Source of the DNA: Geosiphon pyriformis uo1
Taxonomy: Eukaryota > Fungi > Glomeromycota
Direction: 5' to 3'
Length of the DNA stretch: 64,000 bases
Assembly (NCBI GenBank): GCA_016748015.1
Contig: JAAOMT010000226.1
Coordinates: 726,604 to 790,603 of the forward strand
The notes beneath the pieces were generated by a model that was not told the origin of the DNA, ran no database searches, and saw nothing but the letters and a program-made list of their open reading frames with translations. Below are positions 1 through 64,000 of this stretch, piece by piece (the stretch's first letter is position 1; every line of letters starts with the position of its first letter). A program made the position numbers and the translations under genes.

Positions 1-1847
1 ACCACCAGCTGTATTCAGTAATAACAGCAATGCTATTTTGGAACATGGAGAGTTTACCATGAATAAAAAGACTTATAGCATCATCCCAGATTTACCAAGT
101 GATGAGGCATTCGAAGTTAAAGATCGATTTACGGATGTGAGCAGTGTATACACTGTAAGATTTCGTTTTTTTATACATTATTTTCTAAAAACCACAAAAT
201 AAATTAACCTTTGAATTAATTCTATTACCATCTTGTACTCAACTTTTAGAACATTTTTGCGAGTGGTCCTAATAATTCAAAAAATAAAGCTCGTGCAAGA
301 ATTCTTTCACGACTAGGCTATTTTGCAACAGATGATAAAACATTATCGACAAGCCCTGATTTTCCATCTTTAATGCGTTCTCCATCAACTCGTGGATGGG
401 ATTTCTTGCTGGTAAGAAAATAAAAAAATTCAAAATCACATGTTTCTAAAACTTATCAACCTAAAATATGATATACAGGAAGAAGAGGAAGATGCAATCA
501 AAGAGTTGGAAAGAATAGAAATAGAAATGGAATCCCAACGTGATACACGTTCAAGAAATAAAGTTTCCAATTCTCAGGCACTTGTGAAGGTCAACGGGTC
601 TGCAAGAAAAAGACTTCATGCTGTAGCTCCAGTTCCGCCAAAGAAAAATATTCAGGTAATGCATCCCACATAGATTTCTTTGCAGCCTAGCTCGCTAACT
701 TTTTTTTTTTACAAACAAGGATCGGAATAGTGTCTTCGGAAATCAATCAAACTCATCACATGGTCAATACTCACGAGAACTGTACGCATTAAAATCGAGC
801 TTCAAAAAAATTTAGCATTCAATCCTATCATTCCCTCACTCTTTTCCTCTACAAAATTCTATAGAGGTAATTTCAAACGAGAGCCAGGAGTCCCTCTTAA
901 AATGAACCCTCCATCAATTTCCCATTCAAATTTTGATGATGGACGTATGTCACGCACCGATGACGAGATTCTTGGATTTATTGGAGTTCCTGATCACGAA
1001 GGATGGTTGAAAAAACAAGGCGAAAAGTACAAGACATGGAAAAATCGTTTCTGTATATTGAAGGGCGTGCATCTATATTATCTCAAAAGCGATAAACTGG
1101 GCAATTTTGTAGGTCAAGAAAAAGCTCAATTTTTGCTTTGGATCAACATTAATTTCAATTTGTAAATACTCAGGGGTCGAAAGATACGGGAATTAGAGGT
1201 AGAATTAACTTGACTGGTTATAAGATAATCCCGGATGAAAACATTTATCCTGGAAAATACGGATTTCGAGCCGTTCACGAAACTGAGCGAGTATACTTCT
1301 TCGCACACGATGATGCCGAGAAAACCAAAGAATGGATGAAAGCCATGATGAAAGCTACTATTACAAGAGATATGACAGGTAAGCTTTAAATTTGAACTTG
1401 GCAGGAAATTAAATATGCTAACCGAATAAATGTTTAATACTCTTATATTTGATTTCAATTTCAGCTCCAGTCATCTCTTCATGCAATATACCCACATTAC
1501 CATTAGCAGCCGCACAAAAACTGAATCCACGCCCATCATTCACACGTCCTTCTTCAGTGAGTTCCGAATACCAGCAAAATGCGGCTCGAACTTTAGGCCC
1601 ATCATCCATGGTTTATTCTCGCAGCTTATCCCCCACTGGCACCACCTATAATCATTCACTACCACCGCCATCACATCAATCAAATATGTCTTTAAACAAT
1701 TATATTTATCAATCAGAAAATCCTAATCTCCCACCCATCGCTGTGACTGATCACAGTGGTTATAATGGTACAATGCTATCATCTCATTCACCACCACATT
1801 CTCACATGGCGCCAACACCAATGGGGTATCACCAAACGTTTGTTTAA
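1..1847 (+). CDS. Boi1/Boi2/Pob1-like polarity protein, 3' part with PH domain (multi-exon, 5' end outside the window)
   Basis: Spliced exons read PDHEGWLKKQGEKYKTWKNRFCILKGVHLYYLKS...RGRINLTGYKIIPDENIYPGKYGFRAVHETERVYFFAHDDAEKTKEWMKAMMKATITRD, then PVISSCNIPTLPLAAAQ, typical of the fungal Boi PH domain and the motif after it. GT-AG introns (e.g. 155-249, 412-478). Stop at 1845-1847. Confidence 0.8.
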
Positions 1848-2371
1848 TAGTGTTTCAGTTCGCAATTTGTCGTAGTCATCCTGGTAAAACTGGTAATAGC
1901 CAAAATGATTGTCTTTTTCGTATTCACCATCAACCCAAACTAATTTTATAAATAGTATAAAAGCATTAGCAAAAATTTGTGCGATAAAAATTTCTTGTTG
2001 AGAAATTCCCAATGAATTTATAATTTCAAGGCAACAAATTTAATGTAGAGCTGTAAAATTTTTCATAACGTATTAGATATTAGATAGCATTAATTCGTTA
2101 CATTACCCTGATCTATTTAAAGGTTATCGCTTTTTAGATTTGGCATTTTAATATATCAAATCGAACATTAAAATGATGTGACAGTAACTTTTCTGTTTTT
2201 GGCCGCGTGAGCAACATCATGCAAATTAAATGGCGCTTGTGTTAACAATGGAAAACATGCAAATCCTTGGCGCAAAACCGGATTACTAATTAGATTTGAG
2301 TCTCATATTATTTCATTCGAGTGTTTAACATAATTATTATTACCAACTTCAGAATTTTTTGCAATCTCTCC

Positions 2372-3890
2372 ATGATGATTGGAAAACTTATTTTATCTTT
2401 ATTTTTCGCTTCTTTGTTTCTCATCTGTCAAGCATCAGGCAAGGGTAAAAAAGTTTTCCAAATTTTCGATAGAATTTTGACTTTTTTTAATGTTTCCATA
2501 TTTAATCCCTTTTTAGCAAGTCAATTACGTCCCGTGGTCATGTGGCACGGAATGGGAGATAGCTGTTGTAACGCGGAAAGTATGGGCAAAATTAAGGAAT
2601 TTATTGAAAAATCACTTCCTGGAATATATGTCCATTCGATCAGGCTTGGTAGCGATGAAAAGGAAGATAGGAAAGCTGGATTTTTCGGAAATGCTAAGGA
2701 TCAGGTGGGCAGAAATAATAAGTCAATTTAAATGATGATGTATGAATCAAATATCTCATTAATTTCACTTTGGAAATAGGTAGAAGAGGTATGTAAAATA
2801 TTGCAGGCCGATGAAAAACTTCACCGTGGGTTTAATGCACTCGGTTTCTCTCAGGTACGTTAAACTATTATGAAAGAGTCATTTGAATGCATTAATTTTC
2901 GTATTAATGCAAATTTTTATTTTGGTAATAAAAACGAAGGGTGGATTGTTTCTTCGGTAGGTTAAAGCATGTTTTCTTTTAGCGTAAAAATTGGTCAAAA
3001 TTTTTCATTTTTCTTGTTCCGATTCAAAGTAATTATGTGCAACGTTGCAATAATCCTCCTGTTCACAATTTAATTACATTTGGCTCCCCACACCAAGGTA
3101 AAACCATCGCTATTCGATTTTTATTTTTCCTTTAACATTTGAAATTTGAAATTTTTTTATATCCCAAATTCAGGTATCTCGGATATCCCTGGATGCGAAA
3201 ATAATGATGTCTGGTGTCAACTAATGCGATCCATAGCTCGTCGTGGTGTATATTCTAACTATGCCCAAACACACGTTATACAAGCTCAATATTATAAAGA
3301 CCCAGAAAGGTTGGACCTTTATAAAGAAAGAAACGTCTATTTGCCGGATATTAATAATGAATTGGATGTCAAGAATTCGACATACAAAAAGAATCTTGCT
3401 TCTTTGAATGCTCTCGTCTTGATTCGCTTCACCCAGGATGTTACTCTCAAACCTAAGGATACTGCGGTACGCGTTTTAGCTTTTTAATAATTTTATTTAA
3501 AGAATTATAAGAAATCTCACTTCTCTAACATAATACTCTCAGTGGTTTTCATTTTATAACGAGGATGGTGATCTAGAGCCTCTTTGTGATACACCCCTTT
3601 ATAAACAAGATTGGATCGGATTAAAAATCCTTAATGAAGATGCTCGATTGGTTTTCAAGGAAATTGAAGGCGGCCATGTAAGATAGACTTAAAAATTAAT
3701 ATCTACAACAAACCTTTGAAATTAATTTTTGCAAACTTTCCATTTTTTATAGATGCAAATATCTTTGGAATATCTCTTGGAAGAAGTCATAACACCTTAT
3801 TTAAGTGATCCATTGAGCCCAGAGTTTAAATCTGGGACCAAATTGACAATTCAAATCTCCAAGCAGCATTGGGAATTCCAAATGAATTGA
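2372..3890 (+). CDS. PPT1: Palmitoyl-protein thioesterase 1 (secreted/vacuolar, multi-exon)
   Basis: Signal peptide; PVVMWHGMGDSCC; nucleophile motif GFSQ|GGLFLR split by introns; LITFGSPHQG; QAQYYKDP; YKQDWIGLK; catalytic GH|MQ; stop TGA at 3888-3890. Confidence 0.92.
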
Positions 3891-4384
3891 TGTCTTAAGT
3901 TTATTTTCTTAGAGCTTTTTCAAAATTATTGTAAAGCCTTAACTTTAATTAAAATTTTTGTTTATGATTTTGAATTTGAAATTACTAAAGACATGGACCA
4001 TACTAAAGCTGATTCAACTGAATACTTATCAAGACTTTCGGAATCTTTTGTTTAAATTTTTTCTTATTCTGGAAATATTCAGATACTTGATTTGAAGTGT
4101 ATTCTCTTATTTAAGCCAATTAAAAGCAATACTGCATTGCATATTGTAAAGTCTAATTTAAACAAAGAAACTCTTCACGGTCAAAAGATAGCTTAAACAC
4201 AAAGAAGTTTGTTTTGAAAAAGTTGAATATGACGAACATCAAAATATAATAGAGTCTCACATTAAAGAGATATTTATAAACATTTTGACAGATATAAAAT
4301 ATGGAAAACAGATGTTTAATTGTACACTTTATACATGTAGTTGCAATTTCTGAAAAAAAGTTTGGTTGCAATCCAAATATTTCC

Positions 4385-5247
4385 TATTTATATGGCACAA
4401 TTGAGAAGCTTTTACTTTTTGCTTTTTTGTCTCTTGTTCTCGAGCTGAGATTTTCCAAGCTAGGTTCCTGTTTGCTGGATTGGCTTATGCTAACAATCTT
4501 ATTCTTCGCAGTTACATTGAAGATAATTTTCACAAAATGAACGCCAAAATTAAAAGGATATAGATTAGATATTTTAAGCTTGGGCACCAATGAAATCACA
4601 CCCTTAAATTTTAATGCGCAGGGAAAAAGAGAAGGTGAGCCATGAGCAATGCCCAGGAGAAAAGTCACAATTCCAAGATAAGCTTGGAGTTCTTTCAAGC
4701 TTGCACTTGTGAATTGGAGCATTATCTTCCTGAAATATTGCTTTTTCCGTGAACATGATTATTGGATAGACTATATTTAATATATGCTTCGCGAATAAAC
4801 CTTGTCCGCTAATACATCCCCGTACTATGATAAATTTATGTCCACTTTTAACGGTTGCCCGCATATGATCAGAGTTTTAAAGCTCACTTTTATCACATCA
4901 TACACGAAATTTTTCTATATGAATCAGTGCTTATAGAGGATTCATCCGTCCAAAGAACACGTCGCTAATCCTCTGGTTCCAATGGTTGTAGGTTTTAGCA
5001 CTTTAACCGTTTGATTCGGTTTACTTCGTTAATAATTGGTTTCTTACGCATTATCACTACTTTTTGTTAAGATCTTTTTGGCGACCCATTTGTGTATACA
5101 TTTCGAATTTTCAAGTTCTTTTAAATAATAAATCAAACAAAGACGACGAATGTCTTTTGTTATGAACAATAACCACACAAGTGCAATTTTAAGGTGGTTA
5201 GTATTACGATTTTTTGAGGAAATCCTCCTTTTTGTGTGACCCGTCTG
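4385..5247 (-). mobile_element. Degenerate Tc1-like DNA transposon (DDE_3 transposase relic)
   Basis: Minus strand reads MGRQKDL, RKKPIINEVNRIKR, WTDES, IIVRGCISGQG, IFQEDNAPIHKCK with frameshifts. The terminus CAGACGGGTCACACA (minus strand) at 5247 is flanked by TA. The other end is approximate. Confidence 0.75.
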
Positions 5248-5480
5248 TACGTAATTTTTAGTTTTGCTGCTTCAACAATGGAATAGTAGAGAACGGAAAT
5301 GTTACACTTTACTAGCTTTTCCTGACCATTGATTGGCTCTATTACTCCCAATAAAAGAGGATATTAAAGTATGTAATCGACAGCATGTTTGATGTTTAAA
5401 TACTTATCGGAGAATTTTAACTCATTACAGAATTTAATATTTTCTCCCTCTATATACTTATTTATCTATCTATTTTCCCG

Positions 5481-8091
5481 ATGTCTGTTAAAGCGATTGC
5501 CCTTCATGATTGCACTGCGGATGACGATGCAGAACTTTCTTTTAAAAAAGGCGATCGTTTTGTTGATGGTTTGTGATCAAAGAGCAGATTTGATCTTGAT
5601 CACATTTCTTGCCAATTTTCTTTACTTATCTGAAGACGGCTCAATTTACTTTTTTCGTTTTACAGTTGTTGAAAGCGGTGAAGAGGGATGGCTCGAAGCA
5701 AAAAAAGAAGGGACGAACGAAAGAGGAGTTCTCCCAAAAAATTATGTCCAACTTATTATAGGCCAGGTATATATAATAGAAAATATCGTTTTAGTCCAAT
5801 TACTGAAGAAAACGATGTAAAATAATATATTTTGAATCCACTTAAGCCATCTCCACGCCCGATTAAGAAAACTATCACCGCAAATATTTCAAAAGAATCT
5901 CCCTCAAGTATTCGACCATCTTTGCCTCCAAAACCATCTTCAGAGTTAATTGCTATTTCAGGTGTTAATTCGAGTGCCATTATCCTTAAGTTAAATTTTG
6001 AGTTTAATATCTATTTTAAACATTTTGTAATTTCTAATTTCCTTGATATCAGCCTCTACGAATTCTGAAAAACAACCGCCTTCTATCAGTAAAAACCCAA
6101 AGAAATTACCGGCAGGTGTCTTCGCTACATTTGAAACAAACAACACAAATTCAAATTTGTTTTCACAATTTGGTAACAAACCTGCAGCATCCTTAAAGCC
6201 AAAAGAAAAGATGGGGGAAATTTTGACAGATAAACCAGAAATGGAATCTGAAGTAGAACCTGTACTGCCATCTGTCAGCGATATTCGTAAGGCACTTGAA
6301 CAAAAGTCAATCCAAAAAACTTCTGGTGTCTCGCCCTCAATACAAAATACTGTTAGACCAAAATCTGATATTAATACTAGCATCACATCAAGGTCGTCAG
6401 CTGCGCTCAAAATTTCTCCCCGGCCTGAATCCGACCCCAAAATGAAATTGCAAAGTAAATTTATGCAAGACGGTGAGGTTGACACAAACTTGGTCCAACC
6501 ATCGACAGTAAAAAGACAAAATCTTCCTTTTGTTCCTCCAAAACCTCTCATTAAACCTCCTATAATTGGTTCTAAACCGTCTCTGAATAAAAATACCTCT
6601 CAAGCAATCCCTGCAAATAAAAGTTCATTTAAGCCTCCTTCCAGCTCTAGAGAATTGGAAGATGCACAATCATCGAATTCAAATGATAAACAACCCACTG
6701 GTCCATTGAAACGTCCAATTTTGCCCCCAAGGAAACTTTCAAATTCTTCTATATCAAATGAATTTTCAGAAGGGGAAACTTCGCCTCCAAAAATACCCCC
6801 AAGACCTTCGCCTCTAGAAAAAGCTGAATCTTCCGTATTGGTCTGATTTTCTAAAGTCTTTTGTGGTCTCTACGTTTCAAGTGATATTCAGTTAACATTT
6901 TTTTATAATCATCAAAATAGCCCAATTATAACTTGAATGATCGATTAAATAAAGCCGAAACCGAAACAAAAATTAAAGTGCAAAATCAAGCAGCCGAAGG
7001 CGCGAAAAAGGGTGTCTCAGCAGGATTTAAAGAAGGACAAGGTGAAAATTGTAAATTCTTATATCCATAGAATATTTGATTAATTTTCATATATCTTTCT
7101 TTCTATCGTCGAAATTAGATAGGCTTAATACGAGCTTAGGTGGTAGGAAATTACCTGGGCAAGATAAATTGTTTGGCAAAGTAGAAAAATTTGCACAAGC
7201 CGAAGCTGAAAAGAAATCCAGAATAACAGCGGGGGATAAATTCGATGATCATTCGAAGATTTTTAAAGAGAACGCAAAATCGAACATGAATTCTTTACAA
7301 AGGGAATCAGAAAATGGAATTTCAAAAAATTCATCCCTTTCGGATCGAATTAAAGGATTGAAGCTCTCAACGGCGAACCTCAATAATAATAATAATAATA
7401 ATAATAGTAATAATAATAGCAATAATTATAACAATAACAATCTGTTAATACCGCCACCGCTACCAGTTCGTAAAAATACTGTGAACTCTTCAACAGATGT
7501 GACCAGTAGCCCCAAAACGATTCCTCCTAGGCCACCTCAGCATAATCCATTTAGTGGTGAGTATTCTTTCAGGTCAGGACTGATATTTTCGATGTTTGTT
7601 ATGCTATGAGGTTTAAATTCGAATACAATTTTTTTTTGATTTTAATTCAGAGCATAATCTTTCCAAAGGTATCCCAGCTGATGCCCGAAAACGATATGAG
7701 CAGGTATTTGAAGCGAAGCAAAACCGTGAGGGATATATTGATGGTATGACTACATGATTTATTAGATCATATTCTTTCAGCGCAATTTAACCTTGTTTTC
7801 TTGAAAAATAGGTGAGGTTGTCAAAGATATATATGTTAAAAGTCGACTTGATAGTAAAACCTTACATAAAATATGGTAACCTATTTTAAGCTTAAAATTT
7901 ATCAAATATAAATGGAAATACTTGACTAATATAGTTTGTTTTATGTTAGGAATCTTGTGGATACCAGAAAAATTGGAAAGCTTAACAAGCAAGAATTCAG
8001 CGCCGGCATGTTTCTCATTGATGAGCGTTTAAAAGGTATTCCTGTTCCCGATAATTTACCTAGAGAAACCCTCAATTTATTCCTTTGCTGA
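5481..8091 (+). CDS. SH3 domain - proline-rich linker - C-terminal EH domain protein (endocytic adaptor-like, multi-exon)
   Basis: Exons 1 and 2 give the SH3 domain AIALHDCTADDDAELSFKKGD...EEGWLEAKKEGTNERGVLPKNYVQ. Many PxxP motifs follow. The last exons give an EH domain (RKRYEQVF...GYIDGEVVKDIYVKSRLDSKTLHKIWNLVDTRKIGKLNKQEFSAGMFLIDERLKGIPVPDNLP). Stop at 8089-8091. Confidence 0.85.
7381..7440 (+). repeat. (AAT)n microsatellite encoding a poly-Asn tract
   Basis: Imperfect AAT/AAC run inside an exon of the SH3-EH gene. Confidence 0.9.
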
Positions 8092-8565
8092 ATGGCTTTA
8101 TCAGTAAATTGTAATTAAGGAAAAGTCAAATTGCGAGAAAAGTTAAATGATATTTTGCTTACGATTATAATTTCTTGAATTAATTTGTAAATGCTTCTGG
8201 TTCAAGCCTTATTTTTTCCGGGAAGAAATCAAAGATACAAAAATGAAAATATTATTTTATAATGTTTCCATATCTTAACAGTTTTAAAGTTCTTATGGAT
8301 TTTGCATTGTAAGCAAATAAATATAAAATTTGCAATGGTCAATTTTACTTTATAATTTGCTTTTTTCGAATTTAATAAATAATTCTCATGAATTGACAAA
8401 AAAAGTTGTTAGCTATTCAAAAAATCTGCAAAAACATTTAAAATATTATAATTGTCACAAATTAACTTTATTTACAAGTTTTTGTTATATATATTGAAAA
8501 CAACATTTAAAGCTGACAACAGTTTGCATGTAACAACTAAAAACAAATTAATAAAATTTATTATA

Positions 8566-10770
8566 CAGTCAGACCTCTATAAAAGAACACAGTTGGGACA
8601 TGCAAATTATGTCAAATAAACTATATTTATTTATTTATTAAATCAATCAATTATTATTATTATTATTATTAAAATATTGATTAATTGTTACCTGTTTTTT
8701 AGAATTTTCCTTCATTTTTTCGTATTCATATAATTTTTTTCTAAGTAAATTTTGGTTTTCTATACTAAAATTTTCTTTTGCTAATTGCTCTTCAAATCTA
8801 ATTACCTTATTTAATGCTTCATATGCTTCATATGCTTCTGTAATTGTAATTAAAGCAGGTGGAGATTCTTCTAATTCTTCTTCCGAGTCATTAATTGTAT
8901 TGGTTTCAATTTGAGCATCGGCTAAAACCATATCTACAATTTCATTATTATCAAGAATATTTTCAGTTGCCAATAATTCCTCAACTGCTACAGTATAATC
9001 TTCGAGATTTTTGACCAATTGTTGTGCATTTGATGGTAAATTGTTGAATATATCCATAGCAATTGATGTTTCGGATTCTTGAATTTCTAATTCTTGATTA
9101 TAGAAAAGAATATCTGTTTTTTGCCAACAGTTTTGAATTGTAACAGGTGTTACTTGAAACCATGATTGAACAACATAATTAATTGCTTGTTTTATGTTTA
9201 ATGTATATATTATATTACTTAACTGTTCAATATTAATTTTTTGTTCAAATTGATGTAAAATATGTTGACAATATAAGTGCTTATATTTGCCTTTGAAAGA
9301 TTTGATAATGTTAGCATCTATTGGTTGCAGATGTGATATAGTATTTGGAGGAAAATAGTGCAAAGTAATATTGGTTAATTGGAATGAATCTTCTCCTATT
9401 TGAGTATGATAAGAAGTTGCATTATCAACCAAAAGTAATATATGCCGATTTTGAATTCAAAAGCCTTTATTTATATATTTGAGCCATGCTTTCCATATAT
9501 CTGAGCGCATCCATGCTTTGGAATTGAATTTGTAAATTACAGATAGGTTGGAAGTATTAATTCCTTTAAAGCATCTTGGATTTTTTGCATGTCCAATTAC
9601 TAAAGGTTGCAATTTGTGAGATCCAGTTGAATTTGTAGCAAGAAGAATTGTAATCCAAGATTTATCCTATAAAAAACCCAATTAATTTAATATAACAATA
9701 ATATATAACGATAACAATTGGTAAGTATAATATATCAATTTTTTTCCTGCATTTCAACATTTTGCAAGTGTTTGATTTGGTCCCATACGAAAAAATAATC
9801 TTGTTTCATCAGCATTATATATGTCAGCAGGATCAAATTCGGATATAATGGTTTTTAATTTTCTTCGTTCTTCTGGTAAACTTTCAGTTGATACACTTCC
9901 TGATTCACCATGAAATCGGTAAACACATAATTGGTTTCGTTTTTTGAATTTTTGAATCCATCTATTTGAGAATTGCATTTCATTTTCGTGTATACAAGAA
10001 GTTTGGCAAATTTTTTTCCTTTCTCTTTAATTAGTTGATCATTGAATTCGATAGTGGCTGCCGTTACTTGTTCTACCCAATAACTTAAAGCTTGGTCTAA
10101 TAATGGAAATTTAAAGCTTTTGTGTCAAATAGATCTTTTTGAGATTTTATCAATTTCAATATTCAACCACTTTGCATGCTCTTTGATTATCTTGGAGACA
10201 GTTGGACGAGAAATATGAAGTTCTGGATATTTATGATTGAAGTAAGCTACAATATCATCATGTTTCATGCCATAGTGATTTTTGGAATATTGACAAATTT
10301 CTTTACAAAGAGCATCATTAGCTGCTGCTCGTTTTTGTTTTTTGAATAAAGGTTCCGACATTGTGATAATTTAGCAAGTCTGTTAGAAAATGCGCCTATA
10401 ATGATAATATTAGATTTGGTTTTTGCAAGCTTGAATTGGAATACAATAGGGACTAAGTGGCTGTACGTGAAAACAGACAAGATCAAAAAGAGGAAGTCCA
10501 ATGTAAATCGATTTAAAAGAAAGTTAGGATGAAATCAATTCAATACGTTTTAACTCTTTTCCCAATTACCAATTAACATCTAACACGTGATATTTGTTCT
10601 TATATAAAGGTAAATTTCGAATAAACGTTTGATAAAATTATGTTCTTGTTCCTTTATAGATTGTTCTTATATAAAGGGAAAATTTTTAATTAATCAATTG
10701 GTTCTATAAAAAAATGTTCTTTGTAAGAGGTTGTTCTTTTATCGAGGGTTCTTTTATGGAGGTCTGACTG
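8566..10770 (-). mobile_element. pogo/Tigger-like (Tc1/mariner superfamily) DNA transposon, full length
   Basis: 23-bp TIRs CAGTCAGACCTC(T/C)ATAAAAGAAC with one mismatch and TA on both flanks (8564-65, 10771-72). Several TIR-like subterminal repeats (TGTTCTT...AGG) at 10594-10748. Internal transposase. Confidence 0.93.
8647..10361 (-). pseudogene. Disrupted CENP-B/DDE_1 transposase
   Basis: HTH region (ISRPTVSKIIK; FPLLDQALSYW; FSNRWIQKFKKR), IYNADETRLFF, LLLVDNATSY, HLQPIDANIIKSFK. In-frame TGA at 10125, 9754 and 9457, plus a frameshift near 9990. Confidence 0.9.
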
Positions 10771-10799
10771 TAGTAAGCAATTATCATTTCACAATTTGT

Positions 10800-12270
10800 T
10801 TGTTTTAATAAAAACTTAAGTCTTAATTGTTTTGTTTTGTATTAAAGACACAAATGTAAAGATAAATTTTTTAAAGTCATATAAATAAAATTATATTAGT
10901 ATTAGTATTTTTTAAATAAAAGAAAAAATAAAGTATTGATTTTTGTAATTTTGAATTTAATAAGCATTATTAACAACTAATTAGCAAGGTCTTAAAAACT
11001 TATAAAAATATTGAAAACAATGCTTTTAAAACATAATTGAGTATAAAATTTAATTTAAGCTTGATTTTTTAATTAATACTATTTCAAATTTTTATTGTTA
11101 ATTAATATGGTTATTGTTTGTATTTTGTATTTAATAGTATATGTATATTTTCTTAGCTTTCAATTATTTTTTCACAGTTTGTTTTAATGTTTTTTATATT
11201 TACTAAGTTTTTTTTATATTAATATTAATAAATTTATGAAACAAAAAAATTGAATTGTATTTCGAATATAGTTAGTTACTTGATAATTCTTGACAAATTT
11301 GAAAAATAAAATACTTTTTTCCAATAATTATACAAGTCTATTTTTGTTAATTAAAATTAATTGTGTTTTAAATTAAATATATTTTGGCTTATAATATTTT
11401 AAAGCATGTAATAATTAATGTAACAATTACAATATGTAATCTTTGAATTAAAGATTGATTAATTTATGTTTTTTTTTAATTTATTCACTTTGACAATTAA
11501 AGAATTTTAACCCAATTGCTTTTTTTAATATTTGTAAATACAATATTTTACATTTTCTAAAAATTCATTAACAGTATTAGTTACACAAAAAAAAGAAAAT
11601 TCTTGTTTGTTTTAGCTGTATATTATTATGTAGTTGATTATTTTTAAGTTAAATTATTATTAATTAATTACATTATAACTTACTAATAGTAATATATAAA
11701 AAATTTTCTTATTAACAATTTCTTTAATTTGATCAACAATAGTTATTATATATTTTGATTCTGTTTATTTTAATAAAATTTTTCCTTTGCAACATTATTT
11801 GTTTCTTTATATTTTACAAATTCTTTGATATTATAATACTTTTTGAAACTAAATCATCATTTTAAAATTTTAAAATTTTATTAATGTTTATAAACTAAGT
11901 AAAATTATTAGTTTTTTGAGAAATTGATAGATTTATACTTTTTTTAATCTTTTTCTTCAAATTTTTGTTAAAAATGTTATATACTCGATTTTTCTATCTC
12001 AAATTAATTTTTTAATGTACTATTTAAAAGTATTAAATTGACTCTTTTGATTTGATAAAGTGTAATTTTTAAGCAAGTTTAAGAGTATTATGTTTCTGTT
12101 TTTGAACTTAAATATTTAAAATATTGTTTTGTTATATTGTTATAATTGTAATTTCTTAAATATTTAAGTCAATAAATTTAATAAAAAAAATCTATTTGTC
12201 ATCTTGATTCTAGCCAAATTATTATTTTCATTTACATTAATTGTTTACCCCTCTTTATTGTCCTGTAACA
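10800..12270. repeat. Extremely AT-rich block, probable hypermutated repeat relic
   Basis: No ORFs, very few C/G bases and almost no CpG. The family could not be decoded by eye. Confidence 0.45.
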
Positions 12271-13340
12271 ATAATAATTTAAAACTCCATTTCATCTAAA
12301 ATTCTCTGAAGGTACAATAAGTATCCCAATTATTATTTCTGCTATGAATTCAATTAAATGTTAGCAAAATATTTCTTTGAGAACAAAATTTAAAATATGA
12401 TCATTTCCGTAATATTACCATAGCCTTAAAATATAAAGAGCGTGAGATTCATTTTAAAGATCCTGGCCAACATTTAATAAGTAGTTTTTTGAATCGAAAT
12501 TATAGTTACTTTAAATTAAAAAGAGCCCTCAAATATCTGATTGTTTTAAAATAATTGTTTTAATTTTACACTGAATCTTAAGCAGACTCGTCTCAGTTTC
12601 ACCCAACTATTAATGGACGAAAATTTTAAAAGAATACGATTTATTAAAACCTTTGTGTAATTCTTGCAGGATTTTTATTCTCTATAACTTACCAACAATC
12701 AATTCATGCAGTTGGTGTACTAGACAATAAAAGAACACAGGTTCTAAAAAAACAAAATTAACAAAGGGATCATTTCTCTTAAAAATTCATAAAACGGGAA
12801 TTAAGTAATCAAGATAATAAAAGATATTTTAATACTTAGTTTATCAATGATTAACCTCAAAAGTTCATCGTTGAATTACCAAACACCAAACTACGTCTTA
12901 AATGTTATAGAAGCAGGAGAAACTAAATAAATTAGCGTAATTGTTTTAATAATAAAATGCTCAGAGTATAATGACCTTCATTGTTCAACAGTTAAGCGCC
13001 AAGAAAAGAACGGTAAACTATTAATGGAGCTTTTTTCTAAACTTTTTTATTTTATTTTTCAGTCTTTAAAATTAAAATATAATTTATCACAATTTCACAG
13101 TTATATCTGTGTACAAAATCTAAAACCCAAAAAGTGAACTTTTGATATTCCAAACCTTAGAATTTTTAAAGCAATTTCCCTTAATAAATTTTTATAAATA
13201 AGAACAGTTTTCCCAAAAAAATTATCTATTAATTTATTCTCACCAACAGAAATTCAACAAATGATTTGATTTAGAAGCTTTTTCATAAATTATATTTAAA
13301 GGAATCATAAAATTTTCTAGATTCGGGAAACTTTAATATC

Positions 13341-13766
13341 ATGTCTTTAAGTTTAAAAAAATTTTCATTGGCTTTTACTTTAATTCTCTTTATTATCATT
13401 TTGTCCCATGTCTCGGCGGCACCAATACCAACCAAAGAATTTTTACCCTATGATTTCGATTTGCCCATAGACCCAAACAATGTTGGTTTTGGAAATGAAG
13501 GCTATGGTAATGTCGGATACGGTAACATTGGGAACAATAATGTTGGGATTCTTAATAGTGGTAACGAGAATGTTGGCAATTATAATGGTCTATGGAGTGA
13601 AGGTATCGATAACGGCGACGCCAATATCGGAAACGAGAATGGTCAAGGAAATAAGGGTATTCACAACGGGAGTAAAAATATTGGAAGTAAAAACGGTTCT
13701 TTCAATGCTGGCTCCACAAATGGTAATAAAAATCTTGGGAACGGGAATGGGAGACTCAATGGTTGA
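13341..13766 (+). CDS. Secreted Asn/Gly-repeat protein, paralogue A (intronless, 141 aa)
   Basis: Signal peptide ending VSA-AP, followed by NxGxx and NxGxxNGxx repeats up to the C-terminus. Confidence 0.88.
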   Translation: MSLSLKKFSLAFTLILFIIILSHVSAAPIPTKEFLPYDFDLPIDPNNVGFGNEGYGNVGYGNIGNNNVGILNSGNENVGNYNGLWSEGIDNGDANIGNENGQGNKGIHNGSKNIGSKNGSFNAGSTNGNKNLGNGNGRLNG

Positions 13767-15459
13767 AATCGTTTCATGGATACAGTGCGCTTACACATAT
13801 GGGTAGAACTATATTGCATTTAAGAAACTTGATAGATGTTAAAAAGACTTTATGAAGTTTTCAATGCCGCAATCTTGGGAAACAATTAGTACAATATTTG
13901 AGATTATAAAAGTGTTTATTTTCCATTTTCAACTTTTAAAGATACAAGCTCTTTTGGAATGGATAGCTAGAATTTTTATTCATTTCTATTTATTTCTTTC
14001 ATATCTGGTGCATTGAAATTATGATCCTTGATTAGAAAAACATAATAATAGCTATGCAAGTTTTACGACCCTCTATTTTATGAATTTCATATGAGAGCAA
14101 AATAAATTTTGTATTAATAAAAACATAATTTTATTAAATTTAATCTTACGATTCCAAAGTATTGAGAATCACCATCAATTTCACATTGAAAACTATATAA
14201 TATTTGAGGGGCAACTTAAATTGTAATCTGACATGCTACCAAAATAAGGCTAAAGCATTAATTATTAAACATAAATTATTGACGTAATTACTAAATACTC
14301 TTTTCATGTTATAATATTGGTTTCCTTTAGTTTTGTGGCTTTGATGAGATACTTTACCATTCAATAATCCAATAAAACTTTAACGCTGCGTCCTAGTTTC
14401 TAATGAGAGCGTTAAATCAATAAAATAATATCCAAGTGACAGAAAAAGTGCTTTTGGTATTGTCAAAACTCATTCTAGTTTGAGTCAATAATGTTGTTAT
14501 TGAAAACTTTATTATTTTGTTTGAAACCTTGGATCTTTTAAAACGGTAATATTGGTCAAGAACTTTTTTTAATTCTTTGAAAACTTAAAATTTGAAGGGA
14601 AATTCCTAGTGGCGAAAATGTGTTGAATATTTCAATCGAGGTAAAAAAAAAGAAAATGAGCAATTTTAATTTCTGTGAATTTGTATAGAAAATATTTTAA
14701 AATTGTTTATAGCTATTCAGAATTTCTAAATACTTTCTAAATTTTCTTAAAAACATGAATGAGCTAGTTTTTAAAAATAACACTTCATTCAAAAATCTTT
14801 AATTCTCCTCTTTAAACTTCAGTTAAGATTTTAGAATTCAAAGTCCATTAGTTATTATTCTGACTTTGGACAAATTTCACTCTTAAAATTAAATTATGTT
14901 AAAAATTTGATTTATTTAAAATATCAAAAATATTAGTCTCGCAATATCATTGATCAGAAACAGTATTATCATAATTTGCTTAGTTTTCTTCTGGTAAACA
15001 TTTTAAATACCTGATAATTTGGAGCTGGAATACAGAACAGTATTGCTTTTTATTAATAAAACATTGGTTGACAATAGATCGATTACAAAATTAAAGCTCT
15101 CTGAAAAAGCAAAAAAGCCTTTTAGTATCAGTTATTAGAAAATTGTTTGAATTCTTTAATTTCTAAATCTTTCAAGAATAAATGTGATATTTTCTTCTAG
15201 CAAAAAATGTTCATGTCAAGAAGCTTGATCTTTTTTATATCTATGCAATATAAATCATTTCAAAAATACAAAAAATCTAAATTAAAGGATAGAAAATTTA
15301 TCAGAATAAAATTTCAAATTTGAATTTACTAAAACGAAGAATTTTTTCTAAAAGTTTAGTTAAAGTTTACAAACAAAAAAATGATAGAATTATGGATTGA
15401 AAAGTTTGTATTGTAAGAAAGAAAATATTTAAATCAACAGTTAAAACCATCGTCCTTTA

Positions 15460-16787
15460 TTAAATTATCGTCAATCCTAATACCACAATAGTCAAAATTG
15501 AAATGGCAGATCCGACTGAGTGAGCGATACCAATAGGTGCAGCAGCACTATGCTTTGTAGTAGTACTGTTTCCACTTTTATTGTCGTTATTATCAACAGT
15601 GCTATTCGTTCCGTTTTTGGATATTGGGCCGTAGGAAGGAGTGATGCTAATATCTTCAACAACATAGTTGGCAGAAGCTGGTTGATCTTTAGTTCCACAT
15701 CTATTTATAGAATAAAAAATTCAGTCTCAAGTGTTTTAAATATTCAATTTTAGCAAAAAATTTATTATGGCTCTTACTTTGAGAAATATGTGCTCGCGCA
15801 GGCTGTATTACATGCGCCTTTATCGACATTTGATACCTGAGGTATTATTATAAATGAAAGCCAATAAGAAACTGAAATGATCCGATATATTAATCAATGC
15901 ATAATAATTGAAATGATTTTAATACCCTATCACTTTGGCAAACAGCTTGACAAGCCTATAAAATTGAATGTTTTCAATGAGAGTTTCTTCAAAACCAAAA
16001 ATTTTAAGTCTCAAAAAATGGTTTTCATGAAGAATAATACTCACTTGACCTCTACCCGAACAATCTGCATAATTAATTGGCCATTCCTGTGCTTTTTGGT
16101 TAAAAAAATCCAGATAGTCAAAAACGAAGAATAATAAAAACCTGATTTTTCGAACTAAAAATATTTTTACCTTCAAAGTTGGGAATATGTTGAAGACAGC
16201 CACAGCCCCAACCTAATGTTGTGACGTTGCAAAAATTCTAAAAAGAAAATATGAAATTTTAGAATTGGGCTCAGTTCTAGCAAATGGAAAGTTGTCAAAA
16301 ATGAAATCATACTTACTCGGGGAGCCTATGAAAATTTAGTTCAAGATATTAAATTTCATTAGGTCAATATTATTATATTTTCATCGAGTTAGAAAAATCA
16401 AGATTTCGAGAGAGAAAAATTATCAGTTTTTACCTGTTTTTCATCACCACCACAAGTGGATGTACAATAGGCTTTATTAGCAGCGCAGAGAGCTTGACGC
16501 TCTGTGGTAGGCTTCATAGTAAGATTGTAAACAAAAGGAGGTATTTGATATGGTGGAGGTTCTGTCTGGCCTAAATAAAACAAGTGATGGAAATAAATTT
16601 TTATTCACGTTCAATTTTAAAATTGGAAAAGAGCCATGGGAAAGATTTCTGTCAGCGTTCATCAAAATATTAGCAGGTATAAGAATTCAAATATTTTCAA
16701 AATTCTAAAATTTCTAAGTATACCTTTGGCACTTTGGATCATAACACTAATGAGTGCCACCCAAGAAATAACAATGTATAACTTCAT
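15460..16787 (-). CDS. Secreted Cys-rich, probably GPI-anchored surface protein (DUF7707-like), about 8 exons
   Basis: Spliced reading: MKLYIVISWVALISVMIQSAK GQTEPP...ALCAANKAYCTSTCGGDEKQ APR NFCNVTTLGWGCGCLQHIPNF...PINYADCSGRGQACQAVC...GACNTACASTYFSKCG, then an N/S/T-rich stalk and a hydrophobic C-terminal tail (SAISILTIVVLGLTII*). Family name is from recall of the Cys spacing. Confidence 0.8.
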
Positions 16788-18207
16788 ATTAAGAAAAGTA
16801 AAAACTTTAAAAGAGGATTTGATTTTAGGAATTAAGGAAAAGTGAATACTTGGTAATGAAAATTTTACAAAGGAAAACCTGCCAAAGAATTGACGTCGGT
16901 TTTTGAAATTTTTTGATGAAATTAATGAATAGGTTAGAATTTGACTTGTTATGAGGTTGAAGGTAGGAGTGAGGAAAAAGCAATGATAATAAAATCCATC
17001 GGGATGAAATCTGTCTATAAAACTTGTAGTGAATCGATATTTGTTTTCCATTTCCAATCACAGAATTAGATGTTAAATTAGTGGCACAATGATATGTAAT
17101 CACTGAAACGAAGCTGCATTTGTGTTCAATAGAAATATAACCAATACTTTACAAGGCACATCTCCTATGTTGGCAATTTTGGAAATTCTCGGTGCTCTCT
17201 GTTAATCTTTTTGATACATGCATTAAGAATTTAATTCTTCCATTATCTTCTCGAACGTTATGTACGAATTATTCGAAGTCTGAACTATTTGCACAACACC
17301 CGAGATTTTTTTTTCAAAGATAAATATATCCTTTAATCAAATTCTTGCAACCATTTTATTTATTTGTATTTCTTCGTTAAAATCTGGTTCAAAAACTAAT
17401 AGTGGTCATGGGAAATTTTCGTTCAGATTAATCTAACAATAAAAAAAGGTGCTTTAAAAAAATAAAATTCAAGTATTACGTAAGTCTATTGATAGGAGGT
17501 TTCAATTATAAATGCGCAAAAATTTATTTGATCTTAACCAATAGAAACCTAAATTTCCTCATTTTACAAAATTTTTGCTCAATCCTAAATGCAAAAAATT
17601 AAAGTTTATTACAAATTCCAAAAAAACATAATTATATTTTTAATTTAAAGACTTTTATTTACTAAAACAAAAATGTCAAAAAGAAAATTTTTATAAATAG
17701 CAGTATACTGGTTTCATAAAAATTCTCAAGTTGGAATTAAATGTTTTATTCAATTTTGGACAGAGTATTACAATCTAATAACTATTTTTAACATTTAGCA
17801 CGTTATTTTTTTATGTTTTGTATCTTAATACAAGGTAAAGATTTTGATTTCTTAAAAATTTTCAAGACTAAATTTTTAATTTTCTTATAATAAAAGATAA
17901 ATATATGCTATGGCCTTAAAAAATAAGTGGTCTTATTTACACAAAATTATGTCCGAAAGTAAATTTAAACATCTTCAAAAAATTATTCATTTTCCTGGGT
18001 TTATGAAATGTACATTTTCTATTGATACTGGCATTTGTACACTCTTCACTTGCTATTTCCTTTTTAAAGGTTTGGACAAAGCCGACTTTGGCGACATTAG
18101 ACAAATTTCTTATTTGTGCAATTATATGGATTCTCTCATATTTTTCACTTGCAAGTTTGGTGCAATCATTATCCTGCAATTTAATGTGTTAGACATAATA
18201 ACTTAAA

Positions 18208-18382
18208 GGATTAAAAAAATTAAATAAAAGACTCTAGAAAATGCTTTCTTGGGTACATTACCATTCTGATTGCCAAGGATGAAGATTTGGGAGTCCAAGT
18301 TGTCATTCAAAATGAGGCATATACATTCAAGACTTGTAGTTGGTACGATAAAATAAAGATCATCGGAGGGCTCAAAGTTTGA
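18208..18382 (+). pseudogene. Fanzor/TnpB (IS607-like) relic, RuvC-II and zinc-finger region
   Basis: MLSWVHY, then after a frameshift LIAKDEDLGVQVVIQNEAYTFKTCSWYDKIKIIGGLKV*. This matches the TnpB/Fanzor E-x-YTSKTCS-x-CG motif with point changes. Confidence 0.75.
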
Positions 18383-18907
18383 TAGTGGGAAAATCTAAAT
18401 TAAAGCTACATAAAATTTTATCTTTTTTTGAAAATCTTGACTTTCAAGATTTTGATTGATCAATTAGTTGAAAGTAAAATTTGCTGCTATTTGATGTGGA
18501 AAGGGCTCTTGGATGAGCTTCATAGAAAGATTATAAAATCTTTCTTTACTACCGGAGTCTGAACAAAATGGAGGTGTGAGTCTTTTATTTTCTGAAATTG
18601 TGCCTTCTTTTACCATTGTGATTATGACGATAGCATTTTGGTTTTGATCCCATCATAGAAATCGAGATCAATAAAGCCATCAAGACAGAGGGAGTCACGC
18701 AGATTTTGAACTTTCGATATTAACAACCCCAATAAATCTTTATATAAGATTTTATATGCCATTCTTAAAAGTAAATTTGACTCATTTAAAAATTTAAAAA
18801 TATGCAGAAACCTAAAACGAATTTGCATGTTTAAACACTTTTAAAAATCAAGATATCAAAGGTTTGTCACTTTTTAACAAATAAACTTGACATTTGTTTA
18901 CTTTTTA

Positions 18908-20096
18908 CGACTCCCCAAAATTATAATATTGTTGTGTAAGAAAAATAATACCCACTTGTAGATAGTTAAACGAAATCGAAAGGGAAGATTCTGGCATACA
19001 TGGAAACGCTAAAATCTCAAAATGCTTGTACGTTATCCCACAAGAATATGGCGCTTGATTGAGAAGTATCAAAGAACAGGAAAACGTGAAACTTACCACA
19101 TTCTAAAGGAATAGAAATTCTTAGCAACCACGAAAAAGATTTACTAGTGTGTAAAGCCAGGGAAAACGACATGCACTACTCAATGAAATTGTCAACAATT
19201 TAGGTCTAAAAATGTAGTTTGTCAACTGCCGCAAATGTACTCTACAACTCTGGACTTTGCTCACGTATCGCAGCAAAAACCTTATATCTCAGAAACACCT
19301 GCCTACACTCGTGTTAAGTGGTGTGTAAGAAAAAAAAATAAAACCGTTCACGATTAGGCAAAAGTCATCTTCTCTGATGAGACGAGTATGGAATTGGGAA
19401 GCAATCACGACAACCAAGAGTTTGGCGGCATGCTAGCGAAGAGTTTAATACTAATTCCTTAGTCCTTACTCTAAATAGTAGGCGAAAATCCATAATGGTT
19501 TGGGGGTGTTTCACGGGAGGATTCAAACGACCATTGGTATTTTGTGATGAATACAAAAAAAATGTTGAAAAATAAATGCAAATAGTTACCTTGAAGTCTT
19601 AATAGCTACCTTGAAGTCTTAATAGCCATTATATAAAATAAAATTAAAAAGCTATATGAAAGTAAAAAATCATGACAACCAAATTTTCTTCCGTTTCAGA
19701 ATGTAATTAAGTTGTTAACTGGACGCTCCCCAATTTTTCAGCAAGATAACGTACTGATTCATACTGCAAAAAATATCTAACGGAAAATAAAATTACGACT
19801 ATCACTGGCCGGTGAATTCACCAGACCTGAATCCAATTGAAGCTGTTCAAGGACAATACCCAAAAACACGAAGTATGTGGTCGAACTTAAAATTGCGCTA
19901 AAGGAGGAAGAAATTCGATACCTCTGTTCTCGATGAAGTTATTCCCTCAATGCTAAGGAAAATTGAAGGAGGATTTTGAGGGCGGACAAAGCATTAAATC
20001 ATGTATAATTTTTATTTCGTAAAAAATTAAGTAAATCGGAAAGTATCAGAATTTTTGTGTCCAATTTTGAATCGGGCGTTACTTTTTGGGGTATTG
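18908..20096 (+). mobile_element. Degenerate Tc1-like transposon
   Basis: Frameshifted motifs VIFSDET, SIMVWGCF, IFQQDNVLIHTAK, WPVNSPDLNPIE. Imperfect termini (TA-CGACTCCCCAAAA ... TTTTTGGGGTATTG-TA). Confidence 0.85.
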
Positions 20097-20154
20097 TAAA
20101 ATATAGATATTCATAGGGCACATCGGCTATCGGAAAATCGTTCCACACAAATTA

Positions 20155-22598
20155 TTAAGATTCCCTTTTTAGTTTGCCTAAATAATGCCTAACATTTTCT
20201 TTTTTGGCAAATTTGGTGATCGCATATAATGCAGCTTGGGAAGTCTGAAAAATATTCATGACATTTTAGTCAAGAGAATTGAGACAATCAACTCCACAAA
20301 AACATACCACACCAATTGCTTCTTCGCTAACATTTTCCAGTGTATCACACGCCTGGTGGTAGCAAGGATCAAATGGGGCATTGGCAAATCCCCCAAACGT
20401 GTGCCTTTGGTCCTCAGTTTTTCGGCCCCCAGCTCCAGTCAATACCCCACCTAAAAGATCGATTTATAAATTGTATTGACCAAGTCAATCTCATTTCTTA
20501 GCAAATTGGGTATAAAAGAGCTCAAATGCTCGTAAATTACTAATAAAATGCATCATGCCTGATGGAATTCCATGTTCCAGGAATGGCAGAAAGTCACTGC
20601 CAGCTAACATATCAATCAGTTCATATGACTCGTGGGCAGCCTTGAAGTACTCTTCAAACACATTTTGTATTACTATCGAAGCATTTCGCACATCTGATGG
20701 CGCGTCTTCTCCCTTATGAATCTACAATATGTAACTTAAAAATTAGCAAAATATTACTTCATAAAAGTCAAAGCCAAAATCAGGGATCCTCATATACTCA
20801 CAAACGGGACGTAATTAGGACTTCCTAGCATATCAAAATTAAGATTCATAGCAATTTTTTCGTCCTCACCGCTCATCATGGCTTCTCTGATAAAATGTCG
20901 CGATCCTAAGAGTCCGATTTCTTCTGCGGCCCACCAAGCAAAAATTAAGTCATTTTTTGGCTTGAAATCAGCACGTTCGATGGCAAGCAAAATTTCTAAA
21001 AGAGTGGCCGATCCGGATGCGTTATCAACTAGACCTGCTCCAGCTGGTACAGAATCCAAGTGTGCGCCAAAAACAAGGGTATTTTCCTTTTCGGGACCAT
21101 CTCTTAGTAAGCAAATAACATTAAACGTGTCAGTCACAGTTATCTTTGTGTAAGTTTGAATGTCAACTTTTATTTCTTTTGAGAGAGCGAGCAGTTGTCC
21201 AAGTGAGTATGAGGCCGCAAGAACCGGTATTTTCATCAAAGGATCTGAAAGATATTAGCATATTTCATTAATGCATTGTTTTTAAAAAGTTCTAAATGAA
21301 ATAAATACCTCTTTCTTTCCAATCAACCAGTCGAACCCGGTTGTATAACAGCGTTCTCCGTGCTGGGGAATTATAAAAAATTACAGCAGATGCTCCTTTC
21401 TTTGAGGTTGTGAAGCAAGACGCAGATAATACGTTAATTATAGCAACCCATAAAGCAAAGACAATTAACTTGCTATACCTGTTCAGCCTTGTAAGCTGCC
21501 TTCCAAAAGTCACATTTGCCTCCTTCTTGAATCAATGCAATCTTATCTTTTACTTTGTCCCAACCATTTTCATTGCATCCAGATTCTGGTATAATCACTA
21601 CCTGCTGTTTTGAAAGTGTTGCTGACTCCCCTCCATATCTCATACCTTAATCCAGAAAAAGTATCCATTAAATAAATTTGGCATATTTAAACAAGAATTA
21701 AAAAAGCTTCTTTTTAATAACCTACTCCAGAAATCCACTCCGCCTTGATAAGTAACCGTCCCCTTTTTATGACGGTCATCATCATCATCATCATTATCCG
21801 GAAGAAAGGTGACATTTAATTCGGCTTCTTTTATTTTTTCCCAAATAGGGACTTTGAAATACTGTAATTTAACTTCACATCGTGTATTCTTCTTCAAAAG
21901 AGAGATAATGTATAGGGCAGACGCGTTATACCCAGCAGTAATGGAACGTGATGGTCTCTTAGTGGTATAGGCATAATTTTCTTCTTCATCGAATATCTCG
22001 GTAGATGCTTCGGAGATTGATGGGTTTGATTTCATTGATTTATTAAAAAATTTGATAATTTTTGATGAGTATAAAGGAATGGATGAGGTTGGAATTGTAT
22101 CGTTCTCGTAATATTGAGCAATTTTTTCAAACGCTTTCAAGTGTGCAAATATGTTCCGAGTAAGTTGTTGTGGCAGAATTATTTCTTTTTCATGCTTGCC
22201 TTCAGCTGTGAACAATTGAAAATTTTTTGAATCTCAGATAAATTGCATATTAATGTTGAAAATTCATTTTAAAACATTTTTCATTCATGACTCACGTCGA
22301 TTATGTGGCAAAAACAGAATAATACAAGTAATTGAAACTATAAAAACTAACAAGGCAACAAGACCATATGGTGCAGCTTTTACAGCTACCTCACGAGGGT
22401 TGTGTCGGTTACTTCTGTTATTTCGACGTGAAAGGAGGGGTGTTGGCGATGATTTCCGTGAGTTTTCTTCATCTACAGGATAATATTTAATTAATTTGGA
22501 GAAATTAAAGGATCAATTTAAATGCACTGTCAGATTTCACCTATAATATTGCTGCTGTTACTTCCCAGAAGTGGGGCGTTTTCCAACAAAGTAGACAT
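20155..22598 (-). CDS. M28 family aminopeptidase with PA domain (aminopeptidase Y-like) and an N-terminal membrane anchor, multi-exon
   Basis: FGAHLDSVPAGAGLVDNASGS, WWAAEEIGLLGS, NLNFDMLGSPN, GSDFLPF, PCYHQACDT. PA-type KGASAVIFYN. N-terminal hydrophobic segment LVALLVFIVSITCIILFL. Confidence 0.9.
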
Positions 22599-25020
22599 AT
22601 GGTTGACTCGAATTAGTTTGTGCCAAAGTTAGGTGAAATTTCTTTAATTAGAACGAAATTTTATTTTTACTTTACACTTTTATTTTGTTAAGGATAAAAT
22701 AAGGTTCCGCCGCTAATTATTGTGAATTTATACGCCTGCTGCTTTTAAGGGTCACGAATTAAGCAAACATGATTATATTCGGAATAGCTCAGATCTTGAT
22801 GGAAGTTTCCACAAAAAGACTGGAAATTAATTGAAGATCTTGAACTTTACATGCACAGATCAAGGCGATCCTAATCACATCTCGAAAATATTGAATCCTA
22901 CTTTCATTTCACCCCTTAAGTGTTTTCAATTACAGAATTTTAGATATGAGGCTTGCGGCAATAAATCCAGACAAAGTGAGGCTGCCTTCGGCAATTTTGG
23001 CTTTTCTTTTTTAGCACCCAGAATATAATCGCTGTTATCCCTGCTATCGCCAAGATTGCTGGGACTTCTCATTCTCTAATTGTTGCTTGGTTTGTTCTAA
23101 TTCAATCTTTAATTCTTTAGTTTTATGGCAAGCATCTTATTCTTCCATTTTTTATCAATTTTTTTAATTTCAGCTTAAGCTTCCACATTAATGACCTGAA
23201 TGATATTTTGTAAATGGTGTTTAAATTATTACGTAATCTGACAATTATTTATTTTCTTTTAGCAACATTATTTCGTATTAATTTTTAGAGTTTTATTATT
23301 TCTTCTGAAACAATTAAACATTAAAATCAGCTTTGATTTCTATTTTATTCAATTTTTCTTATACTTAACTATTATTTTTAAGATAATTATAAACTATTTT
23401 GAATTCTTAATCTTTTTTTGGTTAATTTTTTTGATTAAACAATAAAAATATTTTGTTATTTATATTTTATAGAAGAAAGCATTAGCACCTTAAATGATAA
23501 TAAATTTATTATTATTATAATTATAATTATTATTATTATAACATTAAAATTCGTTTTATTCTATATACCAAACAAATATATTTTGCAAAACTATAATAAT
23601 AATAATAATAATATATGAAAGTTTGAAATAAATAGAATACTATTTTATATAAAAATAATCGTTATTTTAACTTTAATATTATACATATTTTTAAATATTT
23701 CAATTTTTTTTTTGTATCGGAAACATAAATTAATATTTAAAAAATATATTTAATTCTTTTTTAAATGCAATTTTTACAATTGTAATATTTTTCTTTAATG
23801 AAAAAAATTTATAAAACCAATTTATTTATTTCAAAAATACATATTATAACTGTAAAAAATTTATGTAAATTCAGAATATTTTCTGACATGTTTATTATTA
23901 TAATTTAATGATCGATAAAAATAAAAATTATTAAATTTAAAAATATATTTTTCACTATATCAATCATGTTTATTTTAAAAAAAATTTTAAATTGTATTTT
24001 ATCTTAATTAAAAATATTTTAAATAACATATTTTAAAAATTCTTTTTATCAGATAAATTTATACATTAAATAAAAACATCAACGTAAATTATAATTTTTT
24101 AATAAGTATTTGTGCATTAAAAATATTTGATAGAAATTATCGTTCAAAAACCTCATCGTATATTATTAAATTCACAAAATAACGTGTGCATTTTTATCAA
24201 CAAAACATGAAATGAAACGAAATCTTAATAATTAGTTATTTGGTTTTTAATAAAAATTTTAAGCTCAAATTACTACTTAACATGTCTTGCAAATTGAGCT
24301 TATTTTTTTAATTTCTCAATCCTCTGCAATTCAAATTATCAGTATATATCTTTTATTTTTTACTTTTTCAAGATTTGGTTTCAGACTTTAAAATAGATGA
24401 TTAAACTAATTTCACCAAAAATATTATAAAATAGTAATGAAAGAAGATAGTATTGTTATGCGTACTCTTCTTAGTGATATGTCACCAGTATTTGATTCAG
24501 AAATTGTTTCAAAGGGAAAAACTTAGTTACCAATTACACTAAATGTGGTTTGAAAAACAGGAGGCAATTAGCTTTACAACTCTAAAATCATTAAAATCAA
24601 TTATATCAAAAAGACTTAATTTTCAAGTCCAATATTGTATGAGGCGCCAATTTAATATGAATTAATTTTTTTTAAGCAAAGAAAGATTTTGTTCAGATAT
24701 TTTATTTATGTTTGATTCAACAATCAATCTGCCTTCAAGTCTATTACGATTCATCAATTCAAAAACTCTCTCTGGCTGTATGCGAAAAGAAATTCATTTC
24801 ACAGAAATAGAATGTTCTTTGAGCATAGTGTGAAAGATAAGATGATTGCAAGGCATGATTTCTAATGATAAATAAGAGATATAAAAAATTGATAAACGCA
24901 AATTCCTCTAATATTTATATAGTAAATAGCAATCCCTAAAGCCACCACAAATATCCAAGTTATACATATACACCCACAAAAGAAATTCACATACTCTAAT
25001 TTATTTATCTAAATTTAGCA

Positions 25021-25056
25021 AAGGGAAGGGGAAGGGGAAGGGGAAGGGTAAGGGTA
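25021..25056 (+). repeat. (GGGGAA)n purine repeat
   Basis: aagggaaggggaaggggaaggggaagggtaagggta, downstream of the DPBB gene. Confidence 0.85.
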
Positions 25057-25350
25057 TAATTTACAAGTTTTAATAATACAAAAAAAGATACATTAATTTT
25101 AAGGGAATAAAAGACTTACTACCTAGTTTTTTTTCGGGGGGTTGAAAAAGAAAAAAAATTTGAGTGTTTAAACAATTCATTTGTGTTTGACGAAGTGTGT
25201 GTTATGTGTTTTTGTTGCACGGAAAATAATGAGATAAGAATACCTCAAAGGTGTCTGTTTTGAGGATTTTTGCAAGATTTTAAGAGCAACAATGATTTCC
25301 ATTTTCCGAGTGAAGCGTAAATTGAACTTTTGAGTTTTCCGCTTTCTATT

Positions 25351-26217
25351 TTATATGTAACTCCAAGTGATTGAGATACGACCTTTTGATGGGTCTGCAA
25401 GTTGGTTGAACACAACTGGCGCCATATCAACGTCTCCACTCTTGCATTCTGGGCATCGATCTTGGATAGTAGCAGTTGCGGATTTACCCTCATGATAAAT
25501 TCTGATTTGTTTGCCACACAGACTGTTTTTATTGGGGTTTCCATTTGGGGTAGATGGATCAAAGTCAGGTGCAGCCATGGCAACCACTGCATCATTATCG
25601 CCGTCAGTTTGACCACACGCACCAAGGCCTGGGTTATAGTAAGTACCTTCGCCTGATCTTGAACCACTACCGCCAGTTGATGAAGCCACTGGTTCTTTGG
25701 TTGGCTGTGGAGCTTCAGTTGTGGTTGGTGCTGGAGCTTTAGTTGATGAATGTGTGACAGTGGGCTCGGGAGTGGGCTCAGCAGTTGGCTCAGCAGTTGG
25801 TTGTGGAGCTTCTTGAGTTATCGTTTCGGTTTCAACAGGAGTTTCAGCAGGAACAGTCTCAACAGGAGCTTCATTAGGAACGTCTTCAGCAGGGATTTCA
25901 ACAGGTTTTGATGCTTTTGGATGACGATTCTTGGAACGATTTTTGGAATGATTATTCGGGAAAGTTGATGTTAGAGGAAAATCAAATGCTGGGAGGACCT
26001 CAGTATCTGAGAAATTAGGAATATTCAGTTGATGGCCCTTATGTTTCACTAGCTTCAAAGAACTTTTGCAATTTTTCTTGCCACCAGGACATTTTTTCGA
26101 ACTTTTGGTCGATTTTTTGGCCCTCTTTCTTTTAGGTACTGGGCTGGCAATAATGGACTCGACTATGAGAATAAGAATCGTGAATAGGAGGATGACTTTA
26201 CCGAGAGTGAACTTCAT
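25351..26217 (-). CDS. Secreted RlpA-like double-psi beta-barrel (expansin/loosenin-like) protein
   Basis: Signal peptide, basic segment, P/T/E-rich linker, and C-terminal GEGTYYNPGLGACG...NPNKNSLCGKQI...IQDRCPECKSGDVDMAPVVFNQLADPSKGRISITW. Confidence 0.92.
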   Translation of the reverse strand: MKFTLGKVILLFTILILIVESIIASPVPKRKRAKKSTKSSKKCPGGKKNCKSSLKLVKHKGHQLNIPNFSDTEVLPAFDFPLTSTFPNNHSKNRSKNRHPKASKPVEIPAEDVPNEAPVETVPAETPVETETITQEAPQPTAEPTAEPTPEPTVTHSSTKAPAPTTTEAPQPTKEPVASSTGGSGSRSGEGTYYNPGLGACGQTDGDNDAVVAMAAPDFDPSTPNGNPNKNSLCGKQIRIYHEGKSATATIQDRCPECKSGDVDMAPVVFNQLADPSKGRISITWSYI

Positions 26218-28163
26218 CTTGAATTTGTAGGTTTGATGATTAATTGAATTATTTTTACCCGAAAAATATATAAACTAACAATTTTTTAGCTGTTTGAATG
26301 AAAATTTGGGCTCTAAAAATTAATTTTTTTCTGAAACGACACAGTCGAGATAGAAACTTTTGGAATTATCAAATGGTCTTTTTCTTTCAAGAAAGAAAAA
26401 GATTTGTTGAAGATTGTAGTAAAACGAAAAGAACTGGTCCCTTTTTTATAAGAGCAACAGAAGAATGGGCAGGTGTTTGGGACGAAAATTTAATCAGAAG
26501 ATTGACGTAATTAATTTTAAATTAATAATTTGAACACAAAAATATTACAAGAAACAAGAATGACCAATTACGCTCAGCGTTAATGGAAATATACAAACAG
26601 ATAAATAAGTTGCGAATTAAGAATTTAATACACCTACAATGAAATTAAAAACGGCAAGCCGTTTGTAGAGTGTAATTAAGAAAAAGAAAACAAAAAAAAT
26701 CAAAATCCTACAAACAAAATGTTTTGTCGGTAAAGAACGGATTTTCTGGTGAATGAGGGTGAATTGAATTCTTTTATAGAGTAATTTTCTAATGGTGTAA
26801 ATGCTCAACTGAGTACTCGATGTCGTATCACACGGGGCAACGTGTTCCAAAGGGTGAGTGAGACTCTTTCAAAAAAAAATTTGCCTGCGTTTCGTTGATT
26901 CTGCTGTGCATCCAATTGCCCAAAATTTCATAAAATTTTATGCAGATATAATATTTTGATGAATTTATTTTGGCATACATTGTTCGTTCGTTTGTTTATT
27001 TGTATAATATTATTTAACTATTAGATGCAGTAAGTCAACCGCATAGCATAATGTTTTACATTAAAAAGACTACGAAAAATAATTATATTTTCGGTACTTA
27101 TCGTTGTAAACTTTTTAAGTTGGATTATATTTTGTAGACATACACACAAAATTCAAAAGAAATCAAGAGAAATAAAAAATCACTTGACTATCTCTCGATA
27201 ATTCATTTCACCCAATTTGTATAGTTTAGATTAGATATTTCTAAATTTAGTATATCAATGAAGAATACCACGTTTTTCTAAGGGTAAGTTCTCAATTTTG
27301 AAGGTATTCCTGAAATTGATAAGATTACACGGATGACAGGGGCAAAATACTGGGTCATTTTTTTTTAGATTTTTTATTGGGAACTTTTTTTTTTCCAAGA
27401 AATCGCCAGATCAAGGAACAGAAGCGATGCCGAAAGTGGTTATATTTTGAAACGGTTGGATGCACCAAAAATCATGTAGGGCTATTCTATTCGATCAACA
27501 TGTGCATTAAGATACATTAAATAGAAATTTGGAAGAATTCTGTGTTACTTGATTTTTTCAAATTGTGATATGTCACGAATTTGTAAATGGTATTTAAAAA
27601 ACGTGAGACGTGATACACCTGAAAGATAACCTGTTTCTGAAACATTTGATATGATTCAAAAAGGAGAAAATTATATAATTTTTGGATTATACCATTCAAT
27701 TTGAATCAGAGTAGGAAGGAAGAGAAAGAGATGAAAATAAATTTTTGTAAAGTTTTCATTCTTTAGAATTACTGCAATCAGCATATTAAATTTATCGTTT
27801 CAATCAATGAAAATAGAAACTTTAACAGAACAGTTTTAAATGTCATACTTTTAGATTTTTTTTTAACTCCGATTTCAATCCGACCCATTTACCTTCTTTA
27901 CCAAAATTCTCATTGAATTATTATTATTATTATTATTATTATTATTGAAATAAAATTGCATTTAGCATTGCATTAATGAACGAATAAAATTTAAATTATC
28001 CTGTTTTCCCGATAAAGTTCAACTTACTCGATAGTTCTAGCCTTTAATAATCCTTAACAGGGTATGATTTTGACCAAAGATCTTGTTGTTTGGACACAAA
28101 ATGAATAATGACAGCAAATATTTTACATTATTTAATCGAATAAATAGTTTTTAACTAGTCAGC

Positions 28164-28195
<32 letters not shown>

Positions 28196-28240
28196 TAATT
28201 AGTTAGTTAGATAAAATAGATAGTTAATTAGTTAGATAAG
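28164..28240 (+). repeat. (GATA)n/(TAGT)n microsatellite
   Basis: Read directly from the sequence. Confidence 0.9.
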
Positions 28241-29695
28241 ATATTAATCTTACAATTACATGTTTACATCTGATACCGGGTAATTAATAAATAATAGTAC
28301 AAGTATTTCTCTCAAAGATCAAAAAGCCTAAAACTTTATTTCTTTTACAATTTTATTGCTACCAATTGTTAAATCGGTTTAAATGTTTTTTACAGTTTAA
28401 ACTAAAAAATTTTCTTTCTAAACTTTTCTATTGCAAAAAGAATATTTAATGGTTAACAGACAGGTTAAATTGTTTAACCAAGTTAGTTGGGATGGATCAT
28501 TCTGTATAATGATTGAATATTTGACAATTAGATTTTGTAAATATTTTTAAAATTCTTTTTGATTTGAGGCTAAATTTTACTAATATTTTAGTCTTAATCT
28601 CTCCTTGTTCTCTTATCCTTATCTTTGAACTCTGGGCTGTGGTGAACTCGATCTGGGAGTTTGAATTTTCCATTTTTAGTAAATCATTGGATTCTTCATA
28701 AACTCAGATTTCCAAAGTTACACATGCTAAAACTAGATTCACCGAGTTTGATATACCCCTCAAAAATGGTCATACAACATATTTTATTTTTTCAATTAGA
28801 GATCTTTGACCTTCACGGGTTCACTGTTTTATTTGTTTACCTTAAGAGTGCTTACCCGGTTTTTCTTTGGGAGCTTACAGTATAACTGTTTTCTTTTTTT
28901 TCCATGCATTTCTCTGATCAGATCATTTATCGCGTCAATTATGCACACAAATAAACTATTTTATAGTCATAGAACAAAATAATTCAAAAATAAAATGCAT
29001 TTGAATTTTCAAAATATAGGTTTTTACTAAATTTATGGATCTAAATCTAAATTCTCTTGTTAAAATATATTATATTTTCATAAAGAAAACCCTTTTCTCA
29101 TTTCAAAATTGTAAAAAAAAATTTATTTATAATAAAATTAACTTATCCCAATTCAAATTTTTTGTAAAAAAAGTTCAAAATAAAAGGGTTTTTTATATAT
29201 GTATGTATGTATGTATTTATTAATGCTATGAAATAAAAAAAAATTCAAATTAAATTATCAACAAAATAATAATTGGAAGTTTCATGTTTCAAAATCGGCT
29301 TCACTAATCAAATGACTTTACACCTTAAATGCACTGAAAAATAAAGTTTATTAAATTTTTGTTTCATTAGGTAACATAAAAATTATGTATAACCAAGTCA
29401 TCTATTAAATGTTATCCTATGGCTTAAAGAATTATGCAGGGCTTCTTTTTGCCACTAACTATTAGAGTTTCAGTTTGAACTCTGATGATTGGTTTTTAAT
29501 TAAAAATATAGTAAAACAGTGATTAAAACTATAATCTAAAGTTTACCCAATAGTTTTTAAGATTTCTTTCAGGCTTGTCTTCATATGCAGATAAGGTTTT
29601 CAGCTGAATCAAAATAAATTAAATCGTTATTTCAATAAATTAATTTACTTTTGAGGCTTAATTTTCTCATGTGTTAACCTCATAAAAGTTTTGTA

Positions 29696-30057
29696 CAGAC
29701 GGTCACACGATATTAAGTCGAATTTTTCAAAATCGGAAAAAATTTTAAAGATTGCAATAATAATAATAATAATTGCGCTTGCGTGGTTATAGTTTTCATA
29801 ACAAAAAGAATCAGTTGACAATTCTAAATGTATACACAAATGGGTCACCAAAAACATCTTGGTAAAAACGAACGAACGAACGATTAGAATTATCAAAAAA
29901 TAGTTTTTATTTAAAAAGAAATCATAGTGATCGAAAATCCATTGTTGATAAACTTTCTGAACGTCGAATTCTCCGAGAAATCCCCCCCCCCCCAAAAAAA
30001 ATGCAGCAATAAGAAGATGCCAAAAAATTTGCTTACTCAATCTGTGTCACCCGTTTG
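29696..30057 (+). mobile_element. MITE/deletion derivative of the Tc1-like family at 4.4-5.2 kb
   Basis: TA-CAGACGGTCACACG ... TGTGTCACCCGTTTG-TA termini. Internal blocks TTGCGCTTGCGTGGTTAT and AAATGTATACACAAATGGGTCACCAAAAACATCTT closely match the reverse complement of 5070-5190. Confidence 0.78.
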
Positions 30058-31197
30058 TACAAATGATTACTAATAAATAATTCCTGAAATTTGGTTTTTT
30101 TTTTCTAACCTCAATAAGTAACAGAGGTAAATAAAGATAATTGGTTTATCTCGTTAATATTTTTCAGCTAATAAGATAATGCCAAAATGATGAGAATAAT
30201 TTTGATAAACATAATTAAAAATTATTATTATTATTATTATTATTTTGAATTCATGACATGATAATTGAGTAGCTAGATATTGGCTAATTTTTATTTTAAT
30301 TATCTCTGACAGGTTAAATGTTAAATTTTTTAATTATTAATGATATATTGCACTCAAAAATTTATTTTTTAATCTTTTTCACATTTCATTTACGCCAAAC
30401 AATCAAATGAAAATTATTTTTCTCACATCCTAAACCATATGTATGGAGAAAAATGGTTAATGAAAATTAAATTTTTCAATGAACTCTGAATTTTATGAAT
30501 TGATCAAATTTCACTCGTTCAGTTAATCATATGTATTAAATTTATTAAAAGTTTCTATAAAGGTATCATAGACTGAAAAGTGAAAAAATGCTCATATGTG
30601 TATGAAGATTATTTCCCTTAATTTCAAAAATTATGAAACGAATTATATCTCAATCATAATTAAAAATGGGTATCTATTTAATTTATAGCCTTAACCAGTA
30701 AATCAAATTGATACTTTTTATGAATTTATTTATTTATTTATTTATTTATTTATTTGCAATTTTTTGAGTTATTTTCTTATTTAATTTTTATACTTATGAA
30801 TCAATAATTTGTAAATTTTGATTTGTTTATATTATAAATAAATAAATAAATAATATAAAATCTTGTCCATTAAAGAATTGAATTGAAATGAAATGAAAAC
30901 ATCTATTATTATTAATATCAACCCTAATTAGATATCATAGAAAAAAAAAGTCATGTTCATACCTGCAATGTTGATATCAAAAGTGATAAAACAATGAATT
31001 TCTATTTAGAGTTCTTTTGAACATTTCGTCATACTCATCTATGCAAAAACCTACTAATTTCAGCAGCATAAGCCATTTCCATCGAAAATGTGCTCGTATA
31101 ATTAATCTGGTTTATTACCCCCCTCGAATCAGTAGCTTGCTGGTGTTTCTTCCAATTTTTTACTTTCAAAGTTTCTATTTGTGGTTTTACAATTTGA

Positions 31198-31228
<31 letters not shown>

Positions 31229-31243
31229 ATGATTATGATGATG
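31198..31243 (+). repeat. (GAT)n microsatellite
   Basis: Read directly from the sequence. Confidence 0.9.
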
Positions 31244-32775
31244 AAATGAACATACATTGCATATAGGTCTCATCTCTTTTCATCCCCCCTAAAGAATCCA
31301 AAAATATGTGAGCATCAACGCCATTAGCTAAATGGAACATCATCCGCGTTTACCTTACAGATTTCTTTTAAAAGTTGTTGGCGTGCGCAATTCTGATAAT
31401 CATAAAGCACTACTTATGACTTCCAGCTTGCAGTTTTGATCCAATTGAAAGCCTCAAAGGTTTCATGTTAATTTAAATGACTTTAGAGCCTTGAATGTTC
31501 TTTATTCTAAGGAGAATTGATTGTATAATGAAAACTTATTTAACCAAAGTAAATTGACATCAGTTAATGATTTCAGAACTGTAAGAAGTTGTTCACAGTC
31601 TTTTTATATTCAGTTCACATACCATATTGGCTCCAAATTTCATCCAGAAATCCAGATATAGTTATATGATCTAGTGAATTCTTTTAGAATATTCTAAAAA
31701 GTTGAAAATTTTTTTTTTCTTATAAAAAGTTGAAAGAACAAACGTTATAAATTTTTACAATGTAGATCGTGGCTAAATAATGTACAAACTTCGAAAAGCA
31801 GGAACATGAAACTTATATGATACCAAAAAAAAAACAAATTAATATTGCCAAATATGAAAAGACAATAAGTTTTTTTTTTTAAAAAAAAAGTTTGTCATTT
31901 TAGTTGCTTATTGCGGAATTGTGAGCTCTTTCAAAAAATCAGAACAAAATATATTTTAATGACCTAGTTTAAACCTATAAATTTTGTAAAAATTTGCTTT
32001 AATAATAAAAGAACAAGTAAACATTTTATCATTGAAAATTATAATATACAAAATTTTCAAAAAAAAATTCATCTAATAAAATCATTATAATATATAAAAA
32101 AATGTTTCAATGAAAAATTAAAATGATTAATCAACAAAACAATTTGAATTACATTTATTAAGTGGGATTTTTATTATTAATAACATCTCTAATTAATATA
32201 TATAATTTCATATTATTCAAATCTATTATTATAGCTAAAAAGTTTGGGAATAAGTATTTTAAATGTATAATTCCAATTAAAATTTTCGCTCCAAATATTC
32301 CTAACCCTTATTATTCAACCAAATTTTCGATCATGGAAGAAAATATTTATTTGATAGATACTAAAAATATTTTACATAATTTGAATAATTTATCGCTTAA
32401 ATAATAGTTTGCTTTCTTTAATCCTAATGCAATTTTAACAAAATAATAATATGTTAAATGTTTGAAAGCGAAAAATTTAAACGAATTTAAATTCAGATTG
32501 GCAAGAAGGTTTTAAATTAACAAGTTAACAGCGGATAACCTTTTAATTTTTCTAATCTCAATCGAAATTAATTAATTAGTTTTAGATTTAGATTTATTTT
32601 ATTTCCAAAACTGAGATAAAATTAAATAGGTTTGTTTTGTAAGATGCGTCTTTGAAAAATATGCTCATGTCTATTTTTTAAATTCTATGTTAAAATAATT
32701 GAAAATAAATAAAAACTAGTAAAGTAGCAGAGTTATAAAAAAAAATATTGTTCATCTCTGATTCAAAAGTTTTGT

Positions 32776-33441
32776 TTAATAATAAACCTTGGGGTTATGA
32801 TTGCCATTACCATTACCATTGAAATCACCATTATTATGATTACCATTGATTGAGCCTAATATTATTGTTTAAAGAGTAAGAATTATTCAACGAGCAAATA
32901 TTTTGGATAAAATTACAAATAAAACTTACCATGCCAATCACCAATATTACCATTTCCATTATTACTACCATTAGCAATACCATAATTGTATGATCCATTA
33001 TAGGAACCATTATTGCTTCCAATATTATTGTTACCGTTATTTGAACCACTTGCCGGGTCTGAACTTCCTATTCCATTATAAGAGCCATTATTGCTTCCAA
33101 TATTATGGTTGCCATTGTTTGTACCCGAGTTACTGACACCGTTGTTACTTCCTATATTTTGATTTCCTCCATTGCCATTACCGATATTACCTTTACCAGT
33201 GTTACCACCTTTAATGTGAATCAACAACAAAATATTTAAATACAGGTTTTCTATTGATACCAAATTAAGTATTTATCTAAAAATCTAACTTACATCCGAT
33301 ATCATTAAAGGTTACAGTGCATTGGCTAATATCGTAACCAGATAAATTTTTTTTTGTTTGAACAGGTGCTGCTGAAACATTTAGCAAAGCAGTAAGAGAA
33401 ATGAGAGTGATGAAGAAAAGAGTAAAATTTTTTAATGACAT
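32776..33441 (-). CDS. Secreted Asn/Gly-repeat protein, paralogue B (3 exons: 33441-33294, 33208-32930, 32855-32776)
   Basis: MSLKNFTLFFITLISLTALLNVSA-APVQTKKNLSGYDISQCTVTFNDIGC-GNTGKGNIGNGNGGNQNIGSNNG...SSDPASGSNNG...GNHNPKVYY*. Canonical GTAAG/AG introns keep the frame. Confidence 0.88.
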
Positions 33442-36440
33442 TTTTCCTGAATTTTGTGGTTAGGGTTTATTTGATTAATTCTTTGAGAAAATGAAATAAA
33501 TTAAAATAAAATAAACTTTTTTAAGCTAGGAAAGGTAGAATTGAAAGCGTATTTAAAGATTAAAAGACAAGTTTCTTGGTTAAATTGGGGGGTGGGGGGT
33601 GGGGGGAAGGGAGGGGTTTTTTGATGAAGGTTTTCCCTCGCATTTTTAAAAGAATTTTTTTTTTGTGGCTTAAGCTTACCGTTATTGTGAATTGAAAATT
33701 TTCAAAAAATGATACACATGATCTAATTTAAGAAACTGATGGTGGATTTTCAATAATTTTATAATTTAATCTTATACATAGATTATAATTAGCTTTCTTA
33801 TTCACAGATTTTGGTCTTGAAAGTCTAAATTCCATTTTTTCATTAATTAATTAAATGCATAAAAATTTTAAGGCTAGACAGTAAATCCAAAGAAAGATAT
33901 AATTAAAATTTATACAAAGAATTTCAAAATGAAAATTCACAAAAAGTGTTTACGCTTACATTGTTCATTAATTAATTTAAACTTCAACTTAAAATTACAA
34001 TTTTTTCTCTTTTAAAATATCATGCTTTTCGTTAAAATAGGAAGAAAGAATAGGTGGTGAGTATTACACTTTGGGTTAATGGATAAAATAATTATTCCAT
34101 AATAATAGTATATATTGTGTATCAGGCTACGTCCAATAAAAATAGAAAAAGATATTTTAATTTTAATCTATGAAAAAATTTCTTGACAATGAAATGAAAA
34201 TCTATTCTTAAAAAGTTATCATACGAGAAACTTTTTTCTATGATGAATTCTTTATTGAAAGTAATAGATTTTTTTTTAGAAAAAAAAAAACTCAGATTCA
34301 ACTCAATTAGATAATCTTTCGATTGGATTGGGTATCAGTATAGAAAAAAAATGGGTAGATAAAAAAAAAGGAATAAATAATAGGTTGGATGGAATTGAGG
34401 GAGTAAACAAAAATATGCATCAGGCTTTTTTGAAGGAAGAAGGTCGGTAACATAGTAAATTTTGGTAATAGTGTTGCCGCAATAACTTTCCCCCATAAAT
34501 GTATTATTGTAACATATAATTGCTAAAATTAGTTTTCAAAACAAATTTTTTTTAGATAGTCCAATTACCCATTGAAAATTAAAAATAAAATAAAATAAAA
34601 TATTGAAATAAAGATTATTAAATAAATCTTATATATTAGTTTAAAAATAAAACAGATTAAGGAGGAATCATTTCAGGTATACCTTAGATTATCTTTAATA
34701 TATTCCAAATTTTCCCAAGATCAAACTTTATTTCTTAATTTAAAGTGAAATTAAATAAATGAAATGAAATGCGTGAGGAAACAATATGAAATACAATCTT
34801 TTATTTTTAATTCAATGATTTCGGAATTTTTAATTCAAAATTAATCCCAAACAATTAATCTACATATCGAAAATGTGATCATATAAATATTAAATTCTCT
34901 AAAGGCATTTAGTTAGAAATTGAGCGCGGTATAACAAACATAATCTAAATCTATTTTTCATTTTAATTTAACATGTACAAAAAAAGAGCATCCATAAGAA
35001 AGCATCAAATCCCTGACTCTATACGCGGTCCCATAAGTCTTTAAGCTTTAACAGAAGACTGGGAGAATCTTTCACAAAACACAATCAACGAAACTAGAAA
35101 AATTTTTTTAAATTTAATTAAAAAAATTCAATCTTATTTCATTGATGAGAACTTCAAAAGAATCTTAAAGGCTGAGACATTTGGGCAGGTTATTCCGAGT
35201 TTTAATGTTTAATTCTCATTTTTAGATGGCTTTCTTTGATTTCACCGCTTTTAGTGATTGATTGATTGATTGATTGATATTCATAGAAAGATTCCTTTGA
35301 TCTTTTCGAAAATATCTTAAAATGCGTGCCAATGATAAACTTTTCCATCGAAAATTGTGAAAGCATACATATATTAAAAATAATTTTTTTTTTCTTTTAA
35401 AGGAAACCCGTAATCAAAAAAAATTTGACCGAAAAAATACCTCGAAACGTGAAACGGCTGATGCCCGCCGTTAAATAAGGCTAAAATTTACCAACATTTC
35501 ACATGGTATGTTCAAAGAGAATTGCAAAATAAATAATAGATTGTTCAACTCCGTCGCTATTCAAATACATGGAAATTATTATTATTATTATTATTAAAAG
35601 TTTCAGTTAAAAAAACATCATATAATAAATTCTATTGATCCCTTTATTCAGATTAATTTGGTTTTTTTATATAAAAATTACATCATCATTTTATAAAATT
35701 TGCTTGTTTATTTGTTTGTTTTTGTTTTCTTCCTATTTTCTATGATACGTATTGATATCTTGATCTCTTAAAAAAAGGTTTTTATTGTATTGTATTATAT
35801 TGTAAAAAAGTAGACGCATTGGAAATCATTCAATCTTCTTTTCTCACGCCAAAACTGGTATATTTATTGGATATCTTTGAAATTGCCTCAATTTAAATAC
35901 ATGTAATTAGTTAATAATAATAACAACTTATAAAAATGTCCTTTTTTAAAATTCTTTCAAAAAAAGGTAAAAAAATTTTATTACTAACAAAATTTATATC
36001 GTAACCTTCTAGTTTTTTAGTAATCGTTCCTTTTTTGAAGAATCAGGTTTTTCCTCCAGTTAAAAAAAGGGTCTAACATTGTAAGATTAGATTACTTCTT
36101 TAATTCAGTTAGTCCTTTTAAAAACGCTGTCGTAAAACTTAACAAAATATTGAATTTCAAGTGAAATGACGAAAAATTATTTTTGGTAAAATCGTGTTAA
36201 AAAAAATGGATCTCACCAATTATGATGAAGACGAAGGGAAAAATTTTGTAGGCAAACTAAAGAAAACAATATCTTTGGTTCTATTGATAGATATTATTCT
36301 TTCAAGGTATGTGTCTATAATAGTTATAAAAAATATACTTATAAAAGAAGTCTTATCTTTTAAAATTCCCAACAATCTCACCATAACTCAAGTTTTCTGA
36401 TTTCTTTCTTAAAAAAAACCGAAATCAGTTTTCTCAAAAA

Positions 36441-37011
36441 ATGGCACCAAAATCATTTTTCGCTTTCTTTATCTCCATCGCTCTGTTTGCATTGACCTCG
36501 ATATCGGCTGCACCAGTTCCAACTGGCTTGAGTAATTGTCATACTGAAGTGGGTGATGTTGGTTGGTAAGTAGTGTGGAAAAATTTTAAAATTTATAATC
36601 CCGAGTAAAATTCAATTTTTAAATTTTGATTCATTTCTAATATTAAATATCAACAACATCAACATCAACAGTGGTAATACTGGACAATCGAACGTAGGAA
36701 ACAACAACGGTGGAAATAATAATGTCGGTGACTATAATGGATATGCAAACACTGGAGTCGATAATGGTAGCAACAATGTTGGTAGCTATAATGGTTCATG
36801 GAATAGTGGTTCAAGTAATGGAAACAATAATATTGGATACTGGAATGGTTCATTAAACGGTGGTAGTGGTAATGGAAACAACAATAGAGGCAATTTTAAT
36901 GGTAAGCTTGTTATAGTTCCCCTTATTTATCTCTTTGAAATTATTCTTACTAAATATTTTTTCTATATTCCTATTTTCCCCAACCCTATAGGAGTAGGGA
37001 ACGGAAATTAA
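36441..37011 (+). CDS. Secreted Asn/Gly-repeat protein, paralogue C (3 exons: 36441-36565, 36672-36901, 36992-37011)
   Basis: MAPKSFFAFFISIALFALTSISA-APVPTGLSNCHTEVGDVGC-GNTGQSNVGNNNGGNNNVGDYNG...GNFNGVGNGN*. Not in the ORF track on this strand because it is spliced. Confidence 0.88.
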
Positions 37012-38335
37012 TAAATGAGTCTCAAAAATTCATAAGACCAGTTTCCCCCTGATAAAATTAGCATAGACGATCTTCTAACATTGTTTTGCAAACTTTTTTT
37101 TTTCTTCTTTCGATTCTTGACTTTGTGTAACATTTATTTTGAAACCCTTTTTAAAAATTTCCTTAATCCGAAACTGGATTAAATAAAAAAAATCTTTTAA
37201 CAACGATTTTCTCTTGCAAGTTATATCATTTCCAAAAAAAAATTCTCTTTTTGAAAATTGACCCACCCTTTTACTTATTGTTGTATACAAACAAAACAAA
37301 ACAAAACAAAACAAAAAACAAAACTTTAATAAAAAATTTGTGAAACCAGTTTTGACTCTTTGAAAATTTTAAATTTTTTATTGGGACAAATGTTTTGTTT
37401 CTAAACGTAAAAAGCACCTTTACAATTCAAAATATCTCTGATAAATTTGTCGAACGTAGATATTTTATTTCATGATTCTCTACTTCAATTATGAAAGCAC
37501 ACGGAATCTTATTCTCACAAAATAGAGTTTACCAATCACTTGCATAAATATCAAAGATAGTTTCTAAGTTTTCAAAGGAAACCTGAATTTTTTGTAATTT
37601 ATCAAGTTTTTCTTTTCTATCAACTTGAAAATTCCACAGAGTTCAAATTGATAAAAAGATTTTTAGATTTTCAGAAGAAAAGTGTGTAAAATCGATCTTG
37701 AAAAATAATGATTATCTCATAGCCCATCCAGGAACCTGTTGGATGAGAGGCTGATTTTTTAATCAACCAACCAACTTTCTTTTTCATTTTACGTGGCAAA
37801 GTCTGGACTCTTATTTCCAAGATTTCGATGAACAGAAGGAATATACTAATGGCTTAGAGTTAGAACCTCAATCAGAATTTTTTGCACTTTGAAAGAAGTT
37901 GACCAACATTTAGGATTCCAGAGTTCAAAAATCGGCAATAAAAGGTCATAAGAATAGGTGAAATATTTATAAAAAATAAAAATAAAAATAAAAAAAAGAA
38001 AAAGAAAAAGAAAATAAAAATAAAGAGAAACGAATTTCACGTTCAAAACTTTATCCAATTTTTTTTTTCAACAAATGAAATTCACAAAGCTACATAACGG
38101 TCATGAAAAATTAATTAACCTTCTAATAAACTAACCAATTATGACAATCCTACCAACAGTGCCTTATCCTAAAGTGAAATTCTCGCTTCTTTTTTAAAGG
38201 CTTAGTTTGACACAGGTAAGAGATTATACAATAATTTTTCTATAAAAACAAGGCCTCTCGAGTTTTTCCAAGGACACTCAAGCAATTTGTTTATATTCAT
38301 TTGCATTCCATATTTTTTAAACTCGCAACAAAAAA

Positions 38336-38653
38336 ATGTCACGAACCATTTTCACATTTTTCCTTCTTGCTTTCATTGCTCTTGCCGCTTTTTCTTCGGT
38401 CTCTGCGGCTCCATATTTAGTTAAACGTACTTGTTCAGCGGACGCGAACAGTATTGGCTGTGGTAATACCGGTAAAGGCAACATCGGGAATAATAATGCA
38501 GGAAACAATAATATCGGCTTAAATAATGGTTTTGGGAGCACCGGATTCAATAACGGAAATACCAATATTGGCAATAACAATGGTAGGTATAACGCTGGGG
38601 ATAACAATGGAAACAAAAATCTTGGTAACAACAATGGATCCTTTAATGGTTGA
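38336..38653 (+). CDS. Secreted Asn/Gly-repeat protein, paralogue D (intronless, 105 aa)
   Basis: Signal peptide VSA-AP, KR site, TCSADANSIGCGNTG cap, repeats to the C-terminus. Confidence 0.9.
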   Translation: MSRTIFTFFLLAFIALAAFSSVSAAPYLVKRTCSADANSIGCGNTGKGNIGNNNAGNNNIGLNNGFGSTGFNNGNTNIGNNNGRYNAGDNNGNKNLGNNNGSFNG

Positions 38654-40127
38654 AAGGTAAAAGTTTAATAAACCTTTTTCCAAAGAATAATTGGCATCTT
38701 CCGTCTCATGATTAATAACTTACTAATATTATCTAATGAATGTTACATTAAAATATTTTTATTCAAAGAATTAGCCCTAGTTGTTGAATTTTTTCCTTTA
38801 TAAATAAGTAAGATTAATTTAAAGATTATAGCTGATTTAAATTTTCCACGTGTGAATATCCTTTTTACTTCTTTCCCAACATAAGAAATTATTCATATTT
38901 AAAATGAAGATAGTTTTTGAATGATCAACTAAAACATGTAAATAAATTCTCTTTGGTAAATGGTAAAAAAAAAAATAAAGTTTGGAATTTCCCCCATCCT
39001 GAATTGCGTTTAAATCATGTATATCATTCAAAATTTATGCTAACCCAAAAACTAAGATATTTAAGGATATTCTATATAAGGAGAGAAAATTTTTTTTTCA
39101 TAAAATCTAGTAAAAATTATTATAAATTTGACTTCAATAGGTAGGCATTGTACTTTGTAAAATATAAAACCTGAGATAGGAATATATTCTCATATATAGT
39201 TTTCTTTAGGATACTTTTTTAATGAGCCTAGAAAACAGTACATTTTATCGATTAGAACTAAAATTAATATCGATTAGAAGTAAAATTAAAATTGACATTG
39301 ACAAATATTTGAATTTGTACGCATCAAAAATTTAGAAATTTCCCGTTTTTTAGGATAGCTGATAAAAGATTTTAATTAGATAAGGGATTAATAATAACAT
39401 TAAGTATTTTTATTTAATAGCTTATTCAGCTCTGTGGGTATTAGTGATTTAGATTTTTTTTGTTCTTTTATTAGTGCATTAATCATGTTCCAGCTTAATT
39501 TTTTTTCTTTTTTGATAGTGTAAATTTATTTAATAAAGGAGATAATTTTTTTCATAAAAGCCTCTCAAAACGAATCTACCAAAAAGTTTTTTTATTGCTA
39601 ATATTAGAAAGTCTATTTCAGATAGAACATAAAAAGTTGAATATTTTTTTGTAAATAATAAGCAATATTTATTAACTTTGCTCATTTAGAAAACAAATAC
39701 ATTAATTGATTCTATTAAGTAGTGAAGTGTGTTTGTTTGTCTTAGCAAAGGATTATGATCTAAAAATATAAATAAAGATTATGGCATTAAAAAAAGGTTG
39801 AGATTATTTGGATGTTAAAACTGTCCAAGCTTGATTTCATTTTTGGAAAAGTTACCAATCTATCTAACTGACACTTACAAACTATGAAGATTTAGTTCTC
39901 AGAACAGTTATAAAATTCTTGTTATTTGTAATCTAATAAAACATACAAGATTTAAGCAAAAAAATTAATATTTGCATTGATAAAATAATTCTCCAAATCT
40001 CTCTAGACGAAGTTTTTGAAAGCGTAAGGTTAGCATTGCATTATTTTGAAGACAAAATAAAGATTGCTAAAATATTAAAAATTTTATTAAAGCTTTATGG
40101 GTGCAAATATTTTCTTATTATTATATA

Positions 40128-41160
40128 CAGGGGGGTATAAAAAGTATTGGACACTTAATATAATATATAAAAAAGGCTATATATAGTAATACCATTATCA
40201 ATTTAAGCCATAATTTTTTTTATAATTACTTATAGTTATAATCTACAAATCAACATAAATCGCGTCCTTGTAAAACACAACAGTGGATCATACGCGTATA
40301 TATAAAATATCAAACATTCTTGTTGTGAAAAAATTTACCGCATCAAATGTGTCTTGGAAAAGAACTTTCTGAATACCAAAAAAGAGGGATTATTTCAGCA
40401 ATAAAGTTAGGACATACAAACAGTGAGATTTCCACGACTATTGGATGTTCACGTTCTTCTGTAATACGTGTATGGAAGTCATACGAACTAAAAAAACTTC
40501 CTAAAAAACGAACGGGCCGACCACAAATTCTTGACAAACGCGCACGTGAACAACTCAAATATTCAATAATGGAGAATAAAGAAACCCGCTGCCAAACTCT
40601 TTCTCAAATACGATTGAATTTTATTAAAGATACCAACAAATCTATTTCTATACAAACTATTCGAATTGGTTTAGCTCAAGAAGGACTTCGCTCGTGCATT
40701 CCTCGTCTCAAGCCATTAATTTCCAAATCAAATAAAGAAAAACATTTACAATGGGCTTGTACTTATGAAAATTGGACAGTAGAANNNNNNNNNNNNNNNN
40801 NNNNCTTACCTCTTCAAATGTTGAATTACTTCCTTGGCCAGCACAAAGTCCTGATATTACTCCAATAGAAAATCTTTGATCATATATTGAAGTTAAAATT
40901 CGTCAATGTAATTCACAACCCTCAAATATTGTACAATTGGAATGGTGGGTTAAGGAAGAATGGGATGCGATACCTGTAAATTACTATCGTAATTTGATCA
41001 AGTCTATGCCATGTCGAGTTCAAGCTATTCTTGAAGCAAATGGGGGTCAAACAAAATACTAACATGTATTTTAATATAATAATAAAAAATTAACGAATTA
41101 TAAGTTAGTTCTTTTATATAACATATTATAAAAGTGTCCAATACTTTTTATACCCCCCTG
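40128..41160 (+). mobile_element. Tc1-like DNA transposon with perfect TIRs (contains an assembly gap)
   Basis: 29-bp perfect TIRs CAGGGGGGTATAAAAAGTATTGGACACTT with TA flanks. Transposase from 40347 (GKELSEYQKRGII...RTGRPQIL...KPLISKSNKEKHLQWA); after the gap, WPAQSPDITPIENL*...EANGGQTKY*. Confidence 0.95.
40785..40804. other. Assembly gap (20 N)
   Basis: N run replacing the central DD part of the Tc1 transposase; true length is probably several hundred bp. Confidence 0.99.
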
Positions 41161-41926
41161 TACATATTGGTTTCTTGCCTGATTATTTCATTTGGAAATA
41201 CTTAGATCACACTGGTATTATTTATGAAATGTTTGTGCCTTTTAAAGGATTATAAGTGTTTTTAAAGTTTTGAGATCACAATTTTCAATGGGTCAAGGTA
41301 ATGTGATTCTCCTGTGTTGGTGTGTATCAAAATTTCTCCTTTTTAAGGTATACTTGCATATTGTTTTATTTGTTTTGTGGAAATTCTGGTTTCATTTCTT
41401 GTATATTGACAGAAATTTTTTTATTTTGTACACATGGAATATAAAAAATGCTCAAGTGATTTGGAAGTTTTTATAAAGAAAACTGTTTTTAATGTTATTT
41501 ATTGGTGATAGTGCAAACTTTTTACAATGCAAAAAATATTTACGCCAAAAAAAGCTGCAGTGATATTTGAAGTGATTTAATACAAAAACTTTAAAAGGAG
41601 AAAGTTCAAAATAGCAATAATTTTTGTAGTTTAGGGAAAATATTATGGGAATTGGTAACAGCAAGAAAATTCATCGAATCCTCTCAAAATTGTTTAATTT
41701 AAAAGTATCTTTATTGATCAGTTTTTTTATTTAATTGATATTAAAAACTTTTATGTAAGCCAGAACTCTCTTTGACTACCAAGTCACTGAAATTATATTC
41801 TCCTGCTTGAGGTAAGAAGCCAAAAAAGGGTAACCAAAATTTATTAATTTCTTAACATTAAAATCAATCAATTCGCTTGAATAAAAATTATAAGAAAAAT
41901 CTCTTCAATATATTAAATTTTAGGCT

Positions 41927-42475
41927 TCATTCCTCTTTTACACCTTCAGCTTTTATCTTTTCAGTACTTTTCTCCGGAGCTTTCTCCATGCGACGAAGCA
42001 AGGTTAACCATCTACCCCTGCATCCTTGTCGATTCCTAGAAGGGAAATACTGGTTGGCAATCTCAGCCCAATTTACGTCTTTTGCAATGGCGTGAAATAG
42101 GATTTTATCTTCTTCTAACGTCCAAGGTGTAGCCTTTGATCGTTCTTTTATAATTTCTAATCCCTTTTTGGGTGATTGATTCTTAGGCTTTCCAATCAGT
42201 TTGCGTGTTTTTTCTTTGGCTAGTCTTTTACGCTTTTTTGTTGGTGACTTTTCAGGCTGATTAAAAAATTATTAATATTTGGAACAGCAAAGGGAACCCT
42301 CAACTTATTTAATATAAAATATTTTTACCTTGTTTACCCAACTATCTGTTTCGTTGCACTTTTCTATCTTAACCTTGCTGGGTGCAGCCTCGTCTGAGCC
42401 ATAGTTTTCAAATTCCTCTTGACTTTCTGCTTTCTCTTCGACTTCAATATTTCGTCCCTCATCGTTGTATGGCAT
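41927..42475 (-). CDS. Small single-repeat Myb/SANT protein, paralogue 1 (2 exons: 42475-42329, 42256-41927)
   Basis: Acidic N-terminus, KKRKR NLS-like segment, TPWTLEEDKILFHAIAKDVNWAEIANQYFPSRNRQGCRGRWLTL. Missed by the ORF track. Confidence 0.85.
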
Positions 42476-43731
42476 TAGATTTCTACGACAATTCCGTAAT
42501 GCTGAAAAAGATATTAGACAGAAAAAATAATTTTTCTAATAATTTTCCTTTTTAATTTTAGTACTAAAGTAGGGTAATTATTTAAACCAAAAACAAAATA
42601 TACTTCCTAATTAAACTTTTTATTTAGCTGACTTTCTTTTAATCGCTCATATCAATCTCTTTGAATAATATTCTGATATTTTGTTGTTTTAGCACTCGAA
42701 ATTATTTTAAAATGGCACTTTTTTATTAAGCAAAATTTTTCTTCGCCATGTTTGATCTATATTTTATAACAGTGAATCCCACTGCGTTAATATTTTGATA
42801 AATTTTATTCTGAAATCAATCAGCCCACGAGATTTTTACATGGGCAACTGTTGATTGCTTTAAAACCTTTAACAAATTAACTCTTTTTTTCTATTTTATC
42901 ACTCTAAGATAAGTTTTAAAAATAATTAGACGAAATTTAGGGGTATGAGATGATAGTTTGTTCATTGAAAATCCCAACCTAAAGTTAAAAGAAACTTTTA
43001 ATTTAACACAACAACAAAATTTTAATTCTTTGTTGTCAATATTTCTTCTTAATAAACCATCTGGTAAAATACAGCCTATTTCGCTGCCTTAATTAAGGAC
43101 TGTAGGAAATTTTTTAACGGCGGTCTTGTTCAGAATTTTAGAAAAGTTCATTATTTCGCTGTTGCTTAGAAAAAAAAATGCGTCCTGATTAGTATACAGT
43201 TAGGCGAAATTCAAATATCAATTATCGATTTTAGAAAAGCTGATTATTTTGTAGAATAATCGTTTTACTAATTATATTTGAGGTCACAATGGACAAGTCT
43301 AGATTTGGTAACAAAAGCCACCCAATTTAATTTCTTGTATTTTCTTCATCGCCACAAAAATTTAGTGGGTAAAATTCTTGATTTGGGCTTGGCGTTAATT
43401 ACTTTTAAAATCATTTTATGGTTAGCACTGCCACAAATTTGGTATTAGAAATGGAGATGGCTATGAAGATTATGGTAGGATTCAATGACGAGCTTTAATA
43501 CAAGATTGGATAAAGCCTGATCATTCAATAAGGATTCTTTGTAAATAACATAAAAGGCATTGTCATAGGTAAGCCTCAATATACATAGCAAAAGTTTCTT
43601 TTAAAAGTGGTATGAGTGAAGCCGTCTTTTCTACTTTTTTTCTATTAACAAACTATTCAAAAATCATAATTCTCTTTCAATTCATCAAGAATTTCCAACA
43701 TTATTCAAAACTTTGATTCATTTTTACAGAA

Positions 43732-44414
43732 ATGGCCTCAAAATTTTTTTCCTTTGCTTTAATAGCTTCAATGATGTTTGCATTATTAGCTATCGTCTCG
43801 GCAGCACCACTTCCTATTAACAAACGGGGCGAAAAAATCTTTGGAAAATATGATCCCAGTGAATGTCACACAGAGGTTGGCAATGTTGGCTGGTAAATAC
43901 AATTTGACGTAGCATCAGCAGTTTTTATACTCATCTTTTCAACTCACTTCTCATATTTTTCTTTCTCCTAATTAGCGGTAACACAGGAACATGGAACGTC
44001 GGCAATGGCAACGGTGGTAGCAGCAATGTAGGCAGTGATAACGGAGCTGGAAACTCGGGTACTAATAATGGAAACCATAATATCGGTAGTGGAAATGGAT
44101 CTTGGAATGGTGTTGGCAGCAAAGATCCAGCCAGTGGATCAAATAACGGAAATTACAATATTGGAAGCTATAACGGTTCATGGAACGGTTCCAACAATGG
44201 TGGGGTTGCAAATGGTAGCAACAATGGTAATTGGAATTTTGGTAGCTGGAACGGTATGTCAAATAAATTCTAATTATTTACATAAGTGATAGCTAACCAT
44301 ATTCAACAAACTCACTAAATTCTATTTTTCTAATCTTTTTTTTTTCTTATACTATTTATTGCCTCTTATTTCACAGGGTCACTCAATGGTAACAACAACA
44401 GGCCCAAGCCTTAA
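43732..44414 (+). CDS. Secreted Asn/Gly-repeat protein, paralogue E (3 exons: 43732-43892, 43976-44253, 44377-44414)
   Basis: MASKFFSFALIASMMFALLAIVSA-APLPINKR-GEKIFGKYDPSECHTEVGNVGC-GNTGTWNVGNGNGG...SKDPASGSNNG...GSWNGSLNGNNNRPKP*. Confidence 0.88.
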
Positions 44415-45489
44415 TGACAAAATCAACAGAATTTTCAATGGTTGAATTTAAAAAATATATAGCGGCAAAACACGAATTATAGAATTTCATGTAGCATATT
44501 TCTAGTGTTCATTTTTAAATTTGTAATTTCACATTTCACAATTGGTATCTTATTAATCCTGTTCAAATAAAATTTTCTGATATTATATCATTCCACATGG
44601 ATTTGACAATGTCTCGAAAAACTTTCATTTCAGCTGTAACCTAATTAATCCAAAAACAACGTCTTAAATTATGGATTACCAAAATTTGTAAAATTCTGAG
44701 TTACCAATCAGCCCCAGAAAGTCCACAAGTAGTTTAAGCCATTATTTTCTGACTTTTATGACCAAATTTTCTTAGTAAATTTTTAAGTTTCATGCTCAAT
44801 AAAAGTAGTAACTAGTTCTATTTTAACTTTATCTCTTTCCATGTAACTGTTCCCGCAATATCCCCTTTTTCCCGAACTAAACTCTCAAGATGCTACCGCC
44901 ACCTTCCGCTACCAAGAAAGCTTGCCTCGATGCCCATATCTTTAGCGTCAAGCAAAATAGGTACTCGGGTGACAAAAAACAGCTTCTCTCTCAATTTCCA
45001 ACCTACAAACATCTTAACGACATCCGTTCAGGTGTCAACTTCAAATAACCGGCAGTCAAGGCCCTATTAGAACGGAGTTGTCTCAGAAGTTGTGATTACC
45101 AATCACGACTGTCTCTCCCACTTTGTCTTCGACCTCCTCTAATATATTTTCTCGCTCTATTTTGTAAAATTTGTGATTTTCTTCGACAGTGAAACCTCTA
45201 ATGAGCACGAACTTTCCCAAGATATTTTTGTTATCAACACTGTCTTTATCTGCAGAAGGCAAGGACGGCAGCAACTAAATACAGAAGAGAGCGCCAGAGC
45301 AAGAAAAAGCGAAATATTAAAAATAATGCGCAGCGATGACAGGAATCGTTTTCATACTTCGTCAAAGGGTGCTTATGCAGATAAATATTTTAATTTCTTA
45401 AAAGAAAATTTCTAGAATTTTATTTTTTATTTTATTTGAGAATAAAATATAAGCCTTTTCACTTTTAAGCTAATCAGAAAAACAATAAG

Positions 45490-45790
45490 TGTCCATGTCC
45501 CCAAAAGTTTATATCTAATGGCAATCTCATATATTCTCAAAAAATCAATGAATGAGAATTTTCCTGGGTCTATGAGATGCAAAAATAAGTCCACGAATCC
45601 CAAGTAGACAGTTCTATCCCATACATTTCTATTGATTCTGGTGTTCGTACACCTTCACTTGGTTAGAATAGACTCTGGTGACATTGAACGAATTGTTTGT
45701 TTGGGCAAGCATATAGATTATCTTATTTCAAAAAAGTTAAGTTTGCTGTTTCTACTTCATAACGTAAGAAAGGCAAGTCTTGGTGTGTTC
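45490..45790 (+). pseudogene. Fanzor/TnpB (IS607-like) relic, RuvC-I region
   Basis: *EFSWVYE...YISIDSGVRTP (RuvC-I DPGVRT motif, Asp codon at 45634-36), then IDSGDIERIVCLGKHIDYLISKK. Frameshifted and truncated. Confidence 0.72.
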
Positions 45791-46196
45791 TAATTCATCC
45801 GTTTCTCCTATGTTGTTGATTAAACAAATGGATGCTAGTTTCCATAGAAATCTCACATGATATCTTAAAGTATTTAATCATACATGAAATTGATGATAAT
45901 ACTTAATATTCTTTCATTTCTTACTTGCATTCAATTGAGACATTAACCTCAAAAAGTGGAGATTTACATTTGTTTACATTTGCAAATCCAAAATTTCATG
46001 ACTAAAATTTTAAGGATCAGTCCATATTGAGAAATCATGACATAATCTATTATCTTAAAAAAGATTTCGCTTAAATAACATTGATCAAGATAAACATTTG
46101 AAACCCTTCGCTAAAGCTTTTTTTATTAGAAAATAAATTCATTAAACCCTATAATTTTGAACTTTCCACAAATGTAATTTGTGTGTTACTCTTGAA

Positions 46197-46787
46197 ATGC
46201 GATCTATCACGATGTTATCTTCTGAAGAAGAGTTTGACGAGCTTTGGGCTGATTACCGTGAAACAGAGCCAAAACGAGAAGCGAAAAGAAATATCAAAGC
46301 GGGATTAAGAATAGTATAGTTTTCTGATTTATATGACCCTTATTTGATTATGAAACATTTACTTTTGATATTCATACCTAATATATCACTTTTACTATTA
46401 ATGAAAAAGCAAAACTCCATTGAAAAAAAGATTAAAGAGTGTGAAAACAAGCAAAACTCAGTTGAAATAAAACTCGAAGATTTCGAGAATCAGCAAATTG
46501 ATAAAGATATTCAACATTCAAAAAAAGGAAAAGAGAAAGGGAAAGGAGGGCAAATCAAAACAGAACTATCACCGAGTTCTAAGGAAGTTAAACCTGAATT
46601 GGTCAAATCAACGGGATCGAGAAAACGATGGACTCCAGATGAAGATAAGCTCCTACTAGAAGCGGTTGCTAAACAAATTAAATTTTCTTTCATTGCCCAG
46701 GAAAAGTTTCCTAATAGAAATCGACAAGGGTGTCGTTCACGCTGGAATATACTTGCCGCAAAAATGAAAAAAGGCTCTACTGAATGA
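46197..46787 (+). CDS. Small single-repeat Myb/SANT protein, paralogue 2 (2 exons, second from 46410)
   Basis: RKRWTPDEDKLLLEAVAKQIKFSFIAQEKFPNRNRQGCRSRWNIL, with a charged N-terminal region. Confidence 0.82.
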
Positions 46788-47299
46788 CAATTGATTACTT
46801 GAGTACGGAAGTCGTTCATTATATTTTTGGAATCCATATATTTTAAGGATCTACACTCGCATCCATTTGCAAGATAAACCGTTTTATCATTGATTAAATC
46901 AGTAAATCAACTTCCCATTTCAATTGCGTAAAATTAGAATTGTTAAAAATTTACTTTTATGATATCAAGGCTTATTTATAAAACTACACACTTTTCCTTT
47001 GTTTTCAAACCTCGTTTCTCATGCTGCTTAAGCAATTTACAGTCTAGCCTAAACTTATAAATCGAAGTGAAACTGAGGTAAATATTATCGTGGCAAAGTT
47101 GACTATTTTTTTCAATTCAAACCATAATCTTTCTCATCATACTCAGGATCCAAAATCGGTTTTTCAATTCGAATGCAATAATTTCCTTTCGACTCTAGAA
47201 GTAAAAGGGGGCAATTCAAAATGTTTTAACCAAATGAATTTTGAAAATTTTGAAATAAGGTCGTAAGAGGGGTATAAAAAATCTTTGAAATTCTATAAA

Positions 47300-50200
47300 A
47301 ACAGCAAATTAACAAGCATTAAGATTATAAAATTAGTATTTTTTAAAAAAATTGCGAATATAATTGTTAAAATATGAATATGTTATTAAGATAAATTAAC
47401 AGAAATTTGGTTAGAAATAAAAATATATAATAATAATAATAATAACATCTTATATGTAACTTGATATTAAATTATATTATAATTAACTAAAAAATAGTTT
47501 CTAGAAATAAAGCTTTTGGTTTGTTTATACATTTTGTATAATTAGTGAGAGTATCAGTAAGTTTTTAAAAGGATTTATTAATATTATATACTAAATTAAA
47601 TAAAAAAAAGAAATCTTTTTCTTTTTCTTACTTTATGACCACAACCAAAGCAAAAAAAGTCTTCTCGATTGTAGAGACAGTTAAACAAAACATCAATACA
47701 GTGTCTCTTTCAAATATTTTTAAAGCAAAGTAATTTTTAACTATTTTAAAAAGATTTTATTTGGTTTTGGCTAGAATTTTATTTGAAATAACACACCAAA
47801 ACTAATTTTATGTTGTTATTACTTTTTTAAAAAGCTCAAAAGTCTTTAATAACAAACCAATAACCAAGTTACTGTTTTTTTTCAATTTTTATTGCTATTC
47901 AAATAATTTAAAAAGCCAAAACAATAAAAATTTAATCTTTTTCTTTCTTACCAATATTGTTACAAACTCTTTTAGTATTTTTACTAGTTTTATTTAACAA
48001 AAAATTTAAAGGTAAAGAAATAGTTTATACTGTTAACAAAAGATAACACAATTATTATAATTATATATCTTATGTTAATACTCTTATAATTTAATGACAG
48101 ATATTGTTTGTATTTTTTAGTAAGTGTTTATTCAATATATTTTACAAAAGCTAACAATATACAAATCAAAAAAAAATAGTAAAAGAATAAAATTGTTGGT
48201 GAAAAATTGTTATATAAACTTAATTAATAAATAAGTTTTGTTTATATATTCTTAAAAAAGAATCAATAATGAAATTAGTGATTATATCAGTAATTATATT
48301 AATAATTAGATTAATGATTAAGTCAATAACTAAGTTAATAATTATGTTAATAATCAAATTATTAATTCTAAAAATAAGATGGTTAATATATAATTAAATA
48401 TAATTAAATTATTAAATAAATTAAAAAATAAAGAATTCAACCATAATACTGATTTTAAACGCAAACATATTATAATATTACCTAATATTATTAATTGGAG
48501 TAATAATATGGGTATTTAATATAGTTTTATTAATGTTAAGTTAGTTACCAAAAACATAATTAAACTTTTTTATATAATGTTTGTATTTAGATTTTCTTAA
48601 ATATTATTTTAAAAATTAAGTTAACTAAATCTTTTTTCTTGAATACTTTTAAGATTATAAAATCTGTTATGATTTCGGTTTTATTTATATTTTTACTGTT
48701 GTTGCTTTTTATAATATTTTTTCTAATAATATTAAGAATACTCTTACAATGTTTGATAAAGTTTTTGCTATTAAATTAAAGTTTATAAGTTTGTAATAAT
48801 ATATTGTTATTTATTTTAAAGCTTTTAAATTTGTTAAAACTGCTTTTGCTTTTTGGTAAAAAAACAGTGGTTGAATTTTTTTTCTAAATCAAAAAAATTA
48901 TTATTATAAAAAATGTTTTTAAAACTAAGTTAGTTAACTTTTTTTGGCTGTATAGTATTTGAAATTAATAATATAATTTTTCAAGTATATGATTAAGCAT
49001 GCTTTAGTTTTTAGTTGTATAACGCCAATTATTATTTTTAAATTTCAAAAAAATTAAACTTAACAATTATCAAATCTGGTATTTTAAAAAAAACAAAATC
49101 TAATAAAAAATTTTAAAGCACTAATACTATTACAAATATCAATGTTTAAATTATTTGGCTTTAAATATAAAGTTGTTTTATTTTATGAGTTTGAATAAGA
49201 ATGTTAAATTAAAATTGGTTTTTTTAAAATCTTGGATGTTAAATCTAACTTATTTATCTGAATTAATGATAAAATTCATTGAAGTTTGGTTTTTAAGTTT
49301 TTTTATTGGCTAGTAAAAACAAATTTAAAATAAATACTAAAAGTAATTTTTTTTTATTTAAAACTAAATTACGACTTTTGCTAACATGTTTTCTAATTTT
49401 GTTAGATGTTTGGCTAAGCTTTAAGTAAAAATTAACTTGCATATTAAAAATAATAATATAGACTGTAATAAATTAATTATTATTATTAAAATATATTTAA
49501 ATGTTTAGTAACATTGTAAAATTTATTTTATTTTAGTATTAAGTCTAATGTAAAGAAAACCAGAGTATAAATAAACGATTTTGTATTAAATAATAAAGAT
49601 TTAAATTATTTTCTATGTAGAATATGTGATCAAAAACTCTTTTTACCCTTTAAAACAGCATAATGTAGTTTTTTATAAGCTCCGTTAAAACCACATAATA
49701 TATGTCCATAGTTAATTTTAGCATTGCAACTTATGTAAATAATAGAAAAATCTTACTTTGTTAAAGTAATAATAAAAAATATAATAATAGAATTTTGAAT
49801 TTTGAAATAATTGTATAAATATATAATTTTAGTAAAATAGATTATAAATTTTGAAATTAATTTCTTTATTTATTTTATATAATTCACAAATGCAGAATTT
49901 ATTGATTGTATAAAACTTTGTATCAAATTAAAAATAATATTTATTTAATAAAGCATGTATTGAGTTGCTATATACAAATTTTGACACGTGTAAAAATTTT
50001 GAACTGTATATTTTAAATGTTATTTGAAAATTTAGTTAATTATTTAATTTATTAATTAATTTGTAAGTCAAAAAAAATTAATATCAAGTATTAGTTAAAC
50101 GAGAGAGATAGACAGGATTAAATTGATAAAATGCTTAATGTATATTTGAAGAAGTCTTTTTGCATATATTTAAAATTGCTAAAATTTATATTAATTCTCT

Positions 50201-53200
50201 AGTTAATAACCTGAAATTTTATGAACACTTTTATGAAGAATTAATATAAAATATATACTTATTTAAAACTAAGATTTTTCAGCAACAAAAATATTATGAT
50301 TTATATTTTCATGTGAAATCTTATGGAACTAATATGTATTTTTATTATGAAAATCTTTTGAATTTTGAAAATGATAACAAAATCGTTTTTTTTATGTTTT
50401 AAATACAATTTGTGTAATAAGTAAACAGTTTAAATACTTTTTGTAATTTTCAAATAATCTTTTATAATTATTGGGTTAGTTTCTTGAACACGCATTTTTG
50501 ATGAAGCTTTACCAAGTTTTTCTTATTAAAAAAATAAATATGATAATTGTGCATCAAACAGTCGCTTACATTTAATTTTGTCAAGCCAAATTTTGATTTT
50601 ACAATAACTTATTAGTTGCTGTTTTTTATAAATACTTAGTATCGTGGTAAAACTAAAACAATTGGGCAAATTATTTTTAATCGCACATTTGAGAATTGTC
50701 TTTAAAATCTCAGAGCAGTTAAATTTACATTGGAGTACATATAATTAGCAAGTTCTTTATAAAGACTTTAATTTTAACATATTATTTTTGACTTAATTTT
50801 TTGTTTATGTCAATTTGAATTCGGATTTTGATTTAATCTTCGAAAATAGTTTTGTTTACATATAAAGTTTTGACTTGGTTTTAGCTCTTGATTTAGCTAA
50901 TATATTGACAAGTCAAAAATTCACAAAGCAATATTTATTTAATTTACCTCCGTTTTTACATAATTGTTTGGTTTCTATATAGACAATTATTAAAATTCAG
51001 ATTATGTAACATAAATTTATAACATGCCACAAATAATTATAATAATAATAATAGTAATCATATTATTATAAAATATTAAATTTGTTGTATAACATTTAAT
51101 AGTAGTGTCTTTTTGTTCTTCATAACATATAATGGCTTTATACCTTAAATTCAAACTTTAAATAATTGTCAATTTGAATTTATTAATGACACAATATTAT
51201 ATTTCATAATATTCATATTTATCTTATAGCAATTTATTTTTAGGCTTGAACTAATCATAATTATTTTAAAAGTTTGTTAAATTATTAGAATTTTTTCATT
51301 GTTGAAGTGTATTAAAAACTGATAGGTTTTCAATAATATTTATTTATAAAATCAAGTAAAAAAACTTGTAATTGATTTAATTTTAATAATGTTGATTGCT
51401 TTTTTGTTTCAAAATTTAGTTTATTTACAATTTTTAAAATTTTTTTATTGTTTCAAAATGCCAAGGATTTCATTACTATTATTAATTATAATATTCTCAT
51501 GATCGGAATTTTATAGTAATTTAATAATCTGTTAAATAAGTATTTTTAATTAATTTTCAATTGTTCAACTATAATTAATAAATTTACAATTATTAATTAT
51601 TAATATTATATAAACTTTTTTTCTGACTAAAAACCAATTAATTTAACATTTCAATTCTTGATATTTTAAATTTTTATAATAATATTATTAAATCAAATTT
51701 TTAAAAAATATAATTTTAATATTTGAAACTAAAGCCAGATGTAAACTTATTAATTTATTATATATTTAAAATGTTATTTTATTTGAATAAATATTTATTG
51801 TAGAAGAAAATAGCTATTCAATTTTTTTGGTATTATATTGTATATAAAATATTAGAAAAAGATTTTTAAAAATTTAAAAATTATAATATTTATATAAATA
51901 AACAAAATAACAAAATAATTGTTTTTATGATTGTTAAAAATTTATATTTTAAATACTGTATCATATTAATTAATATAATAATGCATGTATTTTACATTTC
52001 GATAAAATTTAACATAATAAACAATTATACTCTAATTCCTAATATAAGCATATAAATATAGATATAACAATACAATAATAATTAATAACTTCTAAAAAAA
52101 ATACTGAATTTTTTGTTTATATTCAAATTTTCAAAATTCAATTTTAAATAAAACTGATTTTTTATTTTATTTTTTATAATAATCGTGCCAATTTAATGCT
52201 TATACCAATACCAGTAAGTTTTCAACAAAGCATTATAACAATATTATTGTAATTTAAAGCTTTGAGAATTTATAATTGTATCTTAAAATTGTTGTCAATA
52301 CTTTTTATTTGGTATATTTTAATAATTGTTTACAGTATATATATGCTAATTGTTAAATCTGATTATTTATTATTTATTAGACATAAAAAAAGCAAGTTTT
52401 TAAAAAAATTATGTTAGTATAAATAATGCAAAAGTGAGTAATGAGATTGAATATGAAAAGTTTAACAATTTATTATTTTTTACATATGTAAAATATAACT
52501 GTGAGTTTGCTGAGTTTTGCTAAATAAAACTGTTTATGTGAACATAAAATAATTATTTAGACAATAGTTATTGATAGCCAATTTGTTTACTTGTTTTTAA
52601 TTAAAGGTATTTGGATCAGATTTATGATTAAAAATTTAAATACAAGTTTGCAATTACATATCAGTATCTAATTTTTTATTAAACAATCAAATAACAAAAA
52701 TTTATTGTAAGATAAAACAGTTAGTAAATAACTTTTAAAATATTTTCTTGAAAAATAACATTAATTAATTTGCTGAATGCTTGAAACTATTTTTATTGGA
52801 ACATACTTTAATAAAAAAACTAAAAATATACTTTGAAAAGAAATTTCGATTTTCTAACATAAAAGCTATTTGGTAAAAAAGTTATAAATTTTTGACATTG
52901 AATGTTAGTTCAGCTTAATTTATGAGTTTTATTTTGAATTTGTAATACTTTTATTATTGGAATTTAAAAAAACTTTAATTTTAAAACTATTTAAATTCCT
53001 AATTCTTAAATTAAAATTTTGATATTTTTAACTAATCTTTTTACAAATAAATAAATTTTGTTAATGTATCATAAAATTAGGTATGAATTTAATGTAATCA
53101 ATTTTTTAAGTAAATAGTTGTTTAATTTAACTTTGAGTTTTGAAATATCAAAAAAATTGATTTATAATACATTTTTGTTAAATGCAATTTGTTTAAAATA

Positions 53201-53450
53201 CTGCATTCTAATATCTTTTTTGAAGCCAATTTTTTGCTGTTTTATTATTTTGCTCAGTCTTAATTATTAGTGTTTGTCAAAACCCAAGTATAATGAAATA
53301 TTGTTAAGACATATATATACAACTTTCTGTAATTTTGAATTTTTTAAAATACAATACTCAAAATCAATAGTCTAATTCTAATGATAATTAGTTATTACAA
53401 AATTAATTACAACTTTAGTAATTGAAAATTTTTTATTCTTTTCAAATCAA
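47300..53450. repeat. About 6 kb extremely AT-rich block of decayed repeats
   Basis: No ORFs in the track across the block, strong C/G depletion, and a decodable ORF1-like relic inside it. Boundaries approximate. Confidence 0.65.
48600..49180 (+). pseudogene. Hypermutated non-LTR retrotransposon ORF1/gag-like relic (RRM-like region plus CCHC knuckle)
   Basis: Reads SNNIKNTLTMFDKVFAIKLKFISL**YIVIYFK, FKTKLVN.FGCIVFEI, I**K and Y-YK-Y-QCLN-Y-LALN. Reverting A>G and T>C gives LWQYAVV, IWWE and C-x2-C-x4-H-x4-C. Family assignment is from recall of Glomeromycotina repeat proteins, not from a search. Confidence 0.6.
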
Positions 53451-54275
53451 TTGATAAAGCTCGGTTGCATTTTGATAAAAACTACTATGAAGTACTCAGT
53501 GAAATAAGCAGAAAAATTTTTGTTCTAATTGTAGTTCGATTTTGGAGATTCGTGAATCAGGCTTAAGATATACCCTGATTCTCTTTTATGATAAAGCTCA
53601 TATTAATTCATTTAGCGCAGTAATTTGGTTCATAAGCCCTCTCTTTAAACCTATGTCGTATTAAGGATAACGACATTAATACGGGCGAACAATGTCTGCC
53701 TTCGATTGATTCAAAAATTTTAATGTCTCCGTCTTTGGTTAAGCTTTTTAAACCATGTTTCCTATCATATATAGGTAATAAAATAGAATTAGAAAATTTG
53801 GCTGTTAGTAACCCATCGTGCCTAATAGGACATTTCCATAATTGGTAAAGGAATTTTGCAAAATTTCATGCAATTAATACGAATTGTGAAATAAACCAAA
53901 AAAAACAATCTTTCAAATATAATTTTTCTCAATTTTTCAAAAACAAAAACCTCGGCAAGCTATAGCCAAATAAAGCAAAGGAGCGTTGCTTAGAACTGAA
54001 AAAGCCTAAGCAGCCTGATGCCACACATCTTTTTGATGTAAGGAATTCATAAATACGTTTTTATCAAAAAAAAACTTTTCTCGCTTCTTGTAAAACTCCT
54101 CAACTATCTTTGAACTTGGAAAATATTTCTTTCAAATTTACACGAGATGATACCTTTCACATAAAGTTTGAAACTCTGTTGGGGGCTCCTCGAAAACATT
54201 GTGCAATTCTCCGATCTCAATAAATTATCAAAATTTTGTCGAATTTTACTGTGGTAAACATTTCGAGATCAATTT

Positions 54276-55118
54276 TCAAGCAACCACATTTGTAAATCCA
54301 ATGACTTTTAAAATCTCAGCCACCATTTCGACAGGAGCCGATGATCCATAAAGATCAGGACTTACTATCAGCTCATCCTCCATTTCATCGTTTTCTTCTT
54401 CTCTTTGACTCCTTTGACTAACTTTCTCATGTTCCTCGAGCTGATCATAATCAACCATATTATAATCAATTGACTCAATGAAAGATTTAAAATTAGGACC
54501 TTTATCTTCATAATTTACTAATTGCTCGTAATCACTCTTACTCACATCTGGGGGCTGGTACCCGATTCTGTTTTCTGGCTTCTGTTTCACGAATTGGGAC
54601 ATTAGATAGCGATTTGTGACCGATTCTAACGCCAATGAAGTTTTGTATCGAGTCAAATCAACATGATAATGGCCTACATTTGGGATACGGAGCGTATCAG
54701 TGCCATAGGTCTTCATCATAAATTTGTTAAATTCACTTCTTAATGGTCTGGATGGTGTAGGCGATGAAGAGGACTCTGAACCATCTTCAGAATCTTGTTT
54801 ATTGTCATCACCATAATCTTCTTCTTCTTCTTCAGGAATTTTAAAATGATAATTTTTTCCTCGAAGAAATGGTTGCACGATATGAAAAGTTTCTAGAAAA
54901 GTCTTGAGCACGTTGGATCGAGTTATGAGTGCTGGACGAAATTTAATATATAGTTGGGGTTGTCGTGCATAAGTTTCTTCTCCATAAATTTCTTCGATTG
55001 ATAGAAATTTTCGAAGAGAAGGGGTGGGAGAAGTGGATGAAAAAGAAATATATGATTTGGAAAGGAAAGAGGCGAGCAAGGTATTTGTTAGCAGCTGGGT
55101 GTCTGATTGACCAGCCAT
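54276..55118 (-). CDS. Hypothetical protein, intronless, about 280 aa
   Basis: Long uninterrupted ORF with coding-like composition; first ATG at 55118; two acidic tracts; no domain recognised. Confidence 0.7.
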   Translation of the reverse strand: MAGQSDTQLLTNTLLASFLSKSYISFSSTSPTPSLRKFLSIEEIYGEETYARQPQLYIKFRPALITRSNVLKTFLETFHIVQPFLRGKNYHFKIPEEEEEDYGDDNKQDSEDGSESSSSPTPSRPLRSEFNKFMMKTYGTDTLRIPNVGHYHVDLTRYKTSLALESVTNRYLMSQFVKQKPENRIGYQPPDVSKSDYEQLVNYEDKGPNFKSFIESIDYNMVDYDQLEEHEKVSQRSQREEENDEMEDELIVSPDLYGSSAPVEMVAEILKVIGFTNVVA

Positions 55119-56844
55119 GAGTTTTAAATGGGATGGAAAAGTCCCAAGAACTTGGCAGAATTTATATAGCTTGCAGAAAAATCTTTGTGTACCCTTCGTT
55201 GAAGAACGTAGCAAAATATGGTCTTCTGTGATGATTAATTTAGTTCAACAATGACGTTAAAGGATTGACTCATATGATGAACATTTGATGATACTGATAA
55301 GAAAAAAAATAAAATGACGTTTGATTAGCTTCCATTTTTTTACAGATCTAGTACGACGATTTGTGTTTACCCTAGAATTGCTACATGGGATATAAAGAGA
55401 TTATAATTACCGGATTAACATATAATTCTTGCCAATTTCAAATAACTTGTATACAAATGCAATTCAAAATTTTTTGAACTTTAAGGTTTAATTTTGCGTC
55501 AAATATGACGAATTCACGTAATCGTAAAGTTTTCCAGGGATTTTATTTCAAAATTTCTGAAAACCTTGGATAAGAAAATGGTATGTGAATTTTATAGTCA
55601 CATAGATTGCGTATATATAGCTGTTTTTGAATTTGGGCAACTCGAAATTGGTGTTTGTTTCGGCGATTACTACCATTTAGCTGCAGGCGGTAAGTACGAC
55701 ATTGTAGTTTTATCATCCTTCATGACTACATAGTTTCACTCACAATTTTGGTCATACACTTTATAATAGATTCTACTAAAATATAGTCAAGACCAATTCT
55801 ATTAGGGCATTTTCTGAACGGCTATTTTAAATGTCGTATTTCCAAAAATCCTCAGAAATGCCGATCGGAAAGTTATAAGTGATATTAATAAAAATGATCC
55901 CTCATATTAGCATTATCGTCGAAAATCCAATTCCACCAAGTGTTGTTCCACTTCATAGACATTGATGTGATCTAAAGTCATTATGATATTGTCCTCTGCT
56001 TTTTTGATACCATATGCCCTTCTTTACAATCTAATTCTTGAAATCATATTCAAAAGGTGAACCAATTACTTACAGACTTGAATTATAAGAATATTCATGT
56101 TTTCATTGCCGAAATCCATAAAATACCAGAAAAATCTTTGCAGTGCAGAGTTTTTTTTGTTCTGTGTATAGAAGGCTTAGGTTTCTCTCAATATTTTAAT
56201 GTATAACATTAATTACTGGAGTTATGAACTTGGGCATTTAACAAATAAAATATAGCGTTTTGTGTTGGCAGAGATTAATGGCTACTAGAAAACTTTTGCC
56301 TTTGTTCAATTTTTAATAAATTATCCTTTACTCTGCAATGGTTTTAATGATATTGCAATTTTTGGGTTTTAAAATAAATCTTATGAAATTAGTTTCATAC
56401 ACAGTGTGTTAAGAAAAAATTAAAAATTCTTGTATAGAACAAAAGTTAGCATACAATATGTAAAAAAAAACAAACAGAAATATGAATGAAAATGCAAATG
56501 CATTTCTTTAATGTGATCTATAATACATAAAGTAAAAATTTATAATAAATTTAATATTATTAACAGCACTGTTTTAGTTTTTGAATTTTTTATAGAATAA
56601 AAGCATTTATATTGCCAAAAAAATTACATGCATAAACAAATGTTTTTCTTACTAGAATCGATGACAATGTAAAAAATTGGAATAGTAAATCATGTACAAG
56701 GTAATTTTAGGCCAAAAAATTACTGGCAATTCTTTCAAGACTATTTGACAATACAATATTTTCCGTACGATCCAACATTGAAAGAAGCTGATTTTAGTTT
56801 GCAACAAAAAGTTTCAAAGAAAGATTGAAGGTGATGAAAGTTTT

Positions 56845-58290
56845 ACAAACTGGATTGCATTAATTCTCACCATTCTGCCTTTCATGTAAGTGTTCTCGAT
56901 TAAATGAATTACGAGTTTAGCAAATTCTATTTGTGTATAGCAAAAGAAATCTTTTGACCTAAAAAGAAACCAGAATGCTAAAGAGTTTGGCAGATTGGTA
57001 ATTACCTGATGCTTTTCTCAATGTCTGAGGAAATTCCAACATATTCATAAATTTAACCAGCGTTTGACTCGGAAGTTTTTTTTGACATAGGTGTATTTGA
57101 AGTAAGTGAAAAAAAATTTTGGAAACCGAATTGGTAAATGAAAATAAAGCTGTAAATTTTAAACTGGGTGCGATGGCGAGGACCCTAATTCCGTATATAT
57201 AAAGGTCACGTGTCATTTGAACTTTAGGGAACAGAATTTTTGGATATTAGAATTATCAAAGTGTTTATTATTTCAATTTTAAAAACCAAACGAAAGATCC
57301 TAATGCTCATGCATAATTCAGACAATTCCACCCTTTGATGCAGAGTATTCAACTAGAACAGGTTCCCCTTCAATATATGCAATTTAGAAAAAGTTAATTA
57401 TAGCACCCATTCACCTTTGCGAGAAGAGAATACTTAAATAAAATTCCAGATAAACCGGAATTTAACAAGTGGGTGAAAGATCTTTTAAAAACTATCCTCT
57501 TCTTCAGGTTCTTGTTTGATTATAAGAGCTGCTACTTGACTTACAACATTAATTGTCCCAATCTAGGGAAGCAAAATTTCTCTTTATTTCAGTTTAAAAA
57601 GCTTAACGATTAAACAAAGAACCAATACTTACCAAATTTATATAACTATTTTTTTGACCTACTCTAAATATATTGCCATTCCATCGAATTCACAGTCTAT
57701 TTCATGACAAAAACAATATAAATGAGAACTAAAGGAAGCTTATTTCTTCACTATTTAATACAAAGAAGGATAGGGACTTTCTTCAAACTCAATATCTCAC
57801 TGCAGTTGATCACTCCGCAACTTCTTCGATTGCTTTTTGAACTTGGTTTTTTGAATACAAATTTCTCTAAGAAATTACTGATCAGCATTTTTTATATAAA
57901 AATATAGAATGCTTATTTACCTTAGAATTAATATCAGCCTTAAGATGTAAGATCTGTGATTTGAAGATTAATACAATCAAGTTTGAAGTTAGTATATCTT
58001 GCCAAAAAGTAAACTTTACACACTCAGAGCTTGGAATATTTTCTAGAATCTGACCACTATGTTTGCCTCAAGTTTCAAAAGCACGATCACAGTGGCTTCG
58101 CCTAACCCACTTGATCTGCATAGATAACAATGTAAAAAGTTACAAAATGATAATTCCGGAAAATATGTCCAAAAAGGGAAACAAACAAGACTTTAGATGG
58201 ATAAGAAAAATCGAAATTTAAATTTCTTACCCTCCTGTAATGAAAAAGGCTTTCCTTTTGAAAAATCAAGTTTTTAAGGCAAGATTGTTG
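56845..58290 (-). pseudogene. Decayed short-chain dehydrogenase/reductase (HSD17B10/3-hydroxyacyl-CoA dehydrogenase type 2-like)
   Basis: KGKAFFITGGSSGLGEAT (split by an intron), EYSASKGGIV (YxxxK) followed by a stop, RDLYIYGIRVLAIAPS, EFAKLVIHLIENTYM. Frame breaks. Limits approximate. Confidence 0.78.
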
Positions 58291-60150
58291 AAGAAGTAAA
58301 CATCAAGAGTCGTTATTTTGTTGGGATTTTTAACTGTTTTCATAGATGCGTAGTTTGCATCGAGATCTCGTAGTAGAATTGGCAAAAAATCTCTTAGCCT
58401 GGAATATAGCTAAAAATCTCTGAAATTCTCGAAGCTTAAAATTCTAGTTTTTGTTTGAATTGTATTTTATCAACCAAAGATCCCGAAGAAGTAAAGATAA
58501 ATTTGGCTATTTTTTAAAAAATTTATAAGATTTGATTAATTACTCATTTGGATGGCAAGGGTTAGAGGGAAAAATTTTGCTCTATTTTTAATAATTTAGA
58601 ACATCTTATAAAACCATTAAGAGTAATTTACTTGTGTTTTCACGAAAAATCTCAATTAGAAAACATTTGATCTTATGAAAAACATCTTATCTTGCGAATT
58701 TATTCTTATATATGAAGGTCAATATATCACTAGCTACATTCCTGCTTTGAAAATTGCACTGGAAATTTGGAGTTTTAAACACATGCTTCAGCACACTCAG
58801 TAAAGTACTCCTGAAATTTTTATCTTTGAATATGCTTGATTGCATGATATAAATTTTGTGGAAGACAAATACATTTTCTTAGATATTATCCAATTGGACT
58901 GATTTTCGAAACCAATACTTGCCAGTTTTTAAATCTTCCGCAATACTAATGCCAGTGATATAGAACAACGGTCTGAAGAAAATTAGCAGGACAAAATTTT
59001 TTGCTATCAAAGTTTATGAGCTGCACCAAATTTTTATAAAAGATCAATCTCAAGACAATTCAAAAATAACCTCAAGTTGTAAAATAATATTTTTTATTAA
59101 AAATAGTAATTAAGTAATGAATGCACAAATTTGTTATAGGGTTTTTAAATATTTTAGATAAAATCACACTTTTTGTGTTATTTACCAAGAATAATAATTT
59201 AATAGTTTATATGTAATATAAATAACTTTTTATAATTTTTATGTATTAATATATATTTAAAATATATAAAATATATAAAGGTAATACTCTATATTTTCTG
59301 TAAAATTGATACATAATATATTAGTAATCTTAATCAAAAATTATTGTTTCAAGATTGCTAATGTTTAGATTTATAAACTGGCTAAGAAAATTGTACAAAA
59401 GTTTCAAAGGTTAATAATTTTATTGAATATATGTAATAAAACAATAATAAAATTATTATTAAAATAAGACTAAAAAGCAAAAATTTCATAATATAATGAA
59501 TAATTTGTCATGCAATAAGAAATTTCATCAACCTATATAGATTTATATTAATTTAGTTATTTAGTCAAATATGAATAATAATGCATTTGTTCTAAGATTT
59601 CACAAGTAATATGTTGCATTTTCACAAGATATCAGCAATCATGATGTCAGAAAGTTACTTGCACAGAAAACGATCCAGTTTAGACGTCGATTCCTTTGTA
59701 AAATTTGCATATTACATAAATTGGACTTACATAATAATATGGAGTTTATGTAAGAATGTGTAGGCTTTAATGTAGGCGTTTACCAAAGTTGAATATTTTC
59801 AAAAATTCTTGTAAAATAGCCTCTATTTTTGATGTTATTTCATTCAATCACAGCATTTAGACCATTTGACAATCTGAATTTTGTTACTTTCAAGCTTAGC
59901 CAACTAAAGCAATAAATTTTCCTTTTGAAAGAAACAATTAAAAAAATCTCTTTTAAAGATTCTTTACTTCAGAGTACAATTGTAAAAATGGCACTTCACC
60001 AAATTTTCATTATGAAAATTATTAAATAGATTATTGGAAATTTAAAAATAACAAATTTATGGATCACAGAAAAAATATCCATGAATAACTGAATACCAAT
60101 ATATAAGTAAAATTCAAAACACCCATAGAAAAGCTATCTTTCACAATTAA

Positions 60151-60856
60151 TTAGTTTAGTCCATTATCAACTGTTGCCGGCTTCTCACCTGTTTTAGGCT
60201 TCTCCCCTGTTGTAGGCTTCTCACCTGTTGTCAACTTCTCGATCTTTCTGATAAGCGTCATATATCGAGCACGACACGCTTGACGATTTCTTGACGGAAA
60301 ATTATCAGTCGCAATATGCGCCCAATTAACCTCCTTGGCAATGGTTTCGAGAAGGAGTTTATCTTCTTCTAGAGTCCAATGGGCGGGCTTAGCTCGCTCG
60401 CCAGCGCCCTCGGCAGAAGACTTCTCGCTTTTCTCTTTTTTCTCTTTTTTCTCCTTGTTCGTCGTCGAATTTGTTTTCGCCAACTTGTGATCGTCAACAA
60501 CCTTCTGTGACTGTTTTTTGTCTAAAGGAGCTTTAGTTTTCTGACCCTTATCAGATATTTGTTTTTTGGCCTTTGCGCCAGTTTCCTTCTTAGGTTTTTT
60601 CGTAGGTCTGTCTTCCTCTAACTAAATTTTTGTAAAAGATTTGAATTACTTTGTTGTTTGGTTTTCAAATATTTTTGATTTCAACTTTTACCTCAACTGG
60701 TGTTGGAGGTAGTTCATCCTCGGTTTTTCCTTTATTTCTAGGCGACTGACCTTCTGCTGTGTCCGTATTATCTTCTTTTTTGAGAGAGCGATTGTTTAAT
60801 GTCTTTTCGTCATGATTTTGCTCACTATCAGATTGAGATTCGCTATTATCGGTCAT
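60151..60856 (-). CDS. Small single-repeat Myb/SANT protein, paralogue 3 (2 exons: 60856-60692, 60621-60151)
   Basis: AHWTLEEDKLLLETIAKEVNWAHIATDNFPSRNRQACRARYMTL; K/E-rich N-terminus; TGEKP x3 tail. Confidence 0.87.
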
Positions 60857-61561
60857 TTTCTTTCAGCTTGTGTGTGGAATAAAATAAGAATATCGGCTCA
60901 TTTTTATGATAAAATTCTGGCCTTTTATGCTGAGAAGTTTTCTAATGCTGTCACTATGAGATCATCCTTACTAAAAGTGCAGCCAATTTGTGTATAACTT
61001 ACACTTCATTCAAATGATTGACTTATACATTATTCAATTTCTGAGGCTTTAGCCTGACCTCACAAATTTCTTGATTTAGGAAAATTGATTTTATTAGCTG
61101 ACACTAAAAATCAACGTAGAGTATTCTAAAAAGGCTTCTCTTGAAAAATTTTATTTATCGATTTATGAAAAGTTTGTCCATTATCATTTGAAAAAAAAAC
61201 TGCGCAACCTGCAAATCCGCTAAGATGCTAGCAATCTAATTCGTTCCTTGACGGGTGGTTAATCTTTCCAAAATCTTTGGGCATTTGGGTTTTAAGCTTT
61301 AAACCGGATAACGATTAAAAGCGAGATTTTAAGAAAATTATTGCTTTCTCGACAACCTGGGAGAAATCTAAAATTTTATAAAATTTGAATATATCAATAC
61401 TTCCGATTTTTGATTCATAAAATGTTTTGGATGTTAGATAAAAAATGGCTCAAAAAGTTGGCGCCTTTAACTGATTAAGAAAAATGAGAGTTTATATATG
61501 GCACCTCTGATTTGAGAAGCAAAAAATACAACCGGTCATCTTAATCGAATTACATGGCAAA

Positions 61562-62986
61562 ATGGTAAAATTTTTGAAATTTATTATTTATGAATTAAAC
61601 CACTTGCTCAGTTATGTTTTTCTTTAAATGGAAGTAGTCGTCATCCAATGGCAAAAATTTGGCAAAAATTTTTGTTGGGGACCTCTTCTGTGGTTGTGGT
61701 GGCCTTAGCTTAGGAGCAAAACAAGCTGGGTTCTCCTTGAAATGGGCTATTGATATTGACCATAATGCGTGCTTGACATATAAACATAACCATCCCGAGT
61801 CTTTTGTATTCGAGGAACCGATTGAAAATTTTCTTAACCGTTTGGACGACCAATGGTTCAATGTGGAAGTGCTTTTGGCTGCACCTCCATGCCAGGGTTT
61901 CTCCAACGCAAATACTCGGGGAACTAGAGAAGGCCGGAAAGAAAAAAACATGCTTCTTTTTAATGTTAGTGATGCGGTACGTATTTTACGCCCGAAAATA
62001 CTTTTAATGGAAAATGTCGTAGGGTTTCATAGTCGAAAAGAAAGCCAAGGGTTAACGGCAGAGTTTTATTCGCGGTTGACAAATATGGAGTAAGAGAAAA
62101 TTAGTGATGAATTAAACGGTTTTTTTTCAATAAAAATACCAATGAAAATGTTTTTGCTGCATCTTTCAATTCAAAAGATATACCTTCGAAACAACAATAC
62201 TGTCTTCTGCCAATTTTGGGGCGCCTCAAAAGCGCAAACGTTTCTTTTTATTGGCTGCTTTTCAAGGTCAGCCTATCCCGAGATGGCCAAAGGTAACCCA
62301 CTTTGTTTGGGAAGATTTAAAACCCAACGAGAGGGAAGAATGGTTGAGCAAAGGATACTGCGAAACTCCAACTGTACGGGAAGCATTTCAAGGTAAGAAA
62401 ATCTTAGTTTTAATTTGCTAAGCACCGAATGTTAAACTCTTTAATTATTAACTTTTGGCAAAAGGTTTGCCCGTCACGATTGATACTCTGAATCGTGCAA
62501 GGCGACATATCAGCTCTACAGGACCGCAAAGAATATCACAAATCCCAAATGTTGAAGATTTTAATCAGAATTCGCCAGATTATTTTATGCGCCTTGAATA
62601 TAATAAGATCGCATCCACAGTTCTTGCTTCACCCAATCCTGGATGGAAATGCATCCACCCATCCGTATGGAGATGGATCACAGTTCGAGAGTGTGCCCGT
62701 CTCCAGGGATTTCCAGATTCATTTGAAATTCTAAGCGAGAACCAAAGCGTTCCCTCGAAGTATAGACAAGGTCAGCAACGAATTCAAATTTAAGTTCCAT
62801 ATTTATCATATTTTAACAATTCTTTCATTGATAGTTGGCAACGCTGTGTCACCCCCGTTAGCGAAAGCAATTTTATTGGAGATTATGAAGAGTCTCTTGC
62901 AATTAAACAATAAAAATAGAGTAACAGGAAGTAAAATATCCCAGGGTTTTATACGGGCACAAGAAATTATTGTAATAGATGATTGA
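61562..62986 (+). CDS. Compact C5-cytosine DNA methyltransferase (RID/Masc1-like or DNMT1-type catalytic domain only)
   Basis: Motif I DLFCGCGG, IV APPCQGFS, VI LMENV, VIII FGAPQKRKR, IX TVRECARLQGFPD, X YRQVGNAVSPPLA. Exons 61638-62089, 62178-62392, 62465-62770 and 62835-62986 splice in frame. Start uncertain (ATG at 61562 directly before a GT). Confidence 0.9.
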
Positions 62987-63289
62987 GGGAAATCGTTTCT
63001 CAACCATTAATGATGTACTTGACTCTACCAGGAAAGCTCACGTGATTATTTGAGATTTGTATTTAGCCGACAAATGATATGCTACGGAGCTGGAATTATC
63101 AATCAATATATTCTAACCTGATATTTTGAATACCAACGTTTTTTTTCTTTTATTATAAGGAATACATCGAAAAAAAAAGAAAGTGAGGCTTTACTTAACA
63201 CAATCTTATCTGAAAAACCACCGAAGAAATCACGAAATGGACAACTAAATAATCAAAGTGTTATAACTCATTATTATTTTCATACTTTA

Positions 63290-64000
63290 AACAGTTCTTC
63301 ACATTGGAGTATTGAGTTTTGGAGCACTTTGTATAACATTTTGGCACAAATATGCAGAACAATTTTCTTTTTTTTACTAGTGCCAATACTCCAAGTGCTC
63401 ATAATATTAAGCATCAACAATATGTTGATACTTTCTGGTTGTCACCACAGCAATCATTTTAACCAGTTTTTCAAGAAAAATGTTGCATCACCACTCAACA
63501 AACTCATTGGATGACTTGAATTAAGAAATTCTAAACAAGAAATTGGTTAGAGTTTTTGCAATTCCGTCACAAATCTGACTTCACCTCCCGCCAGAACGAG
63601 CAGGAGCATTTAAATGGTTATATAAGCGAATTATTGACCAGGCAGCTGACAAAACATGGTCTCAAAAGGCTGTTAATGCATTCAAAGATTTTGAGGTTTG
63701 TATATTCTATTTATTTATAAGTGATTATACGCTTTATACATTACAATAATATTCTTTCTCAATTAACCATCACAATCAACCAATTTTGGACTAAGCTCAA
63801 GTCTACTAATCCACAAAAGGTTGGTATACAATTTTCTGCTGCATATTTCTTTATTACTGTGAAATCTAATTTTATTATTTTATAGAAAATGCAAAAGAGA
63901 AAATATTTCAACTGCTCTTTTGAACTCTCCAAAATTGCATCAATCTTTAAGGAAATAAAAACGAAATTCATTCCTCATACATTATCTAATAATGATAATT
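63290..64000 (+). pseudogene. Disrupted coding-like fragment of unknown family
   Basis: Coding-like stretch WLEFLQFRHKSDFTSRQNEQEHLNGYISELL with stops upstream and exon-like blocks running off the window. Confidence 0.3.

Follow-up and report, generated by a model that had tools for sequence, protein, structure and literature searches.

The 64,000-nucleotide window of the Geosiphon pyriformis genome analysed here carries five neighbouring paralogous genes (A–E), all encoding small secreted Asn/Gly repeat proteins of 105–168 aa (Table 1). All five were recovered at the positions given in the original prediction (13341, 33441 on the minus strand, 36441, 38336 and 43732). A search of the window for N/G-rich reading frames yielded only these five, all of the 18/26-residue type described below. 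None of A–E was found in the public protein collection. Each protein starts with a hydrophobic N-terminus ending in the predicted (V/I)SA-AP motif (VSAAP in A, B, D and E, ISAAP in C), from which signal peptides were judged, and AlphaFold placed a helix there (residues 2–20).

Table 1 Features of the Asn/Gly repeat locus (positions in the window)
Feature	Position	Strand	Description
Gene A	13341..13766	+	Single ORF, 141 aa; signal peptide to VSA-AP; Cys pair absent; long head of pentapeptides before an 18-residue repeat body; ends NG-TGA
Gene B exon 1	33294..33441	-	Signal peptide (VSA-AP), first Cys, base 1 of second Cys codon; donor GTAAGT
Gene B exon 2	32930..33208	-	Repeat domain, 26-residue period, DPASG loop
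Gene B exon 3	32776..32855	-	Short C-terminal tail starting SINGN, then stop codon
Gene C exon 1	36441..36565	+	Signal peptide (ISA-AP), first Cys, 2 bases of second Cys codon
Gene C exon 2	36672..36901	+	Repeat domain, 18-residue period; N[VI]Gx[YW]NGx[aromatic] units alternating with N[TSG]GxxNGxN units
Gene C exon 3	36992..37011	+	5 codons, then stop
Gene D	38336..38653	+	Single ORF, 105 aa; signal peptide, KR site, Cys-x8-Cys loop; 4 pentapeptides and 5 nonapeptides, 18-residue period
Tc1/Tc3-type transposase, decayed, outside the family	40347..41063	+	HTH_Tnp_Tc3_2 match, E 2.7e-12
Gene E exon 1	43732..43892	+	Signal peptide (VSA-AP), KR site, first Cys, 2 bases of second Cys codon
Gene E exon 2	43976..44253	+	Repeat domain, 26-residue period, DPASG loop
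Gene E exon 3	44377..44414	+	Short tail, then stop codon

As had been proposed, three of the five genes appear to be spliced. The models for B, C and E, drawn from the sequence and from conservation in Ambispora, contain two introns each (all six GT..AG, 74–123 nt), and their summed exon lengths of 507, 375 and 477 nt, respectively, are divisible by three. In all three genes, intron 1 interrupts the codon for the second residue of a Cys pair. This pair immediately precedes the repeats in B, C, D and E and is absent from A.

The setting of the genes is fungal, with introns, 28.6% GC and eukaryotic transposons alongside. An assembly gap (40785–40804) falls within the Tc1/Tc3-type transposase remnant, 2.1 kb past D and 2.9 kb ahead of E, and the transposase piece beyond it has an in-frame TGA (40877–40879). 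Since the gap lies outside all of the genes, continuity across it is irrelevant to A–E.

Repeat register and selection

The mature proteins follow the predicted order of NxGxx pentapeptides and then NxGxxNGxx nonapeptides, but their true period is 18 or 26 residues rather than nine. Hydrophobic and aromatic residues recur at lag 18 in A, C and D and at lag 26 in B and E, with approximately zero recurrence at lag 9. The positions assigned to I/V/L (in NxG) and to W/Y/F (in NGS[WYF]N) were borne out, and 21 N or G columns were invariant in an alignment of 12 paralogues. In the pieces examined, N accounted for 20–36% and G for 17–28% of residues (together 38–62%), and Pro was rare. The NGS[WYF] motif also yields N-glycosylation sequons (1–4 per protein), which could disturb tight stacking.

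A profile search found approximately 12 family members in the G. pyriformis genome, on 7 contigs. Between the window paralogues, synonymous sites were saturated (pS 0.74–0.9, versus pN 0.15–0.31). The orthologue of gene B in Ambispora gerdemannii (P0005) aligned with exon 2 over 76 codons without gaps, at 71% identity, and keeps the intron-2 position, the donor context and the start of exon 3. For this pair we obtained dS 1.03 and dN 0.21, hence a dN/dS of ~0.2 and not a value near 1. These comparisons support A–E as genuine paralogues under purifying selection, in line with the earlier claim that selection on the protein has kept the repeat register while the DNA diverged.

Relatives in fungi and bacteria

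The original prediction had found no characterised fungal family of this kind, a statement that needs qualifying: GN-rich secreted proteins and GpRIC1–3 have been described in Glomeromycotina, though their function is untested (Schultz et al. 2022, PMC8786786). GN-rich members classed as intrinsically disordered proteins (IDPs) have been named from Ambispora leptoticha and Paraglomus brasilianum (PMC8786786), and GpRIC1–3 of G. pyriformis come from the thesis of Hoffrichter (2018), as cited in PMC8786786. A–E share with this group an ER signal peptide (here the hydrophobic N-terminus ending in (V/I)SA-AP), sometimes a nearby KR site, and a sequence assembled from NxGxx and NGxx blocks, and they come from the same fungal subphylum. 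Their high Asn and Gly with almost no Pro also agree with it, the published range being N 12–39%, G ~20–33% and P 0–6% (PMC8786786).

A–E nevertheless differ from the described proteins in repeat and size. Published members have a 13-residue NGxxNGxxNxGxx unit (as in Amlep_AGL4), whereas the periods of A–E are 18 and 26 residues; the GpRIC proteins, at 456–470 aa, have KR sites, and no Cys pair has been reported for them, whereas A–E are far shorter and, except for A, carry an N-terminal Cys pair. No N/G-rich reading frame recovered from the window had a run of 13-residue units, while the pattern gave 657 matches elsewhere in the G. pyriformis genome (a large RIC-type family). The family profile of the 18/26-residue genes, in turn, retrieved no 13-residue gene from its own genome. 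A–E probably represent a distinct, previously undescribed Cys-capped 18/26-residue branch of the Glomeromycotina GN-rich secreted family.

The closest pattern recognised earlier was the pentapeptide repeat of mycobacterial PPE-MPTR proteins, whose MPTR repeats have a predicted but unsolved beta-helical fold (PMC5263243, PMC4858275). Tandem NxGxx / NxGxGNxG units of Pentapeptide_2 (PF01469) are indeed shared with A–E, and the likeness stood for the pentapeptide head. It did not extend further. The match of A (19.3 bits, E 0.0011) fell under the Pfam gathering cut-off of 26.4 bits; D gave no Pentapeptide_2 match at all, nor did exon 2 of B, C or E. The PPE domain of PPE-MPTR proteins proper had no match in any piece of A–E, proteins that start with a eukaryotic signal peptide, and the body consists of 5+4 units and not of pure pentapeptides. 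Some bacterial relatives reach the threshold (P0001, for example, scores 26.7 bits, and a PF01469 match is precomputed for several Mesorhizobium proteins), and pure NxGxx proteins make up most of the top 150 profile matches; however, no pure Pentapeptide_2 protein was among the 12 best pairwise partners. We consider it very unlikely that A–E are divergent Pentapeptide_2 members of PPE-MPTR type, with a five-residue-per-side quadrilateral helix throughout.

Among the 332 matches of the fungal family profile, the full-length collinear ones were small secreted proteins. We found 94 alphaproteobacterial loci, mainly in Mesorhizobium and other Hyphomicrobiales, all annotated ‘hypothetical protein’; the original prediction had missed these secreted proteins as closest relatives. 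The alphaproteobacterial proteins (Mesorhizobium, Methylobacterium, Amaricoccus and others) resemble A–E in having a signal peptide, a similar size (115–180 aa) and a head of pentapeptides leading into an 18-residue body in which the same units alternate. Unlike A–E, they have a bacterial Sec signal peptide and lack the Cys pair, the KR site and introns. The bacterial genes are also usually grouped in twos or threes beside a 13-residue-repeat gene, a layout absent from the window. At least two N/G-rich ORFs were present at 66 of 80 bacterial loci, and the genes next to them were those of a two-component system, an integrase and metabolism, not dedicated secretion genes of the curli type.

Repeats of low complexity can arise by convergence, and E-values are inflated for them. 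D and Amaricoccus ORF2 were 64% identical over 66 residues without gaps (composition-adjusted E 4e-22), with 72 bits in the collinear register compared with 30 and 25 bits in shifted registers. When sequences were shuffled with every N and G fixed, fungal–bacterial z scores were 3–6.5, equal to those between fungal paralogues. Detection was collinear and worked in both directions: a profile built from bacterial proteins alone recovered A (E 9.5e-20), C (E 1.4e-16) and five other members of the G. pyriformis genome. The Amaricoccus protein was the top-scoring partner of A, C and D, above their own paralogues. In a tree, the fungal proteins, Amaricoccus and P0001 formed one clade (100/100), within which fungal monophyly was not resolved.

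The same Asn/Gly solenoid solution might instead have arisen twice, in fungi and in alphaproteobacteria, with no gene transfer. The N/G skeleton supplies most of the alignment score (shuffled means were 80–85% of observed), the 13-residue branch has little similarity outside that skeleton (z 0.2–4.0 in the shuffle test, a weak result), and the nearest bacterial subtype is rare, occurring in 1 of 301 sampled Alphaproteobacteria (E 1e-6). Such convergence would nonetheless have to account for the collinear alignment and the two-way detection, for the same order of head and body on both sides, and for irregular features common to both, namely a GSTG unit and a GDNNGNKN segment; we regard it as unlikely. 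By these comparisons, the nearest outside kin of A–E are secreted proteins, as yet uncharacterised, from alphaproteobacteria of soil, and the Amaricoccus likeness suggests an old bacterium-to-fungus transfer.

Predicted fold and proposed role

With a 12-row paralogue alignment, AlphaFold modelled D at pLDDT 72.8, up from 52 when the sequence was given alone, and the model has beta bridges at the NxG ‘x’ residues 40, 50, 60, 69–71, 78, 87–89 and 96. Only one of five alignment-based models exceeded pLDDT 70, the other four reaching at most 63, on an alignment that was shallow and made of paralogues only. All structural neighbours were solenoids, with the RTX roll best (Z 3.9) and other beta-helices at Z 2–3.5; Atlas matches were pectate-lyase-like or NosD helices (TM 0.42–0.49). 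The beta-solenoid suggested earlier thus reappears as a beta-roll-like model when 12 paralogues are used, but at moderate confidence and with weak matches to solved structures. If anything, the N-terminal disulfide loop speaks against open-ended self-stacking.

RTX beta-rolls, such as CyaA block V and Serratia LipA, are built of GGxGxDxUx nonapeptides with a calcium-binding Asp, two to each 18-residue turn of a parallel two-sheet roll and with one hydrophobic core residue each. A, C and D are comparable in their nonapeptide units and 18-residue period, and bridges in the model recur every 9–10 residues, although the structural match is weak (Z 3.9). There is no sequence relation, and A–E have Asn at the positions of the calcium-binding Asp, so that their predicted folding would be calcium-independent. 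HemolysinCabind (PF00353) had no Pfam match in the A–E pieces, whose repeats are almost without Asp. No solved structure is known to represent the predicted Asn-ladder beta-roll. Searches for the curli repeat (Curlin_rpt, CsgA) gave no match in the fungal or bacterial proteins, and the TxT/TxN array of ice-binding solenoids (TmAFP, MpAFP) had no counterpart in A–E, whose repeats have no Thr ladder and matched such structures at Z 2.2–2.9 only.

For Paraglomus, Ambispora and Geosiphon, GN-rich proteins have been classed as IDPs with predicted amyloid propensity (PMC8786786). On that reading, A–E would have no fixed fold and would cover the hyphae or the bladder as a hydrated gel, or as a coat that phase-separates or is conditionally amyloid. 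Their combined N and G content and the four low-scoring models fit this, as does the single-sequence AlphaFold model, which was disordered everywhere but in the signal peptide. Disordered low-complexity regions usually allow indels and register drift. A–E instead keep N, G, I/V/L and aromatic residues in strict register with a hydrophobic period, conserve the Cys pair, and align without gaps to a protein of another genus under constraint. We regard disorder as an unlikely description of A–E.

A folded Asn/Gly solenoid serving as an extracellular module, in a GN-rich branch of bacterial-transfer origin, is in our judgement the best explanation and, taken as a whole, a reasonably probable one. 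The protein would consist of an ER signal peptide, a short pro-segment ending in a Kex2-type KR site (D and E), a disulfide loop (except in A), a run of NxGxx pentapeptides and a body of 18-residue (A, C, D) or 26-residue (B, E) repeats. We predict that the chain most likely folds as a flattened parallel beta-roll or beta-solenoid, each turn taking up one repeat period. In such a fold the core would be made by the I/V/L residues of the NxG motifs, and ladders of Asn side chains would stand at the Gly turns; aromatics would be arrayed along one face, with the disulfide loop as a cap at the N-terminal end. Such proteins would probably act as rigid modules of the extracellular wall, matrix or interface, with a flat face of Asn and aromatic residues turned towards a partner of periodic structure, for example a polysaccharide.

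In D, E and several paralogues, a KR site lies 5–8 residues past the point where the signal peptide is predicted to be cleaved. These sites could alternatively mark Kex2-trimmed small defence or signalling peptides (Gly-rich antimicrobials, or effectors of the symbiosis directed at the cyanobacterial partner) without a structural role. Small size and a single disulfide are consistent with this, as is the abundance of the related RIC transcripts, which were reported to make up 22%, 5% and 3% of the reads from an expression library of Geosiphon (supplement of PMC8786786). However, the proteins are neither amphipathic nor cationic, and the homologous bacterial modules are also found as parts of large surface proteins whose ends are PEP-CTERM-like or RTX-like, which suggests a structural module. 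We attach very little probability to a peptide function.

For the folded-module explanation, common ancestry with the Sec-secreted alphaproteobacterial Asn/Gly repeat proteins would most simply reflect an old bacterium-to-fungus transfer. Acquisition of a eukaryotic signal peptide, of the KR site and Cys pair, and of introns would have followed, before the genes duplicated. More tentatively, we propose as a possibility that an Asn-ladder beta-roll, a calcium-independent counterpart of RTX, moved long ago from an alphaproteobacterium into the lineage ancestral to Archaeosporales, or to Glomeromycotina as a whole, and radiated there as the GN-rich/RIC proteins. If this is true, a hallmark secreted family held to be ‘Glomeromycotina-unique’ would be bacterial in origin and folded rather than disordered, and among its members would be the transcripts reported as most abundant in the Geosiphon symbiosis.

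Gene models and constraint in the cluster

We found all five genes of the original prediction, as open reading frames or exon models (see table), and each encodes a hydrophobic N-terminal signal peptide with the predicted VSA-AP or ISA-AP ending. D, a single ORF like A, could be folded and compared at full length; for B, C and E, each exon was translated, searched and aligned separately. The introns of these three genes run GT..AG and span 74–123 nt, their exon sums are all divisible by three and the reading frame continues into the repeats. Intron 1 interrupts the codon of the second Cys one base later in C and E (after base 2) than in B (after base 1); in A and D, TGA directly follows NG, where other members carry a GTAAG donor.

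Features of the window (window numbering) and of related loci elsewhere
Feature	Position	Strand	Description
Gene A	13341-13766	+	single ORF, 141 aa
Gene B	33441-32776	-	three exons, summed length 507 nt
Gene C	36441-37011	+	three exons, summed length 375 nt
Gene D	38336-38653	+	single ORF, 105 aa
Gene E	43732-44414	+	three exons, summed length 477 nt
DDE_1 (pogo-like) endonuclease fragment	8647-9432	-	transposon remnant
DPBB_1 ORF	25351-26217	-	288 aa, between genes A and B
Tc1/Tc3-type transposase remnant	40347-41063	+	in-frame TGA at 40877-40879, post-gap piece
N run (assembly gap)	40785-40804		within the transposase remnant
Paralogue L002	G000:C392:137117-137521	-	Trp codon replaced by TGA
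Ambispora gerdemannii L021	4001-4654		GCA_910591945.1; annotated product of 217 aa
Mesorhizobium L023	3152-4788		adjoining Asn/Gly repeat genes
Taklimakanibacter L039	3335-4537		adjoining Asn/Gly repeat genes
Amaricoccus L048	3344-5357		adjoining Asn/Gly repeat genes

Among the window paralogues, synonymous sites were saturated (pS 0.74–0.9 versus pN 0.15–0.31), consistent with the earlier claim of selection on the protein despite diverged DNA. The Ambispora gerdemannii protein P0005 is a gene B orthologue, aligning over 76 codons without a gap at 71% identity (dS 1.03, dN 0.21) and retaining the donor context of intron 2 and the start of exon 3. Together, the saturated synonymous sites, this gapless, constrained alignment and the retained splice context support the predicted splice model and suggest real genes under constraint. 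The annotated product at L021 runs through the equivalent of gene B's intron 2, and an apparent one-base indel relative to B, just upstream of the conserved donor, means that either the assembly is wrong here or the copy is decaying.

A family profile indicated about 12 genes in the genome, five in the window and the others on six further contigs; the latter include a divergent pair, a copy in which TGA has replaced TGG, and another that has decayed. In the TGA-bearing paralogue (L002), the affected codon is that of the last GSWNG unit, directly upstream of the conserved intron donor, and the gene is either a truncated copy or a pseudogene.

The window is AT-rich (28.6% GC). Given their introns, fungal base composition and surrounding eukaryotic transposons, the genes are clearly fungal now. 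The assembly gap lies in a transposase remnant, 2.1 kb past D and 2.9 kb ahead of E, so continuity across it does not affect the finding; the pre-gap piece matches HTH_Tnp_Tc3_2 (E 2.7e-12). The C-terminal DPBB_1 domain (double-psi beta-barrel, expansin/RlpA type) of the ORF between A and B was barely at cut-off (E 1.4e-6), and this ORF may encode a further secreted wall-active protein.

Repeat period and predicted fold

In D and E, several paralogues and the Ambispora orthologue, a KR site follows 5–8 residues beyond the end of the signal peptide, leaving 74 residues downstream in D. In B, C, D and E a loop of the form Cys-x(8-9)-Cys comes next, its second Cys lying directly before GN[TK]G; the gene A protein has no Cys. 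The repeats open with four or more NxGxx pentapeptides and continue as NxGxxNGxx units, the order originally described, and an alignment of 12 paralogues has 21 invariant N or G columns. The nonapeptide, originally taken as the repeat unit, did not hold up. Identity in A, C and D was maximal at lags 9 and 18, and hydrophobic/aromatic recurrence reached 0.43–0.55 at lag 18 with almost none at lag 9; the peak for B and E lay at lag 26 (0.43–0.56). Units bearing I/V/L and aromatic residues thus alternate with 'small' units, extended in B and E by a DPASG-type loop, so that the nonapeptide is half of the true repeat.

AlphaFold returned a disordered, uninformative model for D as a single sequence (pLDDT 52). 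With a 12-row alignment, the best model reached pLDDT 72.8 (the other four, 48–63), with beta bridges at the NxG 'x' residues 40, 50, 60, 69–71, 78, 87–89 and 96, a pattern that fits two parallel sheets in which each period makes a single turn of 18–20 residues. Foldseek of the model against PDB and the sequence profile against PDB chains found nothing. Its structural neighbours were all solenoids and all weak, led by the CyaA RTX roll (Z 3.9) and followed by other beta-helices (Z 2–3.5); Atlas neighbours were pectate-lyase-like and NosD helices, also weak (TM 0.42–0.49). The solenoid originally envisaged is retained with moderate confidence as a beta-roll-like model. A–E lack the RTX consensus and place Asn where RTX repeats hold calcium-binding Asp. 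From the model, its solenoid neighbours and this replacement, we propose a calcium-independent Asn-ladder beta-roll in which the disulfide loop would act as a cap. Such a roll would present an Asn/aromatic face and might act outside the cell; our guess for its place of action is the wall or the symbiotic interface. Disorder, a defence peptide and an effector are kept as rival readings. The disordered single-sequence model is in line with the first of these; the hydrophobic period of 18 or 26 residues, the Cys pair and the constraint across genera argue for a folded repeat instead, as judged from sequence.

Relation to the GN-rich secreted proteins

For Ambispora leptoticha, Paraglomus brasilianum and Geosiphon, Schultz et al. 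(2022) described secreted GN-rich proteins, which they regard as exclusive to Glomeromycotina and as intrinsically disordered, with a possible tendency to form amyloid (PMC8786786). The Geosiphon members GpRIC1-3 have 456–470 aa and KR sites and reportedly account for 22%, 5% and 3% of expression-library reads, and the published sequences are built on a 13-residue NGxxNGxxNxGxx unit (PMC8786786). This unit is common in the genome (657 pattern matches versus 5 for a control), and the family profile, run over the same genome, did not recover the 13-residue genes. A nine-residue DNA pattern was non-specific, matching the 13-residue family too, because NNG also fits NxG.

A–E resemble the GN-rich proteins in layout and in their 5- and 4-residue building blocks. 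Repeat period, protein size and the Cys pair set them apart, and we place them within this loosely defined group as a separate branch. A word-indexed protein search gave no match for D and only itself for the Ambispora protein, and exact look-up in a public protein collection found A, D and four paralogues all absent. What appears to be new is the Cys-capped 18/26-residue branch, together with its kinship to bacterial proteins, for a kind of protein already in the literature and uncharacterised there. Overall, the original observation is confirmed with its period corrected, and the original interpretation is partly supported.

Bacterial relatives and proposed origin

An exhaustive protein search with the family profile gave 332 matches, many of them pure NxGxx proteins of the Pfam Pentapeptide_2 type, with similarity confined to the head. 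Full-length collinear matches came from Alphaproteobacteria (mainly Mesorhizobium and other Hyphomicrobiales; 94 confirmed loci) and were small secreted proteins that share both the pentapeptide head and the alternating 18-residue body. Their sole annotation is 'hypothetical protein'; NCBIfam has no family for the fungal or bacterial proteins, and Pfam none for the full-length collinear bacterial ones. A curli-type reading was rejected, as neither fungal nor bacterial proteins matched Curlin_rpt.

Two or three adjoining N/G-rich genes, typically one of 13-residue and one of 18-residue type, occur at 66 of 80 bacterial loci, and the same module is found within large bacterial surface proteins. 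In L023, L039 and L048, two or three such secreted genes stand in the order 13-residue NGxxNGxxNxGxx type, 18-residue type and variable third gene; both repeat types also coexist in the fungal genome. Neighbourhood conservation is limited to a two-component system in some loci. Beside the cluster lie a LuxR-type two-component system in Mesorhizobium, and a phage-type integrase and an RTX protein in Amaricoccus.

D aligns with ORF2 of Amaricoccus solimangrovi over 66 residues without a gap (64% identity, 82% positives; composition-adjusted E 4e-22), and shifted registers reached just 30 and 25 bits. For A, C and D, the Amaricoccus protein outscores every fungal paralogue. A profile built from bacterial proteins only recovered A, C and five other members from the genome; an additional match on contig C456 was an unrelated Ser/Asn/Val repeat protein. 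In the tree the fungal proteins grouped with Amaricoccus and the metagenomic protein P0001, and the Mesorhizobium type stood apart (100/100 for both splits); the tree did not resolve fungal monophyly. Low-complexity repeats can converge, and most of the fungal–bacterial alignment score comes from the N/G skeleton. Shuffles that held N and G fixed gave z of 3–6.5 for fungal–bacterial pairs, the same range as for fungal paralogue pairs. The nearest bacterial subtype is rare (1 of 301 Alphaproteobacteria sampled), and the 13-residue branch shows little similarity beyond the N/G skeleton. On these comparisons, shared ancestry through an old bacterium-to-fungus transfer is fairly probable.

Two other proteins are of note. 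P0009, from the green alga Auxenochlorella protothecoides (GCA_003709365.1), has Cys-flanked NxGxx runs opening 'CTADANGNIG', which resembles the gene D loop 'CSADANSIGC', and scores above the Pentapeptide_2 threshold at 35.4 bits. P0010 (run SRR5271165; 273 aa) has a eukaryote-like signal peptide and the same pentapeptide head and 18-residue body; in pairwise comparisons with A, C and D it is among the top-ranking partners.

GN-rich proteins are reported to make up a large transcript share in a Geosiphon expression library. The cluster offers small, single-exon, disulfide-capped members such as D that are suited to structural work, and a testable tie to a family that is widespread, and just as little studied, in rhizobia and related bacteria, where genetic work is easy. 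If the transfer reading is true, the origin of a signature secreted family of this mycorrhizal lineage would have to be revised.
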